Virus record (IMG/VR): IMGVR_UViG_3300009709_000001
Coordinates: 317,336 to 381,335 of that record
DNA: 64,000 nt
Strand: one strand, 5' to 3'
Source: a virus
Lineage: Duplodnaviria; Heunggongvirae; Uroviricota; Caudoviricetes
A program made the position numbers and the translations under genes. The notes below the pieces were generated by a model. The model had not been told where the DNA came from. It saw only the letters and a program-made list of their open reading frames with translations, and searched no databases. How positions within the stretch are numbered: the stretch's first letter is position 1; each line of letters opens with the position of its first letter. Shown here in pieces: positions 1-64,000 of this stretch.

Positions 1-52
1 CAGTTCGTCGAGATGATCTTCGATACATGTGACAAGGCAATAATAGAAGACT

Positions 53-238
53 TTATCCTTCGTCATCATCGGGCATCCATTCGATCGTTACCTTGATGGT
101 TCCTTTGGAAATTCCCCATTCGTCTGCCGGTACCTTGCTCATAACCGGATTATAGGATTCGCTCAAAGCTTCGCTGACATCCTGTTCGATATCAATGATA
201 CCTTCGCCGCAATAGGAACGTTCAAAGATTTTGATCAT
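53..238 (-). CDS. hypothetical protein (61 aa)
   Basis: Minus-strand ORF at window edge in a same-strand gene array; no recognisable motif. Confidence 0.35.
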   Translation of the reverse strand: MIKIFERSYCGEGIIDIEQDVSEALSESYNPVMSKVPADEWGISKGTIKVTIEWMPDDDEG

Positions 239-410
239 ACTCTAACTCCAAGCAAGTTGTGATCTGCAAGGCGAGGTCTCGTGTTACCTGAATTGAAAAC
301 TCCTCTGGGGCCAAGGATAAATCCTGTCGGAGTTTTACAATAGGAACACACCACCGGTCCCGATCTGGGGAGTGTCAGAGGCGCACCGCAAGGTTTGCAT
401 TCTTTTTGCA

Positions 411-704
411 TCATGATAGCAGATACCGGTGGAACTGATCTTGGTCTACTTCGTAGTCGTAGAGCAGCAGGAAATGTAGTTGATCTTCGGCGCGATCGAA
501 CACGAGCACTTTGTGATTATCGATGAGACGAACATTGTATTTTTTCAACACAGCCTCAACATTATCCCATCCATTTAGCCAATGAACGGTCATGAAGGTT
601 CTCCACCACCGTGGACATTCCCCTAATGAGTTGTCGCCAAGATAGAGAGTGTACCCGGGTGTCTTGGTCATTCTTGTTCCTTGTAGGAGCCGTGCACCGG
701 ACAC
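411..704 (-). CDS. hypothetical protein (97 aa)
   Basis: Minus-strand ORF tiling with neighbours; no recognisable domain. Confidence 0.45.
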   Translation of the reverse strand: MSGARLLQGTRMTKTPGYTLYLGDNSLGECPRWWRTFMTVHWLNGWDNVEAVLKKYNVRLIDNHKVLVFDRAEDQLHFLLLYDYEVDQDQFHRYLLS

Positions 705-946
705 ACATCGCCAAAATCTTCAAGGGAAAAATCTTCCCAGAATTTCGGATAATACCGGTCCTCTTCTGCAAGATAATACGTTCCGTATTTCTTAATCAGA
801 TCAAGATCGGTAATTTCTTTGTTGTGGAGCTTTACACAATCGGCAAGGTACTCGTTGTGCTTGGCAATGATCGGTGCTTGGGCCTTGGCCGCGGCCGCGC
901 GGGTCGCATCATCATAGCGGCGAGTTTTACCAAATCGTTTGGGCAT
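668..946 (-). CDS. hypothetical protein (92 aa)
   Basis: Minus-strand ORF, short overlap with neighbours typical of phage operons; no domain recognised. Confidence 0.45.
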   Translation of the reverse strand: MPKRFGKTRRYDDATRAAAAKAQAPIIAKHNEYLADCVKLHNKEITDLDLIKKYGTYYLAEEDRYYPKFWEDFSLEDFGDVCPVHGSYKEQE

Positions 947-1637
947 GGTGTTCCCTTAAAACCGAGTTTGACCATTGATAATAGTAACCGACCGAACCTT
1001 TAAGTCCCATTTTCTTTAGTGCTAAATTCGAACTACCTGTTTCGATATACAAACCCAAGAACTCATCTTTTCTCTTATCTAATTCAGCAAATTTTTTGTT
1101 ATCCTTTTTTCTACACTCTTTGCCACAGGTAAATTTTTTTACAGAATGTAGGAATTCGCAACCACAAACCCGACAAGTTTGAAAAGAATTATCAAAATCG
1201 TTAACTCTACCCTTAAGCCATCTCTGATCTAAATAAATCTGAATTTCAGAAATCTTTATCTTTTTATTCTCTCTTAGATTTCTATTATAGATCCAACAAG
1301 TTCCAAATTGGGAATTATTTTCACCACTCGATGATTCTTTAATCGATGTCTTGGCCCACTGATAAATTCTTCCCGTAAATCTTACTTGCTCCGATGACGA
1401 ACATTTTGCCATCATAATAGCTGCCCAGGCCAGTTTAGCATTTAATGGGTTTGCCTTACTCAATAGAAGATGTGCAACATAGTGTTCTTTTGCGGTTAGT
1501 TCTACAAGATTATTTAGATTGTCGGTTCCGCCCATGCACCGCGGAATAATATGATGCCTTTCGCGATACACTTCGTCGGATAAAACTCTGTCTTTTGCTT
1601 TTTCTATGAGATTATTGTATACTTTTTGATAATCCAA
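927..1637 (-). CDS. HNH homing endonuclease
   Basis: Motif 'HHIIPRCMGGTDNLNNLVELTAKEHYVAHLLL' (HNH_3-type) near N-terminus; free-standing, like T4 mob/seg-type endonucleases; C-terminal Cys-rich segment. Confidence 0.85.
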   Translation of the reverse strand: MDYQKVYNNLIEKAKDRVLSDEVYRERHHIIPRCMGGTDNLNNLVELTAKEHYVAHLLLSKANPLNAKLAWAAIMMAKCSSSEQVRFTGRIYQWAKTSIKESSSGENNSQFGTCWIYNRNLRENKKIKISEIQIYLDQRWLKGRVNDFDNSFQTCRVCGCEFLHSVKKFTCGKECRKKDNKKFAELDKRKDEFLGLYIETGSSNLALKKMGLKGSVGYYYQWSNSVLREHHAQTIW

Positions 1638-1668
1638 AATACTTCTACTCCTATGATGGAAGTAGAAG

Positions 1669-1676
1669 TATTTATC
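1669..1676 (-). promoter_or_regulatory. T4-late-promoter-like GATAAATA box upstream of HNH gene
   Basis: Minus-strand GATAAATA (plus 'tatttatc') about 31 nt upstream of the ATG at 1637; the same motif recurs upstream of other endonuclease genes. Confidence 0.35.
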
Positions 1677-1681
1677 ATTTT

Positions 1682-1760
1682 TGGTACCCCGGACAGGATT
1701 CGAACCTGCATTGACTCCATTACACTTCTACGCTTTAGAAGAGCGCTGTGGTACCGAGGT
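1682..1760 (-). tRNA. tRNA-like gene with atypical D-arm region (possible tRNA-Arg UCU), CCA encoded
   Basis: On the minus strand there is a 7-bp acceptor stem ACCUCGG/CCGGGGU with one G-U pair, followed by U8-A9. The T-arm is GCAGG-UUCGAAU-CCUGU, with discriminator A and an encoded CCA. An internal 5-bp stem GCGCU/AGCGU carries a canonical 7-nt loop CUUCUAA (U33, anticodon UCU, A37). No canonical D-stem could be drawn, and the region between the anticodon arm and T-arm is 20 nt. It lies between two minus-strand genes. Confidence 0.5.
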
Positions 1761-1768
1761 CTGAATTA

Positions 1769-2179
1769 TTATCTAAAAGCGAGAATAACTTTCTGTTTGA
1801 TTTCCATGAGGCGCATCGGACTCATCTTTGCCCGATAACACACCTCCAGCATTTCGTATTCTCTATCGCGAATTGGGGCGATCTTATGTTCTTTCCCCGA
1901 AAGCTTCAGGAATGTTTCGTACTCGCCATCAAGGCGAATAAGCATTCCGGTTCCCTCGTATACATAGAACATCGCACCACCACGAATTAGGGTCGAATTC
2001 CCTTTTATATCATATTCGGTGATTTCGATGTCTACGTAATCCTTCAACAATTCGTAGCAACCTGCAGGAAGCTCCCGAACTGCCGAAGCACGAGCGAAGT
2101 AAATCATTGCATGAGCAGCGGGGCGACAGCCATGCACAACAGTTCGGTATTGGCACCGTAAGCAGTACGATACCACCAA
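1769..2179 (-). CDS. hypothetical protein (136 aa)
   Basis: Minus-strand ORF; no domain recognised. Confidence 0.5.
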   Translation of the reverse strand: MVVSYCLRCQYRTVVHGCRPAAHAMIYFARASAVRELPAGCYELLKDYVDIEITEYDIKGNSTLIRGGAMFYVYEGTGMLIRLDGEYETFLKLSGKEHKIAPIRDREYEMLEVCYRAKMSPMRLMEIKQKVILAFR

Positions 2180-2264
2180 ACGGCCATGTAGTTGAGTGCA
2201 TCCAGGATTGTGTCCATGATCTTGCTCCTTGTTGCCTACATTTTATTGTAGGTTTAGAAAGTTG

Positions 2265-2609
2265 TCAAATGAGCGCGGCGAGCACATCGGCATCGTCTAC
2301 GAAGTTGCCGTACGAGATATCCTTGATAGCACCGGGATTAGCACCGATGCTGGTAAACCATTCATGCCAGTCCGTCATCACTGCATGGATGTCACCCTGT
2401 TCAACTTCGTAGGTATCCATCTCGATACCCGAAGTGACATCGCTGGTTACCAGCGCACCGCCACCATATTTCGCTTCCATACGGCCGACCTGTTCGATCA
2501 TATCATCCACCACAATGGCAGAAGGATTGTCGAGCTTGAAGCCAAAGATGTACTCAGTGCCATCATCAAGATCGGCATCGTAGAAAGAGAAAGAGAAAGG
2601 AATTGTCAT
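2265..2609 (-). CDS. hypothetical protein (114 aa)
   Basis: Minus-strand ORF; acidic; no domain recognised. Confidence 0.5.
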   Translation of the reverse strand: MTIPFSFSFYDADLDDGTEYIFGFKLDNPSAIVVDDMIEQVGRMEAKYGGGALVTSDVTSGIEMDTYEVEQGDIHAVMTDWHEWFTSIGANPGAIKDISYGNFVDDADVLAALI

Positions 2610-2872
2610 TATTTTACTCCAAAAATTCGTTCAAAGATAGGGCGTACACGGCGATGATATTTTTCTTCGCGCTGCCGGAGATTCAACCATTTCCTATTGT
2701 CCCACACCGGATCGTCGCCGTGTTTCTCTTCTTGGCGCCTGAACCAGAAGTGTGCCTGATATTTTGACCACCACATGATGGCGCCGTCGCAGGAATTCAC
2801 CGTTTTACTGATCCCGCCGGGGCCGGAAAGTGTAACAGCAACCTTCGGTTTAACTTTGATTTTGTCGCGCAT
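2609..2872 (-). CDS. hypothetical protein (87 aa)
   Basis: Minus-strand ORF abutting neighbours (stop/start overlap). Confidence 0.45.
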   Translation of the reverse strand: MRDKIKVKPKVAVTLSGPGGISKTVNSCDGAIMWWSKYQAHFWFRRQEEKHGDDPVWDNRKWLNLRQREEKYHRRVRPIFERIFGVK

Positions 2873-3123
2873 TACAACACCATCAGGACGAAGGCGAGAA
2901 TGAGTTGAAGAAGTAGGATTACAATCTTCATAAATCCATAGCCAGCCGCGATGGAAATGATCTGCAATTTGGTGCTGAGTTGCGAAGCACCAGTTTCACT
3001 CATGATGTAACGGCCGGCATAGAAGCCGCCAACAACCATAAGTACCAGAGAAAAGAGGGCAAATGCAAGTTCCATATTAATCTTTCGGGATGATGTAAAC
3101 GGCATGGCCGCTATAGTTGCCAA
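2872..3123 (-). CDS. small membrane protein (83 aa, ~2 TM helices)
   Basis: Two long hydrophobic stretches (LAFALFSLVLMVVGGFYAG ... IVILLLQLILAFVLMVL); holin-like size but unverified. Confidence 0.45.
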   Translation of the reverse strand: MATIAAMPFTSSRKINMELAFALFSLVLMVVGGFYAGRYIMSETGASQLSTKLQIISIAAGYGFMKIVILLLQLILAFVLMVL

Positions 3124-3227
3124 TCATCCAATCCTCCATCACCTCATTGTGGGAGAACTGGTATGCTGTGGCACCAAAGGTAGCCACAACATTCAATTTC
3201 TCTTCAGTCTGAATATAGACTTTGATA

Positions 3228-3629
3228 TCATCTAAGCGCATTCGCATCAATCAACTCTTTCAGTTTCTTATGTTGTTGTTGATTCCAGCCCATCGTTGCT
3301 TCACTCTGCACAAATTTCTCTTCAATCCAGACGTTAGGAATTTCCCATAATGACCGATAATTACCGTCGGTAAATCCGTAACGGTAATCTTGTGGCATGC
3401 GACGAACATTCAACCAGCCACAGTGACCAGTGATTGAGGTATACCAGACATGAGCTTTGTCGTATCTCGGTACAGACATGACCACATGTCCACGTTGCCA
3501 ACCAGTAGTGGTTGTATCACATTGCACCTTAAGCATGCAATCAACAGAAGCAACAATCGGACTGGCCGGCAAGTACCATGCCCCGGGGACAATGTCCCAT
3601 AGCAGAAGAGACTTGTGTTTCTTGCTCAC
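3228..3629 (-). CDS. hypothetical protein (133 aa)
   Basis: Minus-strand ORF; Cys/His/Trp-rich; no confident family. Confidence 0.5.
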   Translation of the reverse strand: MSKKHKSLLLWDIVPGAWYLPASPIVASVDCMLKVQCDTTTTGWQRGHVVMSVPRYDKAHVWYTSITGHCGWLNVRRMPQDYRYGFTDGNYRSLWEIPNVWIEEKFVQSEATMGWNQQQHKKLKELIDANALR

Positions 3630-4294
3630 AGCTTCTCCAAAAGCCGGCCCAGCAATGCATCCATTTCTTCTTCGGTGTAGCGAAGGTATGCATTGGGCGT
3701 CGGAATTGTGTCGCCGAAATCCGTCTTAGTGAAGATGCGCGAACGTTCCTTCACTGTGGGAAACTCGAACACCATGAACGATGTGAGTTGCGTGGGATCG
3801 TTTTCCACGCTGTGAATTTCGGTGTGGCCCTGGAAGTGCATGTCACCGGGACCCAACACTTGCGTATCGTGTACGCGCAAGCCCCTCTTCGTAACCAGTT
3901 CCAGTTTGATCTTCTTTTCCTTGTTGTCCGGATGCAGTGCCGACGTGAGTGCGTAGATGTTGTAGTCATCCCGCTCGTTATCGAGCTTGTAGACAGTGTT
4001 CGTGATGGTGCCGTGGAGCACCAGAATCTGGCTGTCATACAGGTGGTTGTGGATGTTGACTGCGCGCGTCTGCAGTTCGTCTTGCGGCTCCACGATATAA
4101 AGCCGAATAGTGTGCTCCGGAGTGAACTCGAAGCACACGTAATTCAGACCGGGAAAATGGAAATTCTTGATGGACAGATCACAGATCCGTTTCAGATTGT
4201 GTTTGCGCTGGAGTGCAATCCATTGCTTCCAAAAAATCGTGGACTGGTTCATCACAAACTCCTGAACTAATAGGTTGCATGCATTGTAACGCAT
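3626..4294 (-). CDS. hypothetical protein (222 aa)
   Basis: Minus-strand ORF. His-rich segments (LHGTITN ... GDMHFQGHTEIH) might indicate a cupin/oxygenase-like fold but this is unverified. The antisense plus ORF 3578..4270 is treated as spurious. Confidence 0.55.
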   Translation of the reverse strand: MRYNACNLLVQEFVMNQSTIFWKQWIALQRKHNLKRICDLSIKNFHFPGLNYVCFEFTPEHTIRLYIVEPQDELQTRAVNIHNHLYDSQILVLHGTITNTVYKLDNERDDYNIYALTSALHPDNKEKKIKLELVTKRGLRVHDTQVLGPGDMHFQGHTEIHSVENDPTQLTSFMVFEFPTVKERSRIFTKTDFGDTIPTPNAYLRYTEEEMDALLGRLLEKL

Positions 4295-4311
4295 GCAAGA
4301 CGGTGTGTCAA

Positions 4312-4731
4312 TTAGTGCAAGATAGGCGGTTTGCCTAGCCGAGTGGATTCTGGAAAAAGGTTATCAACCGCGTCTTTCAAATCCAAATCATCAAGTGTAA
4401 TATCGCTCATTTCATCAAGAAAGTCTTTCTCGATATTCTCCAGCATTTCAGTCTGCTGGCGTTCTTGGCGAAGAATCATTCGAAGAATATTCTTGGCATG
4501 ATCTTCGGTTAAATCCTGAACGAAGTAAGGAACTGCATCCGCGGTGATCCAAATCTCATCTCTATATTCCTTGCCATCGCCATGGGCGATATAGGTCTTA
4601 TGTTCTTGCCATTCGACCGTATATTCTTCGGTTTTGAGATTCTTTCGAATATCGATGAACCATTTATCTTCGGCGATCAATGGAGCAACGAATGCCTTCA
4701 TTTCTTCATAGACAAGGAATGTCTTTTTCAT
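4312..4731 (-). CDS. hypothetical protein (139 aa)
   Basis: Minus-strand ORF; acidic. Confidence 0.5.
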   Translation of the reverse strand: MKKTFLVYEEMKAFVAPLIAEDKWFIDIRKNLKTEEYTVEWQEHKTYIAHGDGKEYRDEIWITADAVPYFVQDLTEDHAKNILRMILRQERQQTEMLENIEKDFLDEMSDITLDDLDLKDAVDNLFPESTRLGKPPILH

Positions 4732-5093
4732 TATAGTTCCTTATAATTCTTTTCAATCCAGTTTGCAATCTTCTTGAAGCTTACACCGCTATCATTTGCA
4801 TCGACAAGAGATTCATACACATTGCCGGAAATAGTAAGATCATCGGCGACTGAACCTTCACCGTTGTCCATCATAGCCCAGTCCCTAACTTCAAGCGGAA
4901 GAATTGCACTCTCTCCGAGATAAAAACGAGGTTGGGATTGTTCCCTGGCAATTTTCGGATGTGCCTGTGCATGTAGATTACACAGAACACCTAGACAACA
5001 GAACCCTTCGTCATTTCGAAGAGCACCTTCGGTCTTTTTGTATTCACCACTACGAAGTGCTTTCACCCACTTTTCTGCAATCTTCTTTTTCAT
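4731..5093 (-). CDS. hypothetical protein (120 aa)
   Basis: Minus-strand ORF, ATGA overlap with upstream gene. Confidence 0.5.
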   Translation of the reverse strand: MKKKIAEKWVKALRSGEYKKTEGALRNDEGFCCLGVLCNLHAQAHPKIAREQSQPRFYLGESAILPLEVRDWAMMDNGEGSVADDLTISGNVYESLVDANDSGVSFKKIANWIEKNYKEL

Positions 5094-5394
5094 TATTGTT
5101 TTCCTCTGTGTAACCTAGTGCTTTCAACATATTATCGCACCATTGTTTCGATTCTTCTAGTGTTTCGCCCTCTAGGCCATAGCACCAATCGAGCCATTCA
5201 TCCCATTTATATTCGACGTATTTTCCACCGTCTTCAAAGTATCCGACATCCTCACGATGATATGCAGCACGGATTCGAACTCGAGGTGTCTTCTCGATAA
5301 GAGCGACACGAGTTTCTACACGGTCAGGATCGGCACCAGAAATAGTCCGAACTACGAAACCATCACATTGAATCCATGGGCTGATTTTTTGCAT
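5050..5394 (-). CDS. hypothetical protein (114 aa)
   Basis: Minus-strand ORF. Confidence 0.45.
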   Translation of the reverse strand: MQKISPWIQCDGFVVRTISGADPDRVETRVALIEKTPRVRIRAAYHREDVGYFEDGGKYVEYKWDEWLDWCYGLEGETLEESKQWCDNMLKALGYTEENNNEKEDCRKVGESTS

Positions 5395-5600
5395 ACTTAA
5401 TTATATGTGAGTTCTCTGGAAAAGTCAACTTGATTAAGAATAGTGTTTCGTCAATCAAGTTGTTGCCTAAAGGCAACACTTCTTCGAAAATGAAGAATTG
5501 GACGGCGTTTGACTCAAAAGTGTTGGTTCTGAGCAACAAAACGCTCTAATGTTTCAATGATTTTCGTTGTGATCTGATCAGATTTCGAATGAGTTTCGTG

Positions 5601-6176
5601 TCATTCTTCGTCATCAAATTTCGGCTTTGTAGTTCGGAAGAGGACCTCATATTCCATGTCTGATATCTGGCGCATCCTCTCATGTTTTTCGCATAAGACC
5701 TTGGTGCCGGGCATGTTTACCATTTTTCCGGGTGAACCACAATCTTCACAGATTCTTTTCGACATACTCTGCGCCATAAGCAGATAATAACCATGTTCGT
5801 CGGTGCCGTTTAACATACCGATTCTTAATGTACCGAACTTTTGACGAACGCTAGTAATGGTCGGAAGTTCAGCGCGGAATTCCTCTAATCTCTTTTCTTG
5901 TCCGATAATTAACTCTCGAAGGTTACCTGAATCCTTCACATCAGTCTTTTCGCATTCTTCTCGGTAATATTCAAGTCGATTTTCGACCTGCTGTACCTTA
6001 TGATAAATTGTTTCGAAAAAGGTTTCTAGAATACCTGCCCATCCCGGGCCAACTGCAAAATGATCTATATCTGATTTCTCGAATAGATAGGGCCATTGAA
6101 AGACAAAGGGTTCTATTTCTAGATCTGGAATATTATCAGAGCTCATATTGGGTAGATTTGGTAGACGATTAGGCAC
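5601..6176 (-). CDS. hypothetical protein (191 aa)
   Basis: Minus-strand ORF; C-terminal Cys cluster (CEDCGSPG...CEKHERMR). Confidence 0.5.
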   Translation of the reverse strand: MPNRLPNLPNMSSDNIPDLEIEPFVFQWPYLFEKSDIDHFAVGPGWAGILETFFETIYHKVQQVENRLEYYREECEKTDVKDSGNLRELIIGQEKRLEEFRAELPTITSVRQKFGTLRIGMLNGTDEHGYYLLMAQSMSKRICEDCGSPGKMVNMPGTKVLCEKHERMRQISDMEYEVLFRTTKPKFDDEE

Positions 6177-6272
6177 ATAGGCACGTTTTCTGTGCGGGAT
6201 TTTCCCGCAGGATTCCTGTGCAAGATTCCAAATCCTGCGTCCAAATCTGATCTGGAAATCTAGGTCAGAAAG

Positions 6273-6734
6273 TTACGCTAGAACTGGACATAGGATACTA
6301 TAGACCGGTGTCTTCTTTCCGTAGTTATAGAAGTTGTCTTTTGTATTCCCGAATTCTTTTGAATGAATTGGTGCATCTTTATTACTCGGGAACTTCGGGC
6401 CATTGAAATACATCTCATAAACTGCAGACATGATGCCAGTCTTACAGTTCATTACAACACCCTTCATCATGCTCGTGACCATAATTGTCTTACCATCGAC
6501 GTTAATGGTTGTAGGCTTGTCGAGTGTGATTAAAAAGTCGCCGCCCGAAATGACTGTATGGTCAACATAGGTTGCGATTAGTGTTGAAGAATCGAAATAG
6601 AGATGTTCACCATTCTTAGAAACAAGACCGTAAACTTCTTTCCATTCCGGTTCAGGAAAAATGAGACCGGCTGTAGCATAAATGCCGACAACAGCGAGAC
6701 CAAGGCAACATAAGATCTTATTCAGTTTTGACAT
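6273..6734 (-). CDS. secreted/membrane-anchored protein (153 aa)
   Basis: N-terminal hydrophobic signal-like segment (ILCCLGLAVVGIYATAGLIF). Confidence 0.5.
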   Translation of the reverse strand: MSKLNKILCCLGLAVVGIYATAGLIFPEPEWKEVYGLVSKNGEHLYFDSSTLIATYVDHTVISGGDFLITLDKPTTINVDGKTIMVTSMMKGVVMNCKTGIMSAVYEMYFNGPKFPSNKDAPIHSKEFGNTKDNFYNYGKKTPVYSILCPVLA

Positions 6735-7059
6735 ACTTCTTTCTCACTCCATCGGCAATTTGAGCAACCGTTATATTTACATCGATACGCTCAATGACAA
6801 TACGATTGCAGGCCAACTTCATCAGCAATGCTTCACCCGGATCCATCTTGGCATGATAGATGGTAACCAAGCCTTCGTTGCTTCTATTTGCTATGTTTTC
6901 GATGCCGACCTTATATGCATCTTGCACCGTTTGTATGCGATATGGAATGTTTCTTTGTGTAAGGTAAACACCTACATCAAAGCCGTCTGTCCATGGCTCC
7001 AGAATTTTGTAATTCAGAAGGGCCACAGGCTCCGGAAAAAGTTCTTCACGTTCAGCCAT
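6718..7059 (-). CDS. hypothetical protein (113 aa)
   Basis: Minus-strand ORF in run of small overlapping genes. Confidence 0.45.
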   Translation of the reverse strand: MAEREELFPEPVALLNYKILEPWTDGFDVGVYLTQRNIPYRIQTVQDAYKVGIENIANRSNEGLVTIYHAKMDPGEALLMKLACNRIVIERIDVNITVAQIADGVRKKYVKTE

Positions 7060-7355
7060 GGTCTATTTTTTAGAATTGTTACGCCATTGAACAGCATCTT
7101 GAGTGCTGTCATATCTTCATCATCACCAAGAATGACGAAGGTGTAAACCACATATTCGTATGTCCAATTTTCGGGAACTGTGGATCCGTAGGTTACAAAC
7201 CCTACCGCACGCTCAACCTTCTTTGGAATATAATCGAATGGGATCAGCTCTTGCGAGTAATCCGCACTTACACTATAGGCAATACCTTTGCCCTTAAGGT
7301 AAGTGACCATTTCTGTATCATCGCCACTATCAAGTGCAAAGGTAATCCATTTCAT
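7014..7355 (-). CDS. hypothetical protein (113 aa)
   Basis: Minus-strand ORF; contains 'GDDEDMTALKMLF' which echoes the acidic 'EDA' C-terminal motif family. Confidence 0.45.
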   Translation of the reverse strand: MKWITFALDSGDDTEMVTYLKGKGIAYSVSADYSQELIPFDYIPKKVERAVGFVTYGSTVPENWTYEYVVYTFVILGDDEDMTALKMLFNGVTILKNRPWLNVKNFFRSLWPF

Positions 7356-7570
7356 AGTTCTCTAATCTTTCCGGCTGTACAAGCCAATCTTAAGAAAAGC
7401 AATTCGTATTTGGTTAGTTCAACTTCATACTCGATAAACATAGTGAGTATCAAATCTTTTACGGTGCCACGCGAATTGGGTTTTTCTCGTTTCACACCGA
7501 GAAGAGCCAAAGTGGACTTTAGTTCTTCGTGGTGTGTATCTTCAATAATGATGTGGTATCTTTTCTTCAT
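7352..7570 (-). CDS. hypothetical protein (72 aa)
   Basis: Minus-strand small ORF. Confidence 0.4.
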   Translation of the reverse strand: MKKRYHIIIEDTHHEELKSTLALLGVKREKPNSRGTVKDLILTMFIEYEVELTKYELLFLRLACTAGKIREL

Positions 7571-7890
7571 CAGGGTGTGGGTGGGAGGCCATCGACCTTA
7601 ACAGTGATCTTGACCTTGTGTCGTTCGTCTTGTGCTGCTTCTTCGGCAAGCTCTTCTTCTGTACGGGCACGGCGAATCTTCAGATGCTTCATGCCCAGAC
7701 GGAAAGTCAGTGCTGCCTCGGGGTCCATCTCGATAACAGATTCGAGATCGGAATAGCGAGGATCATCGGGATTAACAACCTTGTGCTTTTCGACAACGTT
7801 GTATTCTTCTTCGTTCAGGCGTTGGAGCACTTCATCGAATTTACGCTTATCGCCCTGTTCGTAAGTGAAGGTGTAGTTAGTCCAAGTCAT
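7570..7890 (-). CDS. hypothetical protein (106 aa)
   Basis: Minus-strand ORF; charged/helical. Confidence 0.45.
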   Translation of the reverse strand: MTWTNYTFTYEQGDKRKFDEVLQRLNEEEYNVVEKHKVVNPDDPRYSDLESVIEMDPEAALTFRLGMKHLKIRRARTEEELAEEAAQDERHKVKITVKVDGLPPTP

Positions 7891-8126
7891 TGTGTTTCCT
7901 TTAGGTTTCCGATAGTCCTAGTAAAATTCATGCAACCATTCAATGGGAAGATTATTTTCATTGCTATTGCATCTTCGCTATCCATTTGCACTGAATACAG
8001 ATAATTTCCTGCACTCATATCAACCGACAGTCGACTATATTCGAGATTGTGGCTTGTTAAAAACTGTTCAAATTCATCACCACGTGGAATTTGAATTTTA
8101 ATGAAGTACCTCGATTTCAAGCTCAT
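7887..8126 (-). CDS. hypothetical protein (79 aa)
   Basis: Minus-strand small ORF; 'DSEDAIAMKIIF' motif echo. Confidence 0.4.
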   Translation of the reverse strand: MSLKSRYFIKIQIPRGDEFEQFLTSHNLEYSRLSVDMSAGNYLYSVQMDSEDAIAMKIIFPLNGCMNFTRTIGNLKETQ

Positions 8127-8359
8127 TTGATAAATTTATTGAAATATTCGGTTAATGTAAATTTGGTGCTGTCAGCCTTATCATTGATTGAATCAATGAT
8201 CTTCTGCTTTCTCATTGCAGCCTGTTCTTCCTCTAATTCCTTCAACATGGTCTCCTTGAAGATAGGCATTTCGTAATCATAGAAATATTTTGATATCTCA
8301 ATCGACTTCTTAAGACGGATTGTCTCGGAATCAAATACTCGCGGTAATAAGATAATCAC
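8123..8359 (-). CDS. hypothetical protein (78 aa)
   Basis: Minus-strand small ORF. Confidence 0.4.
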   Translation of the reverse strand: MIILLPRVFDSETIRLKKSIEISKYFYDYEMPIFKETMLKELEEEQAAMRKQKIIDSINDKADSTKFTLTEYFNKFIK

Positions 8360-8549
8360 CGTACTTCAACTTTAACCAGACCGCAGCATCTTCCGGGCAG
8401 GTAAAAGTCAATAATGTAAATCCTGTCTTCGTCTTATGAAAAAATGTAGCACTGGTTACAATGCCATCCGAATACAGATCATAACAATCGGCAATGAACG
8501 ATCCATGTACCCTAGAGTTTGTTGGTAATCCGAAATCTTGTGTTATCAT
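8331..8549 (-). CDS. hypothetical protein (72 aa)
   Basis: Minus-strand small ORF; 'CPEDAAVWLKLKYG' motif echo. Confidence 0.4.
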   Translation of the reverse strand: MITQDFGLPTNSRVHGSFIADCYDLYSDGIVTSATFFHKTKTGFTLLTFTCPEDAAVWLKLKYGDYLITASI

Positions 8550-9346
8550 TTTTCTTGTTCTCTAACCAATTGTTCCATGTCGAGAATACGAGTTCGTGTA
8601 TTGCGACTACCTAATAAGATTAGGATACGCTTACCGACAGAGGAATTCATTATCATTACTAGGCATCCACCTGCTGCATTGGTAAAACCAGTCTTTGATA
8701 GGATGATGCTAAATTTCGAAGTAAGTGGATTGGTGTTATGAACACTAATCAACCTGCCTTGCGCCCTAATTTGTGCTGCCGGTAAACTTGACAATTCAGT
8801 AATAACCGAATTATTAGCAGCAACCAACAGCATCTTCAACAGATCCCGAGCAGTGCTTACGTTACCGTAATCAAGGCCTGTGGGTTCATAAAATTTCGTA
8901 TCGTGCATCTCCAACGTTGATGCACGTTCGTTCATCTTCTCTACACAGTTCTCGAGATTCAGGCAAAGAATTTGTGCAGCGAAATTATCAGATCTAACAA
9001 GAGCAAGTGTGAGTAATTCCTTTCGGGTGAGCTGTGTCACCTTACGCGGAATTGTCGAACTTACTTCCCTTGTCTTCAGAATGTTAAGCTCTTCATTTAG
9101 ATCCTGCTCGCTTGCAAGAATACCAATCATTAACTTACTGATTGATGCAATGGATCTAACCTCATTGCCATCCTTCTCGGTAAGGATATTACCGGAGTCA
9201 TCAGCAACAAGGTAGCTCTTCGCACTAAATGTAGGAATAGGTATAGGCTTGGGTTTCTTAGCCGCGTAAGCATTGCCAGTGGCAAGGGCCAGTGTGCAGG
9301 CGATTGTTACCAAGGCTCTCATGTTTATAGCATAACACGAGCGCAT
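8546..9346 (-). CDS. secreted D-alanyl-D-alanine carboxypeptidase / PBP-like serine peptidase (S11/class-A beta-lactamase fold)
   Basis: N-terminal signal peptide (ALVTIACTLALATGNAYA). Three active-site motifs are present in the canonical order: SxxK 'SISK', SxN 'SDN' and KTG 'KTG'. Confidence 0.7.
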   Translation of the reverse strand: MRSCYAINMRALVTIACTLALATGNAYAAKKPKPIPIPTFSAKSYLVADDSGNILTEKDGNEVRSIASISKLMIGILASEQDLNEELNILKTREVSSTIPRKVTQLTRKELLTLALVRSDNFAAQILCLNLENCVEKMNERASTLEMHDTKFYEPTGLDYGNVSTARDLLKMLLVAANNSVITELSSLPAAQIRAQGRLISVHNTNPLTSKFSIILSKTGFTNAAGGCLVMIMNSSVGKRILILLGSRNTRTRILDMEQLVREQEK

Positions 9347-9357
9347 AGGTTTGTCAA

Positions 9358-9741
9358 TTAACCCGTAATAAGTCCACTATCTGGTGAGTTCCATAAAGGC
9401 CCAACAGAAACAGGCCCGTATGTCTTCACAGGTGCAGTCATCGTTGTTCCATCATCTAATCTAAAACTTAGGTGACCTGCACGGTTACAGATATCTAGAA
9501 AGTTATCAGTCACCTCAACCATAAATGTTCCTTCTTCCGGAGACAATAAAATGAGTTGACGCATCTTGAACTGTACCGAAGCTGGATTCTTTGGATACCA
9601 GTTAATGGATATAATCCTATCCAGGTCTGTTCCTAATAACCTGAAGTAACTTGGAATGCCGCTTGTGATAACAATGCCGACAAGGCCTGAGCCTTCATAC
9701 GGACTGGAGGGTAATGCCTGGATGCGAGAAATGACTGTCAT
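9358..9741 (-). CDS. hypothetical protein (127 aa)
   Basis: Minus-strand ORF. Confidence 0.45.
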   Translation of the reverse strand: MTVISRIQALPSSPYEGSGLVGIVITSGIPSYFRLLGTDLDRIISINWYPKNPASVQFKMRQLILLSPEEGTFMVEVTDNFLDICNRAGHLSFRLDDGTTMTAPVKTYGPVSVGPLWNSPDSGLITG

Positions 9742-10076
9742 CTATTATTTATCTGCAAATTATTGTTCCAGTCATAAGAGCCCGATCGAGAAATACCTTT
9801 TCGAAGCTCGAGTGTTCTTTCTTTACTAAGGAAAACTATTCTATCGGATTTTAACCTATTAAATTCCTCGTCAGTTATTAGAGGAACATTATGGCCCCAG
9901 CGAAGCTTTACATATAGGTCGAATCCCTCAGCAGATTCAATAATCCATCCATTGGACCAATCATCAAGTTTTAGATGGCCACGGCCTGTTAACTCTGCAC
10001 TAACACAGACGAGCATACCCGAATAGTCTTCTTCGAGAAGACTAATCTGAGAACTCTTTAGGTAATAGTAGCTCAT
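9738..10076 (-). CDS. hypothetical protein (112 aa)
   Basis: Minus-strand ORF, ATGA overlap. Confidence 0.45.
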   Translation of the reverse strand: MSYYYLKSSQISLLEEDYSGMLVCVSAELTGRGHLKLDDWSNGWIIESAEGFDLYVKLRWGHNVPLITDEEFNRLKSDRIVFLSKERTLELRKGISRSGSYDWNNNLQINNR

Positions 10077-10477
10077 TTCTTTGTTCTATACTTGTCTTTA
10101 AGCTCGTCGGGAATATAAGAGATTCGCATTCGTTCAGCAAGCCAACTGTTTTGCAACCTAATCATAGTTGCTGTTTCGGAATTAATCTTGCCCCATGTAT
10201 GCCAATAGGTCGTACCATAAGAATCGTCCTGATCTTGTTCTTCGGATATATCAGTACGTTCTAACTGAAATTCATCTTGTAACATTCTAACTTCATGTGC
10301 CATTTCTAGCGCTTCAGCAGCCGTACACATGAATTCGACAAGTACAAATTCTTTCATTCTATTTCTACATATTTGATCTGTATCAATCGTCGGTTGACTA
10401 TCGAACAAGTCGGTGAATAAACTCGACCACGTACTTCGAAATTTTCTATCCTTAGAATTTCGATTGCCCGTGTGCAA
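10073..10477 (-). CDS. hypothetical protein (134 aa; start may be internal)
   Basis: Minus-strand ORF; overlaps 10354..10689 in another frame, so the true start is probably a downstream Met. Confidence 0.4.
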   Translation of the reverse strand: MHTGNRNSKDRKFRSTWSSLFTDLFDSQPTIDTDQICRNRMKEFVLVEFMCTAAEALEMAHEVRMLQDEFQLERTDISEEQDQDDSYGTTYWHTWGKINSETATMIRLQNSWLAERMRISYIPDELKDKYRTKK

Positions 10478-10689
10478 GAAATTGACTTGTTCAAGGTTAC
10501 ATTAAGGATTATATCTCGATTATCGTACGATAAATCGAGGCTCTCGATACTCTCCCCAGAGTTCTTGAGCAAGGTTGGTTTCAACAGTGTCTTTTCGGGA
10601 TCGTCATTAATTAACCAGTTCAGGGTAACAACGGTTAACATTAATGACAGGACAACGGTTACCACCCCGTTGCCCAAGAACTTAGTCAT
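10354..10689 (-). CDS. hypothetical membrane protein (111 aa)
   Basis: N-terminal TM-like segment (VVTVVLSLMLTVVTLNWL); overlaps the neighbouring ORF. Confidence 0.35.
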   Translation of the reverse strand: MTKFLGNGVVTVVLSLMLTVVTLNWLINDDPEKTLLKPTLLKNSGESIESLDLSYDNRDIILNVTLNKSISCTRAIEILRIENFEVRGRVYSPTCSIVNRRLIQIKYVEIE

Positions 10690-10706
10690 ATTTCTCTCCG
10701 GAAATT

Positions 10707-11282
10707 TTATAGGTTGCAGCTCTTATAGAAATCTTGTAGGTTGGTGTTGAAATCCCGGAGATCGAAAACTGTACGGCGGCGAACGTTGTCAGTGCCTGTC
10801 CATTCAAAGCTAATGGTGCGACCAGTTTTCATGGCTTGCATCATCTGCTTTGTAGATAGGAGCGATTTCATCAGCAGGGGACCATTCTGCTCCCAGGGAC
10901 CATGATCAACGATACGACCGTCAACCTTAACCTCTGGCATTTGCGGAATGTTGCCGATAAGTGTGTTCCAATACAGCGCGATTATCGGCTCTGCTGAGTT
11001 GCCCGGTTTTGTAGAGCAAATCATCCTAAGCCCGGTAACGAACTTTTCATTCTTACCGATTTGTGTGCCGGCTGCACTGACGTGATAAATGAATCCCACA
11101 GTTGCCCTGTCCATATCCTTCACTTCGGTAAGAGTCCAGCCCGTTTGTGCTGACGCTGCAAGCGAAGTAATGGAAAGTAGGAGAGCTGCAAAGACTTTTC
11201 TCACGATAGAACCTCTGAAATTTGTAATATTGTAACTTATAATTACCTGTAAAGTCAACAGCATAAGAATAAATAACAACAT
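10707..11282 (-). CDS. secreted protein (up to 191 aa)
   Basis: Signal-peptide-like segment 'KVFAALLLSITSLAASAQT'; the true start is probably an internal codon. Confidence 0.5.
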   Translation of the reverse strand: MLLFILMLLTLQVIISYNITNFRGSIVRKVFAALLLSITSLAASAQTGWTLTEVKDMDRATVGFIYHVSAAGTQIGKNEKFVTGLRMICSTKPGNSAEPIIALYWNTLIGNIPQMPEVKVDGRIVDHGPWEQNGPLLMKSLLSTKQMMQAMKTGRTISFEWTGTDNVRRRTVFDLRDFNTNLQDFYKSCNL

Positions 11283-11296
11283 ACTTATCGAGAATC

Positions 11297-12355
11297 ATGT
11301 CACAACACGTCTATATCCTTCATAATGAATCTAATGACTATGTCGTTAAAGAAATCTGCAGACGGACAATTGTAAATTCTAGGTATTTTTGCGAAAATCT
11401 AGAACTTACTGAGGATGATTTAATCTATCTGGCCGAACATAGCCCTTCAGATTATTTCTATGTTATTTCGACTAACTATGATCTCGATATTACGTTAAAT
11501 GCATTCGATTACAAGCCACCTGCCTGGGACGGACATTACCTGCATATTTGGCCTGGCGACAATATTCGACTATACAGCAAATACTCGGTACTAGAAAGTC
11601 CCGATAGATATACCGATAAACGATTGTTCGAGGGTAAAGCCGAATTAAAGAGGATGGATAATGTTGTGGCAAAGCATCCAACATTCGATATCATCTTCCT
11701 TAGCTACGACGAGTCATTCGCCGATCAGCATTTTCATGAACTCTCTAGCCGCTATCGTCGTGCCAAGAGAGTTCATGGTGTGAAAGGAATATACGAAGCG
11801 CATAAAGAGGCGGCACGCATTGCCGAAACAGATATGTTCTATGTTGTCGATGCAGATGCCAGAATTTTAGATAGCTTCGATTTTGATTGTTATCATCTGC
11901 ATAGTTTAGATAGGCAATCTGTTCATGTCTGGACATCAAGCAATCCAGTAAATCATCTAAAATACGGATATGGTGGTGTAAAACTATTTCCGACTAAAGC
12001 ACTCAGAAACTACACCGGGTCGCCGATTGATTTTACCACAAGTGTTTCGAATGGATTTAAAGTCATGGATGAAGTCAGTAACCTTACATATTTCAATACC
12101 GACCCATTCTCAACTTGGCGAAGTGCATTTAGAGAATGTACCAAACTTGCCGCTGGATTAATTCGTAATCAAGATCATACCGAAACAGAACACAGACTTA
12201 ATATCTGGTGTACTGTTGGCGATGGGGAGTATGGAGAGTTTGCGCTAATGGGCGCAAATGAGGGAAGGGATTTTGGAACGAAAAACGCTAATCATCCCGA
12301 TATGCTCAGGATGATTAACGACTATACTTGGCTGGAAGATCGATTTAGTTCTTAA
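11297..12355 (+). CDS. hypothetical protein (352 aa), possible nucleotide-sugar transferase
   Basis: One of the few plus-strand genes. It has a DxD-like 'FYVVDADARIL' segment, but no family could be assigned from sequence alone. An A/T-rich 'GAATAAATAAC' lies about 20 nt upstream. Confidence 0.55.
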   Translation: MSQHVYILHNESNDYVVKEICRRTIVNSRYFCENLELTEDDLIYLAEHSPSDYFYVISTNYDLDITLNAFDYKPPAWDGHYLHIWPGDNIRLYSKYSVLESPDRYTDKRLFEGKAELKRMDNVVAKHPTFDIIFLSYDESFADQHFHELSSRYRRAKRVHGVKGIYEAHKEAARIAETDMFYVVDADARILDSFDFDCYHLHSLDRQSVHVWTSSNPVNHLKYGYGGVKLFPTKALRNYTGSPIDFTTSVSNGFKVMDEVSNLTYFNTDPFSTWRSAFRECTKLAAGLIRNQDHTETEHRLNIWCTVGDGEYGEFALMGANEGRDFGTKNANHPDMLRMINDYTWLEDRFSS

Positions 12356-12687
12356 CAGTGAAAGCCGAGATATTTCTCAACTAACTCATTAATGTCTCTT
12401 TCGAGTTTTTCGGTATTGATGAATACCTTAATATCTCGCATCTTCTTGAATGTTTCTTCCATCACTTCCCAGTTCGCATCTTTGTTAACTGGAATTGGAT
12501 GGGTCAATTCGCTACCGCTAAGTTCAACAACATTACCATCATAATACTGCACCAAAATGTGTTCGATGTATTTTGCTGGAATTTCTTTAGCATCTACTTC
12601 TTTCACAATCCGGTCAAAGACTGATGGTTTAGCTATTCTGCTAATAGCCTTGTCGAGATTAAAGCTCGTTGTCCTTTTCGATGGCAT
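12352..12687 (-). CDS. hypothetical protein (111 aa)
   Basis: Minus-strand ORF. Confidence 0.45.
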   Translation of the reverse strand: MPSKRTTSFNLDKAISRIAKPSVFDRIVKEVDAKEIPAKYIEHILVQYYDGNVVELSGSELTHPIPVNKDANWEVMEETFKKMRDIKVFINTEKLERDINELVEKYLGFHC

Positions 12688-13223
12688 TAAATAATCTCCT
12701 TATTTTTCTTGGCATTTTTATTGCCAATTTTTGCTAGAGATAATTTCTTTCTATGCTCATCGGACATATTCTTGGTCGCTAACGACAATTTGTCTTTTTG
12801 GGCTTGAGACATAGGGGGCCTGGATTTACCGATTAAACTATTAGAAATATTCTTTTTAGTCTCCTCGGATCTTATAGCACCGAGATGTCTTTGAGAAATT
12901 TTTTCCTTCGATTCTCTAGTATGCTTATATCCGGATGTTCCTTCGACGCCGTTGGTAAAATTCCAAAGTGTTCCTGTTTCTAGATCACGACGACCAAAAA
13001 TTGATATTAAACATTCTTCGAGAAAGAATGAATGTTCTTCGTCCAGTGCATTTATAATTTCGATATTGACGGAAAATCCCGAATCTATAATCTTTTGTTT
13101 TCTAGATTCGACATTTTTATTTTTATCGACTTTAAATCTTCTACCTGTCCCCTTACCGACATAGAATGGCTCATTATTTCTTGTCGGATCTCTAAGAATA
13201 TAGGTAAAGAATTTCTTTGCCAT
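12687..13223 (-). CDS. GIY-YIG homing endonuclease (Seg-like) with NUMOD3-type repeats
   Basis: N-terminus 'FFTYILRDPTRNNEPFYVGKGTGRR' has the GIY-YIG signature. It is followed by K/S-rich 'xxHxxESKxKIS' NUMOD-like DNA-binding repeats. Confidence 0.85.
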   Translation of the reverse strand: MAKKFFTYILRDPTRNNEPFYVGKGTGRRFKVDKNKNVESRKQKIIDSGFSVNIEIINALDEEHSFFLEECLISIFGRRDLETGTLWNFTNGVEGTSGYKHTRESKEKISQRHLGAIRSEETKKNISNSLIGKSRPPMSQAQKDKLSLATKNMSDEHRKKLSLAKIGNKNAKKNKEII

Positions 13224-13244
13224 GGTTATCTCCCGTTTACCATA

Positions 13245-13252
13245 TATTTATA
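13245..13252 (-). promoter_or_regulatory. T4 late-promoter consensus TATAAATA
   Basis: Exact TATAAATA on the minus strand 21 nt upstream of the GIY-YIG ATG (13223). Confidence 0.4.
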
Positions 13253-13287
13253 TGGAAAACATGGTTGAATAACAACCATGTTTTGGG

Positions 13288-14055
13288 TCAGGCTTTCGCT
13301 GCGCGTTCAGCATCTCTCTTGAGCTTGGCCGCAACCTTAGCATCAAGAGTAGCTTCGGCCTTTTGTACCTTAGCTTCGGCAGCTTTACGTTGATCGCGTT
13401 CACGACGCTTTTGCTTCTGCTCTTCAAGCTTCTGCGCCTTGATTTCTTCCGGCAATGCTGGACGACCACGACCCGGAATAAGTTCCGGATCCAAAGCATA
13501 CGCTTCTTCCCTTAGGGCATCGGCTTTGGCTTCAAGAGCCTGTGCTTCGGTAATGATCTTCTTTGCTCTTGCAACCGGATCAGTCATCAAGCGTGCTGCT
13601 TCTTCGGCGGCCGCAGCCTTTTCAGCCGGAGTACGAGTATCTTCCACTTTAGGTGGAAGAGTCTCGCCACGTTGCTGCGCCATGTACTGATCAACCTTCT
13701 TATCGATTGTTGCATTGATAAGGGCTAGAGGTACTGACTGTCCTGGAAGCGGAACCATTGTTACATTAGCTACCGGCTCCTTACGCAGGAATCCACGTTG
13801 GTGAAGCGAAGTAAGGCAGTTCGTGCCATCCGGGAATGTTCTACGATTTAGAACTTCATAGAAGTTATTCGTTTCTGCAGCTTCTTTCGAATTTAGTGTT
13901 TGAATGACAAAGTCATGGTAACTGTCAGGTAATCTTTCTGTCTCAACGATAAGGCAATGCGAATCGTCGGTTGGAAGAGTTCTGAACACTACAGCTACAC
14001 GTACTCCGGTGTTTACAAGCATCCCGGAGTGCTTTTTGAGGCCTTCAATTGCCAT
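13288..14055 (-). CDS. hypothetical protein (255 aa) with Ala/Lys/Glu-rich coiled-coil C-terminus
   Basis: GC-rich ORF; globular N-terminal half then a long charged alanine-rich helix (AKADALREEAYAL...KAAEAKVQKAEATLDAKVAAKLKRDAERAAKA). Confidence 0.55.
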   Translation of the reverse strand: MAIEGLKKHSGMLVNTGVRVAVVFRTLPTDDSHCLIVETERLPDSYHDFVIQTLNSKEAAETNNFYEVLNRRTFPDGTNCLTSLHQRGFLRKEPVANVTMVPLPGQSVPLALINATIDKKVDQYMAQQRGETLPPKVEDTRTPAEKAAAAEEAARLMTDPVARAKKIITEAQALEAKADALREEAYALDPELIPGRGRPALPEEIKAQKLEEQKQKRRERDQRKAAEAKVQKAEATLDAKVAAKLKRDAERAAKA

Positions 14056-14064
14056 ATTACTCCT

Positions 14065-14487
14065 TTATCCAATGACCGATGCCGGCACATTTGGAAATTT
14101 TCTTTTTAGTTCTTCTCTGAGCTTTGGCTTAACATTGTTTTCGAAATTCTCTTGCACCTTGGCAATACTTGGTGGCCTCGGTGAGAATGGCGCCATAACA
14201 ATCGGCTCGGCCCTTACCCTGATTAAATAATCGATGAGCATATTATTCAACCCATTGTGGGTCATGGCCATATTCATAAGTAAGACTTGAGTGTGCTCAT
14301 CTTCATAATCTAGACTTATAGCCATATAGTAATGTTCGACCCTAACATGCTCACTATGCTCATATTCGTCATCCGTAAGGGTTACTCGATATGAACCAAC
14401 ATTAACGGTTAGATTATTTGCTTCGAAAAAGCATTTAATCAATTCGATGTTTTGTGGTGTTGCGATAATAGTGGTATTCTTAATCAT
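14065..14487 (-). CDS. hypothetical protein (140 aa)
   Basis: Minus-strand ORF. Confidence 0.5.
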   Translation of the reverse strand: MIKNTTIIATPQNIELIKCFFEANNLTVNVGSYRVTLTDDEYEHSEHVRVEHYYMAISLDYEDEHTQVLLMNMAMTHNGLNNMLIDYLIRVRAEPIVMAPFSPRPPSIAKVQENFENNVKPKLREELKRKFPNVPASVIG

Positions 14488-14516
14488 GTTACTCCATGGG
14501 GCTGAAGCTCCATCGA

Positions 14517-14822
14517 TTACTCTGCTTCTGCGGTTGCGGTTGCGGTTGCTTCAGCTTCTTTTTCCTTGGCCTGTACGCTCTCGACGTATGCAAGGAAGCC
14601 GGCAAGCTTGTTATAAGCCTCGCCAACTTGTGAAAGCTCGGCAGCTTGGAATGCGCCACGACGCGATGCCAAATCGACAATACGTGCTAGGACCTGGAGG
14701 TCAGAAACAGAGAGTTGAACTGGTTCGAGCGAAGCAGTTGCTGGTGCGTTTTCAGCAGCGGTTACAGTTTCTTGTACTTCAGGGACAGCCTTCTTGGTAT
14801 TCTTAGCCATTGTTTTCTCCAT
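14517..14822 (-). CDS. hypothetical Ala-rich acidic protein (101 aa)
   Basis: GC-rich ORF, low complexity (ATATATAEAE tail). Confidence 0.45.
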   Translation of the reverse strand: MEKTMAKNTKKAVPEVQETVTAAENAPATASLEPVQLSVSDLQVLARIVDLASRRGAFQAAELSQVGEAYNKLAGFLAYVESVQAKEKEAEATATATAEAE

Positions 14823-14902
14823 ATGTGGTTTAATAATCTACCGTTTTTATTTAGCTGAATTTGCTAAAATCACCCATAATATTGATAATTATCTGGACGA
14901 TT

Positions 14903-15472
14903 TTACAAAGAATACAGCAATGCAGTGATTATAGCGGAATCTTTGGCTTTCTGCAAGTCTAACCAATATTTCTTCCAATATAAATCAACTTCTTCGGGAG
15001 TTTTGAATGGCCGTTGTTTATAGGTGGTATTTCTAAGAGCTTCAGCCCTTTTAGCAATATGCTCGGGTGTTTGTTTACGACCGCGATTAGCATTACCTAT
15101 CTTTTTCTTGTGTTGTTCGGATTTTGGCTTGTCTTTGTGAAGTTTTGAGATTTCTTCAGCCACACGATTTCTTAACCATCCGTACATTTTATTCCTTTTT
15201 ACTTTTCCATCTTTGGACATTCTAACCAATGCGAAAATAAGATATGGATGTTCCGGATATATACGAACTAATAACCTATGTGCAAGCCAATGTTCTTCGG
15301 CTGTTAGTTTAACGATATTTTCGGGATCATCTGTGCCACCTATGCATCGTGGAATTATATGATGCTTTTCGCAATATCCGATAATTTCACGTGATTTGGC
15401 ACATTCGATGAGTTTATTGTATGCTTCTTGATATTTCATAACTTGAGATAATACCAGTGGATCTACATCCAA
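14903..15472 (-). CDS. HNH homing endonuclease
   Basis: 'HHIIPRCIGGTDDPENIVKLTAEEHWLAHRLL' HNH motif; paralogous to the 927..1637 product. Confidence 0.85.
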   Translation of the reverse strand: MDVDPLVLSQVMKYQEAYNKLIECAKSREIIGYCEKHHIIPRCIGGTDDPENIVKLTAEEHWLAHRLLVRIYPEHPYLIFALVRMSKDGKVKRNKMYGWLRNRVAEEISKLHKDKPKSEQHKKKIGNANRGRKQTPEHIAKRAEALRNTTYKQRPFKTPEEVDLYWKKYWLDLQKAKDSAIITALLYSL

Positions 15473-15500
15473 GCCGGCAATTTGGTAAATAATCAGTGCT

Positions 15501-15536
15501 CAAAAATAAAAAAGGACTGCGCCAACAGTCCTTTGC
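15501..15536 (-). terminator. rho-independent terminator (minus strand)
   Basis: Minus-strand RNA: AAGGACUG-UUGGCG-CAGUCCUU followed by UUUUUUAUUUUU. Confidence 0.6.
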
Positions 15537-15675
15537 GAGTAACAGAAGTGAACTATCCTAAGGGATATGCAGTAAGGCCTTCGTTTAACATACCAGGCCC
15601 TACCACCTTTTGTACTCAAAGTTATTTATCATAAATGTTTCTAGTATTTATCAACATATAGAATCAACCAAGAGA

Positions 15676-15695
15676 AAGCGCCCCGCGGGGCGCTT
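15676..15695 (-). terminator. palindromic GC hairpin immediately after stop of upstream HNH gene
   Basis: Perfect 20-nt palindrome AAGCGCCCCGCGGGGCGCTT directly after the stop at 15697, followed on the minus strand by UCUCUUGGUU. Confidence 0.45.
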
Positions 15696-15696
15696 G

Positions 15697-16305
15697 TTAG
15701 TCGGAATCCTTATTACTGGGTTCCCGAAGGCGTTGCCTGGGTACATTCACCACATGGATGAGATGCTCGGGCCAATCCACATAGTATGCCCATTCCGGTT
15801 CACGAATTTGAAGTGGCATCGTTTTCTTCTTTGCCAGTATCTCGTAGTAAGTCGGAACATGCGGCATCTTCTTAGGAACAATCTTTGCATTGTCGCCCTT
15901 GGTGCTGTTACAGTCCTTGCAAGCGGTGCAAATATTTTTCCAGTTGGATTTACCACCCATAGACGCAGGGACTACGTGGTCCAGCGTGAGCTCATTCACT
16001 TTGGCTTTTCCGCGGTTTTCCTTGCAATGCTTAGTGATTTGCAGCTGGCACGTGTAGTCGTCACGCAGGTAAATGTTGCCACGTGAATACTTCACCTTCT
16101 TATCCCATGAAACGTGCTTGACCATCATGACAATAGAAGGTACCTTGATCTCAAGCTTTTGAGACTTGATAACCCAGTCGTCGTATTCCTTAACAACCCT
16201 AACCTTACCATTATAGAGCATGTGCAATGCTCGTGCGGCAGGAATCACTGAGAAAGGACTCAGTGACATCGGTTGGCCGTCGGCATTAAGCAGTAATGTA
16301 TCCAT
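15697..16305 (-). CDS. HNH-family endonuclease
   Basis: 'LDHVVPASMGGKSNWKNICTACKDCNSTKGD' is an HNH core (DH..P, N, zinc-binding C..C). Confidence 0.75.
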   Translation of the reverse strand: MDTLLLNADGQPMSLSPFSVIPAARALHMLYNGKVRVVKEYDDWVIKSQKLEIKVPSIVMMVKHVSWDKKVKYSRGNIYLRDDYTCQLQITKHCKENRGKAKVNELTLDHVVPASMGGKSNWKNICTACKDCNSTKGDNAKIVPKKMPHVPTYYEILAKKKTMPLQIREPEWAYYVDWPEHLIHVVNVPRQRLREPSNKDSD

Positions 16306-16380
16306 AAAGCACCATTATAGTTAGGGAGTTTTAATTCTTGTACCAGTATACGGGAACGTATACTGAAAGGTTAATTGGAG

Positions 16381-16614
16381 TTATCCAATTAATTCAAGGT
16401 AGTCTTGAAATTCGGGCGGGAGTCCGCGTAGACGAAGAGCAACAGCATCTTCTTGTTTTTCGAAATCGACAGTCATGGCATTACGTTCGACTTTATAGAC
16501 GACTTGTTGCTCACAAATCTGATCTACCCAATCCTTGAAGAATAATTCAACTAATAATTTCTTATCAGTCTCGATATTCTCTTTAGTCTTGAATAGTATG
16601 GATGTTCGCACCAA
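16381..16614 (-). CDS. hypothetical protein (77 aa)
   Basis: Minus-strand small ORF; 'DFEKQEDAVALRLRGL' acidic motif echo. Confidence 0.4.
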   Translation of the reverse strand: MVRTSILFKTKENIETDKKLLVELFFKDWVDQICEQQVVYKVERNAMTVDFEKQEDAVALRLRGLPPEFQDYLELIG

Positions 16615-16643
16615 TAGTCTCCTATTGATGCTATTTATCCTTA

Positions 16644-16931
16644 TCAGGATGGAGAAATGAGAAGCTTTAGATTTATGGCCGAAATAACAGCCTCGGCTTC
16701 GATGCGATATGCATCTCTTTGCTCTGCATCGTTATCTGTTGTACCATTCCACAAGGAATCGAATACACGATCCTTTGCATCATCTAGTGCATTGGTCGGA
16801 AGCCTTTTTAAGCTTTCACCAATCATTTGACCAAGTGCCTTGGTTACGTCCCTGTCCCATCGAGTGCGTGCAATCTTCTTTGCAACGAAATCGATAAATT
16901 CTTGATCTGTTGGGAGTAGGTATCCTGACAT
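16644..16931 (-). CDS. hypothetical protein (95 aa)
   Basis: Minus-strand ORF. Confidence 0.45.
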   Translation of the reverse strand: MSGYLLPTDQEFIDFVAKKIARTRWDRDVTKALGQMIGESLKRLPTNALDDAKDRVFDSLWNGTTDNDAEQRDAYRIEAEAVISAINLKLLISPS

Positions 16932-17122
16932 TAATTCTTTTCCTTAGGTGTATGTTCGACTAGCCATGTAGTCGTATCGCGATAAATTCCCCTGATCGCG
17001 AATTTGGTAAATCCGTCTTCATCTAATACATGATCCCACCAACATGGTAGAAGTATCGAAAGAAGAATAACTCCGAAAGCGAGTCTAATGACTAGCCCTT
17101 CGGTGTGTGTTCTGTTAGCCAC
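16931..17122 (-). CDS. hypothetical small membrane protein (63 aa)
   Basis: Hydrophobic segment VIRLAFGVILLSILLPCWW. Confidence 0.35.
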   Translation of the reverse strand: MANRTHTEGLVIRLAFGVILLSILLPCWWDHVLDEDGFTKFAIRGIYRDTTTWLVEHTPKEKN

Positions 17123-17346
17123 TTACAGATGTCCTTATTTATTTCAGAGATCCGCAAGGCCATGCTATCTACGAAATAGGAAAACTGCTTTTGATGCACA
17201 GCCGCACGTTGGGAAGATGCGGGGTCGTAATACCACACACCGAACAAAAACATGGACCACACACCGAACAAAAACATGGCAACTAGAAAGTATTTCATAT
17301 CAATAGTCGTAAGATCTGTCGGGATCGAAACCGTACTCAAGAACAA
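17092..17346 (-). CDS. hypothetical small membrane protein (84 aa)
   Basis: Hydrophobic segment FLVAMFLFGVWSMFLFGVWYY. Confidence 0.4.
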   Translation of the reverse strand: MFLSTVSIPTDLTTIDMKYFLVAMFLFGVWSMFLFGVWYYDPASSQRAAVHQKQFSYFVDSMALRISEINKDICKWLTEHTPKG

Positions 17347-17800
17347 TTGCAGTACGTTCCGGAGGAGTTAGGCCCCATTTGCCCTCTGCAAAACTGCGGG
17401 CGTTAAGCAACGAAATATTTGCTTTTAGCGCGTGTAAATCTGCAATTTTACGCGAGTTAAGCGCGCTGTAATAATGCCGCGCTATGTTGAGCTCACGCGC
17501 ATTTGCGTTGACCCAAATCGCGGTTGTTGTGTTGGGATTGGCTTTGACATATTCGTTGAGCAGCTCAACTGCATCGCCGTAATACGGTTCTTCGACTCGG
17601 CAAATCTGTGGAGTGTCACCATTGGGCAACTCAACCCAATAACGTGTACCTGAACCACCTGCGCCCAAAGGAATGTTATATTCCTCCGAACGAATGGTCA
17701 GAATCTTGTTCATTTCCAGCTCTGTGAACTTGGGAGTTATGCTTTCCAGCGCAACATCCTCTCTCACGAACAACGGAGCATTTTCAAGGCGTTGTAACAC
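17300..17800 (-). CDS. hypothetical protein (166 aa)
   Basis: Minus-strand ORF. Confidence 0.5.
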   Translation of the reverse strand: MLQRLENAPLFVREDVALESITPKFTELEMNKILTIRSEEYNIPLGAGGSGTRYWVELPNGDTPQICRVEEPYYGDAVELLNEYVKANPNTTTAIWVNANARELNIARHYYSALNSRKIADLHALKANISLLNARSFAEGKWGLTPPERTAIVLEYGFDPDRSYDY

Positions 17801-18251
17801 TTTTATCCTTGCATTGAAGACCAGTGATATCCGGATACACCTTTACAAACTTGTCATCAGCAATATCACCGATAAACCAAGTATTGTTCGAAGTTTTGTA
17901 GAAGTTGATACCTTCAACAAAGTACCACCCGATCAACTTATCCGGCTCACTGGTATCGTTGAACAACAGGAAGAAGGCACGTTCACGTGCACCGTCAACA
18001 CAGACCTTGGACATACGTGCATACGGTCGCACCATTGCATCGAGCATTTGTTGCGTGGTAGGCTTTTCCACAGGTTCGGCTGCTGGTTGTTCAACTGCCG
18101 ATGCAGCAGCTTCTACCTTGGCCACTTCCTTAGGCTTATCATCAGAGCAGCCGCTCATAGCGGCAGTCACCAATGCAACATTGAGTGCGGTAAGGATGAT
18201 TGTTTTTAACGGCTTCATATATCTCGTAAGAATGGGGCATTTCTGCCCCAT
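17784..18251 (-). CDS. putative lipoprotein (155 aa)
   Basis: Signal peptide with lipobox 'VTAAMSGC' then a Pro/Ala-rich linker; immediately downstream of the VWA gene on the same strand. Confidence 0.5.
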   Translation of the reverse strand: MGQKCPILTRYMKPLKTIILTALNVALVTAAMSGCSDDKPKEVAKVEAAASAVEQPAAEPVEKPTTQQMLDAMVRPYARMSKVCVDGARERAFFLLFNDTSEPDKLIGWYFVEGINFYKTSNNTWFIGDIADDKFVKVYPDITGLQCKDKSVTTP

Positions 18252-18256
18252 TGTGT

Positions 18257-19456
18257 TTACCTATTGTTTTGGGGCGAATGGTTGTCCGGCTCGTACCAAG
18301 CAGTCATACCAAACGGTGCGACCAGCCGTCGTTGCGTATCGCCGTGGATGAGGAACAGAGTGTCGCAGTAATTCTCGTCACCCCAGCTACCGCAAGGATA
18401 GCCGTCAGTCATCACGATGAAGCGTTCCGGCATCACATCATTTTCCTTCATGTAATCCCAGTTCACTGTGAAGTCGGTACCGCCACCACCCTTCAGATCG
18501 TAGGTATCGATGTCATCGATATTTTCCGGCGTAAAGATCTGCGGGTTGTAAACGCGAGTGTCGAATGTCCAAACGGTAAGCTTGAAGTCCATGAACTGTT
18601 CCATGATGCCCTTGACTTCGCCGAGCAAGTCACGCAGCATGTCTTCAGACATAGAACCCGATGCGTCAATTGCCACAGCGGCCTCGACACGTACATCTTC
18701 CTTCGTACCCGGCAGGTAGATGCCGCTCGACTGAGACTTACGCGAGCAGCGACTCCAGGTGAAGTCATTGCGAATCATCGACTGAATCTTCATGTTCAGG
18801 ATTTCACGCCAATCCATCTGCGGATTGGTCAAATCCTTCAGCATGCGCTTCACACCTGCAGGCACATTGCCAGCGCCAGCTGCCTTCGAAGCTTGCATCA
18901 CGGCAGCACGGATCTCGTCGCCCAGGATACGGCGTTCTTCCTCTGTCATCGGCTCACCCTTGCCATCGCCTGGCTCCAAGTGGATGTCGAATTCGGGGAA
19001 CTTCTGGCTCGGGTCCTTCATTAGGGCTTCGTACACTTCTTCAGCGAACATACCCTTGAACTTGGGATCGAAGCAGGCAGTCACACCAGATGTCTTGGGG
19101 TCGGGGATCTTACCGACACTGTTCTCGTGGAGTTCCCAGTTGATGACGTAGTCGGCAGCAGCGTTCCAAGCCTTCGGCTTACGCGAACCACGACGACCCA
19201 TGTGGTCATAGACGCAGTGTTCCACTTCGTGCGCAACCAAGAAAATCGTTTCTTGTTTGTTCAACTTCAGAATGAAGTTGCGATTGAAGTAGAAACTGCG
19301 ACCATCGGTGGCAGCAGTGGGGCACCAGCCATCGGGATCGTCGGTAGCGTCCTTCAGAATCAAGCGAGTGGCCAACGTGCCCCAGAACGGCTGTTGCAGA
19401 AGAAGAGAGATGCGTGCTCGCGTCAGCTGTTCAAATGCTTTTTCCTGATCGGTCAT
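18257..19456 (-). CDS. VWA-domain protein with N-terminal HExxH metallopeptidase-like domain (DUF2201-type MoxR partner)
   Basis: 'VAHEVEHCVYDH' HExxH motif in the N-terminal half; MIDAS motif 'AIDASGSMS' (DxSxS) in the C-terminal half; GC-rich. Confidence 0.8.
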   Translation of the reverse strand: MTDQEKAFEQLTRARISLLLQQPFWGTLATRLILKDATDDPDGWCPTAATDGRSFYFNRNFILKLNKQETIFLVAHEVEHCVYDHMGRRGSRKPKAWNAAADYVINWELHENSVGKIPDPKTSGVTACFDPKFKGMFAEEVYEALMKDPSQKFPEFDIHLEPGDGKGEPMTEEERRILGDEIRAAVMQASKAAGAGNVPAGVKRMLKDLTNPQMDWREILNMKIQSMIRNDFTWSRCSRKSQSSGIYLPGTKEDVRVEAAVAIDASGSMSEDMLRDLLGEVKGIMEQFMDFKLTVWTFDTRVYNPQIFTPENIDDIDTYDLKGGGGTDFTVNWDYMKENDVMPERFIVMTDGYPCGSWGDENYCDTLFLIHGDTQRRLVAPFGMTAWYEPDNHSPQNNR

Positions 19457-19509
19457 AAATTTCCTTATTTGTTGCTTAATTACACTGTAGCATCACCATT
19501 GACGGACTG

Positions 19510-19731
19510 TCAAAGGGTAGCAAACTTGAGTGCGAAGAGTGTGGCTGTCTCTTCATTCTCAAACTCAATATATGGTGTCCCAAAATGGTCAATCATTCCG
19601 TACTCTGCCTTCATTTTTCTCCAGAACTCCTTAACCTCTTCAGAATCAATATCACCATTGGTTCCATAGATGCTGACATAGTTATTCCAGGCTTTGCCAA
19701 ATTGACCTTCGTATACATTCACGAGATGCAT
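19510..19731 (-). CDS. small protein, member of tandem paralog family (C-terminal 'YIEFExEExAxLFxLKF')
   Basis: 73 aa, ends 'GTPYIEFENEETATLFALKFATL'; first of four tandem paralogs. Confidence 0.5.
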   Translation of the reverse strand: MHLVNVYEGQFGKAWNNYVSIYGTNGDIDSEEVKEFWRKMKAEYGMIDHFGTPYIEFENEETATLFALKFATL

Positions 19732-19741
19732 TTTATTCTTA

Positions 19742-19963
19742 TTATGTCCATTTTAGGAGGAAGATTGTTACATCCTCCTCGGTTTCAAATTCGAGTTTAT
19801 GTCGATCAACAACTCTGATACATTTGATGTCTCTGAATGCTCGTTCAAGGCCTCCTTTGCCATCGAATTGAACTTGATCGACAAAGTTAGACCATGCGTT
19901 ATTATTCTTTTCGGAGGCCTTGGGACCGGTAACAGTTAGGTATCGAGACATTATACTGACCAC
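19742..19963 (-). CDS. small protein, tandem paralog family member
   Basis: 73 aa, ends 'HKLEFETEEDVTIFLLKWT'. Confidence 0.5.
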   Translation of the reverse strand: MVSIMSRYLTVTGPKASEKNNNAWSNFVDQVQFDGKGGLERAFRDIKCIRVVDRHKLEFETEEDVTIFLLKWT

Positions 19964-20169
19964 CTCAGAAGAAATGCAGTTGCATCCTCATCTTCTTCAA
20001 ATTCAATATATGGTGTGTCCCACAAATTATGTCCACCGAATTTTGCCAACTCTTCGAAGATGTCGTAGTAGGGTGTCGGACTATTTTCCGAAATATAATC
20101 ACGAAATCTTAACCATTCGGTTCGGTGTAAACCACCATTGACTATATCTAATCTTGTTGTCATGCCCAT
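19951..20169 (-). CDS. small protein, tandem paralog family member
   Basis: 72 aa, ends 'DTPYIEFEEDEDATAFLLRWSV'. Confidence 0.5.
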   Translation of the reverse strand: MGMTTRLDIVNGGLHRTEWLRFRDYISENSPTPYYDIFEELAKFGGHNLWDTPYIEFEEDEDATAFLLRWSV

Positions 20170-20357
20170 CTGAGCTTGAAGATCAATTCCTGTTCTTCAG
20201 ACTGGAACGGAATTTTTAGCCAATTAATATTCGTACCTAGGTTGAATTGTCGACCTTGATCAACTAACCAGGCCTCGTATTCAAGGCCAGTACCGCCAAT
20301 ATACTTACGAAAATAATCATAAGCATTTTCGAAATAGGGTTGTATCGGGAGTGCCAT
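20160..20357 (-). CDS. small protein, tandem paralog family member
   Basis: 65 aa, ends 'KIPFQSEEQELIFKLRWA'. Confidence 0.5.
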   Translation of the reverse strand: MALPIQPYFENAYDYFRKYIGGTGLEYEAWLVDQGRQFNLGTNINWLKIPFQSEEQELIFKLRWA

Positions 20358-20418
20358 AATTTATATCATATATTTTAACAAAATTAGTTATAGTCTGCAA
20401 GATATAAACATAAATACT

Positions 20419-21405
20419 ATGGTAAATGTATTCTATAAGGAATTTCTAAAGATGAAGACACACAAATGCGAAAATATGACTTGCCAGAATAAATCCGAAA
20501 AGGATAAGTACGGCAATTATAAAAGATACTGCTCGGATGAATGCAAAAAGGTATCGAGATTATTAAAATTCAAAGAAACATATCAACATAAAGATATGGG
20601 TGCAATATTACAAAAACGAAAAGATACATTATTGTCTAAGTATGGTGTCGAGAACGCAGCATGTATATCTGAGGTCAAAGAAAAACTGCGTATAACCACT
20701 ACTAATACCGCGCAAATCCGCACAATAAAAACTAAAGAGACAAACTTAGCACGTTACGGCGTTGAGAGTACAAATTCCCTTGAGTCTGTTCAAGAGAAGA
20801 AAAAGCAAACCTTACTTGAAAGGTACGGCGTAGATCATCAACTTAAAATACCAGGAGTAGCTGCCGAAGTTTCGAAGAAGAATTCGGAAAATGCTAAGGA
20901 GCGACTAGTAAAGTCGAAGAAGACCAATCTTGAAAGATATGGATGTGAAAATCCATCTGCAAACGAAGATATCAAACTCAAAAGAACTGCAACTATGATT
21001 GAACGGTTCGGTGTAGAGAATGCATCGCAGAATGCTAAGGTTCAGTCGAAAAAAGTCAGGGCCGGCTTTAAGACTAAAAAATATACTTTCCCGTCCGGAA
21101 GAATAGACCATGTCCAAGGATATGAACCTTTGGCACTCAGTCAACTTTTACAGGAGGGATATCAAGAAAATGACATTATTACGCTTGATGAATTGATGCC
21201 GGAACTATGGTATCATGAATCGGATGGATCTAAGCGCAGATATTTCCCAGATATTTATATCCCGAAAGAAAATCTATTAATCGAAGTTAAATCCGAATAT
21301 ACTTATCGCGGATTTATTGGTTGGCTAATAACCAACCAATTAAAAGAGCAATGTGCCAGAGATGCTGGATTTAATTATCGACTAATGATAATGGTAAAGA
21401 AATAA
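20419..21405 (+). CDS. putative PD-(D/E)xK-type homing endonuclease with seven N-terminal ~22-aa 'RYGVE' repeats
   Basis: Plus-strand insert between minus-strand genes. It carries tandem repeats (LLSKYGVENAA..., NLARYGVESTN..., LLERYGVDHQL..., NLERYGCENPS..., MIERFGVENAS...). The C-terminus 'FPDIYIPKENLLIEVKSEY' fits a PD...(E)VK nuclease core. 'CATAAATA' lies 2 nt upstream of the ATG. Confidence 0.6.
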   Translation: MVNVFYKEFLKMKTHKCENMTCQNKSEKDKYGNYKRYCSDECKKVSRLLKFKETYQHKDMGAILQKRKDTLLSKYGVENAACISEVKEKLRITTTNTAQIRTIKTKETNLARYGVESTNSLESVQEKKKQTLLERYGVDHQLKIPGVAAEVSKKNSENAKERLVKSKKTNLERYGCENPSANEDIKLKRTATMIERFGVENASQNAKVQSKKVRAGFKTKKYTFPSGRIDHVQGYEPLALSQLLQEGYQENDIITLDELMPELWYHESDGSKRRYFPDIYIPKENLLIEVKSEYTYRGFIGWLITNQLKEQCARDAGFNYRLMIMVKK

Positions 21406-21434
21406 AAAAGCCCGGTTTAACCGGGCTTTTTGTT
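21404..21434. terminator. bidirectional rho-independent terminator between convergent genes
   Basis: AAAAAAGCCCGG-TTTAA-CCGGGCTTTTT has an A-run before and a T-run after, so it can terminate transcription from either strand. Confidence 0.7.
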
Positions 21435-21483
21435 GATAACTTACTTTGCAAAGGCGTTGTAAGTCATTGATTTTAAAGGATTT

Positions 21484-22710
21484 TCAGTCCTCGAGGATGA
21501 ACTTGCCGTACTTGTCGTGGAACGACTTGAACTGCTTCAGCTCACGGTGGTTGATCGGCAACGAATAGTCCCGCAGCGCGGTCTTGGCTCCCAGAACGAT
21601 CATCTCAGTCTGGAAGTTGTCCATCATGAACTTGAAGAAGTGGTCCACGCACTCGTGCCATTGCTTCATGTCGAAGCCGTCGCCATCGCCCTTGCCGTTG
21701 TTCTGCTTGGCCTTCAGCGACCATTCCTGCAGCGTGTAGCAGAGGCTGATGGTCAGCGAGTACATGGCAGACAGGTCCTTGACGTTCAGCGTCTTTTCCT
21801 TGCCCATCAGCACGTCTTCCGACTTCGGCATCTTCGCCGCAACGCGACGGTGTGCAGTGAACTCGGTAGCGTTGCCTTCACCGACGGTACCTGCCACGAG
21901 GGAGGTGTTCATCGATTCCGGCAGGCTGTCGCTGATCAGCTGGGACACGAAAGTCCAGGAACGCGGCGTAGCGAACGCCTTGTCCGGCGACTTCGGATCG
22001 AAGTCGAACAGCTTCTGCTTGTGGTGCGACAGGAAGCCCACAACGTCCGGGTGAACCTTGGCGCCGATCGCCCACTTCTGCCAGTCTTCGAAGTTCGAAG
22101 TCATCTCGATGTGAACCAGACGGTTTGCCAGCGGGCTGGGCATACGGTAGGTCACGCCCTTGTCGCTGTCGCGGTTACCAGCGCACAGCATGGACACGCC
22201 ATCGGGCAGGTGGTATTCGCCGACACGACGGTTCAGGATGAGCTGGTAAGCAGCAGCCTGCACGCTCGGAGGAGCAGCGTTGATTTCGTCCAGGAACAGG
22301 ATCGCGTTGCTCATGTCGTAAGCGGCGCGGATCGACAGGGCGTATTCGCGAGCAGTTTCAGCTTCTTCGCTGACGTCCTTCTCGTCGAACTTGGCCGCAG
22401 CGGCCTCTGCCTTCTCGACGTCCTTCTTCTTGATGGACTTCGGCAGGTCGGCAGGATGTGCCCACTTCATGGTCTTGGTCTCGACGTCGAAGTAGGGGAT
22501 GCCCTTGATGTCAGTCGGTTCGAGCAGCAGCAAGCGCATGTCGATCACCTTGCGACCGGCCTTTGCGCCGATTTCAGCGATCAGTTCCGATTTGCCAATG
22601 CCCGGGGGACCCCAGATCATTGCGGGGCGGCGCACTTCCATGCAGCGCTCCAGAAGAGTCTTGACGTCCTTCGGACGTTCTTGACGGGAAGTAGAATGAT
22701 TTGCAGCCAT
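21484..22710 (-). CDS. MoxR-family AAA+ ATPase (AAA_5; CbbQ/NorQ/CobS-like)
   Basis: Walker A 'GPPGIGKS', Walker B 'LFLDEINAAPP'; GC-rich; the long antisense plus ORF 21517..22734 is judged spurious. Confidence 0.85.
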   Translation of the reverse strand: MAANHSTSRQERPKDVKTLLERCMEVRRPAMIWGPPGIGKSELIAEIGAKAGRKVIDMRLLLLEPTDIKGIPYFDVETKTMKWAHPADLPKSIKKKDVEKAEAAAAKFDEKDVSEEAETAREYALSIRAAYDMSNAILFLDEINAAPPSVQAAAYQLILNRRVGEYHLPDGVSMLCAGNRDSDKGVTYRMPSPLANRLVHIEMTSNFEDWQKWAIGAKVHPDVVGFLSHHKQKLFDFDPKSPDKAFATPRSWTFVSQLISDSLPESMNTSLVAGTVGEGNATEFTAHRRVAAKMPKSEDVLMGKEKTLNVKDLSAMYSLTISLCYTLQEWSLKAKQNNGKGDGDGFDMKQWHECVDHFFKFMMDNFQTEMIVLGAKTALRDYSLPINHRELKQFKSFHDKYGKFILED

Positions 22711-22806
22711 GTGTTCTCCAGTTGGCGGGGTTAAAATTGCGTTGTGTCTGTATTATGTCTGCATGCAACGAATGAGTCAAACGGCAAATGCAGGTACTTG
22801 GGGAAA

Positions 22807-23478
22807 TTAAGAATAATGACCACCTTTTAGGATTTTCATAATTCGAATTTGGTCTGCTTCGTATTTGGCCTGTGCAGCCTCGAAGTCTTCATCGGCCCAT
22901 TGTTGGGCAAGGCTGGGCCAATCTTCCAAAAAGATAATTACATCCCAGCCCCATTCTTCGTTACCACCTCCCCCACTGGAAGTTTTAATTCCAACAAAGT
23001 TGAGGAGATTACTCATCGGGTAAGAACCAAAATTGGTAGTACGGCTTAGGGAACCTCGACAATAACCAGTCCACCCGGGATAACCGGTAGGTTTGTTCTT
23101 ATCTTGAGCACACCAATTCATGAGTCCCCAATCAGGACGTACATGAGAATTTGATGCATGCTTAAATGATGACATATCGAGCTTGATATTTGATATGTCA
23201 TCATTTGCGTGGAAAAAGTCTCCCCACTTGCCAGCCCTAATTGTATTACACCAATCCATAAGTTGTTTCTGGTGCTTTTGAATCCAGGGGCAGATTTCAT
23301 GAAGGTAACTTACTTCTTTCTTCAGTTCGCGAAGTTCCTTCAGAATGTTCGATACAGTCTTTTCGTACCTTGCTTGTGCTACCCGTTTCTTACGGAGTTC
23401 AAGAAGGTGTTCACCATATTCAGCTCTATCTGTGAATATAGAACCAGTGAAAGGACATTTATTAACGATGATTCTCAT
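22807..23478 (-). CDS. hypothetical protein (223 aa)
   Basis: Minus-strand ORF; Trp-rich; G-rich loop (SSGGGGNEEWGWD). Confidence 0.5.
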   Translation of the reverse strand: MRIIVNKCPFTGSIFTDRAEYGEHLLELRKKRVAQARYEKTVSNILKELRELKKEVSYLHEICPWIQKHQKQLMDWCNTIRAGKWGDFFHANDDISNIKLDMSSFKHASNSHVRPDWGLMNWCAQDKNKPTGYPGWTGYCRGSLSRTTNFGSYPMSNLLNFVGIKTSSGGGGNEEWGWDVIIFLEDWPSLAQQWADEDFEAAQAKYEADQIRIMKILKGGHYS

Positions 23479-23749
23479 ATTTCAATTTAAAAATCGTTGC
23501 ATGTTCTTCATGAAGAAAATAGAATGAGAATTCGTATCTCCAGACTACATCTTTTGACCAACACCAATCGTCACCAAACTGCTCGTCACAATAGTCGAAT
23601 ATTTCATTAAATTTTAGTCCCGGGACATTGTCAAAAGAGACTTTTGTCCAATCTTGCACCTTTTCTTGCCAATTGTCGGATGTAAGTTCGAATTTAGCAA
23701 CCTTCCGAGCAAGGCTCAGGGCCTTAATATCGGCCATCGTATAACTCAT
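23462..23749 (-). CDS. hypothetical protein (95 aa), 'EDA-motif' family-like C-terminus
   Basis: Ends 'WRYEFSFYFLHEEHATIFKLKYENHR'. Confidence 0.45.
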   Translation of the reverse strand: MSYTMADIKALSLARKVAKFELTSDNWQEKVQDWTKVSFDNVPGLKFNEIFDYCDEQFGDDWCWSKDVVWRYEFSFYFLHEEHATIFKLKYENHR

Positions 23750-24087
23750 TTAACCTTCCCGGCTAAGACTTCCCACATCAACTTAGCTTCGGCCTCTTCG
23801 ATAAACGAGGGCCAGATCTCTAAAAGCTTTTCAGGCGAAATTTTGACATAGCCCTTGCGTAGTTTGCTCTCACGCAGCTTGTTTAGGTCATGACCCGTAA
23901 TATCCGCCTTAAACTGCATGGCTTTGCCCCTGCGTCCCCAGAATATGCAGCAGTTATAGCCCCAGTCTTTAGTAGTCCATGCAGCCGCATCGGGTGTGGG
24001 GCGCAAGAAGTAACCCCAGATCTTGTCCGAATTTCCCTCTTGGCACCAACCAATAAACACAAATTCTGTAGTCATAGTGTTATTCAA
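23746..24087 (-). CDS. hypothetical protein (113 aa)
   Basis: Minus-strand ORF. Confidence 0.45.
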   Translation of the reverse strand: MNNTMTTEFVFIGWCQEGNSDKIWGYFLRPTPDAAAWTTKDWGYNCCIFWGRRGKAMQFKADITGHDLNKLRESKLRKGYVKISPEKLLEIWPSFIEEAEAKLMWEVLAGKVK

Positions 24088-24096
24088 TAGTCATAA

Positions 24097-24104
24097 GATA
24101 AATA
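24097..24104 (+). promoter_or_regulatory. late-promoter-like GATAAATA box upstream of GIY-YIG gene
   Basis: GATAAATA 24 nt upstream of the ATG at 24129, with AGGAG at 24113-24117 as RBS. Confidence 0.35.
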
Positions 24105-24128
24105 TAGTTTAGCAGGAGAATAGAAATT

Positions 24129-24881
24129 ATGCAAGAATTTAAACCAACATGGTTATACATAAAGAAACACAATATCACTGGTTTACAATATTTCGGTAAA
24201 ACAAATAGATATCATCCCGAGAAATATATAGGGTCTGGAAAATACTGGCTAGCGCATTTAAGGGTGCATGGAAAAGATATATCAACAACATGGTGTGAAC
24301 TATTCTTCGACCAGCAAACATTGGTAGAATATGCGCTTAAATTTTCAAAAGAAAATAATATAGCCGAATCAAGTGAATGGGCCAATCTTAAGTTTGAAAA
24401 CGGTCTTGATGGAGGTCACAGTGGCGTGGCAAGGAGCGATGAGACAAAGGAAAAATTATCTAAGAAAAATAGAGGAAAACGACATACAAAGGAAACCAAA
24501 AATAAAATTTCAGATTCCAATAAAGGTAAACATAACATGGTAAGACCTGCAGATGTCGGAGCCAAAATTTCGAAAGCACTGACCGGTAAAAAACGAGGTC
24601 CAATGCCAGATGAAACAAAAAGAAAAATTGGTGATGCAAATAAAGGAAAACCTTCATCAAAGAAGGGTATACCAATGCCAGATGAAACAAAAAGAAAAAT
24701 TGGTGATGCAAATAAAGGAAAACCTTCATCAAAGAAGGGTATACCTAGGTCAGCTATTGATAAAGATAAAATCAGAAAAGGCCAAGAAAATGTACCCGAA
24801 ATAACTTGCCCACACTGTCATATTTCAAATAAACCCGGATGTATGAAAAGATGGCACTTTGATAATTGTAAAAAGAAATAA
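24129..24881 (+). CDS. GIY-YIG homing endonuclease with NUMOD3 repeats and C-terminal Zn finger
   Basis: N-terminus 'LYIKKHNITGLQYFGKT...YIGSGKYW' is a GIY-YIG core. It has repeated 'ETKxKISxxNKGK' modules, including an exact duplicated one. The C-terminus is 'CPHCHISNKPGCMKRWHFDNCKKK'. Confidence 0.8.
   Translation: MQEFKPTWLYIKKHNITGLQYFGKTNRYHPEKYIGSGKYWLAHLRVHGKDISTTWCELFFDQQTLVEYALKFSKENNIAESSEWANLKFENGLDGGHSGVARSDETKEKLSKKNRGKRHTKETKNKISDSNKGKHNMVRPADVGAKISKALTGKKRGPMPDETKRKIGDANKGKPSSKKGIPMPDETKRKIGDANKGKPSSKKGIPRSAIDKDKIRKGQENVPEITCPHCHISNKPGCMKRWHFDNCKKK
24600..24743 (+). repeat. perfect 72-bp tandem duplication (2 copies) inside GIY-YIG gene
   Basis: 24600-24671 is identical to 24672-24743; in the protein this duplicates 'MPDETKRKIGDANKGKPSSKKGIP' exactly. 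Confidence 0.9.
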
Positions 24882-24905
24882 GGTGACTTAGTCACCTTAT
24901 TTAGA
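24881..24905. terminator. bidirectional hairpin terminator between convergent genes
   Basis: AGGTGAC-TTA-GTCACCT followed by TATTT on the plus strand and UAUUUCUUUUU on the minus strand. Confidence 0.6.
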
Positions 24906-24921
24906 TTGACGTCAACTGGCT

Positions 24922-25545
24922 TTAGAAGAACAAGCCGCCGAATGCAATGCAGATAATCGTCAGGACGAGCATGACCCAGAAGCCAAGCCATTCGCCGTCG
25001 GTTTTGAGGTCGCCAAAGCTCTTCGGGATGCGAATCAGCTTCGTGCCCTTGAAGAATCCACCCAGGTACGAATATTCCACCTTCTCGTAACGGGCAGTGA
25101 ACAGGCGCTTGTAGATCACACGCACCATCGTCAGGCCCACCGTCAAGAAGATCACACCGTAGAGTGCCTTCATCAGCGCTGCACCAGCGACCTTCCAGAT
25201 GATGATCAGTGCGGTCAGCTTACCCGCGTCAGACTTGAGGAAGTCATTTATCGTGACATTCAGTTCCTTGGCTGCGATGCCCATGGCCTTGGCAAAGCCT
25301 TCGGCTGCGGCAGCGGCCTGTTGGCCCCAGGTTGCAGCGAGTGTCATTGTGGCACCCACATCCTTGGCGGGCGCAGCAGCATCGGCGACACCCTTGGCCT
25401 GTTGTGCGACGATCTGGGCAGCGTGTGCCTTCAGGTCTGCGATCTGGGCATCGGACAGACCCGATGTATCGATATTCGTGCTAGCCGCGAAAGAGGTTGC
25501 GGCGCACAGTGCGAGTGCCATACCGGCGATCATTTTGCGAAACAT
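24922..25545 (-). CDS. Ala-rich membrane protein (207 aa): signal peptide plus two C-terminal TM helices
   Basis: Signal-like N-terminus (MIAGMALALCAATSFAAS), an Ala-rich periplasmic part, then TM segments (LTALIIIWKVAGAALMKALYGVIFLTVGL ... WLGFWVMLVLTIICIAFGGLFF); GC-rich. Confidence 0.55.
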   Translation of the reverse strand: MFRKMIAGMALALCAATSFAASTNIDTSGLSDAQIADLKAHAAQIVAQQAKGVADAAAPAKDVGATMTLAATWGQQAAAAAEGFAKAMGIAAKELNVTINDFLKSDAGKLTALIIIWKVAGAALMKALYGVIFLTVGLTMVRVIYKRLFTARYEKVEYSYLGGFFKGTKLIRIPKSFGDLKTDGEWLGFWVMLVLTIICIAFGGLFF

Positions 25546-25585
25546 GGTTTTCCTTTCAGAACAAAGTTTTAACTGACAAATGCAT

Positions 25586-25608
25586 TATAGGGCCACCAGG
25601 GCCCTATA
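25586..25608 (-). terminator. GGGCC-core hairpin between GC-rich genes
   Basis: TATAGGGCC-ACCAG-GGCCCTATA, a 9-bp stem; it shares a GGGCC/GGCCC core with the hairpins at 26844 and 31341. Confidence 0.4.
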
Positions 25609-25641
25609 GTCAACTGAGTTTTACGTCAATTGGAACTGGTT

Positions 25642-26820
25642 TTACCAGTCGCTGCTGCCGGAATCGCTGCTGGAGCTGCTGCCGGAGTCGGACGAACCCC
25701 AGCTGCTGCCGCTGTCGCTGCTCGAACTGGACCAGCTGCTGGAACGGCTGCTGCTGTCGTCATCGTCACGGCTGGACGAATAGCTCGGAGCAGGGGCCGG
25801 CGCGTAGTACGGTGCAGGGGCGGGAGCCGGTTCCGGGGCAGAGCTGGAGCTGAACTCGGAAGTACCACCCCACTCGGCGTCGTCCTTGGCCGAGCTGCTG
25901 AAGGTCGGTGCAGGTGCCGTGATCACGGGCGGGGTGTACGTCGAAGCACTCGAACTGTAGTCACTGGTGCCCGAGGATTCCTCGCGGCGTCGACGAGTCA
26001 CAGTGTCATCATCATGACGATGACGGAGCGCATCGCTGATCATGTTGCCAGCAACCACACCACCTGCCACTGCCACACCCGTTTCCAGAGCCGACGGACC
26101 GGTATGGACCACGGTCGGAGGAACATAGGTGGGTGCCGGAGGAGCCGTATAGGTGCGCGACGGACGGGACCATGCAGCCGGGCTCGGTGCCGGAGGCGTC
26201 GAATAGGTGCTGCGAGTGGTACCCATACCGCTACTGGCCGTGGTCACAGAGGAGGGAGCCGAGGTAGCGGTTGCAGTCACAGGACTGGAGAAGTCGACGC
26301 CACCGTCTTCAGACTTGGTCCGGCGATACCAGTAGTAGCCCAGGCCACCCAGCGTGAACAGGAACAGCAGAACCAGGAACTTGGAACCGAACGAGCTGCC
26401 TTCATCGGCCGGCTTCGTTACCGCCACGGGTTGTGCCTGCACTTGAGGTGCAGCTTGGACGACCACGGGAGGAGGGGGCGGCACATAGGCCTGGACCACC
26501 GGCTGACGGGCGCCGGCGATGTCGCGTTCCATCTTGGCGAACAGGCGCGAACCGAGCACGTCACCCTTGTGATCGTATGCGCGGACGGCGTCCAGTTCAC
26601 GCTGGGCGAGATTGGGGTCTCGTTCCAGACACATGATCGTTGCCGCATTCAGCAGGTGAGCGCGAGCGCTATCCGGGCGCGACACCAGGATCTCATTCAC
26701 GTAATTGCGCGCTTGGGCGCAGTTGCCGTTTTCCAGGGCGGATTCGACCTGCTTCGGACTGGGGAGGGCCATTGCGGTCGCAGACAGCAAGGCAAGGGAA
26801 AGGGACAGAATACGCTTCAT
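25642..26820 (-). CDS. secreted bitopic protein with TPR-like N-domain, poly-Pro linker, TM helix and Ser/Thr/Pro-rich tail (392 aa)
   Basis: Signal peptide (LSLSLALLSATAMALP), then a helical TPR-like segment and 'PPPPPVVVQAAPQVQAQP'. This is followed by the TM helix 'FLVLLFLFTLGGLGYYWY' and a long S/T/P/A-rich tail ending in SSSDSGSS repeats. About 65% GC; the antisense plus ORF 25630..26826 is judged spurious. Confidence 0.6.
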   Translation of the reverse strand: MKRILSLSLALLSATAMALPSPKQVESALENGNCAQARNYVNEILVSRPDSARAHLLNAATIMCLERDPNLAQRELDAVRAYDHKGDVLGSRLFAKMERDIAGARQPVVQAYVPPPPPVVVQAAPQVQAQPVAVTKPADEGSSFGSKFLVLLFLFTLGGLGYYWYRRTKSEDGGVDFSSPVTATATSAPSSVTTASSGMGTTRSTYSTPPAPSPAAWSRPSRTYTAPPAPTYVPPTVVHTGPSALETGVAVAGGVVAGNMISDALRHRHDDDTVTRRRREESSGTSDYSSSASTYTPPVITAPAPTFSSSAKDDAEWGGTSEFSSSSAPEPAPAPAPYYAPAPAPSYSSSRDDDDSSSRSSSWSSSSSDSGSSWGSSDSGSSSSSDSGSSDW

Positions 26821-26843
26821 GTGTAGCTCCTTGGGGGTGAAAA

Positions 26844-26865
26844 CTGGGGCCCCGAAGGGCCCCAG
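26844..26865 (-). terminator. GC-rich hairpin terminator/attenuator after AAA ATPase gene
   Basis: Minus-strand RNA: CUGGGGCCC-UUCG-GGGCCCCAG followed by UUUUCACCCCCAAGGAG(RBS)...AUG of the next gene. Confidence 0.5.
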
Positions 26866-26868
26866 GGG

Positions 26869-27966
26869 TCAGATTGCAGCCATCCAGTCGTAGTTGGCGC
26901 GGCCGTACACCTCACGGGTGAACACCACGACCGTCTGCGCCGGCGTACCTTCGTCGACCACGTAAGTGAACGTACCCGCTTCCGGTTCGATGCGCTTCAG
27001 GTGCTTCGGATTCAGCTCCAGGGTGAAGCTGTCGTCCTTGTCTTCCGGGCAGCCGGCCGACTCGCCAACGCTGATGTTCAGCTCTTCGCTGGCCACCGGG
27101 CTTCCGCGCCACGTGTCGGGGTAGATGCGGTTGGTGTCGATCGCCTTGCCTTCGCGGATGATGCTGACCTTGTGGCGCATGCTGCTGTCGGCGAACGGTT
27201 TCGCGTTGAGCAGTTCCAGCACTTGGTGCGGCGTCTCGTTGTAGCGGTTCATGTCTTCGACCAGCGCCTTCAGCATGTCGAAGTTGAAGCTTTCGTACAG
27301 CATGGCCAGACGGCAGATCGTCGGGATGTGCGTCTTGTCGTTGAGGCGATCGTTGCAGTATTCTTCGATGAACGCTGCGTCGATGCCCTTGTACTCCAGG
27401 CAGTAGAAGACACGACCCGGCCGATTGCGCATGTGGCTGTTGACGCGGTACTTGTCGTTGCAGGTCAGGATGAACAGCTTCTTGCTCGGGAACACGCCGT
27501 CGAGCAGGGTCAGGATAGCTTCCTGTTCCTTTTCGCCGAACACCTTCTCGAACTCGTCGAACACGACCACGCACGGCTGGTTGATGTTCTGAATGAAGGC
27601 GTTGAAGCCGTCACCGCAGAAGTCGCTGTTGATGACCAGGACGGGCATGTTGTGCGCTTCAACCGCGTTCTTGGCGATGAGCTTGGCCAACATCGTCTTG
27701 CCCGAACCCTTTTCGCCGGTCAGCAGCACACCAGTGCTGTTCGGGCGATCGAGGAAGGTGCTCATGATGCGATCAGCACGGCCGTGGATGTTGCCGTAGA
27801 TCTTGCCGTCGATGTTGAAGTTGTTGATGGGCTTCAAGAAGAAGCCTCGGCCCGGCATTGCACCGACCGTGTACGTGCCCGGGGGCAGCGTCTCGTGCAT
27901 GTCGAGCGCCGCTTTCGGGGTGGGGAAAAACAAGCCGCCTTCGCGGGAGAAAATGGTGCTACTCAT
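26869..27966 (-). CDS. classical-clade AAA ATPase (365 aa)
   Basis: Walker A 'GEKGSGKT', Walker B 'VVVFDEFE', SRH-like 'TCNDKYRVNSHMRNRPGRVFY'; a ~90-aa N-terminal domain; GC-rich. Confidence 0.8.
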   Translation of the reverse strand: MSSTIFSREGGLFFPTPKAALDMHETLPPGTYTVGAMPGRGFFLKPINNFNIDGKIYGNIHGRADRIMSTFLDRPNSTGVLLTGEKGSGKTMLAKLIAKNAVEAHNMPVLVINSDFCGDGFNAFIQNINQPCVVVFDEFEKVFGEKEQEAILTLLDGVFPSKKLFILTCNDKYRVNSHMRNRPGRVFYCLEYKGIDAAFIEEYCNDRLNDKTHIPTICRLAMLYESFNFDMLKALVEDMNRYNETPHQVLELLNAKPFADSSMRHKVSIIREGKAIDTNRIYPDTWRGSPVASEELNISVGESAGCPEDKDDSFTLELNPKHLKRIEPEAGTFTYVVDEGTPAQTVVVFTREVYGRANYDWMAAI

Positions 27967-28056
27967 CGCTTCTTTCTTGGTTGCGGGATAAATCCCTGGT
28001 TAAATTTGTTTAACAGTCTCTATTTTATGCAGACGCGTGCGGTGACGCAACTGATT

Positions 28057-28287
28057 TTATAGGTTGTAGTTTCTGATCCAGGAAGCCGTTTCTTCGTTGT
28101 CGGTATACAACATAATTTTCGAATGCGGATCGTAACCCTGCTTTTCGATAATATATGTTTTCGAATCAACGGAATCCTTCAGAGAGCGGAAGAAATCCGC
28201 CATTTCCAAAAGATTCTCCATATTGATCTGGCCAAAGTTGAAACCAAACTTGGCCTTCCGTGCTTTCACTTCAACAAAGACACTCAT
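28057..28287 (-). CDS. hypothetical protein (76 aa)
   Basis: Minus-strand small ORF; ends 'LYTDNEETASWIRNYNL' (acidic motif echo). Confidence 0.4.
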   Translation of the reverse strand: MSVFVEVKARKAKFGFNFGQINMENLLEMADFFRSLKDSVDSKTYIIEKQGYDPHSKIMLYTDNEETASWIRNYNL

Positions 28288-28364
28288 AGCGTACCCACCA
28301 CAGTTTCATCTTTTAATTTCCAAATGCCATCGCCAATTATTGGTCCAAAAAGATAAATAAACAT

Positions 28365-29192
28365 ATGAATACTCCATTTCTAAATAACAAATATACTGCC
28401 CGATATTATAAAATTATTAATACCGTTTTAGAATTAAATCGAAAGAAATTAAAAAGAAATAACCCTGATTACAGGTATTATGAATTGCATCATATTATTC
28501 CCAAATCATTAGGTGGTGACAATTCTTCTGCAAATCTTATACCTTTGACACCAAGGGAACATTATATATGCCACCTTTTACTCACCCGAATGACTGAAGG
28601 TAAAAATAGATATAAGATGCTCTGTGCATTCAACAGAATAACAAATAGAGGCCAGGCAGAAATTAAAAATTCTAGATTATATAATTCTATTCGAGAAGAC
28701 TTTTCGAAATCGCAGGCCGAAAATTATAAAGGTGATAAAAATCATTTTTATGGAAAGACTCACACAAAAGAAATCAGAGATTATTTAGCTGAGGTATGTC
28801 CACGATTCGGTAAAGATAATGGCAATTTTGGTAAATCATTATCTCAATCACAAAAAGATGCAATTTCGAAAAGTAATAAATCCAGAAAAATTATACCTCC
28901 ACCTCCGCAACTCGGTTCAAAAAATCATTTTTCTAAGATTTATAAAATAATCGACCCAACCGGTAATAAATTTACAATAAAATGCATGAGTGAATTTTGT
29001 GAAAGAAACAATCTTTGTAGTCGAACAATGATTTTATTTAAGGACAAAGGAAAAATTCCTGAATTGCAATTCGAACGAGAATATCGTGTAAAGAATCTCC
29101 AAGCAAAGAAGAACTGTGAAGGTTATTCTATTATTTCAATGACCTCGCCCCTTGGTCCTTTTCCATCAATCGACCATACAGTTACCGGATAA
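28365..29192 (+). CDS. HNH homing endonuclease with NUMOD-like repeats
   Basis: 'YYELHHIIPKSLGGDNSSANLIPLTPREHYICHLLL'; GATAAATA at 28352-28359 lies only 5 nt upstream of the ATG. Confidence 0.85.
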   Translation: MNTPFLNNKYTARYYKIINTVLELNRKKLKRNNPDYRYYELHHIIPKSLGGDNSSANLIPLTPREHYICHLLLTRMTEGKNRYKMLCAFNRITNRGQAEIKNSRLYNSIREDFSKSQAENYKGDKNHFYGKTHTKEIRDYLAEVCPRFGKDNGNFGKSLSQSQKDAISKSNKSRKIIPPPPQLGSKNHFSKIYKIIDPTGNKFTIKCMSEFCERNNLCSRTMILFKDKGKIPELQFEREYRVKNLQAKKNCEGYSIISMTSPLGPFPSIDHTVTG

Positions 29193-29626
29193 GTAACTGT
29201 TTCTTCAATAATGCTCTTAATTATATTCCACGAACCTCCGCCGAGGCCAGCACCAATAAACGGAATATGAATTTCCTTGGGTTGAAGATCTGCCATGCTT
29301 TCGAAGCCAGCATTTAGGTAATCCTCAACTTGTTGAAAACAAGTCTGAACTGCGTCATAACTTGTATGACGACCTGGACCACCAAACCCGTCTTGTGTCA
29401 CGGCATTCCAAATCTTGAGATTGATCGTTGCCAGAGATGGATATGCATTACCGAGTTTAAGCTTACCGGCTTCATATAGCTCACGGTAATCAAGATACAC
29501 ACTCGGATAAAGATTCTTGACTCCGAGCGCAACACCCGAACCCATCACACCTTGTGCGTTACAACCATGGACAATATGTCCGGCTGTGACATTGAACAAA
29601 TTACCGGTTTTGACTTGGATCTTCAT
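29123..29626 (-). CDS. macro-domain protein (ADP-ribose binding/processing)
   Basis: 'GHIVHGCNAQGVMGSGVALGV' matches the macro-domain N-AAN...GGGV signature, and 'IHIPFIGAGLGGGSW' matches the second glycine-rich loop. Confidence 0.7.
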   Translation of the reverse strand: MKIQVKTGNLFNVTAGHIVHGCNAQGVMGSGVALGVKNLYPSVYLDYRELYEAGKLKLGNAYPSLATINLKIWNAVTQDGFGGPGRHTSYDAVQTCFQQVEDYLNAGFESMADLQPKEIHIPFIGAGLGGGSWNIIKSIIEETVTYPVTVWSIDGKGPRGEVIEIIE

Positions 29627-29636
29627 TTCTTACCTT

Positions 29637-30155
29637 TCAGTATTCGGCAGGACCTTCTTCGATCTCGGGACGAACAATTTCGACACGAGCGCAATACTTC
29701 TCTTTCCACGACTTGTAAGCTTCCTTGACAAAGCCGTCCGGATCATTGCGATGTGCTTCCTTATATTCTTGGCGTTTCTCACTAAACCAAGACATTAGCG
29801 CTACGAAGCCTATTGCAAGGCCAAGGACAGCGATGACACCCATGGCGAGCTGGGCAACCTCGCTGAAGATGAACATGCCATACCAGAGGCTGAAACCGAT
29901 GCCAACAAGTATTTGCGACACGACAAAAGATGCAAGAGTTACACCGAGCAGAATAAGCCCGATTGTCAACAATGAAAACAGGAAGTATCTTGTGTAGGAA
30001 CAAATATCCACAAGGTCACGATCGCGTGCCGGTGTATATTTGTAAATCATCTTGTAATGCCAGCTATCGGGGCTAAACTTGAGAGTTTTCATTATTCGAT
30101 CCTTTGGTTGAGTGTTTTGGTTACATCTTCGATCAGAATGTCCTCGGGGATCCAT
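29637..30155 (-). CDS. membrane protein (172 aa, ~3 TM)
   Basis: Hydrophobic helices (YFLFSLLTIGLILLGVTLASFVV, IGFSLWYGMFIF, AMGVIAVLGLAIGFVALM). Confidence 0.5.
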   Translation of the reverse strand: MDPRGHSDRRCNQNTQPKDRIMKTLKFSPDSWHYKMIYKYTPARDRDLVDICSYTRYFLFSLLTIGLILLGVTLASFVVSQILVGIGFSLWYGMFIFSEVAQLAMGVIAVLGLAIGFVALMSWFSEKRQEYKEAHRNDPDGFVKEAYKSWKEKYCARVEIVRPEIEEGPAEY

Positions 30156-30544
30156 TCGACCTTGTGACTTTCGTACACACGGGTATAGAACTCGCTGCTG
30201 CCGAACAGATCGTGCACAAATTCATGAGCACAATCACCGAAGTCTTCGGTGTCGAGATATTCGGCAATGTTCTCATCGGGCATTGCTTCCGGAGGATGCC
30301 TCTTGAATAGTGTGCGCATTGCAGCAACGTAGGTCTTTTGCTCCCTGTCATTAGGCTCATACATATTACCGAAACCAGCCGGCCAGTTGTTCTTCGATTT
30401 GTGTAGAAGGGCAAGTTCGACCAACAACTTGACTTGAGGAAGAGTAAGACCTTCGGTAATGGTTGTGTTGTAACTATCACCGTCATTTTCCCATGACGTG
30501 ACAGTCAATCGGTAACCCTTAGGGATTCGTGTTTGGACGCTCAT
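30092..30544 (-). CDS. hypothetical protein (150 aa)
   Basis: Minus-strand ORF; partially overlaps its neighbour. Confidence 0.45.
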   Translation of the reverse strand: MSVQTRIPKGYRLTVTSWENDGDSYNTTITEGLTLPQVKLLVELALLHKSKNNWPAGFGNMYEPNDREQKTYVAAMRTLFKRHPPEAMPDENIAEYLDTEDFGDCAHEFVHDLFGSSEFYTRVYESHKVEWIPEDILIEDVTKTLNQRIE

Positions 30545-30759
30545 TTCTTACCTTTCAGTTTTTCTACTACCTTTTCCATATCGTATAATGCCTTGCATTC
30601 AGGTGGCATACCGATACTTCCTACGACTGCCATACAAGTGGTGCAGCGATAACTGATTCCACTTGAGATATCGAATTCTGCAATACTTCCACAGAGCAAC
30701 TCGATGTCAGGCTCATTACTCGGTTCTATATAAGACCAATCAGGATTTGATTTCCACAT
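30541..30759 (-). CDS. small Cys-rich zinc-ribbon-like protein (72 aa)
   Basis: 'LCGSIAEF...CTTCMAVVGSIGMPPECKAL' could form a four-Cys site. Confidence 0.4.
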   Translation of the reverse strand: MWKSNPDWSYIEPSNEPDIELLCGSIAEFDISSGISYRCTTCMAVVGSIGMPPECKALYDMEKVVEKLKGKK

Positions 30760-30762
30760 CTT

Positions 30763-31035
30763 TTATAAATTCTTTCCGGAGAGTTTCGCAATTATTTGTT
30801 CTTCTTCAATAAATTTCTTCGCTTCGGTTATGAACGTAAGTAGCTCATTCGGACTTACCTTAGTGCTTAGGCTGAAATTACCCTGAGACATAATCAGTTC
30901 GCCATTGCTCTTGATTGCTATTCTAACATCCTTACTGGCATAACCAGTACTTGCATCACACTGTTGGACTTCAATGCCGATTCGATCGGATTGACCTTCC
31001 ATCTCATTAACCGTTAAATACCGTACAGTTGTCAT
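30763..31035 (-). CDS. hypothetical protein (90 aa)
   Basis: Minus-strand ORF. Confidence 0.4.
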   Translation of the reverse strand: MTTVRYLTVNEMEGQSDRIGIEVQQCDASTGYASKDVRIAIKSNGELIMSQGNFSLSTKVSPNELLTFITEAKKFIEEEQIIAKLSGKNL

Positions 31036-31112
31036 TGTGTTTGTGTGCGTGTGGCGTTGCGTATTGTGCGTTGGAATTTAACGTTAAAACCGTGCAATTT
31101 AGCGTGGCTGCT

Positions 31113-31307
31113 TTAGATTCTGCCCTGTAGCTTTAAAAAGGTATAGCGCTCTTGCAAAGCTTCGTTAAACTCTTCGAGTGTCCAACCCCTCATTTCGCAA
31201 ATCTTGGTTAGTACTGCCGCATCTGTTATCGACGTGTTCATTCGATAAATTGCAAGTTCATTTCGCAATACATCAAAATCACACTTTACAATAGGTGAAT
31301 GGTCCAT
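31113..31307 (-). CDS. hypothetical protein (64 aa)
   Basis: Minus-strand small ORF. Confidence 0.35.
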   Translation of the reverse strand: MDHSPIVKCDFDVLRNELAIYRMNTSITDAAVLTKICEMRGWTLEEFNEALQERYTFLKLQGRI

Positions 31308-31340
31308 GCAACATTATTGCACGGACCATCGAAAACTACA

Positions 31341-31359
31341 ACAGGGCCAAGGGCCCTGT
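31341..31359 (-). terminator. GGGCC-core hairpin after SPFH gene
   Basis: ACAGGGCC-AAG-GGCCCTGT starting 6 nt past the stop at 31365, followed on the minus strand by UGUAGUUUUCG. Confidence 0.45.
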
Positions 31360-31364
31360 GTTTC

Positions 31365-32612
31365 TTAGCGCTTGTTGGTTGCTGCGCCGCCCTTGACCGA
31401 CAAGTCGATGCCCATTTCACGAGCAGTCTTTGCCGTCATCAGGTCCACCAGATCAGTTGCACGGCTGGCCGAACCACCCGAACCCGATGCGCCCATCACC
31501 ACTTGCGGGCTCCAAGCACCCGGTTGTGCCTTCTCGATCGCCGCTGCGTACAGGCCGTTGATCTTGACCAGCGCTTCCAGCTTCTTGTCCAGTTGACCGT
31601 CAGCTTCCATGACCAGGCGCTTGCGAGTTGCTTCACCTTCACCGCGCAGCACTTCAGACTTCTTGAACGCTTCTGCTTCCTTGACTTGCGCTTCCGCGAT
31701 CGTCACTCGAGCTTGGGCTTCAGCAATCGTCTTCGCAGCCAGGGTCTTTTGTTCCCATTCGGCCTTGGCAGCGTTTGCCTTACCTTGAGCTTCGGCAGTC
31801 AGCGTATCCTGGTCGGCCTTCTTCGCAGTTGCGATGGCCACCACAGCCGCGTTCGTTGCCGCCTGTTGTTCCTGAATCTGCTTCTCGACACGGTCCTCGT
31901 ACTTGAAGCCCGAGATCGTCATCGGCAGCATCTGCACGTTGTACTTCTGCACATAGCTGGCCTGAGCACGCAGCGGAGCACCCTTTTCATCCTTGATGAT
32001 CTCGGTGACCGTCATGTCCTTTTCCACACCAGCGATGTCCTTGGCACGAACCACCACGCTTCGCGTCTTGTAGACGCCGTTCAGCGTTTGATCGTTCATG
32101 ATCTGCAGGAGTTCGTTGCGACGACCAGCTGCCGATTCGAACGAAGTCATCGTCGGACCGGAGAAGGTTGCAGCCGATTCCATGGAGCGTCGGATGGCTT
32201 GCAGCTCGAAGGCTTCGGCCGAACGGAACTCCTTGTGGATCTCGATCACGTCTTTCGGCGTCAGGGGCATCAGCCACGAGATGGAGCCGCAGAGTGCCGC
32301 GTTACCGCCGTCATAGAAACGAATCGCCAGACCAGCGGATGCTTGCGCATGAGCTTTGTCAGTGTCGTTCTTGGCGCAGGCCGGGTCGATGAACTTCAGT
32401 TCGTTACGACGCGGGTACTTGGTGACAGTGCCGAAGCCTTGCCATTTCCAGCCCGGGTCGGTATATACCGCCAGTTCGCCCGACATCGGGCTTTGGATCA
32501 CCATGATCTCCGATGCATCCAGGTTCTCCACCAGCATGGGCGCCGAGATCATCAGGAACAGGGCCACGAAAGCGGCACTGCCGCCAATCAAAACACGTTT
32601 CAAGGACATCAT
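31365..32612 (-). CDS. SPFH/Band-7 (flotillin/HflK-like) membrane protein
   Basis: N-terminal TM helix, a band-7-like core, then a long Ala/Glu/Lys-rich coiled coil (AEAQGKANAAKAEWEQKTLAAKTIAEAQARVTIAEAQVKEAEAFKK); GC-rich; the antisense plus ORF 31299..32672 is judged spurious. Confidence 0.7.
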   Translation of the reverse strand: MMSLKRVLIGGSAAFVALFLMISAPMLVENLDASEIMVIQSPMSGELAVYTDPGWKWQGFGTVTKYPRRNELKFIDPACAKNDTDKAHAQASAGLAIRFYDGGNAALCGSISWLMPLTPKDVIEIHKEFRSAEAFELQAIRRSMESAATFSGPTMTSFESAAGRRNELLQIMNDQTLNGVYKTRSVVVRAKDIAGVEKDMTVTEIIKDEKGAPLRAQASYVQKYNVQMLPMTISGFKYEDRVEKQIQEQQAATNAAVVAIATAKKADQDTLTAEAQGKANAAKAEWEQKTLAAKTIAEAQARVTIAEAQVKEAEAFKKSEVLRGEGEATRKRLVMEADGQLDKKLEALVKINGLYAAAIEKAQPGAWSPQVVMGASGSGGSASRATDLVDLMTAKTAREMGIDLSVKGGAATNKR

Positions 32613-32857
32613 TCCTTCTTCTCCAGTTGTGCCTTACGGCGGTTGATTTCATCCAGTTCTTCGCGAAGGTGAACGTATTCACGCGCTTCTTCGAGCTCGT
32701 GCTCGGCAGCGTCGACCTTCACCTTCTGCTCCGTATCCTTGCGGAAATTCGGGAAAAGAGGAGTGCCGTACGCCAGCGGCAGACCGACTTGGGTTACGAA
32801 TAGAATCGCAACGCCAAACAGGGCGGCCAAAATCAGCAAATCAAGCAAAACAATCAT
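32609..32857 (-). CDS. small single-pass membrane protein co-transcribed upstream of SPFH gene (82 aa)
   Basis: TM helix 'MIVLLDLLILAALFGVAILFV', then a charged helix; its stop overlaps the SPFH gene start (ATGA), as in flotillin/NfeD-type pairs. Confidence 0.45.
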   Translation of the reverse strand: MIVLLDLLILAALFGVAILFVTQVGLPLAYGTPLFPNFRKDTEQKVKVDAAEHELEEAREYVHLREELDEINRRKAQLEKKE

Positions 32858-32926
32858 TTTTCCATCTCCTGCGGCGCAAGCAAAATTGTTGACCGCAAAT
32901 GCATTATAACAGTTACAGGAAGTGGG

Positions 32927-33292
32927 TCAACTGGCTTGCTTAGTGAGCCAGCCAAAAGATAGAATTTTAATTTCACGTTTTGCCTTTAGCATGCCGTGTT
33001 CTACCAAATCCGGACGAAATAGTGTAAATCTCCACCATCGTCGACATTTACCCAAAACATACATTCGATCACCCACAAAATTTCGACCTTCGAAAACGAA
33101 ATTAATTCGATGATGATTGTAGCCGGGCTTCACGGGATCCTTGTGCGTAGGCACAGACACCCCTTCTGGGATTTTGAGGAGGTAAAGATCGCATTTGAAA
33201 AATTCAGAAATCCAAAGCGGCATTTTAAAGTAACCGCTTCCTTGTCGACCTTCAATCCATTTAAAGCTCATCAGCCAGATCCTCAAGTTCAC
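32927..33292 (-). CDS. hypothetical protein (121 aa)
   Basis: Minus-strand ORF. Confidence 0.4.
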   Translation of the reverse strand: MNLRIWLMSFKWIEGRQGSGYFKMPLWISEFFKCDLYLLKIPEGVSVPTHKDPVKPGYNHHRINFVFEGRNFVGDRMYVLGKCRRWWRFTLFRPDLVEHGMLKAKREIKILSFGWLTKQAS

Positions 33293-34337
33293 GAATCAAC
33301 GTAACAAGGGTACCATCCTTGCACTTGTTGAATACATTGTCGATTGTCCAATCGGCACCCGAATAGAAGACATGACTTGTCTTTCCAGACTTAATCACAT
33401 CTTCAATGCAATCGTAAATAGCCTGGTCGTCGTCTCTGAATGTATCACTCTTTAGCGCATCCAACGCCAAATTGGCAAGGTTTCGAGATTCCGCGAAATC
33501 TCTATTTGCCTTGTAACTCAAGAACATATAGTATCCTGTTCTTAGATACCTATCCTTTTTAATGGTATTCTCGATTGCTGTAGCCAAGCAATAATCGATA
33601 ACTCCCGCTTTTTCTCCGGGAACCGCTTTCTGTACTTCATCCAGGATGTTTACCCCGGCTTGCATCAATGTTGCAACAAGGCGCGGATTTCCCAGGATTT
33701 TCTTGTTAACAGTTTCGGTATCTTTTTCGATGCGAGCCTTCTTATCAGCTTCTCTAGTTTCAGTAAGCCAACGAGCATAGTTTCTCTCGTATTCCTGCAA
33801 CTGGTATCTGATTGAGGGAAGATTAGTTTTCGGAACTGTTCGATTCAAGTCGCCGATATAACCTGCAGTATGTGTGATCTGCTTTTTTGTGCGGCTACGA
33901 GAGGTGGGATATTCATAGGTGCTGTAATTCGGAGTAACACCCAGACGTGTCATAATTTCAGTAACACGCTCGACAATCTTCTTATTGTGATCAGCAAGAG
34001 GAATATTTTCGAGTTCAATGACCTCGATGTGAGCTTTCTGTGCTGCGATGGCAGCCAATACTTGCTTATCAATCTCTTCAAGACTAGTTCGTGTCCTAGG
34101 TCCCCATTGACTTGATGATTTCGGCTCATACAATTCCCGATAATCGGGAAGACTATTAACCGCATCTTTTAGTGGTAAAAATCCAACATTTTCGTCGAAT
34201 CCTGCAATTTTCTCTGCCTTGGCGAACTCACGTGTGACACGATCGCGCAAATCGACAAGTTTATCAAAGATTTGGTTCAATTCGGGATCAGTGCCGTACT
34301 TGAAGGGATTATCTTTTTTGGTAATTGGAAGTGTCAT
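33261..34337 (-). CDS. hypothetical protein (358 aa)
   Basis: Long minus-strand ORF; helical; no domain recognised. Confidence 0.55.
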   Translation of the reverse strand: MTLPITKKDNPFKYGTDPELNQIFDKLVDLRDRVTREFAKAEKIAGFDENVGFLPLKDAVNSLPDYRELYEPKSSSQWGPRTRTSLEEIDKQVLAAIAAQKAHIEVIELENIPLADHNKKIVERVTEIMTRLGVTPNYSTYEYPTSRSRTKKQITHTAGYIGDLNRTVPKTNLPSIRYQLQEYERNYARWLTETREADKKARIEKDTETVNKKILGNPRLVATLMQAGVNILDEVQKAVPGEKAGVIDYCLATAIENTIKKDRYLRTGYYMFLSYKANRDFAESRNLANLALDALKSDTFRDDDQAIYDCIEDVIKSGKTSHVFYSGADWTIDNVFNKCKDGTLVTLIRELEDLADEL

Positions 34338-34340
34338 ATG

Positions 34341-34586
34341 TCACCAGGTAAGTCTAAGTTTTGTAATCAGTTCTGCTTGAGGGTGATTGATTAGCGGGAG
34401 TGGTAAACCAAACGGGCAATGGTCTCTTAGAAGAACGACATTCGTACAATAGTCGGAACCGTTATATACGGTAGTACCCCAGATATTCACAAACTCAAAA
34501 CCGATTGGAAATGTGGCTGCTTCAGCTGGGGTAATCAGTGCAAGTGTTTCATCCCATTTTATCATTTTGCTTTGAGGCTTCTTCAA
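34341..34586 (-). CDS. hypothetical protein (81 aa)
   Basis: Minus-strand small ORF. Confidence 0.4.
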   Translation of the reverse strand: MKKPQSKMIKWDETLALITPAEAATFPIGFEFVNIWGTTVYNGSDYCTNVVLLRDHCPFGLPLPLINHPQAELITKLRLTW

Positions 34587-34833
34587 ATAGCTCGTCTATC
34601 GTCCATCCATTATCGGAATAATAATTATGCCATTCTGATGACGGGCGCCCATGCGGCAATGGAGTTTTATCATTGTTAAGACGAGCCCACATCCTGATAA
34701 TCATTTGTATTCTGGATTCTCTTGAGCTACGGGCGAATATTGTCTGCGATACATGATCCACAACTTCAAGGAATGGAGTACGTGTCAGAAGACGAAATGT
34801 CTTCTCTTCCGGAGTTTCATTTTCGCGAACCAT
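34549..34833 (-). CDS. small protein, 'DTFxxLxRTPF' paralog family
   Basis: Begins 'EEKTFRLLTRTPFLEVV'; one of three tandem paralogs. Confidence 0.5.
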   Translation of the reverse strand: MVRENETPEEKTFRLLTRTPFLEVVDHVSQTIFARSSRESRIQMIIRMWARLNNDKTPLPHGRPSSEWHNYYSDNGWTIDELFEEASKQNDKMG

Positions 34834-35131
34834 TTTTGGTGAACAATTCTTTATCTTCGTGTAATGGCAAGGTCACTCTACGCCGGCATTCATTTACAGT
34901 ATCAAACCATGTCCAATTGTGCTTTGCTAGAAATTCAGGACAAGAAAGTCTTGTCAGATTTTCTGTGGGATTACCCGAATACGACCAACGATAAACAATA
35001 TCGTCGAGTGTATAGTTTCCATAGTGGCAAAATTCCTTGATATAATCAGCAATCATTATCTCAAATGGGGTTCGTGTCAACGCCTCAAATGTATCGTCGA
35101 CTGTCGGGACCTTTTTACGAAATGGCCACAT
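34817..35131 (-). CDS. small protein, 'DTFxxLxRTPF' paralog family
   Basis: Begins 'VDDTFEALTRTPFEIMI'. Confidence 0.5.
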   Translation of the reverse strand: MWPFRKKVPTVDDTFEALTRTPFEIMIADYIKEFCHYGNYTLDDIVYRWSYSGNPTENLTRLSCPEFLAKHNWTWFDTVNECRRRVTLPLHEDKELFTKNGSRK

Positions 35132-35313
35132 TACCGTGTATTGGAGTAATAGCCTTCAAGCCATGCAAAAAATTCATCAGTACCGTATTCGTATGGAATA
35201 GCACCAAGGCGAATTAGTTCCTGCATGTCCTTTTCAACAGGATTGTGGACAGCGTAAATAAAGCCTTCCTTCCAGGCTTGATATTCACGTGTCCCTTCGA
35301 CATAACTACTCAT
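35131..35313 (-). CDS. hypothetical protein (60 aa)
   Basis: Minus-strand small ORF. Confidence 0.35.
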   Translation of the reverse strand: MSSYVEGTREYQAWKEGFIYAVHNPVEKDMQELIRLGAIPYEYGTDEFFAWLEGYYSNTR

Positions 35314-35566
35314 TATTATCCTTTTTATATTTTACAGATTCATCTAACAATTCCCGAAATGTCCATCCATGTGATTTATAAAATTCAATCATTTTAACGG
35401 ACGGCCAACAATTGTCAGACGATAGTGTCCAATTTGTATAATGTCGACTCCAACCCCCGATAACCTCATCAATACTAGATCTCGGTGAATATCGAGAAAT
35501 TGCATATTCTATCACCTTAATAAAAGGTGTTCGTCTCAAGGTATTGAATGTATCATCTTCTGACAT
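35306..35566 (-). CDS. small protein, 'DTFxxLxRTPF' paralog family
   Basis: Begins 'SEDDTFNTLRRTPFIKVI'. Confidence 0.5.
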   Translation of the reverse strand: MSEDDTFNTLRRTPFIKVIEYAISRYSPRSSIDEVIGGWSRHYTNWTLSSDNCWPSVKMIEFYKSHGWTFRELLDESVKYKKDNNE

Positions 35567-35618
35567 ACATATTCTGAAAAATTAGCACTCGAGAAAATAC
35601 CCATCTATAAGAATTGGA

Positions 35619-36884
35619 TTAGCCCTTGACACATAACACCTGCTTCAAGGTGTGTACAACCTTGACCAAGTCAGTTTGGCTGAGCATCACATCGTCAATG
35701 GACTTATAGGCTGCCGGACTTTCGTCAATCATGCCTTCGTCCTTACGGCATTCCACACCTGCAGTGGCCGCCACGTGTTCTTCAACCGTAATTTCCTTCT
35801 TTGCTTTGGAACGGCTCATCTTGCGTCCTGCACCATGGCTGCATGAGCAGAAGCTTTCAACATTACCCAGGCCTTCAACGATGAAGCTCTTTGCACCCAT
35901 CGAGCCCGGGATGATGCCCAACTCACCAGCTTGTGCGCTTACCGCGCCCTTACGAGTAACGATCACGTTTTCACCAAAGTGAACTTCTTCGTTGATGTAG
36001 TTGTGGTGGCAATTGATAGCTTCCTTCGTGATCTTGAAGACAGGAAGATGACGAGTCAGCGCCGTAATAACCAGTTCCAACATTGCGTCACGGTTGCGAC
36101 GTGCGTATTCCTGCGCCCAGCTCATTGCCTCGACATAATCGTCGTAATGTTGGCTACCTTCCTGCAAGTAAGCCAGATCCTTGTTCGGAAGAACAATCTT
36201 CTGTTCTTCAGCGTCTTTCTGTGCCAGCTCGATAAAGTAACGACCGATTGCATTACCAATGCCGCGAGAACCACTGTGGAGCATAATCCACACATCGTTG
36301 TTTTCATCGATGCACAGTTCGATGAAGTGATTGCCTCCGCCCAACGAACCGAGCTGAGTACGCGCCTTCTTTTCAGCGTCCTTGACCATCTTGTCGATGC
36401 CAGGATGCTTTGCAACGATTGCTTCCAGGCCAGTCTTCAGATTCTTGAACTGGTTGTTCAGAACGGTGCGTGTATTTTGATGACCCTTGCCATTCAAACG
36501 GTCGGTACTGTGTTCGTCGAACCCAACAGGCACCATCAATTCGATTTCGGAACGAACCTTGTGCAGATTGTCCGGAAGCTGATCAGCAGTCAAGCTGGTA
36601 CGACATGCAATCATGCCGCAACCAATATCAACGCCAACAGCCGCAGGAATTACAGTGCCGTGCGTTGCAAGCACCGTACCAACAGTAGAACCAGTACCAA
36701 CGTGTACGTCCGGCATCGCAGCCACGTGCTTAAATACAAAAGGCAGTTTGGTAATGCTGCGAAGTTGATCGATCGCGCCGGATTCGACGGGGACGTGCTT
36801 AGTCCACATTTTCACATCAACAAGGTCTCCTCGAATTAAATTATATGGGAGATATTTCTCATCATTAATATCTTCTTGCATCAT
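35619..36884 (-). CDS. rtcB: RtcB-family 3'-phosphate RNA ligase
   Basis: Signature motifs 'LGSLGGGNHFIEL', 'MLHSGSRGIGNAIG' and 'AINCHHNYI' are present; 421 aa. Confidence 0.9.
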   Translation of the reverse strand: MMQEDINDEKYLPYNLIRGDLVDVKMWTKHVPVESGAIDQLRSITKLPFVFKHVAAMPDVHVGTGSTVGTVLATHGTVIPAAVGVDIGCGMIACRTSLTADQLPDNLHKVRSEIELMVPVGFDEHSTDRLNGKGHQNTRTVLNNQFKNLKTGLEAIVAKHPGIDKMVKDAEKKARTQLGSLGGGNHFIELCIDENNDVWIMLHSGSRGIGNAIGRYFIELAQKDAEEQKIVLPNKDLAYLQEGSQHYDDYVEAMSWAQEYARRNRDAMLELVITALTRHLPVFKITKEAINCHHNYINEEVHFGENVIVTRKGAVSAQAGELGIIPGSMGAKSFIVEGLGNVESFCSCSHGAGRKMSRSKAKKEITVEEHVAATAGVECRKDEGMIDESPAAYKSIDDVMLSQTDLVKVVHTLKQVLCVKG

Positions 36885-37558
36885 TTTTCCTTACAATTAT
36901 CGAAATGCCATCTTTTCATTTGGCTATTACCGCCAATTTTACCACAATATGGGCACTCAATTTTTATACGAGGAACTCTCATTTTTATTTTTTGTTCCTC
37001 GCTCATTGGTCTATTTTTACTAAATGGTTCTCTACCTTTGTTAGCCAAAGAAATTTTATTTTTCGTTTCTTGAGTTGTAATATGCCCCTTCAGGGAATTG
37101 GATCGTTTTATATTTTCTTCTATTGAAGGTTTTCTACCGGGTACACCTTTCTTAGATTTCGAAATTTTTTCTTTTGTAGAGGCTAAACACGGGCCGGTAC
37201 TCTTTCCAATTTTTGCTACAGACATTTTGGACTTGGCGGCTTCAGAATGTTTTCTTCCACCCGGACCTTCGCCGCCATCTGTTAGATTAAGCAACGGACC
37301 TTTACCGAGATCTTTTCTTCCAAATTTAGAAATAAGTTCTTCCTCAATTAAGTGCGCCAGTTCTTCATCGAGGCCAGAATAAATACCAATAATCGGAATA
37401 ATTTGGTTTCTTTCCATTAATTTTAATCGTTGTATTAATGGATGTTTTCCTTTTCTCTTTAAATGACTCCATGCACGACTATCTCTGCCTTTACCGACAT
37501 ATATCGGTTCATTATTTCGAGAAGGATCGTAGTAGATATAGGTGTAATAATTATTCAT
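36881..37558 (-). CDS. GIY-YIG homing endonuclease with C-terminal Zn finger
   Basis: 'YYTYIYYDPSRNNEPIYVGKGRDSRAWSHL' is a GIY-YIG core. The C-terminus 'CPYCGKIGGNSQMKRWHFDNCKEK' is shared with the 24129 and 46909 products. GATAAATA (minus) at 37564-37571 lies 5 nt upstream of the ATG. Confidence 0.85.
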   Translation of the reverse strand: MNNYYTYIYYDPSRNNEPIYVGKGRDSRAWSHLKRKGKHPLIQRLKLMERNQIIPIIGIYSGLDEELAHLIEEELISKFGRKDLGKGPLLNLTDGGEGPGGRKHSEAAKSKMSVAKIGKSTGPCLASTKEKISKSKKGVPGRKPSIEENIKRSNSLKGHITTQETKNKISLANKGREPFSKNRPMSEEQKIKMRVPRIKIECPYCGKIGGNSQMKRWHFDNCKEK

Positions 37559-37659
37559 TACACTATTTATCTATCAGATAAGGTCAACAAGGTCGCCCTT
37601 GATCACGTTATAGAGGTAATCACCAACTTCGTCTTCGTCAATCTTCACTTGCTCAGTCA

Positions 37660-38082
37660 TCATATACCTTTCAATCGTTCAATGATGCGCTTTTCGCGCT
37701 CGTCGTAAACTTTCTCAGCCAACGTCATCATTGGCGCTTCCATCTTTATAATTGTACTGCAAACCGTTGTGTCGCTATACATGGTATCAGTGGTTTTTTG
37801 AATATTAGTCTCGAGAGTCGTTACTTCGGCCTGTTCGAATATACAATCTTTTAGAAGATGTTGACCATCCCATGTGCTGACACGATAGAGAGTGCTATCG
37901 ATATATTCCTCTGCCTCAAAGATACCTTCGTCAGCATCTCTCCAATGGCCACGCGCCTTCTGTAGTTTACGACCACGAGAACCATACAACGTTACATTCC
38001 ACAATACCCGGTTAGTTTTCGTATTTCTAATTCGAAATCTACGTTCGACTTCCTTAACCCGAACTGTTTTCTTAACCGTCAT
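37660..38082 (-). CDS. hypothetical protein (140 aa)
   Basis: Minus-strand ORF. Confidence 0.45.
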   Translation of the reverse strand: MTVKKTVRVKEVERRFRIRNTKTNRVLWNVTLYGSRGRKLQKARGHWRDADEGIFEAEEYIDSTLYRVSTWDGQHLLKDCIFEQAEVTTLETNIQKTTDTMYSDTTVCSTIIKMEAPMMTLAEKVYDEREKRIIERLKGI

Positions 38083-38351
38083 CTTAATCTCTGGACGATT
38101 AAATCTTGCCGGATATCATCGACAATCTCCAGAATCCATCTCTCGCTCGGAACTTCTGTAAATTCGTATGCAAGAATTTGATGGTCGGAAAAATCTATCT
38201 CGACATTATTTTTGATCTGTTGTTCAATCCAATATTTTACTTCATGATAGTCCGAGGGCTCTACATGATAGGTGTAATGCGGACCGTTCCAATGATTTAG
38301 GATTGCAAATTCGTCAGTTGAGCGTTTTCTGATCTTGTAATATTTAAGCAT
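38079..38351 (-). CDS. hypothetical protein (90 aa)
   Basis: Minus-strand ORF, ATGA overlap. Confidence 0.45.
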   Translation of the reverse strand: MLKYYKIRKRSTDEFAILNHWNGPHYTYHVEPSDYHEVKYWIEQQIKNNVEIDFSDHQILAYEFTEVPSERWILEIVDDIRQDLIVQRLR

Positions 38352-38676
38352 TCTTTCTTTTAAGTTTTTCTGCCACGGCTTCTAGGGACGCTTCTTCGAT
38401 TAGACTTTTTGCTGTTTCCGAAGGTTCGCGCACCTCCCAAGTCCATGTCTCAACTTCGAAATCATCTGCGAAGTCGATTTTCGAACATAGAGTTAGAAGA
38501 CGTTTTAGGTGGTCTATTGTTATTGCTTTACACACCGGCCTTGCATCATTACCGAATTGGGCATGAAGGCCATAATCCCCAATAGTTTTCTGCCAACGAG
38601 CTTTGGATATCTTTCCAGCTTTAAAAGCTGGAAAGATATTTTCCCGTCGACTTACGCTTAATCGCGTAATATTCAA
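38344..38676 (-). CDS. hypothetical protein (110 aa)
   Basis: Minus-strand ORF. Confidence 0.45.
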   Translation of the reverse strand: MNITRLSVSRRENIFPAFKAGKISKARWQKTIGDYGLHAQFGNDARPVCKAITIDHLKRLLTLCSKIDFADDFEVETWTWEVREPSETAKSLIEEASLEAVAEKLKRKNA

Positions 38677-39281
38677 CCCTCGACTTCGTCAGCGCCATCG
38701 GCCATTTCCTTCTTCATGCGATCGATATTATCCTGAAGAATTTTGGCAACAAAGTCGTTAAAAGTCATATCTGCTTCATGAGCCAATTTCATTGCAGACA
38801 ACATCACATCGTCTTCCAGATTGATTTCAACCATGATGCGTGTATCGTAGGGTTCGCCTCGATACAATGCCGATGCCTTTTCCAACACGTCGGCAGCTAC
38901 TTCAAGATCAATGTATTTTCTTCCATCGATACTTTCTTCCGGATTTTGATTTCGTTCTTTGTGTTCGTTGAAGAGTGCTTCCTTGAAATCAGGACGGACC
39001 CAACGATACTCTCGATTATTGGCATAATCCCATATTTCCATCTCATACACAATATGCGAGCGCGTATCGTATACGACACTGATGCTACGACCATCAGCGT
39101 GTTTGCCGTCCCAATATTCCATGTGCATTGCATTCGGGCCATAACAATCGAACAAGAATGCATCACCCGTGGTGGCATCGTAATTGATGGTTTCCAGAAA
39201 GTCGGTAAGAGTAATCATGATTTTCAAAGTCCTAAAATTGGTGAAGTCAATATTGACACCCCTGCCAATTATTGACTTCAC
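38673..39281 (-). CDS. hypothetical protein (202 aa)
   Basis: Minus-strand ORF. Confidence 0.5.
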   Translation of the reverse strand: MKSIIGRGVNIDFTNFRTLKIMITLTDFLETINYDATTGDAFLFDCYGPNAMHMEYWDGKHADGRSISVVYDTRSHIVYEMEIWDYANNREYRWVRPDFKEALFNEHKERNQNPEESIDGRKYIDLEVAADVLEKASALYRGEPYDTRIMVEINLEDDVMLSAMKLAHEADMTFNDFVAKILQDNIDRMKKEMADGADEVEG

Positions 39282-39319
39282 ACTTATTACCTACAACTAT
39301 AATGCATCTTCAAGAAAAC

Positions 39320-40312
39320 TTAAAGAGTGCGCTTTTCAATATATTCATCAACCTCAAGTTTGGTAAACACTCGTGGCTCGATTTCTTTAAAGCTTGTTTC
39401 AGTCGCTTTGTAGAATTTCCAATTTTCGAGTTCAATGCAGGTTAATCCTGCCCAGCCCGGCGGAGGTGCAGAATAATCACCATACGGTGTACTTGTTGTA
39501 GGAACCGAAGCATATGCACAGGTATCGATATTAGTTTGACCATCCAATGTTAATGGATGCATCATAATAGTGTGGCCCGAAATAATATGCGACAATTCCG
39601 GATTAAAGTTATTAAGGCGCGGTCTGTATGCAACAAGTTTCTTTATCACATGACTTCTATCCGATGTATCATTTTTGTAGAACGGCATATAAAGGGCACG
39701 ATTCCACAAGAATGCATCACCATCGCCGGCGGTAATCTTAGCAAGAGCTTCGACATTGGATGCCTGTGATAATCTTTCATCGGTGATCTTACCTACGTTA
39801 AGTGGTAATTCCGCATGCAGAATATGATACTTTTTGCCTGCCCTTGTATTCACTGTGATGAGATATGGCATCTCATCAACAAGTTCTAACAAATCGATAA
39901 CTTCTTGATTTTCAGTAGTTGGATATCTGTGAGCAGGATCGTTATTCGGTAATTTGCTCGCCATATAATCGTTTACTGCTTCAGCTCCCCAGAAGCCACC
40001 GTTCTGAAACCAGTATCTACCCATGTATCCGCCGTCGAAGCACGATTGCATGAGTTGTTCATGATTGGCAAGAACAGGATGGAACCAGGGCTGACGAAGT
40101 AACTCTAGGCACTTCTTGCTTTCTGGTCCACGGTCGATTAAATCGCCTACAGAAAACATTCTATCCACTGTAGGATCGAAGTTTATGTTTTTCAGAAGAT
40201 TTTCAAATACGCGATATGCGCCGTGCAAATCGCCTATAACAAAGTCTCGTCCTTTCTCATTCGCCTGAAACGTCTTCAGGGGAAATTTCATTGTCGCTGC
40301 CATCCTTGTCAT
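39320..40312 (-). CDS. Ser/Thr protein phosphatase (calcineurin-like metallophosphoesterase, lambda-PPase type)
   Basis: 'GDLHG', 'GDLIDRGPES' and 'LANHEQ' (GDxHG / GDxxDRG / GNHE motifs). Confidence 0.85.
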   Translation of the reverse strand: MTRMAATMKFPLKTFQANEKGRDFVIGDLHGAYRVFENLLKNINFDPTVDRMFSVGDLIDRGPESKKCLELLRQPWFHPVLANHEQLMQSCFDGGYMGRYWFQNGGFWGAEAVNDYMASKLPNNDPAHRYPTTENQEVIDLLELVDEMPYLITVNTRAGKKYHILHAELPLNVGKITDERLSQASNVEALAKITAGDGDAFLWNRALYMPFYKNDTSDRSHVIKKLVAYRPRLNNFNPELSHIISGHTIMMHPLTLDGQTNIDTCAYASVPTTSTPYGDYSAPPPGWAGLTCIELENWKFYKATETSFKEIEPRVFTKLEVDEYIEKRTL

Positions 40313-41183
40313 TTTCTTCTTCTTTTTCTTCTTCTTGTTTCTTGAGCTTGTTAATCGCTCTTTGTAATTGCTTCGACTGTGTAGATTTACCAGTTAGCAT
40401 TTCAGCTGTCAAGTCAAGCATCATGACTTCTCTGAGTGTATCGTCCATTTCCCAATCGCTTAAAGCATTCTTTTCGGACATACCCGCAATGAAAAGTGCC
40501 CATTGCTTAACCGTGAGCTTGGATTTAGCAATGTTGTCTACCGTTAGCAACTTGATGATATCGGGATGCTTTCTGATAACTTCACGAATGTCAGTCTTAG
40601 TCGAGCATGTCGATGCATACTTAATGAAGACTTCTTTAAATTTCTCGTCATGCTTAATAAGCTTCAACCAGAAATTAGCATAAGTGGAAAAGCCGGTAAA
40701 ATCAGTAATGTGCTTATCGAATACCCATTTATTGGATTGAATAAGTGTACTAAGGTCACCTGATGTCAGTTTCGATGGTACAGGCTGGCCAGCATCAAGA
40801 ATTCTCTTTGGAATCTGTGCAAATAGGTTACCCTGTGCTCTAACACCCATTCCTTTGTAAAGATCTATATCAAAATATTTCTTTGGATCCTTAGCCATTA
40901 GTCTCGATTTTTGTGCGTCGGATAAGACTTCAAGTTCCTTGGTGGTTAATGTGATTAGCTTACTAGCCGAAACATTCACACCTTCGATTGCATAAACCTT
41001 TTCTCCAATACTAGAAAACTTAATCTTACTAGCCACTTCCGGCACATTGTTAAGGAGCGCAATCTTTTCACTTAGTGATAGATTTGTGAATGAAAATAAT
41101 TCAGGCTGAGACTTAGCCAATTCCACAATGTCCTTTAAGCATCCTGATAAGATACTCTTTGTCGATCCATAATAGTAACTCAT
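40257..41183 (-). CDS. hypothetical protein (308 aa) with acidic C-terminal tail
   Basis: Minus-strand ORF; ends in an E/K/D-rich low-complexity tail. Confidence 0.55.
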   Translation of the reverse strand: MSYYYGSTKSILSGCLKDIVELAKSQPELFSFTNLSLSEKIALLNNVPEVASKIKFSSIGEKVYAIEGVNVSASKLITLTTKELEVLSDAQKSRLMAKDPKKYFDIDLYKGMGVRAQGNLFAQIPKRILDAGQPVPSKLTSGDLSTLIQSNKWVFDKHITDFTGFSTYANFWLKLIKHDEKFKEVFIKYASTCSTKTDIREVIRKHPDIIKLLTVDNIAKSKLTVKQWALFIAGMSEKNALSDWEMDDTLREVMMLDLTAEMLTGKSTQSKQLQRAINKLKKQEEEKEEENDKDGSDNEISPEDVSGE

Positions 41184-41638
41184 AGCAATCCTTTTCTTGT
41201 TCTTCTAGCTATTTCTTTTTTGTATTGTTTCGGAGGAAGCTTCTGCCCATCAATCCAGTATTGTTTTGGTCCACCCGGATCTTCAATGGCAGGTCCATCA
41301 AGTCGATGGAGCTTTCCGTCCTTCATCCAAATCTTTGTGTCTTTGTGTATAATCGCCGGACCACCTTCACGGTGTCTTATGCCGTGAATATACCATTCTT
41401 CAATTTCATATTTGAAACCGATGTAGGCAGGGCCATATACGCGATGATAACGTCCTTCATCATCACGATACGCAATATCTTTAGGGTGTTCGTCTGTGTT
41501 ATGATTCCACCAGTACCACCGGTTAAAATCACTTCTCCAGGCGTCCCCTCCATAGCCGCCGTATAGGCCGCCTCGGGGATCTTCGTATCGTTTTTCTAGT
41601 GTTAGACGTTCAAAAAGTGCATCAAGATTCTCGTCCAT
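41180..41638 (-). CDS. MORN-variant repeat protein (152 aa)
   Basis: Repeated 'W..G..HR.DGPA' units (YHRVYGPAYIGF..., WYIHGIRHREGGPAII..., KLHRLDGPAIEDPGGPKQYWIDGQKL). Confidence 0.55.
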   Translation of the reverse strand: MDENLDALFERLTLEKRYEDPRGGLYGGYGGDAWRSDFNRWYWWNHNTDEHPKDIAYRDDEGRYHRVYGPAYIGFKYEIEEWYIHGIRHREGGPAIIHKDTKIWMKDGKLHRLDGPAIEDPGGPKQYWIDGQKLPPKQYKKEIARRTRKGLL

Positions 41639-41659
41639 GCTTTAATTATAGCATACTTT

Positions 41660-42040
41660 TCAATATCTGTCAATTAGGAAACAGTTCTCCAAGAACTGTT
41701 CAATTCCACCGCAGAGTTTTACGGTCATTGCATCCATTTCAGAAAAGAGTATAAGACGACGAGATGTAAAGAAGTAAGGATATTCCATATTAGCCATACC
41801 TGCATGGTGCCTGGCTTTAATTGTTTCTGGAATCTCGAAACTATAGACTGTGAAAATTCGCTTCAGGATAAGAAATCCCGAGTATGTCAACCTTAAGCCA
41901 TCTCTGTGATGAAAAATACGTTGATGGAGTTGTTCATCATTAAGTTCGGCCGCTTCTGCATTCTGTTTGCGGACCTCTTCAAAAATGGCCAACTTGAGTG
42001 GTGTCATAATCGTATTTATATTCTCGTTCTGTTCGGACAT
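41660..42040 (-). CDS. hypothetical protein (126 aa)
   Basis: Minus-strand ORF. Confidence 0.45.
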   Translation of the reverse strand: MSEQNENINTIMTPLKLAIFEEVRKQNAEAAELNDEQLHQRIFHHRDGLRLTYSGFLILKRIFTVYSFEIPETIKARHHAGMANMEYPYFFTSRRLILFSEMDAMTVKLCGGIEQFLENCFLIDRY

Positions 42041-42059
42041 TTTTTAGATAAATAGTGAT

Positions 42060-42428
42060 ATGAAACTTCGCGAAATTCTACTAGAACACATGGTAACGCA
42101 CTTGCTCGAATTATGCAAACGTGAACTAGAAATTGATCAATTTCCTCAAATACAGCTTATCAACGAGCCAACAACTCGTAGCGGCACATCATTCGGCGAA
42201 TTTGACGGAAATATTGTGGTAGTTATTAAGGGAAGACACCCGATGGATGTTATGAGAACTCTTGCACACGAGTTGGTGCACTGGAAACAAAGAGTTGAAA
42301 ATTTGGAACTAGATGGTTCCGATGGAAGTGATACCGAAAATCAGGCAAATGCGATTGCCGGTATCATAATGCGAAAATTCGGGCAAATGTATCCCGAATA
42401 TTTCTTTGAAACTCTTCCAAAATCTTAA
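42060..42428 (+). CDS. small HExxH zinc-metallopeptidase-like protein (122 aa)
   Basis: 'RTLAHELVHW' HExxH motif; plus-strand gene diverging from minus-strand neighbours. Confidence 0.5.
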   Translation: MKLREILLEHMVTHLLELCKRELEIDQFPQIQLINEPTTRSGTSFGEFDGNIVVVIKGRHPMDVMRTLAHELVHWKQRVENLELDGSDGSDTENQANAIAGIIMRKFGQMYPEYFFETLPKS

Positions 42429-42721
42429 TCGTCACTTTCGGTACACAATGTACCTTCGATTAACTTGTAGACTGCAAAGTCTTCGGTCTTGAACATCTTA
42501 TTCAATCTTTCTGCAAGGTTGAAAGCATGTCCCGAATTTGAAAAACTAACCTTCTTGTATTTTGGTCCCGGATAAGATATCAGGTGGCTGAGTGTTCTTA
42601 GATTGATTGGTTTACCTTGATAGAAAACCGCATAGATAGCTTCGGCCTCTAAAACTTGCTCAGCCTTGTAAGTTTTGGAATTAACATTCTCTAGAATGAT
42701 ATTTGGTTTAGGTCTTGCCAC
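42425..42721 (-). CDS. hypothetical protein (98 aa)
   Basis: Minus-strand ORF. Confidence 0.4.
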   Translation of the reverse strand: MARPKPNIILENVNSKTYKAEQVLEAEAIYAVFYQGKPINLRTLSHLISYPGPKYKKVSFSNSGHAFNLAERLNKMFKTEDFAVYKLIEGTLCTESDD

Positions 42722-43041
42722 TTCAATGTCTCCTTTATAGTAGTATTTATCTGATCGGAATGAAAAACACTCCGGTTGAAATAAATACTAAACTGGGAGA
42801 AACTATGAAGTTATACGAATTGGCTGAAGGTTATTGGAAAAATATCGACATTGCTCGACAGGAAAGACCTGCTCCGCCATCTGTGTTAAACAAGCCTAAA
42901 AGATTTCATGTTCTTATCAATGGTAAGGTTTGGAAGAAAAATGGAGAACCTGTAGAATTTACTTCACAGGGATCAGCTCAACGTGCAGCCGATACTATTC
43001 GTACACGTCGTAACATTACCACTCAGGTTGTTCCGGCTTAA
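42715..43041 (+). CDS. hypothetical protein (108 aa)
   Basis: Plus-strand ORF with GGAGAAACTATG RBS context. Confidence 0.4.
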   Translation: MPLQCLLYSSIYLIGMKNTPVEINTKLGETMKLYELAEGYWKNIDIARQERPAPPSVLNKPKRFHVLINGKVWKKNGEPVEFTSQGSAQRAADTIRTRRNITTQVVPA

Positions 43042-43429
43042 GTGGTCCACCTAGCACCAGCTCCCCACGCATTTTCATAATCGAAATTTGCATCAAGAAC
43101 TCTTCTGCAATAGAAGATCCACATTTACCAAGAAACTTATCGTTTTCTATAACTCTGAAATTTTTCGACTTATCGGCTAACTCTTGAGTTAGTTCTTCGA
43201 AGTCGTCTACCTTTTCGATTGTAATAGATTTACCAATCTTACCGTAGAACTTGTAATAGATCTTGTCTGGCTTACGGAACTTACGATTTACTTCGTCCCA
43301 GTAATCATAAACCATCTTGTCCTGATCTTTAGGCACGAAGTATCCCCAAAAGGAACCCTTGTTCGCATCCTTGCGAATGCCAACCCATTTAAGATCAATA
43401 TAACCGTTAATCGATAAAGGATCCGCCAT
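43016..43429 (-). CDS. hypothetical protein (137 aa)
   Basis: Minus-strand ORF. Confidence 0.45.
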   Translation of the reverse strand: MADPLSINGYIDLKWVGIRKDANKGSFWGYFVPKDQDKMVYDYWDEVNRKFRKPDKIYYKFYGKIGKSITIEKVDDFEELTQELADKSKNFRVIENDKFLGKCGSSIAEEFLMQISIMKMRGELVLGGPLKPEQPEW

Positions 43430-43607
43430 CTAATATCTTCGGTGTTGTCGATACTTCTTTGACTACAACTTGGGCTGGCTTTTTAGCCTGTTCAACAAGT
43501 GCATCAATTTCGGTTAACAAATTCCTAGCCTCCGTAACTGTCATTCTGTATTCGGGAACACCTTTAGATATATTCTTTAGGCGAGTTCTTAGTTTTTCAA
43601 TTTCCAT
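43407..43607 (-). CDS. hypothetical protein (66 aa)
   Basis: Minus-strand small ORF. Confidence 0.35.
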   Translation of the reverse strand: MEIEKLRTRLKNISKGVPEYRMTVTEARNLLTEIDALVEQAKKPAQVVVKEVSTTPKILDGGSFID

Positions 43608-43947
43608 ATTGTCGTCCCTGTAATACCGAGAATGTCATATCGATGACTGTATCCTCGAGTAGATTCCAGACTTCGCCTAACGGATGTGAAATTCCTTCGT
43701 GCGAAATATCTTCATAGATCTGTTTCAGATTGAAGATTTCGGCTCTAATATTTTTCAGACCAAAATTCTGCAGAGATCCGAGTGATTTGCAATACGATAC
43801 CGTACCGTTAACAAGTCCAACCATGTAAGATTGAAATAGCTGATCTTTTATGATATTACCGCATGATCCGGTTGGTCTAAAGATGAGGACGTGCAACTCC
43901 TCATCTCCATCCATTCTACGACCAATGAAATCAATTTTATAATGCAT
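43597..43947 (-). CDS. hypothetical protein (116 aa)
   Basis: Minus-strand ORF. Confidence 0.45.
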   Translation of the reverse strand: MHYKIDFIGRRMDGDEELHVLIFRPTGSCGNIIKDQLFQSYMVGLVNGTVSYCKSLGSLQNFGLKNIRAEIFNLKQIYEDISHEGISHPLGEVWNLLEDTVIDMTFSVLQGRQYGN

Positions 43948-44233
43948 CTTTCAACACTTTCATCGAAAGTTGTATTTCGATATCGCGTATTACCTCTGGA
44001 AAGCTCGACTTAATTCTTTCCATCGAAATATCTTTCCAGCCCTGCGTTAATTTTGTAGATCTTGTCGATCTCGGTATTTCAAAGGACCAATGAATTCTAT
44101 TCATATGCATGTGGGCCGATTTGCATTCACCGTAGACACGATAAGCATCTTGTCCGACTGTAATCGTTCCATAGAGATGATGCTTCCCGCGTTGATCGCG
44201 TTTATGCACCATCCATACTAACGACCAGCTCAT
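43937..44233 (-). CDS. hypothetical protein (98 aa)
   Basis: Minus-strand ORF. Confidence 0.45.
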   Translation of the reverse strand: MSWSLVWMVHKRDQRGKHHLYGTITVGQDAYRVYGECKSAHMHMNRIHWSFEIPRSTRSTKLTQGWKDISMERIKSSFPEVIRDIEIQLSMKVLKDAL

Positions 44234-44727
44234 TTCTTGCTGTTATTTTCTTTACGAAGTTTGTTCAACGCCAAACGCATTTCTGCTTCGGTCTTAAACG
44301 GACCGGCATATTCGTATGTTTGTAGAGTTGAGTATTTCGGGCAATGTGCAGGCATCCAATTCTTAGGGAAATGGAGACAGTAATAACCGGCACTGTAATA
44401 AACATCACTTGTCGGCTTCTTGCTGAACAATGGCAATTTATTTCCTTTGATGATTACTTCATGTGGGCTATCGAAATCTACAGGATAACCATTGATGAAA
44501 TAATCCTTCTTTACTTCTTCTTCGGGTTCGACAGCAACAACATTGTCGAATACATTTTCCTTGAAGTAACCATTTACGTCTTTCTGGGAGAGGAACAATT
44601 TCTTTTCACCCTTTACCATCAGGACATACTGATCTCTAATTTCCGACAGAAGACCAATTCGCATCTCTTCTGTGTCGCCCAATACTAACCAGCTCTTTTC
44701 TGTTATTGGTTTTAGTTTTACCGTCAT
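44230..44727 (-). CDS. hypothetical protein (165 aa)
   Basis: Minus-strand ORF. Confidence 0.5.
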   Translation of the reverse strand: MTVKLKPITEKSWLVLGDTEEMRIGLLSEIRDQYVLMVKGEKKLFLSQKDVNGYFKENVFDNVVAVEPEEEVKKDYFINGYPVDFDSPHEVIIKGNKLPLFSKKPTSDVYYSAGYYCLHFPKNWMPAHCPKYSTLQTYEYAGPFKTEAEMRLALNKLRKENNSKK

Positions 44728-44924
44728 TTGATCTCGATTATAGATTCTTTCTTAATACATACCATATCTTGACTATGTGTCAAGATGGCGTAACCCTGCA
44801 GGTCGGTACACTGTCTTCTAAATTTTGAATAAGGACTATCCCTTAGGTCACCGCGTTCAGCACGAGCAAAGCTCAAGCCAGCCAGAATAAGAACTAACAA
44901 TAGAACACCGACTGCAGATTTCAT
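44724..44924 (-). CDS. small secreted protein (66 aa)
   Basis: Signal-like N-terminus AVGVLLLVLILAGLSFA. Confidence 0.35.
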   Translation of the reverse strand: MKSAVGVLLLVLILAGLSFARAERGDLRDSPYSKFRRQCTDLQGYAILTHSQDMVCIKKESIIEIK

Positions 44925-45976
44925 TATACATACCTAGATTTTAGCATTGGCATGAACTTCTCAGAGTGATTGCCAATTCTTTGCAGATCCCATTTACCAC
45001 AGAAGCGCATAAATCCCATACCAATCTCGATTGCCGGCACTGGTGGACGATTTACTGTTTCATTGATGATAGCTAAGCTCGATGCTTTAATATCTGCAGG
45101 GATTTCAGAAAGATCAATGAGCTTCTTATTCAGCTCGTATCTTTCTTTAACACGCTGCTCGACATCATTATGATCGACCCATTTCTGCAACATGAAATTG
45201 TTCCATGCGTATCCCTTACCATTCATGTCACCGTAGGCTTCGCGAATACCGACAGTAGTCTTGGTACCCTTTTCACGAACACCGGGATATGCACTGAAAA
45301 TGTTATCGGTATTATCACCACGAATGCACTTTAGGAACAATGCATATTCATACCATTTGTCTTCGCATACAAATGTCGGATCTTTCTTACCTACTTTAAT
45401 CTTCGCCTGGCTGGTAACAGTAAACGATAACTTATTGCCGTCATCGTCATATACACCATCTTGTTTGATCAGGATATCCTTAACCGGATCGTATAATGTT
45501 ACATTCGGGAAACGCAACAACTGGAAGAAGTCTGAATCTGAACTAACCAGAATGTGCTTATCATCTGGATGCGCTTCAATAAAGATTGCAATCATATCAT
45601 CAGCTTCGGCAACTGGATTGCGCAGAACTGTGATATTGGTCTTTGTTGATAAGAATTCAACGAAATCGTCAAATGCTTCCACCGCGATCATGTGATCTTC
45701 TTGTTCTTTCGGTGTCTGCTTGGCAAAGGTGACTGCTCTATTCAGTTTATATTCTGGATAGATATTCCTGCGCCAAGAACGACCTTCCATGTAAAACACG
45801 GTATGCGTACCACCCCACTTGTTATACTCCTTTTTCATGGAGTTAAAGATCATGTGGAGTGCCATACCGATAGCACTATCCAAACCCAACGAAGGGTTGG
45901 TCATATTAATCTGTCTATGAAACAGATTACTGCCGTCGGTATGAATAAAAACGTGTGGCTTTTTCTCTTCAGTCAT
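44924..45976 (-). CDS. rnh: RNase H / 5'-3' flap endonuclease (T4 rnh-like, FEN family)
   Basis: FEN/T4 RNase H motifs are present: 'VFIHTDGSNL', 'YPEYKLNRA', 'VAEADDMIAI' and 'ILVSSDSDFFQL'. A C-terminal helical DNA-binding region follows. Confidence 0.85.
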   Translation of the reverse strand: MTEEKKPHVFIHTDGSNLFHRQINMTNPSLGLDSAIGMALHMIFNSMKKEYNKWGGTHTVFYMEGRSWRRNIYPEYKLNRAVTFAKQTPKEQEDHMIAVEAFDDFVEFLSTKTNITVLRNPVAEADDMIAIFIEAHPDDKHILVSSDSDFFQLLRFPNVTLYDPVKDILIKQDGVYDDDGNKLSFTVTSQAKIKVGKKDPTFVCEDKWYEYALFLKCIRGDNTDNIFSAYPGVREKGTKTTVGIREAYGDMNGKGYAWNNFMLQKWVDHNDVEQRVKERYELNKKLIDLSEIPADIKASSLAIINETVNRPPVPAIEIGMGFMRFCGKWDLQRIGNHSEKFMPMLKSRYV

Positions 45977-46247
45977 TAGCGAAATGTTCCCTCATTGCCT
46001 TGTACTGTTCCGGATGTGAACGCCAGTACATGGTATAGGCCTTATGTCCGGCATTGTAGTATCTATCGAAAATACGGCCACGAACTCTTTCGCTGCGAAC
46101 TTTGTGACCAATATTACCAGGACACTGATGTGTTCTATGCTCGAGAAGCTTGTCCCGAACTGTTCGATTGCATCCAATTCTGTTCTTAAAAGGAACGTGA
46201 CTTGTAGTGCCGATTTTGGCTGCTGTATGTGCGTTTACCGAAATCAT
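45969..46247 (-). CDS. small basic protein (92 aa)
   Basis: Immediately upstream of rnh on the same strand, the position dsbA occupies in T4; no sequence verification possible here. Confidence 0.45.
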   Translation of the reverse strand: MISVNAHTAAKIGTTSHVPFKNRIGCNRTVRDKLLEHRTHQCPGNIGHKVRSERVRGRIFDRYYNAGHKAYTMYWRSHPEQYKAMREHFAND

Positions 46248-46882
46248 TTGTAACCCTTTCTTCCGTCCTTAAAGACTTCTGTTTCAAAACTCCAGCGTTT
46301 CATGGCTTCAAGGTTTGCTTCCGAATCAGCAGTGAAATCACCAGTACCATCAAATTCTTCGAGTGCTACGTTTCTGCATACTTCCATAAACCATTGGTTT
46401 ACCAGATGATCAGCAGATGGGCCTACATATCCTTCAGACTTTAGCTTTTCAACAAAAGCATCGTTCCAGTCTAATTCAAAACTACCTTCGAGTGATGTAG
46501 ACTTACCGAAGTCCATATGTACCACCGTAACCCACGGCTCTCCCTTAAGTGTAGCACATTTTTTAGAATATTCTGTATCCCCAATTGAGCCTTCACGAAA
46601 GTCAAGTTCCGCCTTTGCTAAGGCACGAAGTTTATCGTCCTTAATCAAATCTAACAATCCATGTTCGTATTCTGACCTTGTGATCTTGGCATACTTCAGC
46701 CTGAGGTCTAACATTCTCTGATTGAAGTCTTCCGATGACATTTCATCTTGGCGAATTTGGAGTAATTTTTCTTCTCTCTCAAATCCAGTAAGCTCGTATT
46801 CAGCTTTAGCAGTCTCTCTTGTCTTTCCGGCTAGGCCCCAACTATAGGGCCACCAGGAAAAAGGAATTAATCGTTTAGACAT
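46244..46882 (-). CDS. hypothetical protein (212 aa)
   Basis: Minus-strand ORF. Confidence 0.5.
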   Translation of the reverse strand: MSKRLIPFSWWPYSWGLAGKTRETAKAEYELTGFEREEKLLQIRQDEMSSEDFNQRMLDLRLKYAKITRSEYEHGLLDLIKDDKLRALAKAELDFREGSIGDTEYSKKCATLKGEPWVTVVHMDFGKSTSLEGSFELDWNDAFVEKLKSEGYVGPSADHLVNQWFMEVCRNVALEEFDGTGDFTADSEANLEAMKRWSFETEVFKDGRKGYK

Positions 46883-46908
46883 TATTTCAGCTCCCAGAAA
46901 CTTATGCG

Positions 46909-47592
46909 TTGATAAATATATTTATGATCAATATTCATTTTTATAAAACATTTTTAGGTAACAAATACTCGAAATGGTATTTGTCTATTATTGTTGCTGC
47001 ACAATCGAAAAATCGTAAAAAATCCGAAGATTGCTATTACGAGCGTCATCATATTATACCCAAATCTATAAATCCTGAGATTTCGAACTTAAAATTAAAT
47101 CCCTGGAATGGAGTATTACTAACCGCGAAAGAGCATTTCATTTGTCATCTTCTTCTTACAAAAATGGCTATAGGAAAAGATAAGAATAAGATGATTTATG
47201 CATTATGGAATCTACGTAATCAGAAAACTAAATCTCAGGACCAGAGATTTACCTCAAATCTATACAACGTATACAAGAAACAGATGCAAGAAGCATTATC
47301 TGTAGATCGAAAAGGTAAATCTCTGGAAGAACGATACGGGATTACTCGTGCATCGGAGATTAAAGCATCCTACCGCACAAGAATCCCTCGTGGGAAAGTT
47401 TCCAATGAAGAAAAGGGTAAACTTTCTGAAAATATGAAAACTCTTCATCAAACCCGGCCTTGGAAAAGATTTATGCAAACCAACGGTGTTCTTCCAAAAA
47501 ATACCTGCCCGCATTGTAATAAAACAATGGATGTCGGTAATTATGGAAGATATCACGGGGACAAATGTAAATTACGCGAGATTAGCAAATAG
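46909..47592 (+). CDS. HNH homing endonuclease with C-terminal Zn finger (probable true start ATG 46924)
   Basis: 'CYYERHHIIPKSINPEISNLKLNPWNGVLLTAKEHFICHLLL'. The C-terminus is 'CPHCNKTMDVGNYGRYHGDKCK'. The ORF track starts at TTG 46909, but GATAAATA at 46911-46918 sits 5 nt before the ATG at 46924. Confidence 0.85.
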   Translation: MINIFMINIHFYKTFLGNKYSKWYLSIIVAAQSKNRKKSEDCYYERHHIIPKSINPEISNLKLNPWNGVLLTAKEHFICHLLLTKMAIGKDKNKMIYALWNLRNQKTKSQDQRFTSNLYNVYKKQMQEALSVDRKGKSLEERYGITRASEIKASYRTRIPRGKVSNEEKGKLSENMKTLHQTRPWKRFMQTNGVLPKNTCPHCNKTMDVGNYGRYHGDKCKLREISK

Positions 47593-48453
47593 ATGCATTT
47601 GCATTTGCATTCTGTAACCGTGCTCCATACAATATCTACCCACGTATTCGTGATTTTCTTGTATCTTCTGCATATTTAATAATCCCGGTTCGAAGAAATT
47701 AATAACTTCATCAACAGTTGAGCGCTCATCCATTGTGATATTGCCTTTTTCGTTGTGTAGAATTTTAATCTTCTGTGGAAGGCTGTTATACACATTCATC
47801 GGGCTAAGATATACTTCCTTAGTAGGATTATTTCTTTTCCACTCATGTGCCCATTCCGGAATTTGATTGTATGGGCTATCTGTTTCGGCACTAACGACAA
47901 ACTTCAAGCAATCTGCTCTTTCCAAAATTTGTTTGGTAGGAGAAAGATACTTAGTAGCCACACCATTCTTTTCAGCACATTTCGGGCTGCAAACGAGTGT
48001 AACACCTTCAGGAATAGGAAGATTTACAGTACCATTGCTTTCGATTTGTACTGCTCTGAAGTTAGGAACTTGTCTTTCTAGGAATGCTGTAAGGTTTGAT
48101 TGTAGTGTGGGTTCACCACCTGTAATAACCATAACAATGTTCGGGAAACTATATGCCTTCTTATCTGGATGTGCCCAAATAGGTGCTACACCACCTTTGT
48201 CTTCCCAATATTTATAGATCGTGTCACCTACCTTCTTTTCCAGTTCTTCATAAGTCATCCAATCTCCATCATCGAAGAATGTATCACAGAAAGAACAAGC
48301 TAGGTTACATTTTGTCAATCTAATGAATAGTGCAGGAGAACCGGCGTATGGACCCTCGCCTTGAAGTGTAAAGAACATACTTGTAACAAATAAACTATTC
48401 TCTGGTGCATCTTTGAAAAATTTCTGGCCAATAATTTGGTTAGTTCCGAACAT
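47572..48453 (-). CDS. queE: 7-carboxy-7-deazaguanine synthase QueE (radical SAM)
   Basis: 'FFTLQGEGPYAGSPALFIRLTKCNLACSFCDT' has the QueE C-x3-C-x2-C-DT cluster. 'VITGGEP' and 'QIESNG' are also present. The C-terminus 'MQMHLFANLA' resembles the E. coli QueE C-terminus. Confidence 0.9.
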   Translation of the reverse strand: MFGTNQIIGQKFFKDAPENSLFVTSMFFTLQGEGPYAGSPALFIRLTKCNLACSFCDTFFDDGDWMTYEELEKKVGDTIYKYWEDKGGVAPIWAHPDKKAYSFPNIVMVITGGEPTLQSNLTAFLERQVPNFRAVQIESNGTVNLPIPEGVTLVCSPKCAEKNGVATKYLSPTKQILERADCLKFVVSAETDSPYNQIPEWAHEWKRNNPTKEVYLSPMNVYNSLPQKIKILHNEKGNITMDERSTVDEVINFFEPGLLNMQKIQENHEYVGRYCMEHGYRMQMQMHLFANLA

Positions 48454-48985
48454 CTATTAATTCCTTCATTTCGTTTAGTGATAGAAATAACTTTTCACAG
48501 CTAAAACCATCTTTCTTATATTTGCTATTTTCTAAACACCAGCTTCTTATTGTTGTGTGATAAACACCGTAGAATTTGGCAGCGTGTTCTAGGGATGGAA
48601 ATTTTCCGTCTAGTGTGGTTACCAACATTTTCCATCCTTTTGCATCATCTCTGTCAATTTTGCCGAGAGAACACTCAACTTCTGGAACAACATATTCTCT
48701 AGAAAGGTAATTTATTGCACTTTGTAGAAGAGAAATATCATCCTTGAATAACCCGAGTGCGGTGTTGCAGTCAGTGCATAGTAGACCTCTGATTTTTCCA
48801 GATACATGATTATGATCAACTGCTAGATCTCTTCCGCAATAGTCGACTTGCTGGCAGATGCAACAGACACCATTTTGATCGGATTTTATTGCTTCATATT
48901 GATCGTAGTTTATTCCAAACTTCAAAAGAAGCCCATTTTTCTTTCTTCTTTTTTTAGATCTTTCCGGTGTATTAATTATTCCCAT
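48440..48985 (-). CDS. endonuclease VII-like Holliday-junction resolvase (T4 gp49 family)
   Basis: 'VCCICQQ...LAVDHNHVSGKIRGLLCTDCNTALG' matches the T4 EndoVII zinc/H-N-H core; an extra C-terminal domain follows. Confidence 0.88.
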   Translation of the reverse strand: MGIINTPERSKKRRKKNGLLLKFGINYDQYEAIKSDQNGVCCICQQVDYCGRDLAVDHNHVSGKIRGLLCTDCNTALGLFKDDISLLQSAINYLSREYVVPEVECSLGKIDRDDAKGWKMLVTTLDGKFPSLEHAAKFYGVYHTTIRSWCLENSKYKKDGFSCEKLFLSLNEMKELIDVRN

Positions 48986-49047
48986 AAAAATCTCCTTGTT
49001 TCTTATTTATACAAGGAGCTGGTAAACACTATAGAAATCTATAGTGT

Positions 49048-49629
49048 TTATTCATCGGTCCCTTTTAACTTTTCAATAATTTTAGAGGATTCCAGCATGA
49101 AAGTCAAGTCATCTGCTGTCAGGGCGCCTTTCTCCTTCGCAAACCGAATTACATCTTCAAAGACTTGATCTCGAATCTTACATTTCAGAGCGTGACTAAT
49201 ACCGAGTTTATTTTCGACACTAAAATTCAGCATCTTTTCAAATTGTCGGGATGCTTCATTGACATCTACTTCGGGCGCCCATTCGACTGATCCATCCTTA
49301 TTCAGACGAACAAGTTCTTTACCTGCGGCAGAATAGATTGTCAACAATGTCTTATCAGTTGCTGAGCTGCTGAATACATATGAAGAAGCTGGCGGAGACG
49401 CCGGCATTGTAAACCAACTCGACGAAACTCCTACGCCACCAGTAAGAATACCACTTGTGAACATTCCGCTGCTACTACCGGTAGTAGTGATCGAGCCCAT
49501 ATTAATTCCCGATGATCCTACTGCACCGACATTAGTCATTGGTGTTCCACTTGCATTACCTGTTGGTGCTGGTGGTACTACATTATTCAACGGAGTCTCT
49601 TGTCTTTTCTTAAAATATTTTTCAAACAT
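49048..49629 (-). CDS. hypothetical protein (193 aa) with Gly/Ser/Thr-rich N-terminal half
   Basis: Low-complexity G/S/T region, then a globular C-terminal domain. Confidence 0.5.
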   Translation of the reverse strand: MFEKYFKKRQETPLNNVVPPAPTGNASGTPMTNVGAVGSSGINMGSITTTGSSSGMFTSGILTGGVGVSSSWFTMPASPPASSYVFSSSATDKTLLTIYSAAGKELVRLNKDGSVEWAPEVDVNEASRQFEKMLNFSVENKLGISHALKCKIRDQVFEDVIRFAKEKGALTADDLTFMLESSKIIEKLKGTDE

Positions 49630-49913
49630 TATTCCTCCTTGCCAGCTGCCGGTCCATTAACCAGTGCTAGAATAGTTTGATATGCATCATATGCTTCCTT
49701 GAGTGCTGGATATTTCTCATGTAACTCAAGGTGCGGATGTAGAATTAGAAGCCGTGTCTCAATATTGCTGAGGCGTGCTTCTATTTGTGCAAGATTTTCT
49801 TGCGTCTTATCGGTTGTCGTTGTCCAATAAGCGGTTGTGCCTGTGCTGCCGCTCATCAGAACATTGCCAAGTGCACCGTAATTTGTCGGAAGTATTGAAT
49901 TTGTTGTACTCAT
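49629..49913 (-). CDS. hypothetical protein (94 aa)
   Basis: Minus-strand ORF. Confidence 0.4.
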   Translation of the reverse strand: MSTTNSILPTNYGALGNVLMSGSTGTTAYWTTTTDKTQENLAQIEARLSNIETRLLILHPHLELHEKYPALKEAYDAYQTILALVNGPAAGKEE

Positions 49914-50188
49914 TTTGAAAACCTTATTTTGAAAACTAATGCATCTTCAGGATTTTCAAAGCCCACGAAGACTATTACATTTCCGTGATTGCTGAGCACT
50001 TTCACATCTGCTGACCCCGACGTATTATCGTGGAGCCAGTAGAGCAATTCTAAATACATTTCCTGCTGATACGGAAACTTGATTATAGTTCTGAATTTTT
50101 CGTCGAAGTTAACCACTAATGGTTCCGGCTCCAGACTTACTGTCGGTTGCTTCCGGAACATATTCCAAAGTTGCGCCATTTTCCCCAT
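49910..50188 (-). CDS. hypothetical protein (92 aa), 'EDA-motif' family-like C-terminus
   Basis: Ends 'VIVFVGFENPEDALVFKIRFSK'; the start overlaps the QueD 3' end, so the true start may be internal. Confidence 0.45.
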   Translation of the reverse strand: MGKMAQLWNMFRKQPTVSLEPEPLVVNFDEKFRTIIKFPYQQEMYLELLYWLHDNTSGSADVKVLSNHGNVIVFVGFENPEDALVFKIRFSK

Positions 50189-50495
50189 CTTCGCTAACCT
50201 CTACGGAAATTTTACGATTTGGATAGGTCTTGCTGATGTAGTCAATTAAGTCTTCAGCAAGCATTTCGCAACTCTTGAAATCTACCTGCAATGTTGCTTC
50301 GGAATACAGAGCTTCGAGTTCTCTCTTAAATAGGATGAACTCGATATCCCTGTCATTGTGAAATACTTCCACTGTAACCCTGAAGTGGAAAATATGTCTG
50401 TGTGGATGTTTTAGAAATTCTACACCTTCTGGTGCATCGGGATACCTATGAATCCCTTCTTTCTGAAATGTTACGAAAATTGTCCGTGAAATCAT
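50109..50495 (-). CDS. queD: QueD-like 6-carboxy-5,6,7,8-tetrahydropterin synthase (PTPS family)
   Basis: 'FQKEGIHRYPDAPEGVEFLKHPHRHIFHFRV' parallels the E. coli QueD segment '[26 protein letters not shown]'; 128 aa. Confidence 0.75.
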   Translation of the reverse strand: MISRTIFVTFQKEGIHRYPDAPEGVEFLKHPHRHIFHFRVTVEVFHNDRDIEFILFKRELEALYSEATLQVDFKSCEMLAEDLIDYISKTYPNRKISVEVSEDGENGATLEYVPEATDSKSGAGTISG

Positions 50496-50701
50496 TTTAT
50501 TCTTTTTGTCTTAACCTTATACCTAGATTTGAATTCCATCTTCTTTAATTTCCGATAGTATTCTTCGAAAGTATATGGTCGAAAAATCATTGCCGCACCA
50601 ACTGGTGCAAAGCTTGTCTTGTCTTCATGCCACAGAGAAACTAAGCGTCCACTTAGTTTCTCTATGATATATAACTTCTCTGCTTCGGCACGAGTTGTCA
50701 T
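50492..50701 (-). CDS. hypothetical protein (69 aa)
   Basis: Minus-strand small ORF. Confidence 0.35.
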   Translation of the reverse strand: MTTRAEAEKLYIIEKLSGRLVSLWHEDKTSFAPVGAAMIFRPYTFEEYYRKLKKMEFKSRYKVKTKRIK

Positions 50702-51583
50702 TTACTTCTTCTTAGATGCCGCCTTTTTCGCACCCGATTCTTGGGTTTCGGTCGTGCCATCTGCATGAGCATAGAGATCAGCGACTTCCTGCTTCGTCGA
50801 GCTTCCTTGCGAAAGAACAACTTCACTCTTGACTTCTTCATCCGCTTCAGCCTTTAGTTGAGAAGGTGAGGTTGGGTCAAGGCCGAGAGATGCATCGTTC
50901 TGCACGGGTGTCTCGGCCTTCTCAACAGCCTTAACCTGCTTTGCGATCAAATCACTCGGATCGATGTAAGTAATCTCTCGTTCTGGCTCCTTGCGAACAA
51001 CATATGGAGGCATCGGTGTAGGTAATACATCATGAGACGGTGATGCAGAGATATTAACCTGACCGGTAACATCTTCATCAGTCACATAATCTTGCCAATC
51101 AGTGAAACGATTGCTGTCGGTTAATTCAGTGAAATGCCTGCACCATACACCTGGATTAGTTGCCTTGAAATCAATATCATCGATCTTAACCGTTAGATTA
51201 GGACTAGACATTTCGATCTTAGGAATACGAACACTGAGCAAGGGCACGAATAAACGAGATTGCCATACACCAGCACTGAAGATGTTTAAGACATCCTTAT
51301 GTTGATGTGCCTGATAATCGATTGTTACCCAAAAACCACGATCGAGCAAGTGTGTTGCAAGATCATTCCAATTCTTGTTTTCGACATCAGAATTTGCCTC
51401 AACATCAAATGAATGATTTGCGCCAAGGAATACATGCTGTACCTTATATTGGCGAGCATATTTTTCCACTTCTTGTGGACTCTGATATCCGACTACAAAG
51501 AGTGTCTTTTTCGAGTATGCCGGAGTATGTTCAACTTCCGGTCCAATGAAATATTTTGTTTTTTCGTGTCCTGCTCTATTCAT
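50702..51583 (-). CDS. hypothetical protein (293 aa): Rossmann-like N-domain plus acidic/Lys-rich disordered tail
   Basis: 'KTLFVVGYQSPQEVEKYARQYKVQHVFLGANHSFD' is an alpha/beta-like segment. The last ~100 aa are low-complexity E/K/S/T-rich. It sits between QueD and the glycosyltransferase-like gene. Confidence 0.55.
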   Translation of the reverse strand: MNRAGHEKTKYFIGPEVEHTPAYSKKTLFVVGYQSPQEVEKYARQYKVQHVFLGANHSFDVEANSDVENKNWNDLATHLLDRGFWVTIDYQAHQHKDVLNIFSAGVWQSRLFVPLLSVRIPKIEMSSPNLTVKIDDIDFKATNPGVWCRHFTELTDSNRFTDWQDYVTDEDVTGQVNISASPSHDVLPTPMPPYVVRKEPEREITYIDPSDLIAKQVKAVEKAETPVQNDASLGLDPTSPSQLKAEADEEVKSEVVLSQGSSTKQEVADLYAHADGTTETQESGAKKAASKKK

Positions 51584-51592
51584 AATTTCCTT

Positions 51593-52807
51593 TTAGTATT
51601 TTTCGCGGCCGACGTGCTTTCTATAATCTAGTCCGTTTCGTGCCCACTGTGCGCCGTTACCCTTTTCGCCACCCTCAAGGATATCGATGGTACGGTCAAT
51701 TGTTCCATTCTGCCAATCGCTGACTGCACCAGTTGTAAACTTTGCAGGATTGTTCAGCATTGCGGTTAGCTTTGCTGCGGCATCATCTAAGCTCCACGGA
51801 ATATACAAGTTATTCGCATTATTTGCGAACACTTCCGGGAAACTACGATAAGCTGGGAACAAGGTCAGTGTTCCAAATGTGTCGGCTTCGCTAACAGTGT
51901 TACTTACCCAATCTTGAAGGGCACAGTTGAATAAAACGACACTGTCTGCGACAATTTCGTAATAATCGTTCTTCTTCAGACCGGTATAGACCTTGAAATT
52001 AGCAGTTCCGCTAGATTCCAGGTATTTCGCAAACTCGATGTTTTGCGGATTGTTGCTCTTCAATTCAGGATGTCCAGTCACTACCGCAAATTCCACATCA
52101 GGGTGTGTCTTGAACATTTTCTGTGCGAGCTGCATATAGAAGTCGGGTTGCTTCTCATCATCCCAACGAGCTGCAAACACGACACGTTGTTCACGCGAGG
52201 TAATTGGCTTGATGTACTCAACACGTTCAAGCACTTCTTCTTTGCCAAACGGAAGACCAGTAACATAGATAGGTGCCTTGAATCCTGCGATACGCAGATT
52301 AGCAACCATTTCTTCACTTGCCACAAGGATGCCCGATACAAATTCGTCGATCATCAACTCATAGTTACGCATCCAATGACCCATTCCTTCGCGGTTAACG
52401 AAATCATCGGGATCAATGGATTGTGCAAGACAACGAACATAAACCTTCGGACGATACTTCTTAGGCACCTGGTCCATGATGTACGGTAAACATTCAATGC
52501 CTGGAGTAAACATATCTTCGTAGAAGATAACGTCATTACTTGTGACTTTACCTTCCTTCATCAGCTTGATCAGATTTGCAGTCTGCATCATGCTGTAATA
52601 TGTTCGACCGTGTGCATCAAGTACACTACCGGTAACAATGTTCTTGTCGGCAGTTAATTCTGCACCTTTGACAATCTCGTAGTCGATGCCACGAGCTTGA
52701 AATACACGTTCATTCCAGTCTTGGAGTTGCAGTGTGTATCGAGCTTCGTATGCTTCCAAGCCCATATAGAACAGTTTTTTCATAGGTCTTCCTTGTTGAT
52801 TCCCCAT
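51593..52807 (-). CDS. putative GT-B fold glycosyltransferase (possibly a DNA glycosyltransferase)
   Basis: The 404-aa protein starts 'MKKLFYMGLEAYEARYTLQLQDWNERVFQARGIDYEIV', resembling the N-terminal strand of T-even phage DNA glucosyltransferases (recalled from memory, not verified). Its C-terminal half has a GT-B-like pattern. Confidence 0.5.
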   Translation of the reverse strand: MGNQQGRPMKKLFYMGLEAYEARYTLQLQDWNERVFQARGIDYEIVKGAELTADKNIVTGSVLDAHGRTYYSMMQTANLIKLMKEGKVTSNDVIFYEDMFTPGIECLPYIMDQVPKKYRPKVYVRCLAQSIDPDDFVNREGMGHWMRNYELMIDEFVSGILVASEEMVANLRIAGFKAPIYVTGLPFGKEEVLERVEYIKPITSREQRVVFAARWDDEKQPDFYMQLAQKMFKTHPDVEFAVVTGHPELKSNNPQNIEFAKYLESSGTANFKVYTGLKKNDYYEIVADSVVLFNCALQDWVSNTVSEADTFGTLTLFPAYRSFPEVFANNANNLYIPWSLDDAAAKLTAMLNNPAKFTTGAVSDWQNGTIDRTIDILEGGEKGNGAQWARNGLDYRKHVGREKY

Positions 52808-53151
52808 TTTACTTTAAGTGTATGTATATCGTCAAAGGGGCCAGTCATTGGCTGCACTCCGAGAAGTTCATCGGCAATAATGTTAGGCATAATTCGATTA
52901 ATCATTGGAATTCTTATACCCTTAGGCTTTGGAGGGGCCTTAAGTTTTTCGATAATCTTTTCAGCCTCAATTTCCTCTGTTGTCATACCCGCAAGACGCA
53001 ATTCTTCTGCAGCCTCTGCATCAATCTTTTCGGCAAAAATCCTGGCTTGTTCTTCCAGCATATACTTGACGATATCATTATTACTACTGGTAATCGAATC
53101 TATTAATTCTTTCTTGGATTCGTTCCAGTTTTCGAATAATTTCTTTGTCAT
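52780..53151 (-). CDS. hypothetical protein (123 aa)
   Basis: Minus-strand ORF. Confidence 0.45.
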   Translation of the reverse strand: MTKKLFENWNESKKELIDSITSSNNDIVKYMLEEQARIFAEKIDAEAAEELRLAGMTTEEIEAEKIIEKLKAPPKPKGIRIPMINRIMPNIIADELLGVQPMTGPFDDIHTLKVKWGINKEDL

Positions 53152-53432
53152 TTCGACATTCTCAATACATAGGCCACGGCATCGGGTCCGTCGAGTTTAA
53201 TTGACGCGTCGCTATAAATCTGATATCCTGCCTCGGGCATCCAACCATAGCCAGACTTGGCAAGTGGCTTTACCTTGATTGTTTTCGGACTAATTGTAGT
53301 GACCTTGCTGACGATTAATTGGTTTTGTCTAGCAAATGCTACTGTATCGCCTAATTTTAGTTCAGTACCTAGAAGATCTTTTTGGACTAACGGTTCTTTC
53401 TTTTTTCTTGTTGTTTTTATTTCTTCAGTCAC
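53148..53432 (-). CDS. hypothetical protein (94 aa)
   Basis: Minus-strand ORF. Confidence 0.45.
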   Translation of the reverse strand: MTEEIKTTRKKKEPLVQKDLLGTELKLGDTVAFARQNQLIVSKVTTISPKTIKVKPLAKSGYGWMPEAGYQIYSDASIKLDGPDAVAYVLRMSK

Positions 53433-53445
53433 TTACCTACTTTCC

Positions 53446-53913
53446 TTAAATCCAGGTACCCTCTCTCGATACCTTGTTATCAATACCTGCCAATTTATTC
53501 ATCGTTTTTTGCTGATTTGCAAATTCAGTTTCTTGATCGATGCGCTTCTTTAGATATGTTCTAATCACGTCACGATGATACCAAATGAATTCTTCATATT
53601 TGGATAGACCATTACATGGACAACACAATACGAAATTAATGCCATTGATAATACGACCTGATACTGCATCGCTGTCGTAATGCAAGATCACTTTATCAGG
53701 ACTTTCTTTATATCGAAACTCGCAATGTTCTGCCCAGTTCTTTTCATCTTCTTCGTCACACTCAGACCAACCCCAATCGACATTGACGCACAAATGTTCA
53801 CGTCCGCACCAATTGCAATCCATCTGATAAGAACCGTGGCCAGGTTCTGCTTCACGGCAGGCATCTAAAAAAAGCTCCGTTGGAGCTTTTGGGCAATCTT
53901 TAGGATTTTTCAT
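53446..53913 (-). CDS. Cys-rich putative zinc-binding protein (155 aa)
   Basis: Multiple Cys pairs (DCNWCGREHLC, CPCNG, HCEF). Confidence 0.45.
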   Translation of the reverse strand: MKNPKDCPKAPTELFLDACREAEPGHGSYQMDCNWCGREHLCVNVDWGWSECDEEDEKNWAEHCEFRYKESPDKVILHYDSDAVSGRIINGINFVLCCPCNGLSKYEEFIWYHRDVIRTYLKKRIDQETEFANQQKTMNKLAGIDNKVSREGTWI

Positions 53914-54145
53914 GTCCGTCCTTTATAATATCGAATATAGTGCTCTTATACTCGTATTCAGTCGCAAAGAATATCTTGTTCATGATCATATCAAATCTTG
54001 TCCAATAGGGTTGATGAACTTGTTTTCTTAGTACAAATTCTAACCAAACTGTTTCTTTGTCATTGATCTTAACTGGATGCCAAGCAAACCAGCGGTGCCA
54101 TACTAAGCGTGGATTTTCTGACGGATTATAAACTTTCCATCTCAT
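53900..54145 (-). CDS. hypothetical protein (81 aa)
   Basis: Minus-strand ORF; Trp-rich. Confidence 0.4.
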   Translation of the reverse strand: MRWKVYNPSENPRLVWHRWFAWHPVKINDKETVWLEFVLRKQVHQPYWTRFDMIMNKIFFATEYEYKSTIFDIIKDGHEKS

Positions 54146-54978
54146 GGTTCAAAGTCCTTTGCCTGCTCGTGTGTTCTTTTAAAGCCGGATGCAGTCTTGT
54201 GGCCACCGCCTCCAAAGATTTCGGCAATCTCAGCAACATTCATACCTTCTGCAGTCGAACGTAGACCAAATTCTCTATGTGTGGCAGTGTCGTAATAATA
54301 CGCTGCGAAAGGCTCGTTTTTCGCCAAAATTGAGCAAATATCAGAACCAAACTGATAGGGAACGTTAGCAGCTGGAACATTAAACCCTGCAATATTCAGA
54401 CGTCTAACGACAACGCCAAGTAATTCCTTGACATTTTTCATGTTGGCACGCTCGATAGCTGTACCATCTCTGATTTGCTCTTCAATGCTTTGTTCCGCAA
54501 TCATGTCCCAGTTTTCGAAGTTGTATTCGTAGCTGAAAATGCTCGCGTTGACTTCACGGCAGCCCGGAATTAAAAACTTCCAACGATCCCTATCATCGAC
54601 ATAGCGGATAAACGGTGGAACTTCTAGATCCTTGAAGAAATACTTCCAAGCCAGCATTGCACCGCTTTCAGTATTCTTTGGACTGTAGAAAGATTCGAAT
54701 TTAGGATCCGAAAAACCTTCCATGTCACGAATTGCTGTTTCGTGATGGTCAATGTGAATAACCTGTTTTGCGTCACGAACAATTTGTTCCATGATCGGAC
54801 GCTTATAGCTGAAGTCGACGATGTAGACAATCTTGTCTTTTACATCAGGCGGCTCTTCTTTGTAGACGCCAGGATGATATACAATACTTTCATCCTTGCC
54901 GTGTGCTGCTCTGACTACCCATGCAGCAGTAAATCCATCAATGCATTTGCCGTGATAGATACATACAATTCCACTCAT
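54142..54978 (-). CDS. DHH/DHHA1-family phosphoesterase (NrnA-like)
   Basis: 'CIYHGKCIDGFTAAW' (DHH motif I/II region), 'IHIDHHE' (DHH motif) and 'GGGGHKTASGF' (DHHA1 GGGH motif). Confidence 0.72.
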   Translation of the reverse strand: MSGIVCIYHGKCIDGFTAAWVVRAAHGKDESIVYHPGVYKEEPPDVKDKIVYIVDFSYKRPIMEQIVRDAKQVIHIDHHETAIRDMEGFSDPKFESFYSPKNTESGAMLAWKYFFKDLEVPPFIRYVDDRDRWKFLIPGCREVNASIFSYEYNFENWDMIAEQSIEEQIRDGTAIERANMKNVKELLGVVVRRLNIAGFNVPAANVPYQFGSDICSILAKNEPFAAYYYDTATHREFGLRSTAEGMNVAEIAEIFGGGGHKTASGFKRTHEQAKDFEP

Positions 54979-55175
54979 TTGTTCCCGGCTCCGTGGCTCT
55001 GTGCGATAAACGCCTTCAACTCAGCTTCATGTGCCCTCATGAATTGCTCAGCGATAAGAAGGGAAATTCCGGTGGTTCCACCGATTACCTTCGTTGCTAT
55101 ATGTGCTTCTTGCGCTTCTTGCAGGGCGGTAAACACCTCCCCTACAGTTAGCGGATATTGAGCTAGATTTCTCAT
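54975..55175 (-). CDS. hypothetical protein (66 aa)
   Basis: Minus-strand small ORF. Confidence 0.35.
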   Translation of the reverse strand: MRNLAQYPLTVGEVFTALQEAQEAHIATKVIGGTTGISLLIAEQFMRAHEAELKAFIAQSHGAGNK

Positions 55176-55477
55176 TTCTTTCCTTTGTGTCGAACCCGTG
55201 ATTCGCGCCTAATCTTTTTCGGCATAACATAAAAGTCGGGTTTCATACCAGAAATTAGAGAATGAGAATAAATCATCCCGTTCATCATACCATGCATGTA
55301 CTGGGAGGGTTCACTTGCGGAGGACTGTAAACAATCCTCCTGTATGCCCATCATTTCCTCTAATTTTTTCAGGCGCTTTTGCAGCTCGTCATTCATCGAT
55401 CTTAGAATGATCATCTTGACCTTGATCTGCCATTTCTTCACCAGATGGTGTTTCAGCACGATGGCCATCGATATCAC
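55172..55477 (-). CDS. hypothetical protein (101 aa)
   Basis: Minus-strand ORF; overlaps the DpdA 3' end, so the start may be internal. Confidence 0.4.
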   Translation of the reverse strand: MISMAIVLKHHLVKKWQIKVKMIILRSMNDELQKRLKKLEEMMGIQEDCLQSSASEPSQYMHGMMNGMIYSHSLISGMKPDFYVMPKKIRRESRVRHKGKK

Positions 55478-56954
55478 CCCACATTACTGTGTTGGTCATT
55501 GTAGTAGTGGTTTTCTTATCGCCAAAACTTACAAAGTCGAGGAATTTCTGATTCTCTGCCAACATATTGTAAGGGTCTTTGTTGGAAGGGTCAAGTAATT
55601 CCTCAACAAAGGAGTTGAAATACAAAATTGAGTTTGGAACAAAGTTACTAATCGGTGTACTGCTCTTTTTATCACCGGGGCGATAATCTTTCCAACTAAT
55701 TTTAGGCTTCAAAATATATTCGATGTCTGCAAGACGATTAATTTCTTGCACAGCCTGAATATGATTGTATACATTATGTGCCATGACAAGAGCATAAGTG
55801 GTTGTATCCCAACTTGTCTTGCCTTCTTTGCCATGCTTGTTCAAATCGCCGGGCCCCATCACACACATATCAGATGCGTATAATCTTTCCATAATCGGTC
55901 CTTGGAACGGCATTGCAATTTTCTTATCTTTCAAATCCTTGCTATCAATGCCCCTGCCCATCGCATAGGTAAGTTGATCGGGTTTGAAATAATTGTAATT
56001 GTAGGAGAGTGCATAACCACCAGCCGCAACAAAAGGTGATGCAGCGTCGAAGCTGATATTGATATTAGGATTATCGTATTTCTTCAACAGACGCTCGATA
56101 CTAGACAAATAACATGCCCAATCTAAACGACCAATACCCAGAAAGTGAATCCAATCTTTACCCTCTAACAGTCCATCTCTGCGCAAGTCAAGAATACGTT
56201 CAAGAACAGTTTTCATGTTCTTCATGTTGATACCTGCAAATGCCCAACCTTCTAATGTTCTATCCTTGGAATAGCCCATAGCTTCAACACTCGATGGAAT
56301 ACTGAAGTGTTTTACTGTTTCATACCAATCACGAGAATTGCTATTATCACTACCCGAAAGAACATTAAGAAACTTAGTTGCTCCCGGAACCCGATTCTTC
56401 ATGAAATAATGCAAATTGTATTCGGTAACATCCAGACAGTCCTGAAACTTAGTAAGTCCAGTTTTTGCACTCAATGGTGGAAGAGCAGCAAATGCCGGCA
56501 CGTCCAATGTCATTGACCAATCAGCAGTATGTTCTAGGTAACGTAGAATTTCTTCACGTAGCTTATCACCTGCGTCTGTCATGACTGTTGACCAATCAAG
56601 CTTAATAACGCCGGTTGCAATCTGGAAGCCGCCAGAGTCGCCAATCAGTACGGTGTCATCTCCACGCTTGTGAATCATCGGTTCACGATCGTCACAACGT
56701 GATAAATTTCTATCAGCATGTCCTGCTGAATACAAACCCCACTTGTAGTGAAAATAACTATCTTCTGATTTTAGGAAATCGAGTCCTTGAATACCATATT
56801 CAAATTTTTCAGGCACACGTTCTTTCGGTACAAAGTTCTCGTCTGCAAGATCTTTACCGAGATGAGTGGTATAAAAACCACTAATGGCGGGAAGGTATTT
56901 TGCCCAACCGCCTTCGATATGTCTTTCGGTAAAATCTACTCTATTTTTTGTCAT
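55389..56954 (-). CDS. dpdA: DpdA-like 7-deazaguanine DNA transglycosylase (tRNA-guanine transglycosylase superfamily)
   Basis: 'VLIGDSGGFQIATGVI' is the TGT catalytic DSGGFQ motif. 'WSMTLDVP', 'EGWAFAGI', 'HFLGIGRLDWACYL' and 'ISFDAASPF' line up with TGT core segments. It has no C-terminal Zn-binding CxCxxC...H, as in phage DpdA. Confidence 0.85.
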   Translation of the reverse strand: MTKNRVDFTERHIEGGWAKYLPAISGFYTTHLGKDLADENFVPKERVPEKFEYGIQGLDFLKSEDSYFHYKWGLYSAGHADRNLSRCDDREPMIHKRGDDTVLIGDSGGFQIATGVIKLDWSTVMTDAGDKLREEILRYLEHTADWSMTLDVPAFAALPPLSAKTGLTKFQDCLDVTEYNLHYFMKNRVPGATKFLNVLSGSDNSNSRDWYETVKHFSIPSSVEAMGYSKDRTLEGWAFAGINMKNMKTVLERILDLRRDGLLEGKDWIHFLGIGRLDWACYLSSIERLLKKYDNPNINISFDAASPFVAAGGYALSYNYNYFKPDQLTYAMGRGIDSKDLKDKKIAMPFQGPIMERLYASDMCVMGPGDLNKHGKEGKTSWDTTTYALVMAHNVYNHIQAVQEINRLADIEYILKPKISWKDYRPGDKKSSTPISNFVPNSILYFNSFVEELLDPSNKDPYNMLAENQKFLDFVSFGDKKTTTTMTNTVMWGDIDGHRAETPSGEEMADQGQDDHSKIDE

Positions 56955-57153
56955 ATATTTCTTGTACTTTGGCTATCAGTAATTCAACTGTCCAACCGTG
57001 TTTTGCGATAGTGTCTAATGCACCAGATGGAAACCATACAGATTCATCCTGCCGAACTTCGTATAAGCGACCATATTTGGCTATCATCTCTGTGTGCAGA
57101 GTATGAAAGCTTGATCTCTTTAATCGTTCGAATGTAAGGTCAATGTCTTCCAT
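56941..57153 (-). CDS. hypothetical protein (70 aa)
   Basis: Minus-strand small ORF. Confidence 0.4.
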   Translation of the reverse strand: MEDIDLTFERLKRSSFHTLHTEMIAKYGRLYEVRQDESVWFPSGALDTIAKHGWTVELLIAKVQEIYDKK

Positions 57154-57431
57154 TATTCTTGAATTGGCACTATTTGAAAGATCCTATATTTAGATTTGTT
57201 CGGGAACATTGGATCTTTTTTCTGGTTTGCATTTAGGAAATCTCTTGATGATTTTGCACGGTGAAGTGTTCCGTGAAATATTTCACCACCACTTGTGTAA
57301 AAACCAACCTCAGAATTGGGGTTGGTTTCGTCCCAGAGAAATCCTAATGCGAAATATGCATTATCGTTCATCTTAGCTCTTGCTTGCTGGAAGAATGTAG
57401 GAATACTTACCAATGCCACTATCGATCTCAA
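57153..57431 (-). CDS. hypothetical protein (92 aa)
   Basis: Minus-strand ORF. Confidence 0.4.
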   Translation of the reverse strand: MRSIVALVSIPTFFQQARAKMNDNAYFALGFLWDETNPNSEVGFYTSGGEIFHGTLHRAKSSRDFLNANQKKDPMFPNKSKYRIFQIVPIQE

Positions 57432-58125
57432 TCTTCATTGCACCCATGTCTGAGAAGTACATGGTTGTATCCTTGGCAGTTTCGCTCAACTTCAAAATGC
57501 TGAGAACTTGTGCAAGAGGCCAAGACCACTGATGCTTTAAGCTACCGGTAACATTTTCGGCAAACGGAACAACAGTTCTATCAGTTGGACCTGTACCTAC
57601 AGAGAAGTTCAATGTGTTATTTGCATCGACACTTGCAATGAAGCGCTTTTCAAATCCACCCAATACACCCGAGAAGTAAGAAAGTTCTGCAATCTTCTTC
57701 TTTTCTGGAGTTACAGTCAGATTCCAAGTTGCACCCTTGAATGGCGGAACTTTAATCTGCTCACTAACCATAGCTTCACTCATAAAGCGATAGTTAGATA
57801 CGTGGCCTGTGCCGCTTGCGAATTTGATTTCAGTTGGCATTACATCGCCATTGCGTGTTTCTGTAACGACTTCGACCTTTGCTTTATCTCCAGCAAATGG
57901 TGGGAAGTCGATATAACCCTTGAGAATGCCCATTCTGGACAATCCAATAGTTTTATCAAGTCCATCGATTGGTTGATACATGCTGCCGAAAATAACGACA
58001 GTCTTATCAGCATCGATTGCTTCAATCTTTGCATCGTTAGCTTCGCCAACGATTTTAACCATATCAATAAAGCCCAGCGAACTGGTGTGCTTCACGATAT
58101 CTTTCATGTTATCTAAAATGCTCAT
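57373..58125 (-). CDS. putative sliding clamp (T4 gp45-like), 250 aa
   Basis: It lies immediately downstream of the DNA polymerase gene. The size and beta-rich pattern fit a two-domain PCNA-like clamp. Loose resemblance to T4 gp45 segments was recalled from memory and is unverified. Confidence 0.45.
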   Translation of the reverse strand: MSILDNMKDIVKHTSSLGFIDMVKIVGEANDAKIEAIDADKTVVIFGSMYQPIDGLDKTIGLSRMGILKGYIDFPPFAGDKAKVEVVTETRNGDVMPTEIKFASGTGHVSNYRFMSEAMVSEQIKVPPFKGATWNLTVTPEKKKIAELSYFSGVLGGFEKRFIASVDANNTLNFSVGTGPTDRTVVPFAENVTGSLKHQWSWPLAQVLSILKLSETAKDTTMYFSDMGAMKIEIDSGIGKYSYILPASKS

Positions 58126-58199
58126 AGTTGTTCCTTATGTTTCTAGTATTTCTACAGCTTTTCACAGTTTAAAGACTTTCAGCGCGAAAGTCAAATTTT

Positions 58200-61151
58200 T
58201 CAAAACGCGCTGAAGTCGAATAATGTTTCAAGGTGTGCGTGTTCTTTATTAGTTCTCGAAAGATCCCAATTCAAAACACCTAGAAGATTCTTAACCTTCT
58301 GATCGACAATCGAACCCATCATTTCATCACTGTCAAATGGGAGGTTCAAGAACCAATCTGGTAAATGGGCTTCATCAACCGGATATGCAATGCTACTCAA
58401 ATTGTTTTCGGCATTGATCTTGAGTTTACAAACAATAATCTTCTGTCCGTCAATAATCCTCATTGCATGCTGGTCACGATGAATTTCTTTCAATCGATTC
58501 CACGCAAGGCTTGCTGTAACGTGTCCTGGTACATGCAAGTTACCGACTGTAATACCTTTTGCTTTCTGAATACCTGCAAGTTCAATCTTATCACGATAGT
58601 GAGTTAGCTTGTTAACTGCTCGCGGAGTTCCTTGTTTCCAAGGCTTCAAATCTTCAAACTGTTCTTTAAACAGGCGAATTTTCTCAATAACGGCATTTTC
58701 GCCCTTGTCTAGTAGAGTATCAAGTAAGATCTCAGACAAGAATTTTTGCACGAATTTAGGTGTATCTGCACGCTTCAAATCGAGACCCATAGCCTTGACT
58801 TTACCCGGCTTTCCGTCGACATCATATCTAATGCCGTCCTTATCGTACATCAAGCAAGCATATCTCTTCTTAACAATCCAAATACCTGTTTCGGACACAG
58901 TTTCACGAGACGATGCAATAACACCAGTCGAACGCTTTTGTGGCACATTCAATTTCTTGTTCAAGAACTCGGGGAATGTAGCAGAAACTGCTTTTGCCAA
59001 ATCATTGTAAAGATCGACAATGCTTTCCTTTGTCCACATAATATCACCACGTGCAATTTCTTCACGTAGAATTGGATATGCAGAGAAATAGCACGAGTCC
59101 GTATCACCATAAACAATTGCCTTGCCGTAATGATTATATTCACCAGCAATCATTTCATTTGTCTGAGCTGCCATGTGCTTCGTGATTGTACGACCAGTAA
59201 GCGTTGTGGATTGTCCTAGACGTTGATCGAAGAATCGACTACCTGCATTCAACAAAGCGCCGTATGCCGAGTTCAAGTTAATCTTCTTAACGAGCTGACG
59301 TTTGTCCCAGAAGCCAACAATACGCTTCAAATCCTTTTGATCGCGATGAATTGCTTTACCGTCCTTGACCATAAGGTTGTGTTGATTCATGTACTGAACA
59401 ACTCTCTTCTTATGACCTTCGGCGATAATTTCCTTCAGTTTCTTCGGCTTGTACGATTCCGATTCTGAATAGGGATTAGCCTTCAATTCTACATCACTGA
59501 TATCATCATTTGTGAACAATTCTGCCGGAACTAGAGTACCTTCAATTTTGGAGTTATCCTGAATGTCTTCATAGTTGGTCATAATACCTTGAAGCGTCTT
59601 ACGCTCGGTATACCAACGTGTCAGAATTCCCGGAATAATACCGTCAATATCTGTTCTAAAGATTGTACCGTTTGCACTGATACACCATGGCTGTCCACTC
59701 TTGAAAATCAAGTCATGCAATTCCTTGCCAGTGACTTCAAATTCAGAGCCGTCTTCCATATCAAGAGTTAGCTTATTGGCAATATCTTGATTATAAAAGT
59801 CTTCCATTTCTAGAACGTTGAATCTATCGTTCCACCAGTTAGCGAATGTGTATTTCGCACCTTTCTTTTCCCAAATGCCGATTGCATCGTTTGTACGATC
59901 TAGACGAATCTGTCCAACAATTGTTTCTGGACTCATATTCAGTGCTCTAAGAACCGACGGATACAGAGACTTCATGTCAGTTGAACCAATCCAGCGATGG
60001 AATCCCTTTCTTGGAGTTGCAACCCAGCCACCTGCAGCACGATTTGCTTCTTCGTCGCTACCACGCTTCTTATCTGGACAGATAAGTCCGCGATTGTGTG
60101 CTTCGACAAGTACAGCCTGGTCAGTAACTGCAACCGCACCCATTGTGGTCTGAATTAGAACACAGTTGGCATGTGCAATCGAATTTGCAAGATCCATGAA
60201 CTGGAGCTTCTTATCTAATCGATCAAGAAGTCGCGTATCCTGGATGTTATACTGTAAGAACTGCTCAAAGTCGTCATTGTAGAGTTCGTCAAGCGTACCT
60301 TCGTATTGTACCTTAGTTTCGTTAAGTTCAATTTCCGAGATAGCATTCAACGCATAACTATGTCTTTCTTCATAGTTGTATTTCTTGTAAAGCTGAAGAT
60401 AATCAACGTGAACACGACCAATAAGGTCGTAAGTTGGTTGAGTCTTGCCGCCGCGTTCAAATTCACGAACTTTAGGTTGCTGGTCCCACAGACAAAGTCT
60501 GCGAGCTTCATGCTTACCAAGAACACGCTTGATACGATTTACAACATAAGGAATATCGTATGCTTCACTATTCCATCCACTAAGAATGTCTGCATCTTCG
60601 ACAACGTCAATGAATGCATTAAGCATGTCTGCTTCGTTCTTGAATAGAACTACATTACCTACCTTATTTGCAATTTCATTAGCTTCATCCCAGGTCAATG
60701 TCTCTGGTGGCAATGCCAAGCAGATAATTTCATCTAGCCATTGCAGATGAACAGAAATTGAAGTGATGTAATTTAGTGCTTCGCTTGCTTCTGACCAGCC
60801 CGACTCTTTATCAAAGCTGGTTTCAATGTCGAAGAATGCAATGTTAAGGGAAGGAGCATCTTGCCCCTGATAATTGTGTTCAATACAGCGGAAGATTGGA
60901 TCTACATCCGATTCCCATGTTTTCGTATTGCTTGCCACAGTTTTCATTAGCTTCTGCTTTTCAGCATAGGTGCGTGGCGCTACCTTTTTTACGGAATTAC
61001 CGTAGATGGTCTTATTAAGACCCTTCGGGTCATTAATGAAGAAGTGATAGTCAGGTTGGAATTCCCGGTAAACTCTCTTACCGTTAACACGTTCAACAAT
61101 TTTGATTACTTCGCTATCACCGCCTCTTTTGAACAAGGCGTCAATATACAT
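58200..61151 (-). CDS. family B DNA polymerase (T4 gp43-like) with 3'-5' exonuclease domain
   Basis: Exo I motif 'IAFFDIETSF', polymerase motif C 'VYGDTDSCYF', motif A-like 'MKSLYPSV'; 983 aa. Confidence 0.95.
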   Translation of the reverse strand: MYIDALFKRGGDSEVIKIVERVNGKRVYREFQPDYHFFINDPKGLNKTIYGNSVKKVAPRTYAEKQKLMKTVASNTKTWESDVDPIFRCIEHNYQGQDAPSLNIAFFDIETSFDKESGWSEASEALNYITSISVHLQWLDEIICLALPPETLTWDEANEIANKVGNVVLFKNEADMLNAFIDVVEDADILSGWNSEAYDIPYVVNRIKRVLGKHEARRLCLWDQQPKVREFERGGKTQPTYDLIGRVHVDYLQLYKKYNYEERHSYALNAISEIELNETKVQYEGTLDELYNDDFEQFLQYNIQDTRLLDRLDKKLQFMDLANSIAHANCVLIQTTMGAVAVTDQAVLVEAHNRGLICPDKKRGSDEEANRAAGGWVATPRKGFHRWIGSTDMKSLYPSVLRALNMSPETIVGQIRLDRTNDAIGIWEKKGAKYTFANWWNDRFNVLEMEDFYNQDIANKLTLDMEDGSEFEVTGKELHDLIFKSGQPWCISANGTIFRTDIDGIIPGILTRWYTERKTLQGIMTNYEDIQDNSKIEGTLVPAELFTNDDISDVELKANPYSESESYKPKKLKEIIAEGHKKRVVQYMNQHNLMVKDGKAIHRDQKDLKRIVGFWDKRQLVKKINLNSAYGALLNAGSRFFDQRLGQSTTLTGRTITKHMAAQTNEMIAGEYNHYGKAIVYGDTDSCYFSAYPILREEIARGDIMWTKESIVDLYNDLAKAVSATFPEFLNKKLNVPQKRSTGVIASSRETVSETGIWIVKKRYACLMYDKDGIRYDVDGKPGKVKAMGLDLKRADTPKFVQKFLSEILLDTLLDKGENAVIEKIRLFKEQFEDLKPWKQGTPRAVNKLTHYRDKIELAGIQKAKGITVGNLHVPGHVTASLAWNRLKEIHRDQHAMRIIDGQKIIVCKLKINAENNLSSIAYPVDEAHLPDWFLNLPFDSDEMMGSIVDQKVKNLLGVLNWDLSRTNKEHAHLETLFDFSAF

Positions 61152-61402
61152 TAGCCGAGACCTCCAGCCTTGTATAGTTCTTCAAGTTCGTCCCAATCTT
61201 CACGGGCGTCATTCATTCGACCCTTTTGAACGATCTTGATTAGCTTATTCAACTGTGCTGGTTTGACTTCTAGTTCCTCGGCGATTGCCTTCACTGTTTC
61301 ATTGAGACCTTGCTTCAGGTCTTCGCATTCCTGAAGAACTGATACACCATCTTGAACGAGTTGTTTCAGACGTGTGATATTTTCTTGGCTAAGTTTCGCC
61401 AT
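61151..61402 (-). CDS. hypothetical protein (83 aa)
   Basis: Minus-strand ORF immediately upstream of the pol gene; helical, charged. Confidence 0.45.
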
Positions 61403-62000
61403 TTTTATTTTTCTCCTGCTCTAATTTTCTTTTAGCCCATCGCTCTTTCATCGATGCACTCTGTTTCATTTTTGCTTCAGGCGTCTGTGGTTGTCCCTTA
61501 TTATAAGGCACTCTACCAGACATATTCTTACTCATTGATTCTTTTGCGGATTCTGTGTGTTTGCGACCCAACATCGGGTGCTGCAATTTAGATCTTGCTT
61601 CGGTTGCTTTTTCATAAACCCAGTCGGGTTGTCTTTTGCCGAAAAATGAGCTATTTTCACCAGAGTGTTGCTGTCTTAATTTTTCTCTAATTTCCGGTGT
61701 TTTAGCATCAGACATTTTCTGTTTGGTTTCAGCAGTATGTTTTCTTCCCGAGGCGCCTTCACCACCGTCGGTTAAATTTCTAAGAATACCTGTTCCGATA
61801 TCTTTTCTGCCATACCAACGAATATATCTTCGTTCTAGTGCAAATGCACCTATTTCTGTAAGATTAGACTCGAGTATAATAATCCGAAATTTATCCGGTG
61901 GGACATTTACAGTATGTCGACCGAGAAATCTTTTACCTGATCCTTTACCGATATAATAAGGAGTATTATCTACTCTAAGATAAGCGTAAACATAGAACAT
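61389..62000 (-). CDS. GIY-YIG homing endonuclease with NUMOD3 repeats
   Basis: '[25 protein letters not shown]' is a GIY-YIG core, followed by '[15 protein letters not shown]' NUMOD3-like repeats. Confidence 0.85.
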
Positions 62001-62079
62001 AAATTACTTACCATTTCAGTAAGTATACTCTAGACAACATTGAAAGTCAAGAGTTTCAATGCAAGTCAAAAAAGGGAGA

Positions 62080-62670
62080 TCAGAATCTTCCGTAGGCATC
62101 CCCGGTAATAGGATCGTTGGTTCCCTTATACATATGGGGATCATAGCCGTGAATTGGAGACAATAAACCCTTGGCTTGATTGTCATCACGTACATCACCG
62201 GTAAATCTGTACATTTGGTCAGGCATTACTCGCTTGAACCATTCGACAATTAGCGGTCTAACATCTTGACCGGGCTCTGATTCTTCGATTGACTTGAACT
62301 GATCTGTTAATTCATCGTCATCAATTAGGCCTTCAATAAAAATCGGTGCTATCACAGCAGGGATTGGTTTCTCAAGCATTTTCTTTGCAAGCTCAAAATC
62401 ATCATTTGAGAGTGGCAAACGATGTACTGCTTCAGATAAGGTATTTGACATGCACATTTCCGGAACTAGGCCTTTAAGTTCACGATAATCTGCACGAAGC
62501 TTATCTTTTAGGAATTCTCTGCCGTTAGGAGATGTTCCTGGGTGCATAATCTTATCAACATATCGATCCATGCGTCCTTGGAGCATGTCAATACGCATGG
62601 CTGTTTGCGGCGAGAGGCTACGATCACTCATAGCCCCTTTCGGTAATAATAGTTCTAGAATTCGCATCAT
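62080..62670 (-). CDS. hypothetical protein (196 aa)
   Basis: Minus-strand ORF. Confidence 0.5.
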   Translation of the reverse strand: MMRILELLLPKGAMSDRSLSPQTAMRIDMLQGRMDRYVDKIMHPGTSPNGREFLKDKLRADYRELKGLVPEMCMSNTLSEAVHRLPLSNDDFELAKKMLEKPIPAVIAPIFIEGLIDDDELTDQFKSIEESEPGQDVRPLIVEWFKRVMPDQMYRFTGDVRDDNQAKGLLSPIHGYDPHMYKGTNDPITGDAYGRF

Positions 62671-62696
62671 GTATTTATCACATGATGCGTCGGTTA

Positions 62697-63101
62697 TTAA
62701 CCGATAGCGAATTCTTCCGCTACGCTTGTAGGAATAAGATCGACATCAAATTCCTTAGCAAATTCAACCAACATTGGAAGAACAAAAACAGTTCCCGGGA
62801 TCGCAAGCAAGAATGCAAAGCGAGTAGAAACCATCAATTCATGTGCTATCTTGTTGGCCTTGGCAATTTCATTTACCGATGCATCACCGGTAGTTGCCTT
62901 CTGATAAATCTGCCACATTTCCTTGCTGTTCTTGGATTCAGCTTGGAAAACGGCCTTAACCTTTTCAAGCAATGCCTTCACATCAGTTTCGTTCTTTGGA
63001 AACTGAGTAAGGTAGCTCGAAGTTACTTTGAAAAATTCTTGTGGGGTCTTTGGAATGGGTCTGAACATATAGTGTCTCCTGTTTATTATTGTGCATTGCA
63101 C
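62697..63101 (-). CDS. hypothetical protein (134 aa)
   Basis: Minus-strand ORF. Confidence 0.45.
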   Translation of the reverse strand: MQCTIINRRHYMFRPIPKTPQEFFKVTSSYLTQFPKNETDVKALLEKVKAVFQAESKNSKEMWQIYQKATTGDASVNEIAKANKIAHELMVSTRFAFLLAIPGTVFVLPMLVEFAKEFDVDLIPTSVAEEFAIG

Positions 63102-63169
63102 GATATTTGTAATGTAGCATATTTACCTCTTGCAGTGCAACATTTCCTTATTACGCGGTAAATATTTGT

Positions 63170-63709
63170 ATGAATACTATCAAATATTGTGCATTACCCG
63201 AATGTGGTAAACCTTTCACTAATTGGAGAAGTTCTTGTTGTTGCAAAAGCCATCAGGGAATCTTTTCGGCTAAAAGTCGACATGGAACACTTGGTAAGCC
63301 TAACATATCAAAAGAGGAATTGAAGATAAAGGCAAAAGATAGAAAAATTCTAAATCAAGAATTTATAGGCCCAAAGAAACCAAAAGAAAAAAGAGTCTAT
63401 ACCAAGAAAGTAAAAACATCTTCCGAATATATAACAATCGAAGAAAGAAAGGCTAAATGGGCAGCTTATATTGCAAATAGGAAGAAGAAAAGGGATCAGT
63501 CAATGCCAGCATGGGCTGACAAAGATAAGATTTTAGAATTCTATATAGAAGCAAGAAAACTTACAAAAGAAACTGGAATACTTCATGAGGTTGATCATAT
63601 TATCCCTTCTAATCATAAGTTAGTCTGTGGTTTACACAATGAGTTTAATCTTCAGATATTAACCAAAGATGAAAATCGTAAGAAAAGTAATAAATTCAAA
63701 ATAGAATAA
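63170..63709 (+). CDS. HNH endonuclease with N-terminal Cys cluster
   Basis: 'ILHEVDHIIPSNHKLVCGLHNEFNLQILTKDENRKK' (HNH: DH..P, N, N); N-terminus CALPECGKPF...CCCKSH; 'GTAAATAT' 4 nt upstream of the ATG. Confidence 0.8.
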   Translation: MNTIKYCALPECGKPFTNWRSSCCCKSHQGIFSAKSRHGTLGKPNISKEELKIKAKDRKILNQEFIGPKKPKEKRVYTKKVKTSSEYITIEERKAKWAAYIANRKKKRDQSMPAWADKDKILEFYIEARKLTKETGILHEVDHIIPSNHKLVCGLHNEFNLQILTKDENRKKSNKFKIE

Positions 63710-64000
63710 TTATTCCGAAATCCTGAGCGAGCGGAAGACTCTACGAAATAGTTCCTTCTTATCTTTGTCGGATAATAGTGTTGGACACCATTTGAAAAAT
63801 TCTTCAAGCTTACCTTGCTGTGCATACTTTCGCATCTTGGATGCACTAACACCATTTACCTTGCCTGAATTATTTCTGAGGCCGGCCGATTTAACATCTA
63901 ATTCAATGCCCCATTCCTTAGCGTAGGGCATCATTCGTTCTGTAAATTCGGAAACTTGATCACTACCCACAATAAGAATGGCTTTATCGTAATTTTTCGA
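63710..64000 (-). CDS. nucleotidyltransferase-superfamily protein (NMNAT/PPAT-like), C-terminal part only; gene runs off window end
   Basis: The reading frame stays open to position 64000 (upstream residues ...AILIVGSDQVSEF...). 'GKVNGVSASKMRKY' resembles the ISSTxIR motif of HIGH-family adenylyl/cytidylyltransferases. Confidence 0.45.
   Translation of the reverse strand, partial: SKNYDKAILIVGSDQVSEFTERMMPYAKEWGIELDVKSAGLRNNSGKVNGVSASKMRKYAQQGKLEEFFKWCPTLLSDKDKKELFRRVFRSLRISE

Follow-up and report, generated by a model that had tools for sequence, protein, structure and literature searches.

Nuclease genes in the window

The analysed stretch of 64,000 nucleotides (the window) comes from the ~385-kb genome of an uncultured, metagenomic jumbo phage of the T4 superfamily. 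A contig of 385,394 bp encodes a protein identical to one from the window, and the PolB of the window is of the gp43 type, with ~40% identity to the jumbo phages Phosso, Atu_ph07 and RaK2. Sequence analysis led to eleven nuclease ORFs that an earlier note on this DNA had already listed, and all of them were recovered, uninterrupted and at full length. The note had considered that their motifs might be degenerate or pseudogenised, but all eleven ORFs are intact and keep their catalytic residues. Its count of five GIY-YIG and five HNH genes was mistaken, the actual numbers being four GIY-YIG, six HNH and one PD-(D/E)xK. The genes, named hereafter by their first coordinate, and the neighboring elements are:

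927..1637, minus strand: mob-like HNH gene with a TTG start (PHROG 655, E-value = 5.5e-44; HHIIP...N...EH motif; GC3 0.32)
1685..1760, minus strand: tRNA-like element immediately upstream of 927 (Rfam tRNA, 35.2 bits; gathering score 29)
12687..13223, minus strand: probable free-standing homing endonuclease gene, GIY-YIG with NUMOD3 (PHROG 314, NUMOD3, GIY-YIG profile)
14903..15439, minus strand: probable mob-like HNH homing endonuclease gene (PHROG 655, E-value = 1e-51; PF01844 above cut-off; GC3 0.30)
15697..16305, minus strand: classical HNH nuclease gene (PF01844 and PF14279 above cut-off; GC 0.47 and GC3 0.56, core-like)
20419..21405, plus strand: DUF7487 endonuclease gene, antisense cassette with an intrinsic terminator (C-terminal PD-(D/E)xK domain)
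24129..24881, plus strand: putative seg-like GIY-YIG gene with NUMOD3 and a C-terminal zinc finger, antisense cassette (NUMOD3, E-value = 7e-14; GC3 0.25)
28365..29192, plus strand: mob-like HNH gene, antisense (PHROG 655, E-value = 1e-34; GC3 0.23)
36881..37558, minus strand: GIY-YIG gene with NUMOD3 and zinc finger (PHROG 314, NUMOD3, GIY-YIG profile; GC3 0.26)
46909..47592, plus strand: mob-like HNH gene with zinc finger, antisense (PHROG 655, E-value = 1.6e-37; likely ATG start at 46924)
48440..48985, minus strand: Endo VII-type (His-Me finger) nuclease gene (PF02945, E-value = 7e-22; GC3 0.30)
61389..62000, minus strand: GIY-YIG gene with NUMOD3, at a hotspot upstream of a dsbA-like gene and PolB (PHROG 314 and 15526)
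63170..63709, plus strand: antisense HNH nuclease gene, Cys-rich in its N-terminal region (D-H...N...N motif; GC3 0.25)

Four of the HNH genes (927, 14903, 28365 and 46909) match the PHROG 655 "homing endonuclease" family (E-values of 1e-34 to 1e-52) and share an invariant E-x-HHIIP...N...EH...H motif. PF01844 scores higher than its cut-off in 14903 and 15697, gives a borderline match to 28365 and does not match 927 or 46909; the mob-like HNH profile matches the HNH domain of McrA (E-value = 0.004). The motif of 63170 can be aligned to the HNH domain of Cas9 (E-value = 0.006), and its match to the HNH family PHROG 1271 is weak. The start codon of 14903 is likely the ATG at 15439, with the ORF extending to 15472. 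All four GIY-YIG genes match PHROG 314 and Pfam NUMOD3, while the Pfam GIY-YIG model PF01541 gave no match for them at an E-value of 0.01. A profile built from 12687, 36881, 61389 and their relatives matches solved GIY-YIG domains (9u75, E-value = 6e-8; UvrC, E-value = 2e-3), and Y7, Y20, G22, R28, E72 and N91 are invariant across this alignment. Gene 24129 aligns poorly with the other three; its tentative GIY-YIG assignment is based on the matches to NUMOD3 and PHROG 314 (E-value = 4e-12) and on a motif recognized by eye, the seg-like "WLYI...QYFGKT". In the tRNA-like element next to 927 the D arm is truncated and the variable arm is long, and ARAGORN did not detect this element.

The Rfam search of the window returned no intron family at gathering score and no group I intron; the nuclease genes are therefore free-standing, as the description "intron-less" had implied. 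The ORFs flanking them are complete and collinear with those of relatives, so that a location within an intron or intein does not apply. The named neighbors were likewise confirmed as a QueE-like radical SAM gene, an AAA/MoxR-like ATPase with a DUF2201 VWA-like gene, a macro-domain gene and PolB, the last of which lies one gene away from its endonuclease and does not directly adjoin it. With 15697 left out, ten genes remain, five on each strand, which cover 6,900 bp (10.8% of the window). Their GC3 of 0.23–0.34, compared with a core mean of 0.43 (Mann–Whitney p = 6e-7), is AT-rich and reads as foreign.

Occupancy of the sites among relatives

Comparison was made with more than 130 syntenic loci of metagenomic relatives, the nearest ones, whose PolB is 75–86% identical to that of the window; these loci were drawn from overlapping metagenomic contigs and their counts are not independent. 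Each endonuclease gene appears to lie in an intergenic gap whose two bordering genes are conserved in related phages and stand next to each other there. Nine sites (12687, 14903, 20419, 24129, 28365, 36881, 46909, 61389 and 63170) are empty in relatives, with 20–300 bp between the same flanks, and at six of them some relatives carry a divergent endonuclease of 37–67% identity. The genes are considered mobile because the corresponding sites in related phages are empty or differently filled. The mobility claimed by the earlier note thus stands for these nine genes but not for 15697, found at the same site and on the same strand in all 34 informative loci (57–63% identity), which is the pattern that the note itself had named as the mark of a gene that does not move. 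We regard 15697 as a conserved resident core gene and not as a mobile element. Gene 927, whose neighbors lack homologues in relatives, is a putative mobile gene.

Some sites are nearly always vacant. The site of 12687 (g13288/g12352) is empty in 41/41 loci (55–143 bp), and DNA homology to relatives is lost at 13309 and regained at 12672. The 63170 site (g63710/g62697) is empty in 18 of 21 loci (97–176 bp); no relative locus holds a homologue of this gene, and only the genome studied here carries it at that position. At 14903, 32 of 37 loci are empty, four carry HNH genes of ~37–40% identity and the fifth has a long gap without a match. The 28365 site, between the macro-domain gene (g29123), which the 3' end of 28365 overlaps, and g28057, is empty in three loci (L079, L164 and L082; 23–34 bp). 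The stop of 36881 overlaps the RtcB start; its site is empty in L172 and L169 (21–24 bp), while L159 has a 67% identical gene. For 46909, which overlaps the QueE-like gene convergently, the site is empty in L168 and L170 (118 bp), L182 carries a 53% identical gene and L162 a truncated relic reduced to the zinc finger; DNA homology is lost at 47586 and regained at 46882. The 24129 site is empty in L080 and L276 (67 bp), whereas in L081 and L252 it holds a 51% identical gene that points the same way; L081 and L080 differ there by a clean indel (698 versus 80 bp).

Turnover is also visible between close relatives, since loci with 92–99% identical flanking DNA are separated by clean endonuclease indels (L081/L080 and L168/L170) or have a shared site filled by nucleases of different families. 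The site of 61389, upstream of dsbA-PolB, is empty in 10 loci (77–92 bp), holds GIY-YIG genes of 40–53% identity in 7 and, in L005, L010 and L033, is filled by ORFs for Vsr-like nucleases. Two pairs of loci with flanks 99.2% (L005/L006) and 96.9% (L033/L034) identical have a GIY-YIG gene in one member and a Vsr-like one in the other. Such different fillings are what insertion hotspots and active turnover would predict, and the proposal that the flanking genes mark hotspots agrees with the six sites with divergent homologues. On a tree of 40 PolB sequences, the six tips with an occupied site are scattered and require 6 Fitch steps, equal to random placement. Endonucleases at shared sites (37–67% identity) are more diverged than their flanks, a difference that could reflect old insertions rather than recent homing. 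Regarding co-conversion, only clean indels were seen between relatives of 92–99% identity.

A twelfth nuclease gene, 48440 (Endonuclease_7), had been overlooked in the earlier note. It is absent in 12 loci, in which g49048 and g47572 are 2–13 bp apart, and its homologues occupy other sites and strands in L250–L254 and L163. It has the hallmarks of the mobile genes, behaves as an insertion, retains an intact Endo VII catalytic motif and has TATAAATA 25 nt upstream. Homing endonucleases with an Endo VII motif are known in the F-CphI / DHHRN family (PMC6083498), but their catalytic domain is C-terminal (F-CphI), whereas 48440 carries it at the N-terminus, like the gp49 resolvase of T4. Because of this layout a resolvase role is possible, and 48440 may be either a candidate twelfth mobile nuclease or the relocated junction resolvase of the phage.

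Orientation, cassettes and mode of gain

Endonucleases make up 5/8 of the plus-strand genes and 5/112 of the minus-strand genes (Fisher p = 6.6e-5). The proportion of five in eight had been given correctly before. The eighth plus-strand gene is 42715–43041 and not the ORF at 62682–63161, which probably just shadows a conserved ORF of the minus strand, 62697–63101 (36% versus 49% identity to relatives). The statement that endonucleases mark "nearly every strand switch" is too strong, because only five of the eight plus-strand genes are endonucleases and conserved non-nuclease genes (11297, 42060 and 42715) also switch. Insertion would have no preferred orientation, given five genes per strand, which would be the reason why, in an array of genes otherwise confined to one strand, most of the few strand switches are formed by endonucleases. 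An ATAAATA box lies within 38 nt upstream of 7/10 endonuclease genes compared with 8/110 other genes (p = 1e-5), and in relatives upstream of 21/57 endonuclease genes compared with 273/2761 others. It is found 38 nt upstream of 927, and the element upstream of 12687 (TATAAATA, 28 nt) and the box upstream of 28365 (GATAAATA, 12 nt) were located as well. The antisense copies thus seem to resemble self-contained cassettes, with a late-promoter-like ATAAATA box, an ORF and, in two cases, a terminator.

We consider it about 80% probable that the window carries free-standing homing endonuclease genes, ten or possibly eleven in all, which comprise seg-type GIY-YIG genes, mob-type HNH genes and one PD-(D/E)xK gene of DUF7487. 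By intronless homing, the enzyme would, during mixed infection, cut an allele that lacks the endonuclease gene, close to the position at which that gene is inserted; repair templated by the genome with the gene would then transfer it, together with some of the DNA around it, to the genome that was cut. Homing itself, the specificity of cleavage and co-conversion are steps that we infer from the sequence comparisons.

Presence and absence data cannot tell homing from other modes of gain, and the genes could instead be nuclease "morons" or weapons of inter-phage competition, acquired by illegitimate or homologous recombination with no site-specific self-copying and retained for excluding relatives during co-infection or for marking the boundaries of recombination. 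Nuclease genes do lie at genetic-exchange boundaries in other phages (PMC10448857), and marker exclusion by the T4 seg and mob genes is a competition effect (PMC2988022). However, exactly the same intergenic sites are found with differing nuclease families or with none, and the DNA on both sides is preserved to within tens of bases, the signature of break-and-repair insertion; the combinations of nuclease, NUMOD3 and zinc finger also match those of characterized homing enzymes, and we consider gain of this kind improbable. We attach an equally low probability to most copies being inactive relics, kept for their promoters or neighbor overlaps, with a density that reflects past activity. The truncated gene in L162, the strong divergence of shared-site homologues and the overlap or abutment of several genes and their neighbors (36881 and RtcB; 46909 and the QueE-like gene; 28365 and the macro-domain gene) would suit such decay, but the full length and intact catalytic residues of eleven ORFs and the recent turnover in related genomes speak against it. 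Least probable of all, and very unlikely for the set as a whole, is that the genes are fixed, domesticated and vertically inherited for replication, recombination, packaging or host DNA degradation, which holds for 15697 with its constant position and core-like composition and possibly for 48440 with its gp49-like N-terminal Endo VII domain, but conflicts with 9/11 sites being empty in relatives, with occupancy scattered on the PolB tree, with clean indels between near-identical genomes and with the foreign AT-rich composition.

Gene 20419 combines an N-terminal zinc-ribbon-like Cys cluster (recognized by eye), five helical YGV-x-N repeats and a C-terminal PD-(D/E)xK domain; in DUF7487 this last domain shows the fold of PD-(D/E)xK nucleases, and its E, D and E-x-K residues are invariant. 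The family has more than 1,000 homologues, in phages, with structural matches in giant viruses; in the relatives compared here its genes share one site in both orientations. It is listed as being of unknown function, no article naming DUF7487 was found in the literature searched, and 20419 has no significant sequence match to solved structures. TnsA, Vsr and I-Bth0305I, the last of which has a Vsr-like core and is reportedly proven to be a homing endonuclease, have the fold in common with 20419 but lack the five helical YGV-x-N repeats and the Cys cluster of its N-terminal part. A bolder proposal, which we put forward tentatively and at less than even odds, is that DUF7487 may be an uncharacterized family of free-standing PD-(D/E)xK homing endonucleases whose YGV-x-N repeats read the DNA target and, jointly, that this phage clade may be an arena where GIY-YIG, HNH, Vsr-like and DUF7487 enzymes compete for the same intergenic hotspots as autonomous, ATAAATA-driven cassettes in either orientation.

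Comparison with T4 and Jug phages

The T4 genome is ~169 kb long, and on this figure the density of endonuclease genes in the window (0.16/kb) is ~1.8 times the T4 genome average. The load itself is real and T4-style, a phenomenon that is already well known. T4 carries 15 endonuclease genes amounting to 11% of its coding potential (PMC2988022), close to the ~11% load of the window. The seg and mob genes of T4 belong to the same GIY-YIG and HNH families and have modular C-terminal DNA-binding parts, NUMOD3 or zinc finger (PMC2988022). Common to both are also the intergenic position between conserved genes, the presence or absence among relatives and the late-promoter-like boxes. T4 segB lies within a tRNA cluster (PMC2330249), and 927 adjoins the tRNA-like element. 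In contrast, half of the copies in the window are antisense to their neighbors, while in T4 segD is singled out for its antisense orientation (PMC2988022). The phage of the window is also larger (~385 kb), with a PolB only ~40% identical to those of cultured phages, and its endonuclease genes are putative counterparts of seg and mob.

The Jug jumbo gut phages carry many stand-alone HNH, PDDEXK and GIY-YIG endonucleases together with introns and inteins (PMC12880540). Those introns set them apart from the window, which has no group I intron, and no evidence was found for its membership of the Jug clade. In some Jug members (PMC12880540), as in relatives of the window, the DNA polymerase and other genes are split. 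Finally, the counts in that study (PMC12880540) give an average of ~5 endonuclease genes per 360–402-kb Jug genome, compared with ten in 64 kb here.

Nuclease families and the source phage

The eleven free-standing homing endonuclease genes proposed in the earlier note all exist as uninterrupted ORFs (Table) and the genes that it placed beside them were confirmed in substance, but its tally of five GIY-YIG, five HNH and one PD-(D/E)xK becomes four, six and one, and an Endo VII-type gene at 48440-48985 had been missed. The four mob-like HNH genes match PHROG 655 'homing endonuclease' (E-value = 1e-34 to 1e-52) and share an invariant E-x-HHIIP...N...EH...H; their profile aligns with the McrA HNH (E-value = 0.004). 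The four GIY-YIG genes match PHROG 314 and carry NUMOD3, and none of them reached the Pfam GIY-YIG model. A profile of three GIY-YIG genes and their relatives keeps the Y, Y-x-G, R, E and N residues and matches solved GIY-YIG domains (E-value = 6e-8) and UvrC (E-value = 2e-3); 24129 is a putative member, its assignment being weaker than that of the other three. Single-sequence PDB searches with 36881 and 20419 returned no significant match, profiles or a structure model being needed. Two GIY-YIG genes and one HNH gene share a C-terminal zinc finger, CPxC...(W/Y)H-x-D-x-CK, an instance of the module shuffling typical of homing endonucleases.

Table. Nuclease genes of the window, named by start coordinate, with neighbouring genes (g-numbers) and the state of each site in related metagenomic loci (L-numbers); locus counts are not independent, because the contigs overlap.
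927: mob-like HNH; flanks g668 / g1769, without homologues in relatives
12687: GIY-YIG; flanks g13288 / g12352; empty (55-143 bp) in 41 of 41 loci
14903: mob-like HNH; flanks g15697 / g14517; empty in 32 of 37, HNH genes about 37-40% identical in four
15697: classical HNH (PF01844 and PF14279 above cut-off); flanks g16381 / g14517; present in 34 of 34, same place and strand, 57-63% identical
20419: DUF7487, PD-(D/E)xK; flanks CobS/MoxR-like AAA gene / DUF2201 VWA-like gene; empty (96 bp) in four close loci and dozens of distant ones; filled in L262 (window orientation) and L084, L078, L270 (opposite orientation)
24129: GIY-YIG (putative); flanks g24922 / g23746, in relatives g29123 / g23746; empty (67 bp) in L080, L276; filled (51%) in L081, L252
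28365: mob-like HNH; flanks g29123 (macro) / g28057; empty (23-34 bp) in three loci
36881: GIY-YIG; flanks g37660 / RtcB, in relatives g38673 / RtcB; empty (21-24 bp) in two loci; filled (67%) in L159
46909: mob-like HNH; flanks QueE-like gene / g46244; empty (118 bp) in L168, L170; filled (53%) in L182
48440-48985 (-): Endo VII-type nuclease, intact Endo VII motif, GC3 0.30 (AT-rich)
61389: GIY-YIG; flanks g62080 / g61151; empty (77-92 bp) in ten loci; filled (40-53%) in seven
63170: HNH (D-H...N...N motif aligned with the Cas9 HNH domain, E-value = 0.006; weak PHROG match); flanks g63710 / g62697; empty in 18 of 21, homologue in none

The gp43-type family B DNA polymerase (PolB; 983 aa, 58200-61151, -) finds its best matches among cultured phages in the jumbo phages Phosso (Sinorhizobium), Atu_ph07 (Agrobacterium) and RaK2 (Klebsiella), at 39-43% identity. 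Taken with a 385,394-bp contig that carries one window protein, and with a megablast of 12 kb of the window against 50,697 phage records that gave no match, these matches identify the source as an uncultured jumbo phage of the T4 superfamily, the closest cultured relatives being detectable at protein level only (~40%). The same DNA occurs in the Logan assembly of SRR5829574 and in one JGI metagenome. Exact-protein look-ups revealed no strain-level variants (the same genome from two assemblies, or no match), and a metagenome scan with g13288 gave no closer relatives among the matches listed. With PolB and five further conserved proteins as anchors, more than 250 IMG/VR loci were retrieved, drawn from overlapping metagenomic contigs; about 138 are close relatives (PolB 75-86% identical), collinear with the window from ~4,300 to 64,000, and all window proteins were mapped onto them. 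The g3626 anchor gave three loci, none syntenic.

Filled and empty sites in the relatives

Alignment with relatives, for which the earlier note had asked, produced nine precisely bounded pairs of filled and empty alleles, and in DNA alignments of the window with relatives the homology breaks fall inside intergenic spacers. Empty alleles lie, for example, in L077 (15600-16000, for 12687), L017 (9500-9900, for 61389), L168 (8700-9250, for 46909) and L080 (for 20419 and 24129). The finding is real, and the main interpretation, mobility, holds for nine of the eleven genes, whose sites are empty in relatives. It fails for 15697, which, judged from its conservation, is a resident HNH gene and not a mobile one; a nuclease motif by itself is a poor predictor of mobility, since 15697 carries the motif yet is resident. 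Synteny ends near window position 4300 (g8546 anchor), short of the 927 site. Judged from gene anatomy and population-level polymorphism, the probable mechanism is intronless homing as in the T4 seg and mob genes, a well-known kind of phenomenon. A modestly new element is 20419, as the comparative evidence suggests that the uncharacterised DUF7487 behaves as a free-standing PD-(D/E)xK homing endonuclease. Between the AAA and VWA-like genes, L078 carries tandem large ORFs with DUF7487 similarity (11452-13458 and 14280-15779; 669 and 500 aa) on the same strand as their neighbours. Beside the QueE-like gene, at the 46909 site, L162 retains a truncated relic of a 46909-type HNH gene (8651-8857, -), consisting of the C-terminal zinc finger only (74% identical over 35 aa).

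In some relatives the PolB or QueE-like gene is split in a way that resembles an intein or split intein; Rfam detected no group I introns there. In PolB the split follows directly on the YGDTDS motif (L057 ~12055-12695, L058 2798-4441, L059 3641-5284, L063 6235-6966), the first piece running on before it stops and the second opening with a segment that ends ...LLHN just before S/C, an arrangement reminiscent of the two split-intein halves; in L058 and L059 a 341-aa ORF lies between the halves. The QueE-like radical SAM gene has an in-frame insertion of ~260-280 aa (L164 6942-7777, L166 7154-7935) that ends ...VVHN|C and looks like a contiguous intein. The window has a tRNA-like element (1685-1760, -; Rfam 35 bits) immediately upstream of the 927 HNH gene; its D arm is truncated, its variable arm is long and its CCA end is encoded. 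ARAGORN did not call it.

Turnover at insertion hotspots

The proposal that the flanking genes mark insertion hotspots gained support from several comparisons, which indicate that occupancy has changed recently within this clade. Of 40 distinct sequences on a PolB tree, six come from genomes with a GIY-YIG gene at the 61389 site; parsimony needs six steps to explain these tips, as many as random placement gives. Two pairs of loci with nearly identical flanks (L005 and L006, 99.2%; L033 and L034, 96.9%) each have a GIY-YIG gene in one genome and an unrelated, Vsr-like nuclease ORF at the same site in the other, while clean endonuclease-sized indels separate L081 from L080 and L168 from L170 (92-96% identical). 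The nearest homologues of some window endonucleases lie at other sites, as with 14903, whose best match occupies the 46909 site in L182. Together, tree scatter, swaps, indels and homologues elsewhere support mobility and true insertion hotspots. The region upstream of dsbA-PolB, another modestly new element, is a hotspot contested by different nuclease families, with three states coexisting in near-identical genomes. Vsr-like ORFs with a ...GD(F/Y)WH(G/C)NP motif and N-terminal repeats occur there (L005 356-1228, L010 3768-4640, L033 8921-9688); their family counts 17 unique ORFs in the relatives and none in the window. The nine allele pairs and this hotspot are ready substrates for cleavage-site mapping of new GIY-YIG, HNH and DUF7487 enzymes.

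TATAAATA stands 25 nt upstream of the Endo VII-type gene at 48440. Twelve relative loci lack the gene at this site, with only 2-13 bp between its two neighbours, and some other relatives have homologues elsewhere. The gene may be a homing endonuclease like F-CphI (compare PMC6083498) or the junction resolvase of the phage, relocated. If it is mobile, endonuclease genes flank the QueE-like gene on both sides.

Composition, orientation and comparison with T4

The ten mobile genes (the eleven less 15697, with 927 counted as a candidate) have a GC of 0.32-0.39 and a GC3 of 0.23-0.34, against a core mean of 0.43 for both (Mann-Whitney p = 6e-7); GC3 of 15697 is 0.56. About 120 genes are packed almost wholly on the minus strand. 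Since the ten split 5:5 while the plus strand has only three of the ~110 other genes, five of its eight genes are endonucleases (Fisher p = 6.6e-5), and the claim that they mark nearly every strand switch was overstated. Antisense endonuclease ORFs are 22 of 63 unique ones in the relatives. The simplest reading is that these genes insert without orientation preference; they do not 'mark' strand switches functionally. Both 20419 and 24129 (antisense) have terminator-like hairpins at their ends. That so many of the cassettes are antisense and apparently autonomous is again modestly new. In one-stranded phage gene arrays, isolated AT-rich antisense ORFs predict mobile nuclease genes well. A long ORF at 62682-63161 (+) is probably the shadow of a conserved minus ORF (62697-63101).

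Several core genes are GC-rich (18257-19456, 21484-22710, 24922-27966, 31365-32612, 3626-4294; GC 0.51-0.64, GC3 up to 0.86, region average ~0.43), among them the CobS/MoxR-like AAA gene, the DUF2201 VWA-like gene and another AAA ATPase gene, and the homologues of these genes in relatives likewise exceed the GC of the genomes that carry them. The GC-rich block 24922-28287 is bracketed by two antisense endonuclease genes; that it is their cargo stays speculation, because parts of it occur in relatives without endonucleases. Within it, relatives lack a 392-aa ORF (25642-26820, -; GC 0.635), and the genes on either side of it stand next to each other there; by eye, the ORF has a signal-peptide-like N-terminus, a single hydrophobic stretch and a long tail rich in Pro, Ser and Ala.

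The ATAAATA box has 23 copies in the window (for example at 20410, 24098, 28353, 37570, 42048 and 46912), and for 15 of them a start on the same strand follows within 43 nt. Seven of the ten endonuclease genes have the box in front of them, versus eight of 110 others (p = 1e-5), and it is likewise enriched in the relatives (21/57 endonuclease ORFs versus 273/2761). Spacings fall into classes of 8-12 and 24-43 nt. Because in several genes the box ends only 2-5 nt short of the ATG, a poor position for a promoter -10 element except on leaderless mRNAs, it is left as a putative promoter element; were it a -10 element, transcripts of the 8-12 nt class would have to be leaderless. No enrichment was seen in the window for the exact T4 late promoter TATAAATA (5 found, 2.75 expected).

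Together the ten mobile genes take up 6,900 bp, 10.8% of the window, at 0.16 genes per kb. In the relatives, the same detection models give an average of ~0.04 per kb (63 unique ORFs in ~1.44 Mb non-redundant), which is a minimum since these models may miss other families, and one locus (L159, 10.5 kb) is locally denser than the window. In T4, 15 endonuclease genes occupy 11% of coding potential, a load unmatched among T-even-like phages as of 2010 (PMC2988022), for which T4 was then regarded as an oddity. The window bears a similar burden, ~11% of its sequence, and represents a second, independent case of a T4-sized endonuclease load, in a distant uncultured jumbo relative.

Follow-up and report, generated by a model that had tools for sequence, protein, structure and literature searches.

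The window analysed here, 64,000 nucleotides of a Caudoviricetes record (IMG/VR IMGVR_UViG_3300009709_000001, positions 317,336 to 381,335), holds seven GC-rich genes, all on the minus strand, and between them three AT-rich, plus-strand genes of endonuclease type (Table 1). In the seven island genes GC3 is 0.60-0.86, as against 0.399 +/- 0.078 in the 87 other genes (Mann-Whitney p = 6.8e-6). The vWA-like protein is the partner of the MoxR ATPase. The second ATPase gene, AAA2, has the highest GC3 and the lowest Nc among the window genes scored, and the SPFH gene has the largest Nc deficit. The small gene at 32609-32857 shares 4 nt with the start of the SPFH gene, and the two are probably co-transcribed. 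The 25642-26820 product, which is fast-evolving and has a GC2 of 0.61, gave no PHROG match and no solid Pfam match.

Table 1. Features of the window, with per-gene composition and Nc (GC3-based expectation in brackets)
Feature	Position	Strand	GC / GC3	Nc	Evidence and remarks
Gene compositionally like the islands	3626..4294	-	/ 0.68	43 (54)	phrog_8313
Promoter-like site, 11/12	4311-4283	-			Overlaps annotated start of 3626-4294
Claimed first island, rejected	13288..14822	-	/ 0.40, 0.40, 0.41		Three backbone genes, z about 0
vWA-like protein, N-terminal putative metallopeptidase domain, 399 aa	18257..19456	-	0.535 / 0.65	42 (57)	Pfam DUF2201_N 5e-36, DUF2201 3e-12; phrog_1314
Sigma-70-like promoter TTGACA-18-TACAGT	19484..19513	-			28 nt upstream of vWA start codon
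DUF7487 gene, 328 aa	20419..21405	+	/ 0.34		Pfam DUF7487 7e-56; Hef-like repeat motifs
Intrinsic-terminator-like hairpin, 12-bp stem and T run	21405..21431	-			Directly 3' of MoxR gene
MoxR-like AAA+ ATPase, 408 aa	21484..22710	-	0.584 / 0.80	34 (47)	Pfam AAA, AAA_5, AAA_3; phrog_1297 1e-97
Conserved promoter TTGACT-17-CATAAT	22752..22780	-			42 nt upstream of MoxR start; GGAGAA Shine-Dalgarno after
Endonuclease-type gene, NUMOD3 motifs, 250 aa	24129..24881	+	/ 0.25		Pfam NUMOD3 7e-14
Terminator-like hairpin	24876..24902	-			Directly 3' of 24922-25545
Ala-rich protein, signal peptide and C-terminal TM helices, 207 aa	24922..25545	-	0.569 / 0.70		Translation; phrog_19575
Sigma-70-like promoter TTGACT-18-TATAAT (11/12)	25584..25613	-			39 nt upstream of 24922-25545
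Signal peptide, TPR-like region, one TM helix, long Ser/Pro/Thr-rich low-complexity tail, 392 aa	25642..26820	-	0.635 / 0.69		Translation
Second AAA+ ATPase, AAA2, 365 aa	26869..27966	-	0.592 / 0.86	31	Pfam AAA 3e-12; phrog_2376 5e-92
HNH/NUMOD3 endonuclease gene, 275 aa	28365..29192	+	/ 0.23		Pfam HNH_4, HNH, NUMOD3
Terminator-like hairpin, 8-bp stem, matches both strands	31341..31359	.			Directly 3' of SPFH gene
SPFH/Band-7 protein, N-terminal TM helix, 415 aa	31365..32612	-	0.579 / 0.69	34 (54)	Pfam Band_7 5e-6; phrog_11908 6e-44
Small TM and coiled-coil protein, 82 aa	32609..32857	-	0.522 / 0.60		Translation; 73% orthologue in L143
Sigma-70-like promoter TTGACC-16-TATAAT (11/12, extended TG)	32903..32930	-			46 nt upstream of 32609-32857/SPFH unit

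In a sequence-only reading of this DNA, five islands of 60-70% GC had been described within a T4-like backbone of 38-45% GC, and GC3 was expected to differ significantly between the two. The GC3 difference was borne out, as was the backbone range (DNA polymerase gene, 41.5% GC), but the islands measure 52-64% GC and only four of the five stand. The term T4-like is loosely right: the polymerase shares 39-43% identity with the enzymes of Phosso, Atu_ph07 and RaK2-type jumbo phages. In the first of the claimed islands, 13288-14822, only GC1 is high (0.65-0.68, in two of three genes), which is an effect of amino-acid composition. Opposite the islands there are indeed long antisense ORFs (18251-19024, 21517-22734, 25630-26826, 27001-28062 and 31299-32672), but not only there, since they also occur opposite 3626-4294 and the RtcB gene (35619-36884, GC3 0.54). 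The gene at 3626-4294 falls outside the range covered by that reading (13288-32857).

Intergenic DNA adjoining the islands has 36-46% GC, with the 48-nt spacer 26821-26868 as the exception, and thus the GC rise is limited to coding sequence. Island edges coincide with start and stop codons and there is no decay with distance from the endonuclease genes. GC2 of the ATPase island genes (0.38-0.39) equals the backbone value, and the GC rise in the islands is almost purely synonymous. Promoter-like sites, defined as matching at least 10 of 12 positions of the sigma-70 consensus, lie 28-46 nt upstream in four of the five island units. Such sites were found at 5 of 6 GC3-rich units and at 6 of the 86 remaining genes (Fisher p = 5e-5), although, in total, shuffled sequence gives at least as many promoter-like and terminator-like matches as the region does, so that the weight of these matches rests only on position and conservation. 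Equally good sites occur at genes that are not GC3-rich (41180-41638, 5050-5394 and 61389-62000).

The codon bias of the islands is codon-specific and not a general preference for G- or C-ending codons. Their Nc of 31-42 lies 11-21 under the GC3-based expectation, while the endonuclease genes, unlike them, fall on the expectation curve. The preferred codons are mostly C- or G-ending (CTG, AAG, ATC, TTC, CCG, CGC/CGT, GGC/GGT), yet the G-ending GGG (0.00), CGG (0.04) and AGG (0.01) are avoided, and the A- or T-ending GAA (0.68), CGT (0.40), GGT (0.42) and also GCT are kept. Lysine AAG stands at 0.92 and glutamate GAG at 0.32, both being a choice of A or G after an A. Also avoided are AGA, TTA, CCA and TCA; together, TTA, ACA, AGA, CCA, GGA and TCA make up 0-6% of the L/T/R/P/G/S codons in the islands, as compared with 19-26% for the backbone and 31-50% for the endonuclease genes. 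No tRNA genes were found within the window. Island codon usage resembles that of the GC3-rich genes of one Pseudomonas phage (RSCU rho 0.74-0.80).

The locus was compared with independently assembled relatives, namely eight IMG/VR contigs (L001-L008), four further sequencing runs (L143-L146) and L147. All seven island genes have a positional orthologue in L143 (49-94% amino-acid identity), and most also in L001-L008. In L143, the closest relative, conserved genes are 74-94% identical, and gene-by-gene GC3 follows that of the window (r = 0.95, 22 genes). Orthologues of the vWA protein are 89% identical in L143, 75-83% in L001-L008 and 51% in phage PA5oct (gp340), those of MoxR 84%, 72-76% and 48.5% (gp335), and those of the SPFH protein 94% in L143 and 71% in L001. 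In L143 and L147 the 24922-25545 orthologues are 73-75% identical with GC3 of 0.54-0.57, more distant ones not being GC3-elevated, and those of 25642-26820 are 49-52% identical at the same position. Upstream of MoxR, an alignment of 10 genomes shows TTGAC, (C/T)ATAATA and GGAGAA to be invariant or nearly so; the vWA orthologues of L143, L006, L007, L002, L004 and L008 are preceded by a promoter-like site at a distance of 21-29 nt, and L143 has a matching site 39 nt upstream of the 32609-32857/SPFH unit.

The bias recurs as well. In 62 IMG/VR loci the MoxR gene has an Nc deficit above the local median in 100% and a GC3 above it in 98% (p about 1e-11), and for vWA genes the corresponding figures are 91% and 91%. 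At most loci, AAA2 orthologues that share 43% identity or more have a raised GC3 and a stronger bias than the adjacent genes, but AAA2 bias recurs only among closer orthologues, whereas that of MoxR and vWA is clade-wide. Across orthologues GC3 ranges over 0.19-0.75 with GC2 kept within 0.31-0.40, and the slope of GC12 on GC3 is 0.06-0.21. L002, an AT-rich relative, has versions of these genes that are not rich in GC3 yet remain the most biased (against comparison genes, CGT 0.56 vs 0.26, AGA 0.04 vs 0.31, ATA 0.03 vs 0.35).

It is likely that the islands are jumbo-phage genes inherited vertically, whose silent sites were pushed towards host-style preferred codons, and that they are not imports. 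The genes would belong to an uncultivated jumbo-phage group related to PA5oct, Phosso, Atu_ph07 and RaK2-type phages, in which their synonymous sites have been shifted to, and would still be kept at, a small range of favoured codons. As these codons are mostly C- or G-ending and the genome leans to AT, GC3 would rise to 0.6-0.86 in frame, with sharp edges at gene borders. Most island genes appear to be separate transcription units with a near-consensus promoter of the host (sigma-70) type and a strong Shine-Dalgarno sequence, and many have a terminator of their own. The likeliest mechanism would be translational selection, efficient expression being needed from host RNA polymerase and the host tRNA pool, and the low-GC stretches between islands have two sources, weakly selected backbone genes and the three inserted endonuclease genes. 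A distinct selective regime, which the sequence-only reading had offered as its second option, is thus the one upheld, as the bias goes far beyond the GC3 prediction, is codon-specific and, for MoxR and vWA, recurs across the clade.

Selection might instead act on the mRNA, GC-rich third positions shielding messages from AU-targeting ribonucleases or tuning their folding so that they live longer. That the bias is confined to transcribed coding sequence, in units with promoters and terminators of their own, would fit this proposal, and accelerated RNA turnover during infection is discussed for the PA5oct system by its authors. Nonetheless, the retention of CGT, GGT and GCT, the preference for GAA and the avoidance of GGG and CGG point to codon-anticodon effects, and the avoided codons are precisely those read by the tRNAs that PA5oct encodes, making this explanation unlikely. 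A neutral directional process, whether GC-biased gene conversion or transcription-associated mutation, is less likely again. The islands have promoters of their own and are probably well transcribed, and their preferred codons are mostly G/C-ending, as such a process would have it, but it would also raise GGG, CGG and GAG, which at the fractions given above are not raised even with AAG so high. Nor would it be expected to lower Nc to the extent seen, to leave the flanking untranslated DNA of these transcription units at 36-46% GC or to bias the L002 genes without making them GC-rich.

The repeated acquisition of islands from a high-GC donor, as first suggested from the sequence, would have each of them taken up separately from a bacterium or phage and not yet ameliorated. 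The composition is indeed sharply atypical with edges at gene borders, mobile endonuclease genes adjoin three islands, and AAA2 has a homologue of 50% identity in the actinobacterial Microbacterium phage Pumpernickel. However, the island genes are syntenic in relatives, even in those without the endonuclease genes, and MoxR identity to relatives is flat (72-76%) while their GC3 spans 0.32-0.75. At 4-fold sites island genes diverge from L143 by 0.40-0.57, which speaks against recent transfer; for conserved backbone genes the value is 0.39-0.42, and for other backbone genes up to 0.82. Proteins from genomes of 65-70% GC are rich in arginine and poor in lysine, whereas the island proteins contain 6.4% Lys and 5.0% Arg; in amino-acid usage, GC1 and GC2 the islands resemble the backbone. 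The avoidance of GGG and CGG, although G-ending, is also at odds with a high-GC source. No close MoxR homologue was found among bacterial genomes of 185,579 species; the best matches in bacterial assemblies, found on MAG contigs, reach no more than 56% identity, homologues that are truly chromosomal show 32-37%, and the top AAA2 homologues (74-79%) are all on metagenomic phage-size contigs. We therefore regard acquisition from outside the clade as highly improbable.

Equally hard to credit is allelic replacement within the clade, in which endonucleases would have driven co-conversion from a co-infecting, uniformly high-GC relative. Endonuclease genes directly adjoin MoxR, the TM-protein gene and AAA2, a homing endonuclease gene lies between the ATPase and vWA genes of PA5oct, and relatives differ widely in overall GC. 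Yet in L143, L147, L001 and L006 the same islands are present although these endonuclease genes are not, the close clade yielded no member of uniformly high GC, and MoxR exceeds its own neighbours in every related locus. The island edges track start and stop codons and not distance from the endonuclease genes, and synonymous divergence reveals no recently shared tract. The true insertions at the locus are the three endonuclease genes (32-37% GC, GC3 0.23-0.34), which sharpen the contrast, and not the GC-rich islands. All three are missing from L143, where the DUF7487 gene is represented only by an 82-aa ORF, and 24129-24881 and 28365-29192 are missing from L147 too. The DUF7487 gene, whose repeats weakly resemble gp339, a putative homing endonuclease of PA5oct, probably encodes a homing endonuclease. 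A chimeric contig, with fragments of a high-GC organism in a phage scaffold, is almost certainly not the answer, for although the window is metagenomic and an identical 5.4-kb stretch is found in Logan assembly SRR5829574, the same order and mosaic recur in L143-L146, L147, the eight IMG/VR contigs and the finished PA5oct and Phosso genomes.

Codon selection in place is a kind of phenomenon already known, and the island genes are probably expressed strongly, early or in both ways. Strong expression is not a sufficient explanation by itself, because in relatives the major capsid genes, too, carry a strong bias (Nc 35-42), but towards the A/T-ending ACA, CCA, CGT and GAA, with CTG at 0.00. GC3 contrasts like those of the window are seen in cultured phages. 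In Phosso, the MoxR-like and vWA genes both have a GC3 of 0.77, compared with about 0.6 in their neighbours. In PA5oct, whose genome has 33% GC, the ATPase gene gp335 has a GC3 of 0.67 and the vWA gene gp340 one of 0.50 against a genome median of 0.23, with the MCP gene at 0.30 and tail sheath at 0.25. Its other GC3-rich genes all lie within gp34-gp105, most of which, according to the PA5oct paper, are highly transcribed early genes; the same source gives 66% GC for the host, PAO1. The tRNAs of PA5oct read UUA, ACA, AGA, CCA, GGA and UCA, the same six codons that are scarce in the islands of the window, and these make up 2% in gp335 as compared with a PA5oct genome median of 36%.

Over the window, which averages 43% GC, a composition profile in 500-nt steps gave four blocks above 50% GC, at about 18.0-19.5, 21.5-23.0, 25.0-28.0 and 31.5-33.0 kb, separated by troughs of 32-38% GC. 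In per-gene statistics seven minus-strand genes, referred to here as the islands, had a GC content of 0.52-0.64 and a GC3 (GC at third codon positions) of 0.60-0.86, a composition atypical for the resident genome, as the remaining 87 candidate genes had a GC3 of 0.399 ± 0.078 (Mann-Whitney p = 6.8e-6). The sequence-only reading had claimed five GC-rich segments; four of them stood, while the fifth, 13288-14822, was dropped as an island, since its GC3 is an ordinary 0.40-0.41 and only its GC1 is raised. Long antisense ORFs, which had been placed opposite the islands only, do occur there as an expected by-product of GC-rich third positions, but they are not restricted to the islands, since the gene at 3626-4294 and that of the RtcB RNA ligase have them too. 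The former, outside the range covered by that reading, is an additional gene of the same class. An 11/12 sigma-70-like site at 4283-4311 overlaps its annotated start, and its true start is probably a downstream ATG (MNQST...).

GC3-rich genes and inserted endonuclease genes of the window, with the basis of each assignment
Feature	Coordinates	Strand	Class	Basis
Putative metallopeptidase + vWA-like protein (vWA)	18257-19456	-	island (per-gene GC/GC3)	DUF2201_N 5e-36, DUF2201 3e-12
MoxR-like AAA+ ATPase (MoxR)	21484-22710	-	island (per-gene GC/GC3)	Pfam AAA, AAA_5
Membrane/secreted protein	24922-25545	-	island (per-gene GC/GC3)	translation
Secreted protein, long Ser/Pro-rich tail	25642-26820	-	island (per-gene GC/GC3)	translation
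Second AAA+ ATPase (AAA2)	26869-27966	-	island (per-gene GC/GC3)	Pfam AAA 3e-12
SPFH/Band-7 protein	31365-32612	-	island (per-gene GC/GC3)	Pfam Band_7 5e-6
Small TM protein	32609-32857	-	island (per-gene GC/GC3)	translation
Additional gene of the same class	3626-4294		GC3-rich	GC3 0.68, Nc 43 vs 54 expected; phrog_8313
DUF7487 protein, weak Hef-like repeats	20419-21405	+	endonuclease gene	Pfam; repeat motifs common to PA5oct putative homing endonuclease
NUMOD3 protein	24129-24881	+	endonuclease gene	NUMOD3 well above Pfam cut-off
HNH + NUMOD3 protein	28365-29192	+	endonuclease gene	both just below Pfam curated cut-offs

The compositional shift of the islands is synonymous only. Their GC2 of 0.38-0.44 (0.38-0.39 in the ATPase genes) is that of the backbone, and not donor-like at all codon positions, with the exception of the low-complexity Ser/Pro-rich gene. 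Amino-acid composition was dismissed as the cause for the island genes, except in part for this one, the sole island gene whose GC2 (0.61) adds to its high GC. Among orthologues GC3 spans 0.19-0.75 and GC2 only 0.31-0.40, with a slope of GC12 on GC3 of 0.06-0.21, and the Lys/Arg ratio in the islands is unshifted. The intergenic DNA flanking the islands has 36-46% GC, apart from a single 48-nt stretch, and thus the enrichment belongs to reading frames and not to regions.

In every island gene scored the effective number of codons (Nc) was 31-42, or 11-21 below the expectation from GC3, whereas the endonuclease genes lie on the expectation curve (deficit about 2-3) and backbone genes scatter between. 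The island preferences are codon-specific and not for G/C-ending codons in general: CTG (0.66), AAG (0.92), ATC (0.81), TTC (0.92) and CCG (0.61) are preferred, GGG (0.00), CGG (0.04) and AGG (0.01) are avoided despite their G ending, and CGT (0.40), GGT (0.42), GCT (0.26) and GAA (0.68) are retained. A mutation or conversion bias towards GC cannot yield AAG at 0.92 along with GAG at 0.32. For some codons the backbone has the same preferences in weaker form (AAG 0.57, CGT 0.35, GGG 0.03) and the endonuclease genes have the opposite ones (AAA 0.71, AGA 0.47, ATA 0.36), and for such codons the window forms a single gradient, with unadapted selfish genes at one end and strongly adapted ones at the other. 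Across the full set of 59 codons island and backbone usage is uncorrelated (rho -0.01), and island usage likewise does not correlate with the backbone of the Pseudomonas phage PA5oct; it does so in RSCU with the GC3-rich genes of PA5oct (rho 0.80) and with its gp335 (MoxR ATPase) and gp340 (vWA) (0.74). In 8/8 close relatives (IMG/VR contigs with MoxR orthologues, L001-L008) the island-gene orthologues exceed their neighbours in bias. In the AT-rich one of these, L002, they have a GC3 of only 0.24-0.36, yet CGT stands at 0.56 vs 0.26, AGA at 0.04 vs 0.31 and ATA at 0.03 vs 0.35. Since they are biased without high GC3, high GC3 is this lineage's form of codon optimisation and is not borne by the genes.

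By its sequence the window backbone is that of a jumbo phage, with a 983-aa DNA polymerase that comes nearest, at 39-43% identity, to the enzymes of Sinorhizobium phage Phosso, Agrobacterium phage Atu_ph07 and RaK2-type phages. Megablast of 18000-33000 against 50,697 phage records gave no DNA-level match; with no close cultured relative, comparisons were made at the protein level and with metagenomic contigs. All island genes but those of the Ser/Pro-rich and small TM proteins matched PHROG phage families. For the MoxR-type assignment, the two Pfam matches lie above cut-off and AAA_3 below it, and phrog_1297 matches; its sequence identity is 48.5% with the PA5oct ATPase, 37.5% with the counterparts in Phosso and Atu_ph07, and 30% with those in 121Q and CBB. 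In the vWA protein the DUF2201_N domain (putative metallopeptidase) covers residues 10-250 and DUF2201 (vWA-like) residues 260-384. The MoxR and vWA genes are 2 kb apart in the window, within a jumbo-phage region of replication and metabolism genes, with small ORFs and an inserted endonuclease gene between them; in L143, the metagenomic locus of the closest relative, only an 82-aa ORF separates them. The Ser/Pro-rich protein, secreted or membrane-anchored, consists of a TPR-like head, a single TM helix and a Ser/Pro/Thr-rich tail of ~200 residues; it evolves much faster than its neighbours, with 49-52% identity to L143 and L147 (another close relative) vs 73-94% for them. Elsewhere in the window, the RtcB RNA ligase gene (35619-36884; Pfam 6e-129) has a GC3 of 0.54 and an Nc of 45 and is 90% identical in L143, a macro-domain protein is encoded at 29123-29626, and 47572-48453 has a weak radical-SAM match. 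Together these may form a module for RNA or tRNA repair whose codon adaptation is intermediate.

Two explanations had been offered for the islands, repeated acquisition from a high-GC donor and a distinct selective regime on these genes. The MoxR protein has hundreds of IMG/VR relatives, eight of them at 72-76% identity, and in the loci of these eight, orthologues of most island genes occur in unchanged order. L143, which was reached through the AAA2 homologue P0003, is closer than these and has the gene order of the window (RtcB, small TM, SPFH, AAA2, Ser/Pro-rich, TM, MoxR, vWA), an arrangement that independent assemblies of at least four sequencing runs share. Between L143 and the window, identity is 74-94% for conserved genes and 37-55% for fast-evolving ones. 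The islands are not patchily absent from relatives, as positional orthologues occur in L143, L147 and L001-L008. In L143 the island orthologues have GC3 values of 0.75, 0.61, 0.54, 0.73, 0.64 and 0.57, compared with 0.30-0.50 elsewhere (0.54 in an HNH orthologue), and gene-by-gene GC3 in the window and L143 correlates with r = 0.95 (22 genes). At 4-fold degenerate sites of conserved residues the two differ by 0.40-0.57 in the islands, the same level as in the conserved backbone (0.39-0.42); on this measure there was no recent transfer. The island proteins keep a flat level of identity to relatives over the whole GC3 range of those relatives (0.29-0.75). In 185,579 bacterial and archaeal species (one genome each) no MoxR homologue above 56% identity was found and the best matches were on MAG contigs; homologues that are truly chromosomal (Calothrix, Deinococcus, Herpetosiphon) have 32-37% identity. 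The best 120 AAA2 homologues are metagenomic proteins with no name or a generic one, and many of them come from contigs of 50-390 kb. The closest homologues were found not in a donor lineage but on related jumbo-phage contigs, at 72-94% identity, and the top AAA2 matches were all on metagenomic contigs of phage size.

Like horizontally acquired islands, those of the window have a GC content far from that of the surrounding genome and mobile-element genes nearby. Unlike them, they are conserved and syntenic in relatives, shifted at synonymous positions only and biased beyond the effect of GC, and no donor-like homologues were found for them. On these grounds acquisition from a high-GC donor was rejected, and the distinct selective regime is supported by GC3, by Nc, by the codon-specific preferences and by the comparison with relatives. 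We consider it likely that the islands are vertically inherited genes under codon selection in situ. GC islands on phage contigs are easily mistaken for horizontal transfer or chimeric assembly, where here selection in situ would be the cause instead.

The true mobile DNA of the region is the AT-rich endonuclease genes, repeatedly inserted beside its most conserved genes. These three genes lie in the troughs of the GC profile, among the region's most conserved genes, and have no codon adaptation. All three are absent from L143, the NUMOD3 and HNH + NUMOD3 genes are also absent from L147, and each has a match in only one or two of L001-L008. They fit, as far as domains and distribution tell, the pattern of free-standing homing endonuclease genes; with those of T4-like phages they share the HNH/NUMOD types, the position between conserved genes and the variable presence. 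The DUF7487 gene differs from that set in that a PDB sequence search with its protein gave no match, and it is a putative endonuclease. In PA5oct, independently, a homing endonuclease gene lies between those of the ATPase and the vWA protein, and with inserts in both phages the MoxR/vWA junction looks like a recurrent insertion site. Another HNH protein, at 15697-16305 (HNH_5 7e-12, GC3 0.56), is encoded on the main coding strand and not, as the three endonuclease genes are, on the plus strand. It has orthologues in L143 and in 7/8 close relatives (56-73% identity), and looks domesticated or fixed rather than mobile. On the minority strand, 11297-12355 (+) encodes 352 aa without a Pfam match, and its orthologues (51-56% identity) are also inverted relative to their neighbours in L001, L004, L005 and L008. 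It is a conserved opposite-strand gene, and not an insertion like the endonuclease genes.

The bias of the MoxR and vWA genes extends well beyond the closest relatives, in spite of saturated synonymous sites. In 62 related IMG/VR loci, each with at least four other ORFs of at least 150 aa and compared with its local median, MoxR had the higher GC3 in 98% (median +0.12) and the larger Nc deficit in 100% (62/62, p about 1e-11), and vWA had the higher GC3 in 91% and the larger Nc deficit in 91%. AAA2 orthologues of at least 43% identity follow the same trend in most loci, which is not seen in the less similar homologues of other phage groups. Orthologues of the membrane/secreted protein gene 24922-25545 are GC3-elevated in the closest relatives only, and the clade-wide claim is therefore confined to MoxR, vWA and the closer AAA2 orthologues. 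Among cultured relatives, PA5oct has a genome of 33.3% GC with a median GC3 of 0.228, and its host PAO1 has 66% GC (PA5oct paper). Its gp335 has a GC3 of 0.67 and its gp340, 51% identical to the window protein, one of 0.50; the capsid and sheath genes have 0.30 and 0.25. In Phosso the MoxR and vWA genes both have a GC3 of 0.77, vs about 0.6 in neighbours. In dozens of related phages the pair, a signature of group 2.2 jumbo phages, is consistently the most codon-biased part of its own neighbourhood, and it is the most consistent carrier of strong codon bias in the group. No mention of this was found in the literature searched.

A sigma-70 scan of the whole window at 10 or more of 12 consensus positions gave 29 sites. 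A near-consensus site at or just upstream of the start was found for 5/6 GC3-rich transcription units vs 6/86 other genes (Fisher p = 5e-5), and in four island units 28-46 nt separate the end of the upstream promoter-like site from the start. TTGACT-17-CATAAT, the MoxR site, keeps its position in the relatives examined, and in a ten-genome alignment of this region the only invariant blocks are TTGAC, (C/T)ATAATA and a GGAGAA Shine-Dalgarno. The relatives of the window have a conserved host-type promoter for each of MoxR and vWA. The motifs are those that the authors of the PA5oct paper described around transcription start sites (TTGAC and TATAATA), along with a dependence on host RNA polymerase. 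The best-scoring terminator-like hairpins directly follow MoxR, SPFH and 24922-25545. A perfect 8-bp GC-rich hairpin between SPFH and the next gene (31341-31359) has a terminator score on both strands. Promoter-like and terminator-like totals in 17500-33500 showed no excess over shuffled sequence, and for this reason only the position relative to start codons and the conservation in relatives are relied on. No site of 9/12 or more was found within 150 nt upstream of AAA2 or 25642-26820 in the window, nor was one found upstream of PA5oct gp335 and gp340. A good promoter-like site also precedes some genes without high GC3, so promoter type alone does not predict bias. The PA5oct gp335 record carries an ESI-MS/MS detection note, and the main text of the PA5oct paper does not mention the ATPase.

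Phage tRNA supply was also considered. The tRNAs encoded by PA5oct read UUA, ACA, AGA, CCA, GGA and UCA, and the share of these six among the Leu, Thr, Arg, Pro, Gly and Ser codons is 0-6% in the islands, 19-26% in the backbone and 31-50% in the endonuclease genes of the window; in PA5oct it is 2% in gp335 and 8% in gp340, against a genome median of 36%. Scans of the window gave no tRNA genes, and of 28 related loci only three distant ones have any. ARAGORN found tmRNA genes in L052 (901-1230) and L066 (2013-2473), viral contigs of a more distant MoxR-bearing clade (~50% identity), with the tags ANDELFLAAA and ANDDYFYQEVKLAA; L052 also has a tRNA-gene cluster. Besides gp335 and gp340, the PA5oct genes that combine high GC3 with few of the six codons are all within gp34-gp105 of the terminal repeat, a range mostly classed as highly transcribed early genes (PA5oct paper). 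About ten small genes at 7.5-38 kb of PA5oct (L084, terminal repeat) have a GC3 of 0.5-0.77, for example gp38, gp53, gp55, gp57, gp80, gp86 and gp98. The GC1 of the small genes of gp34-gp105 is also high (0.62-0.68), and some may therefore be host-derived and not only codon-tuned.

A model in which highly expressed genes are simply GC3-rich was discarded, as the capsid genes of PA5oct and of relatives in the clade are biased at a GC3 of 0.26-0.32. The capsid gene at 1501-2670 of L213, which is from the same IMG/VR contig as L093, is strongly biased, and so are those of L199, L202 and L222, which come from the same samples as other relatives. In these relatives the capsid genes have an Nc of 34-42 vs 49-54 expected, and prefer ACA (0.62-0.78), CCA (0.61-0.78), CGT (0.56-0.88) and GAA (at least 0.92), with CTG at 0.00. 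This bias is opposite to that of the MoxR/vWA genes of the same phages, so that the genomes seem to hold two optimised codon sets. The island genes would be tuned to the tRNA pool of the host, and the late structural genes to a pool that would include phage-supplied tRNAs. That the islands are expressed early and independently of phage tRNAs is a tentative reading by analogy, possible but short of probable; the link to early expression comes from the promoter type and from the likeness to the early region of PA5oct.

It may be that a small, conserved and separately promoted gene set, led by MoxR/vWA, is held in host-preferred codons. As this set would avoid every codon that depends on phage tRNAs, translation at full rate would be possible from the first minutes of infection, ahead of any build-up of phage tRNAs. 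The remainder of the genome, with the capsid gene, may be in an AT-leaning dialect served by phage tRNAs. Extended to group 2.2-type jumbo phages in general, the existence of two such codon dialects, a host-codon early set and an AT-leaning, tRNA-served rest, seems to us rather unlikely. If it were true, MoxR/vWA would be an early, heavily used device for host takeover or proteostasis, instead of or besides a late virion-assembly chaperone, and the GC3 of the MoxR gene alone would report host codon preferences and thus a rough GC class of the host. The bias and the promoters constrain ideas on when and how heavily the MoxR/vWA chaperone pair is used, and in uncultivated jumbo phages the pair's codon profile could serve as a signal of host composition.

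The window is a new, rather extreme example of a known phage codon-selection phenomenon. Lucks, Nelson, Kudla and Plotkin (2008) attributed GC3 and codon landscapes of phages to translational selection and not to foreign origin, and found that the genes with host-preferred codons were those of head and tail proteins (PMC2266997). As in those landscapes, GC3 and preferred-codon use vary gene by gene inside one phage genome. Unlike there, the biased genes of the window are non-structural (MoxR/vWA, AAA+ ATPase, SPFH, membrane proteins), the capsid genes of its relatives are biased AT3-ward, and the amplitude is unusually large (GC3 0.86 vs 0.40). The T4 classes offer another likeness, in that there are two codon dialects in one genome and phage tRNA supply is a candidate cause. 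T4 is said, after Cowe and Sharp (J Mol Evol, in 1991), to have discrete codon-usage classes tied to expression time and to its own tRNAs. In the window the six avoided A-ending codons are those read by PA5oct tRNAs, and the window itself is without tRNA genes.

In jumbo phages of group 2.2, Iyer, Anantharaman, Krishnan, Burroughs and Aravind (2021) described a conserved pair of MoxR and vWA-metallopeptidase, for which a role in virion assembly was proposed and whose composition was not remarked on (PMC7824862). The window has the same arrangement, a MoxR-type AAA+ protein and a vWA protein fused to an N-terminal metallopeptidase, encoded by neighbouring genes in the same phage group. In the lineage of the window the AAA+ ATPase and SPFH/membrane genes join MoxR/vWA as a biased set. 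Beyond what Iyer et al. described, no other part of its neighbourhood is as codon-biased as the pair throughout the clade, and both of its genes have a conserved sigma-70-type promoter; bias and promoters agree with high expression, early or constitutive, no less than with a late role in assembly.
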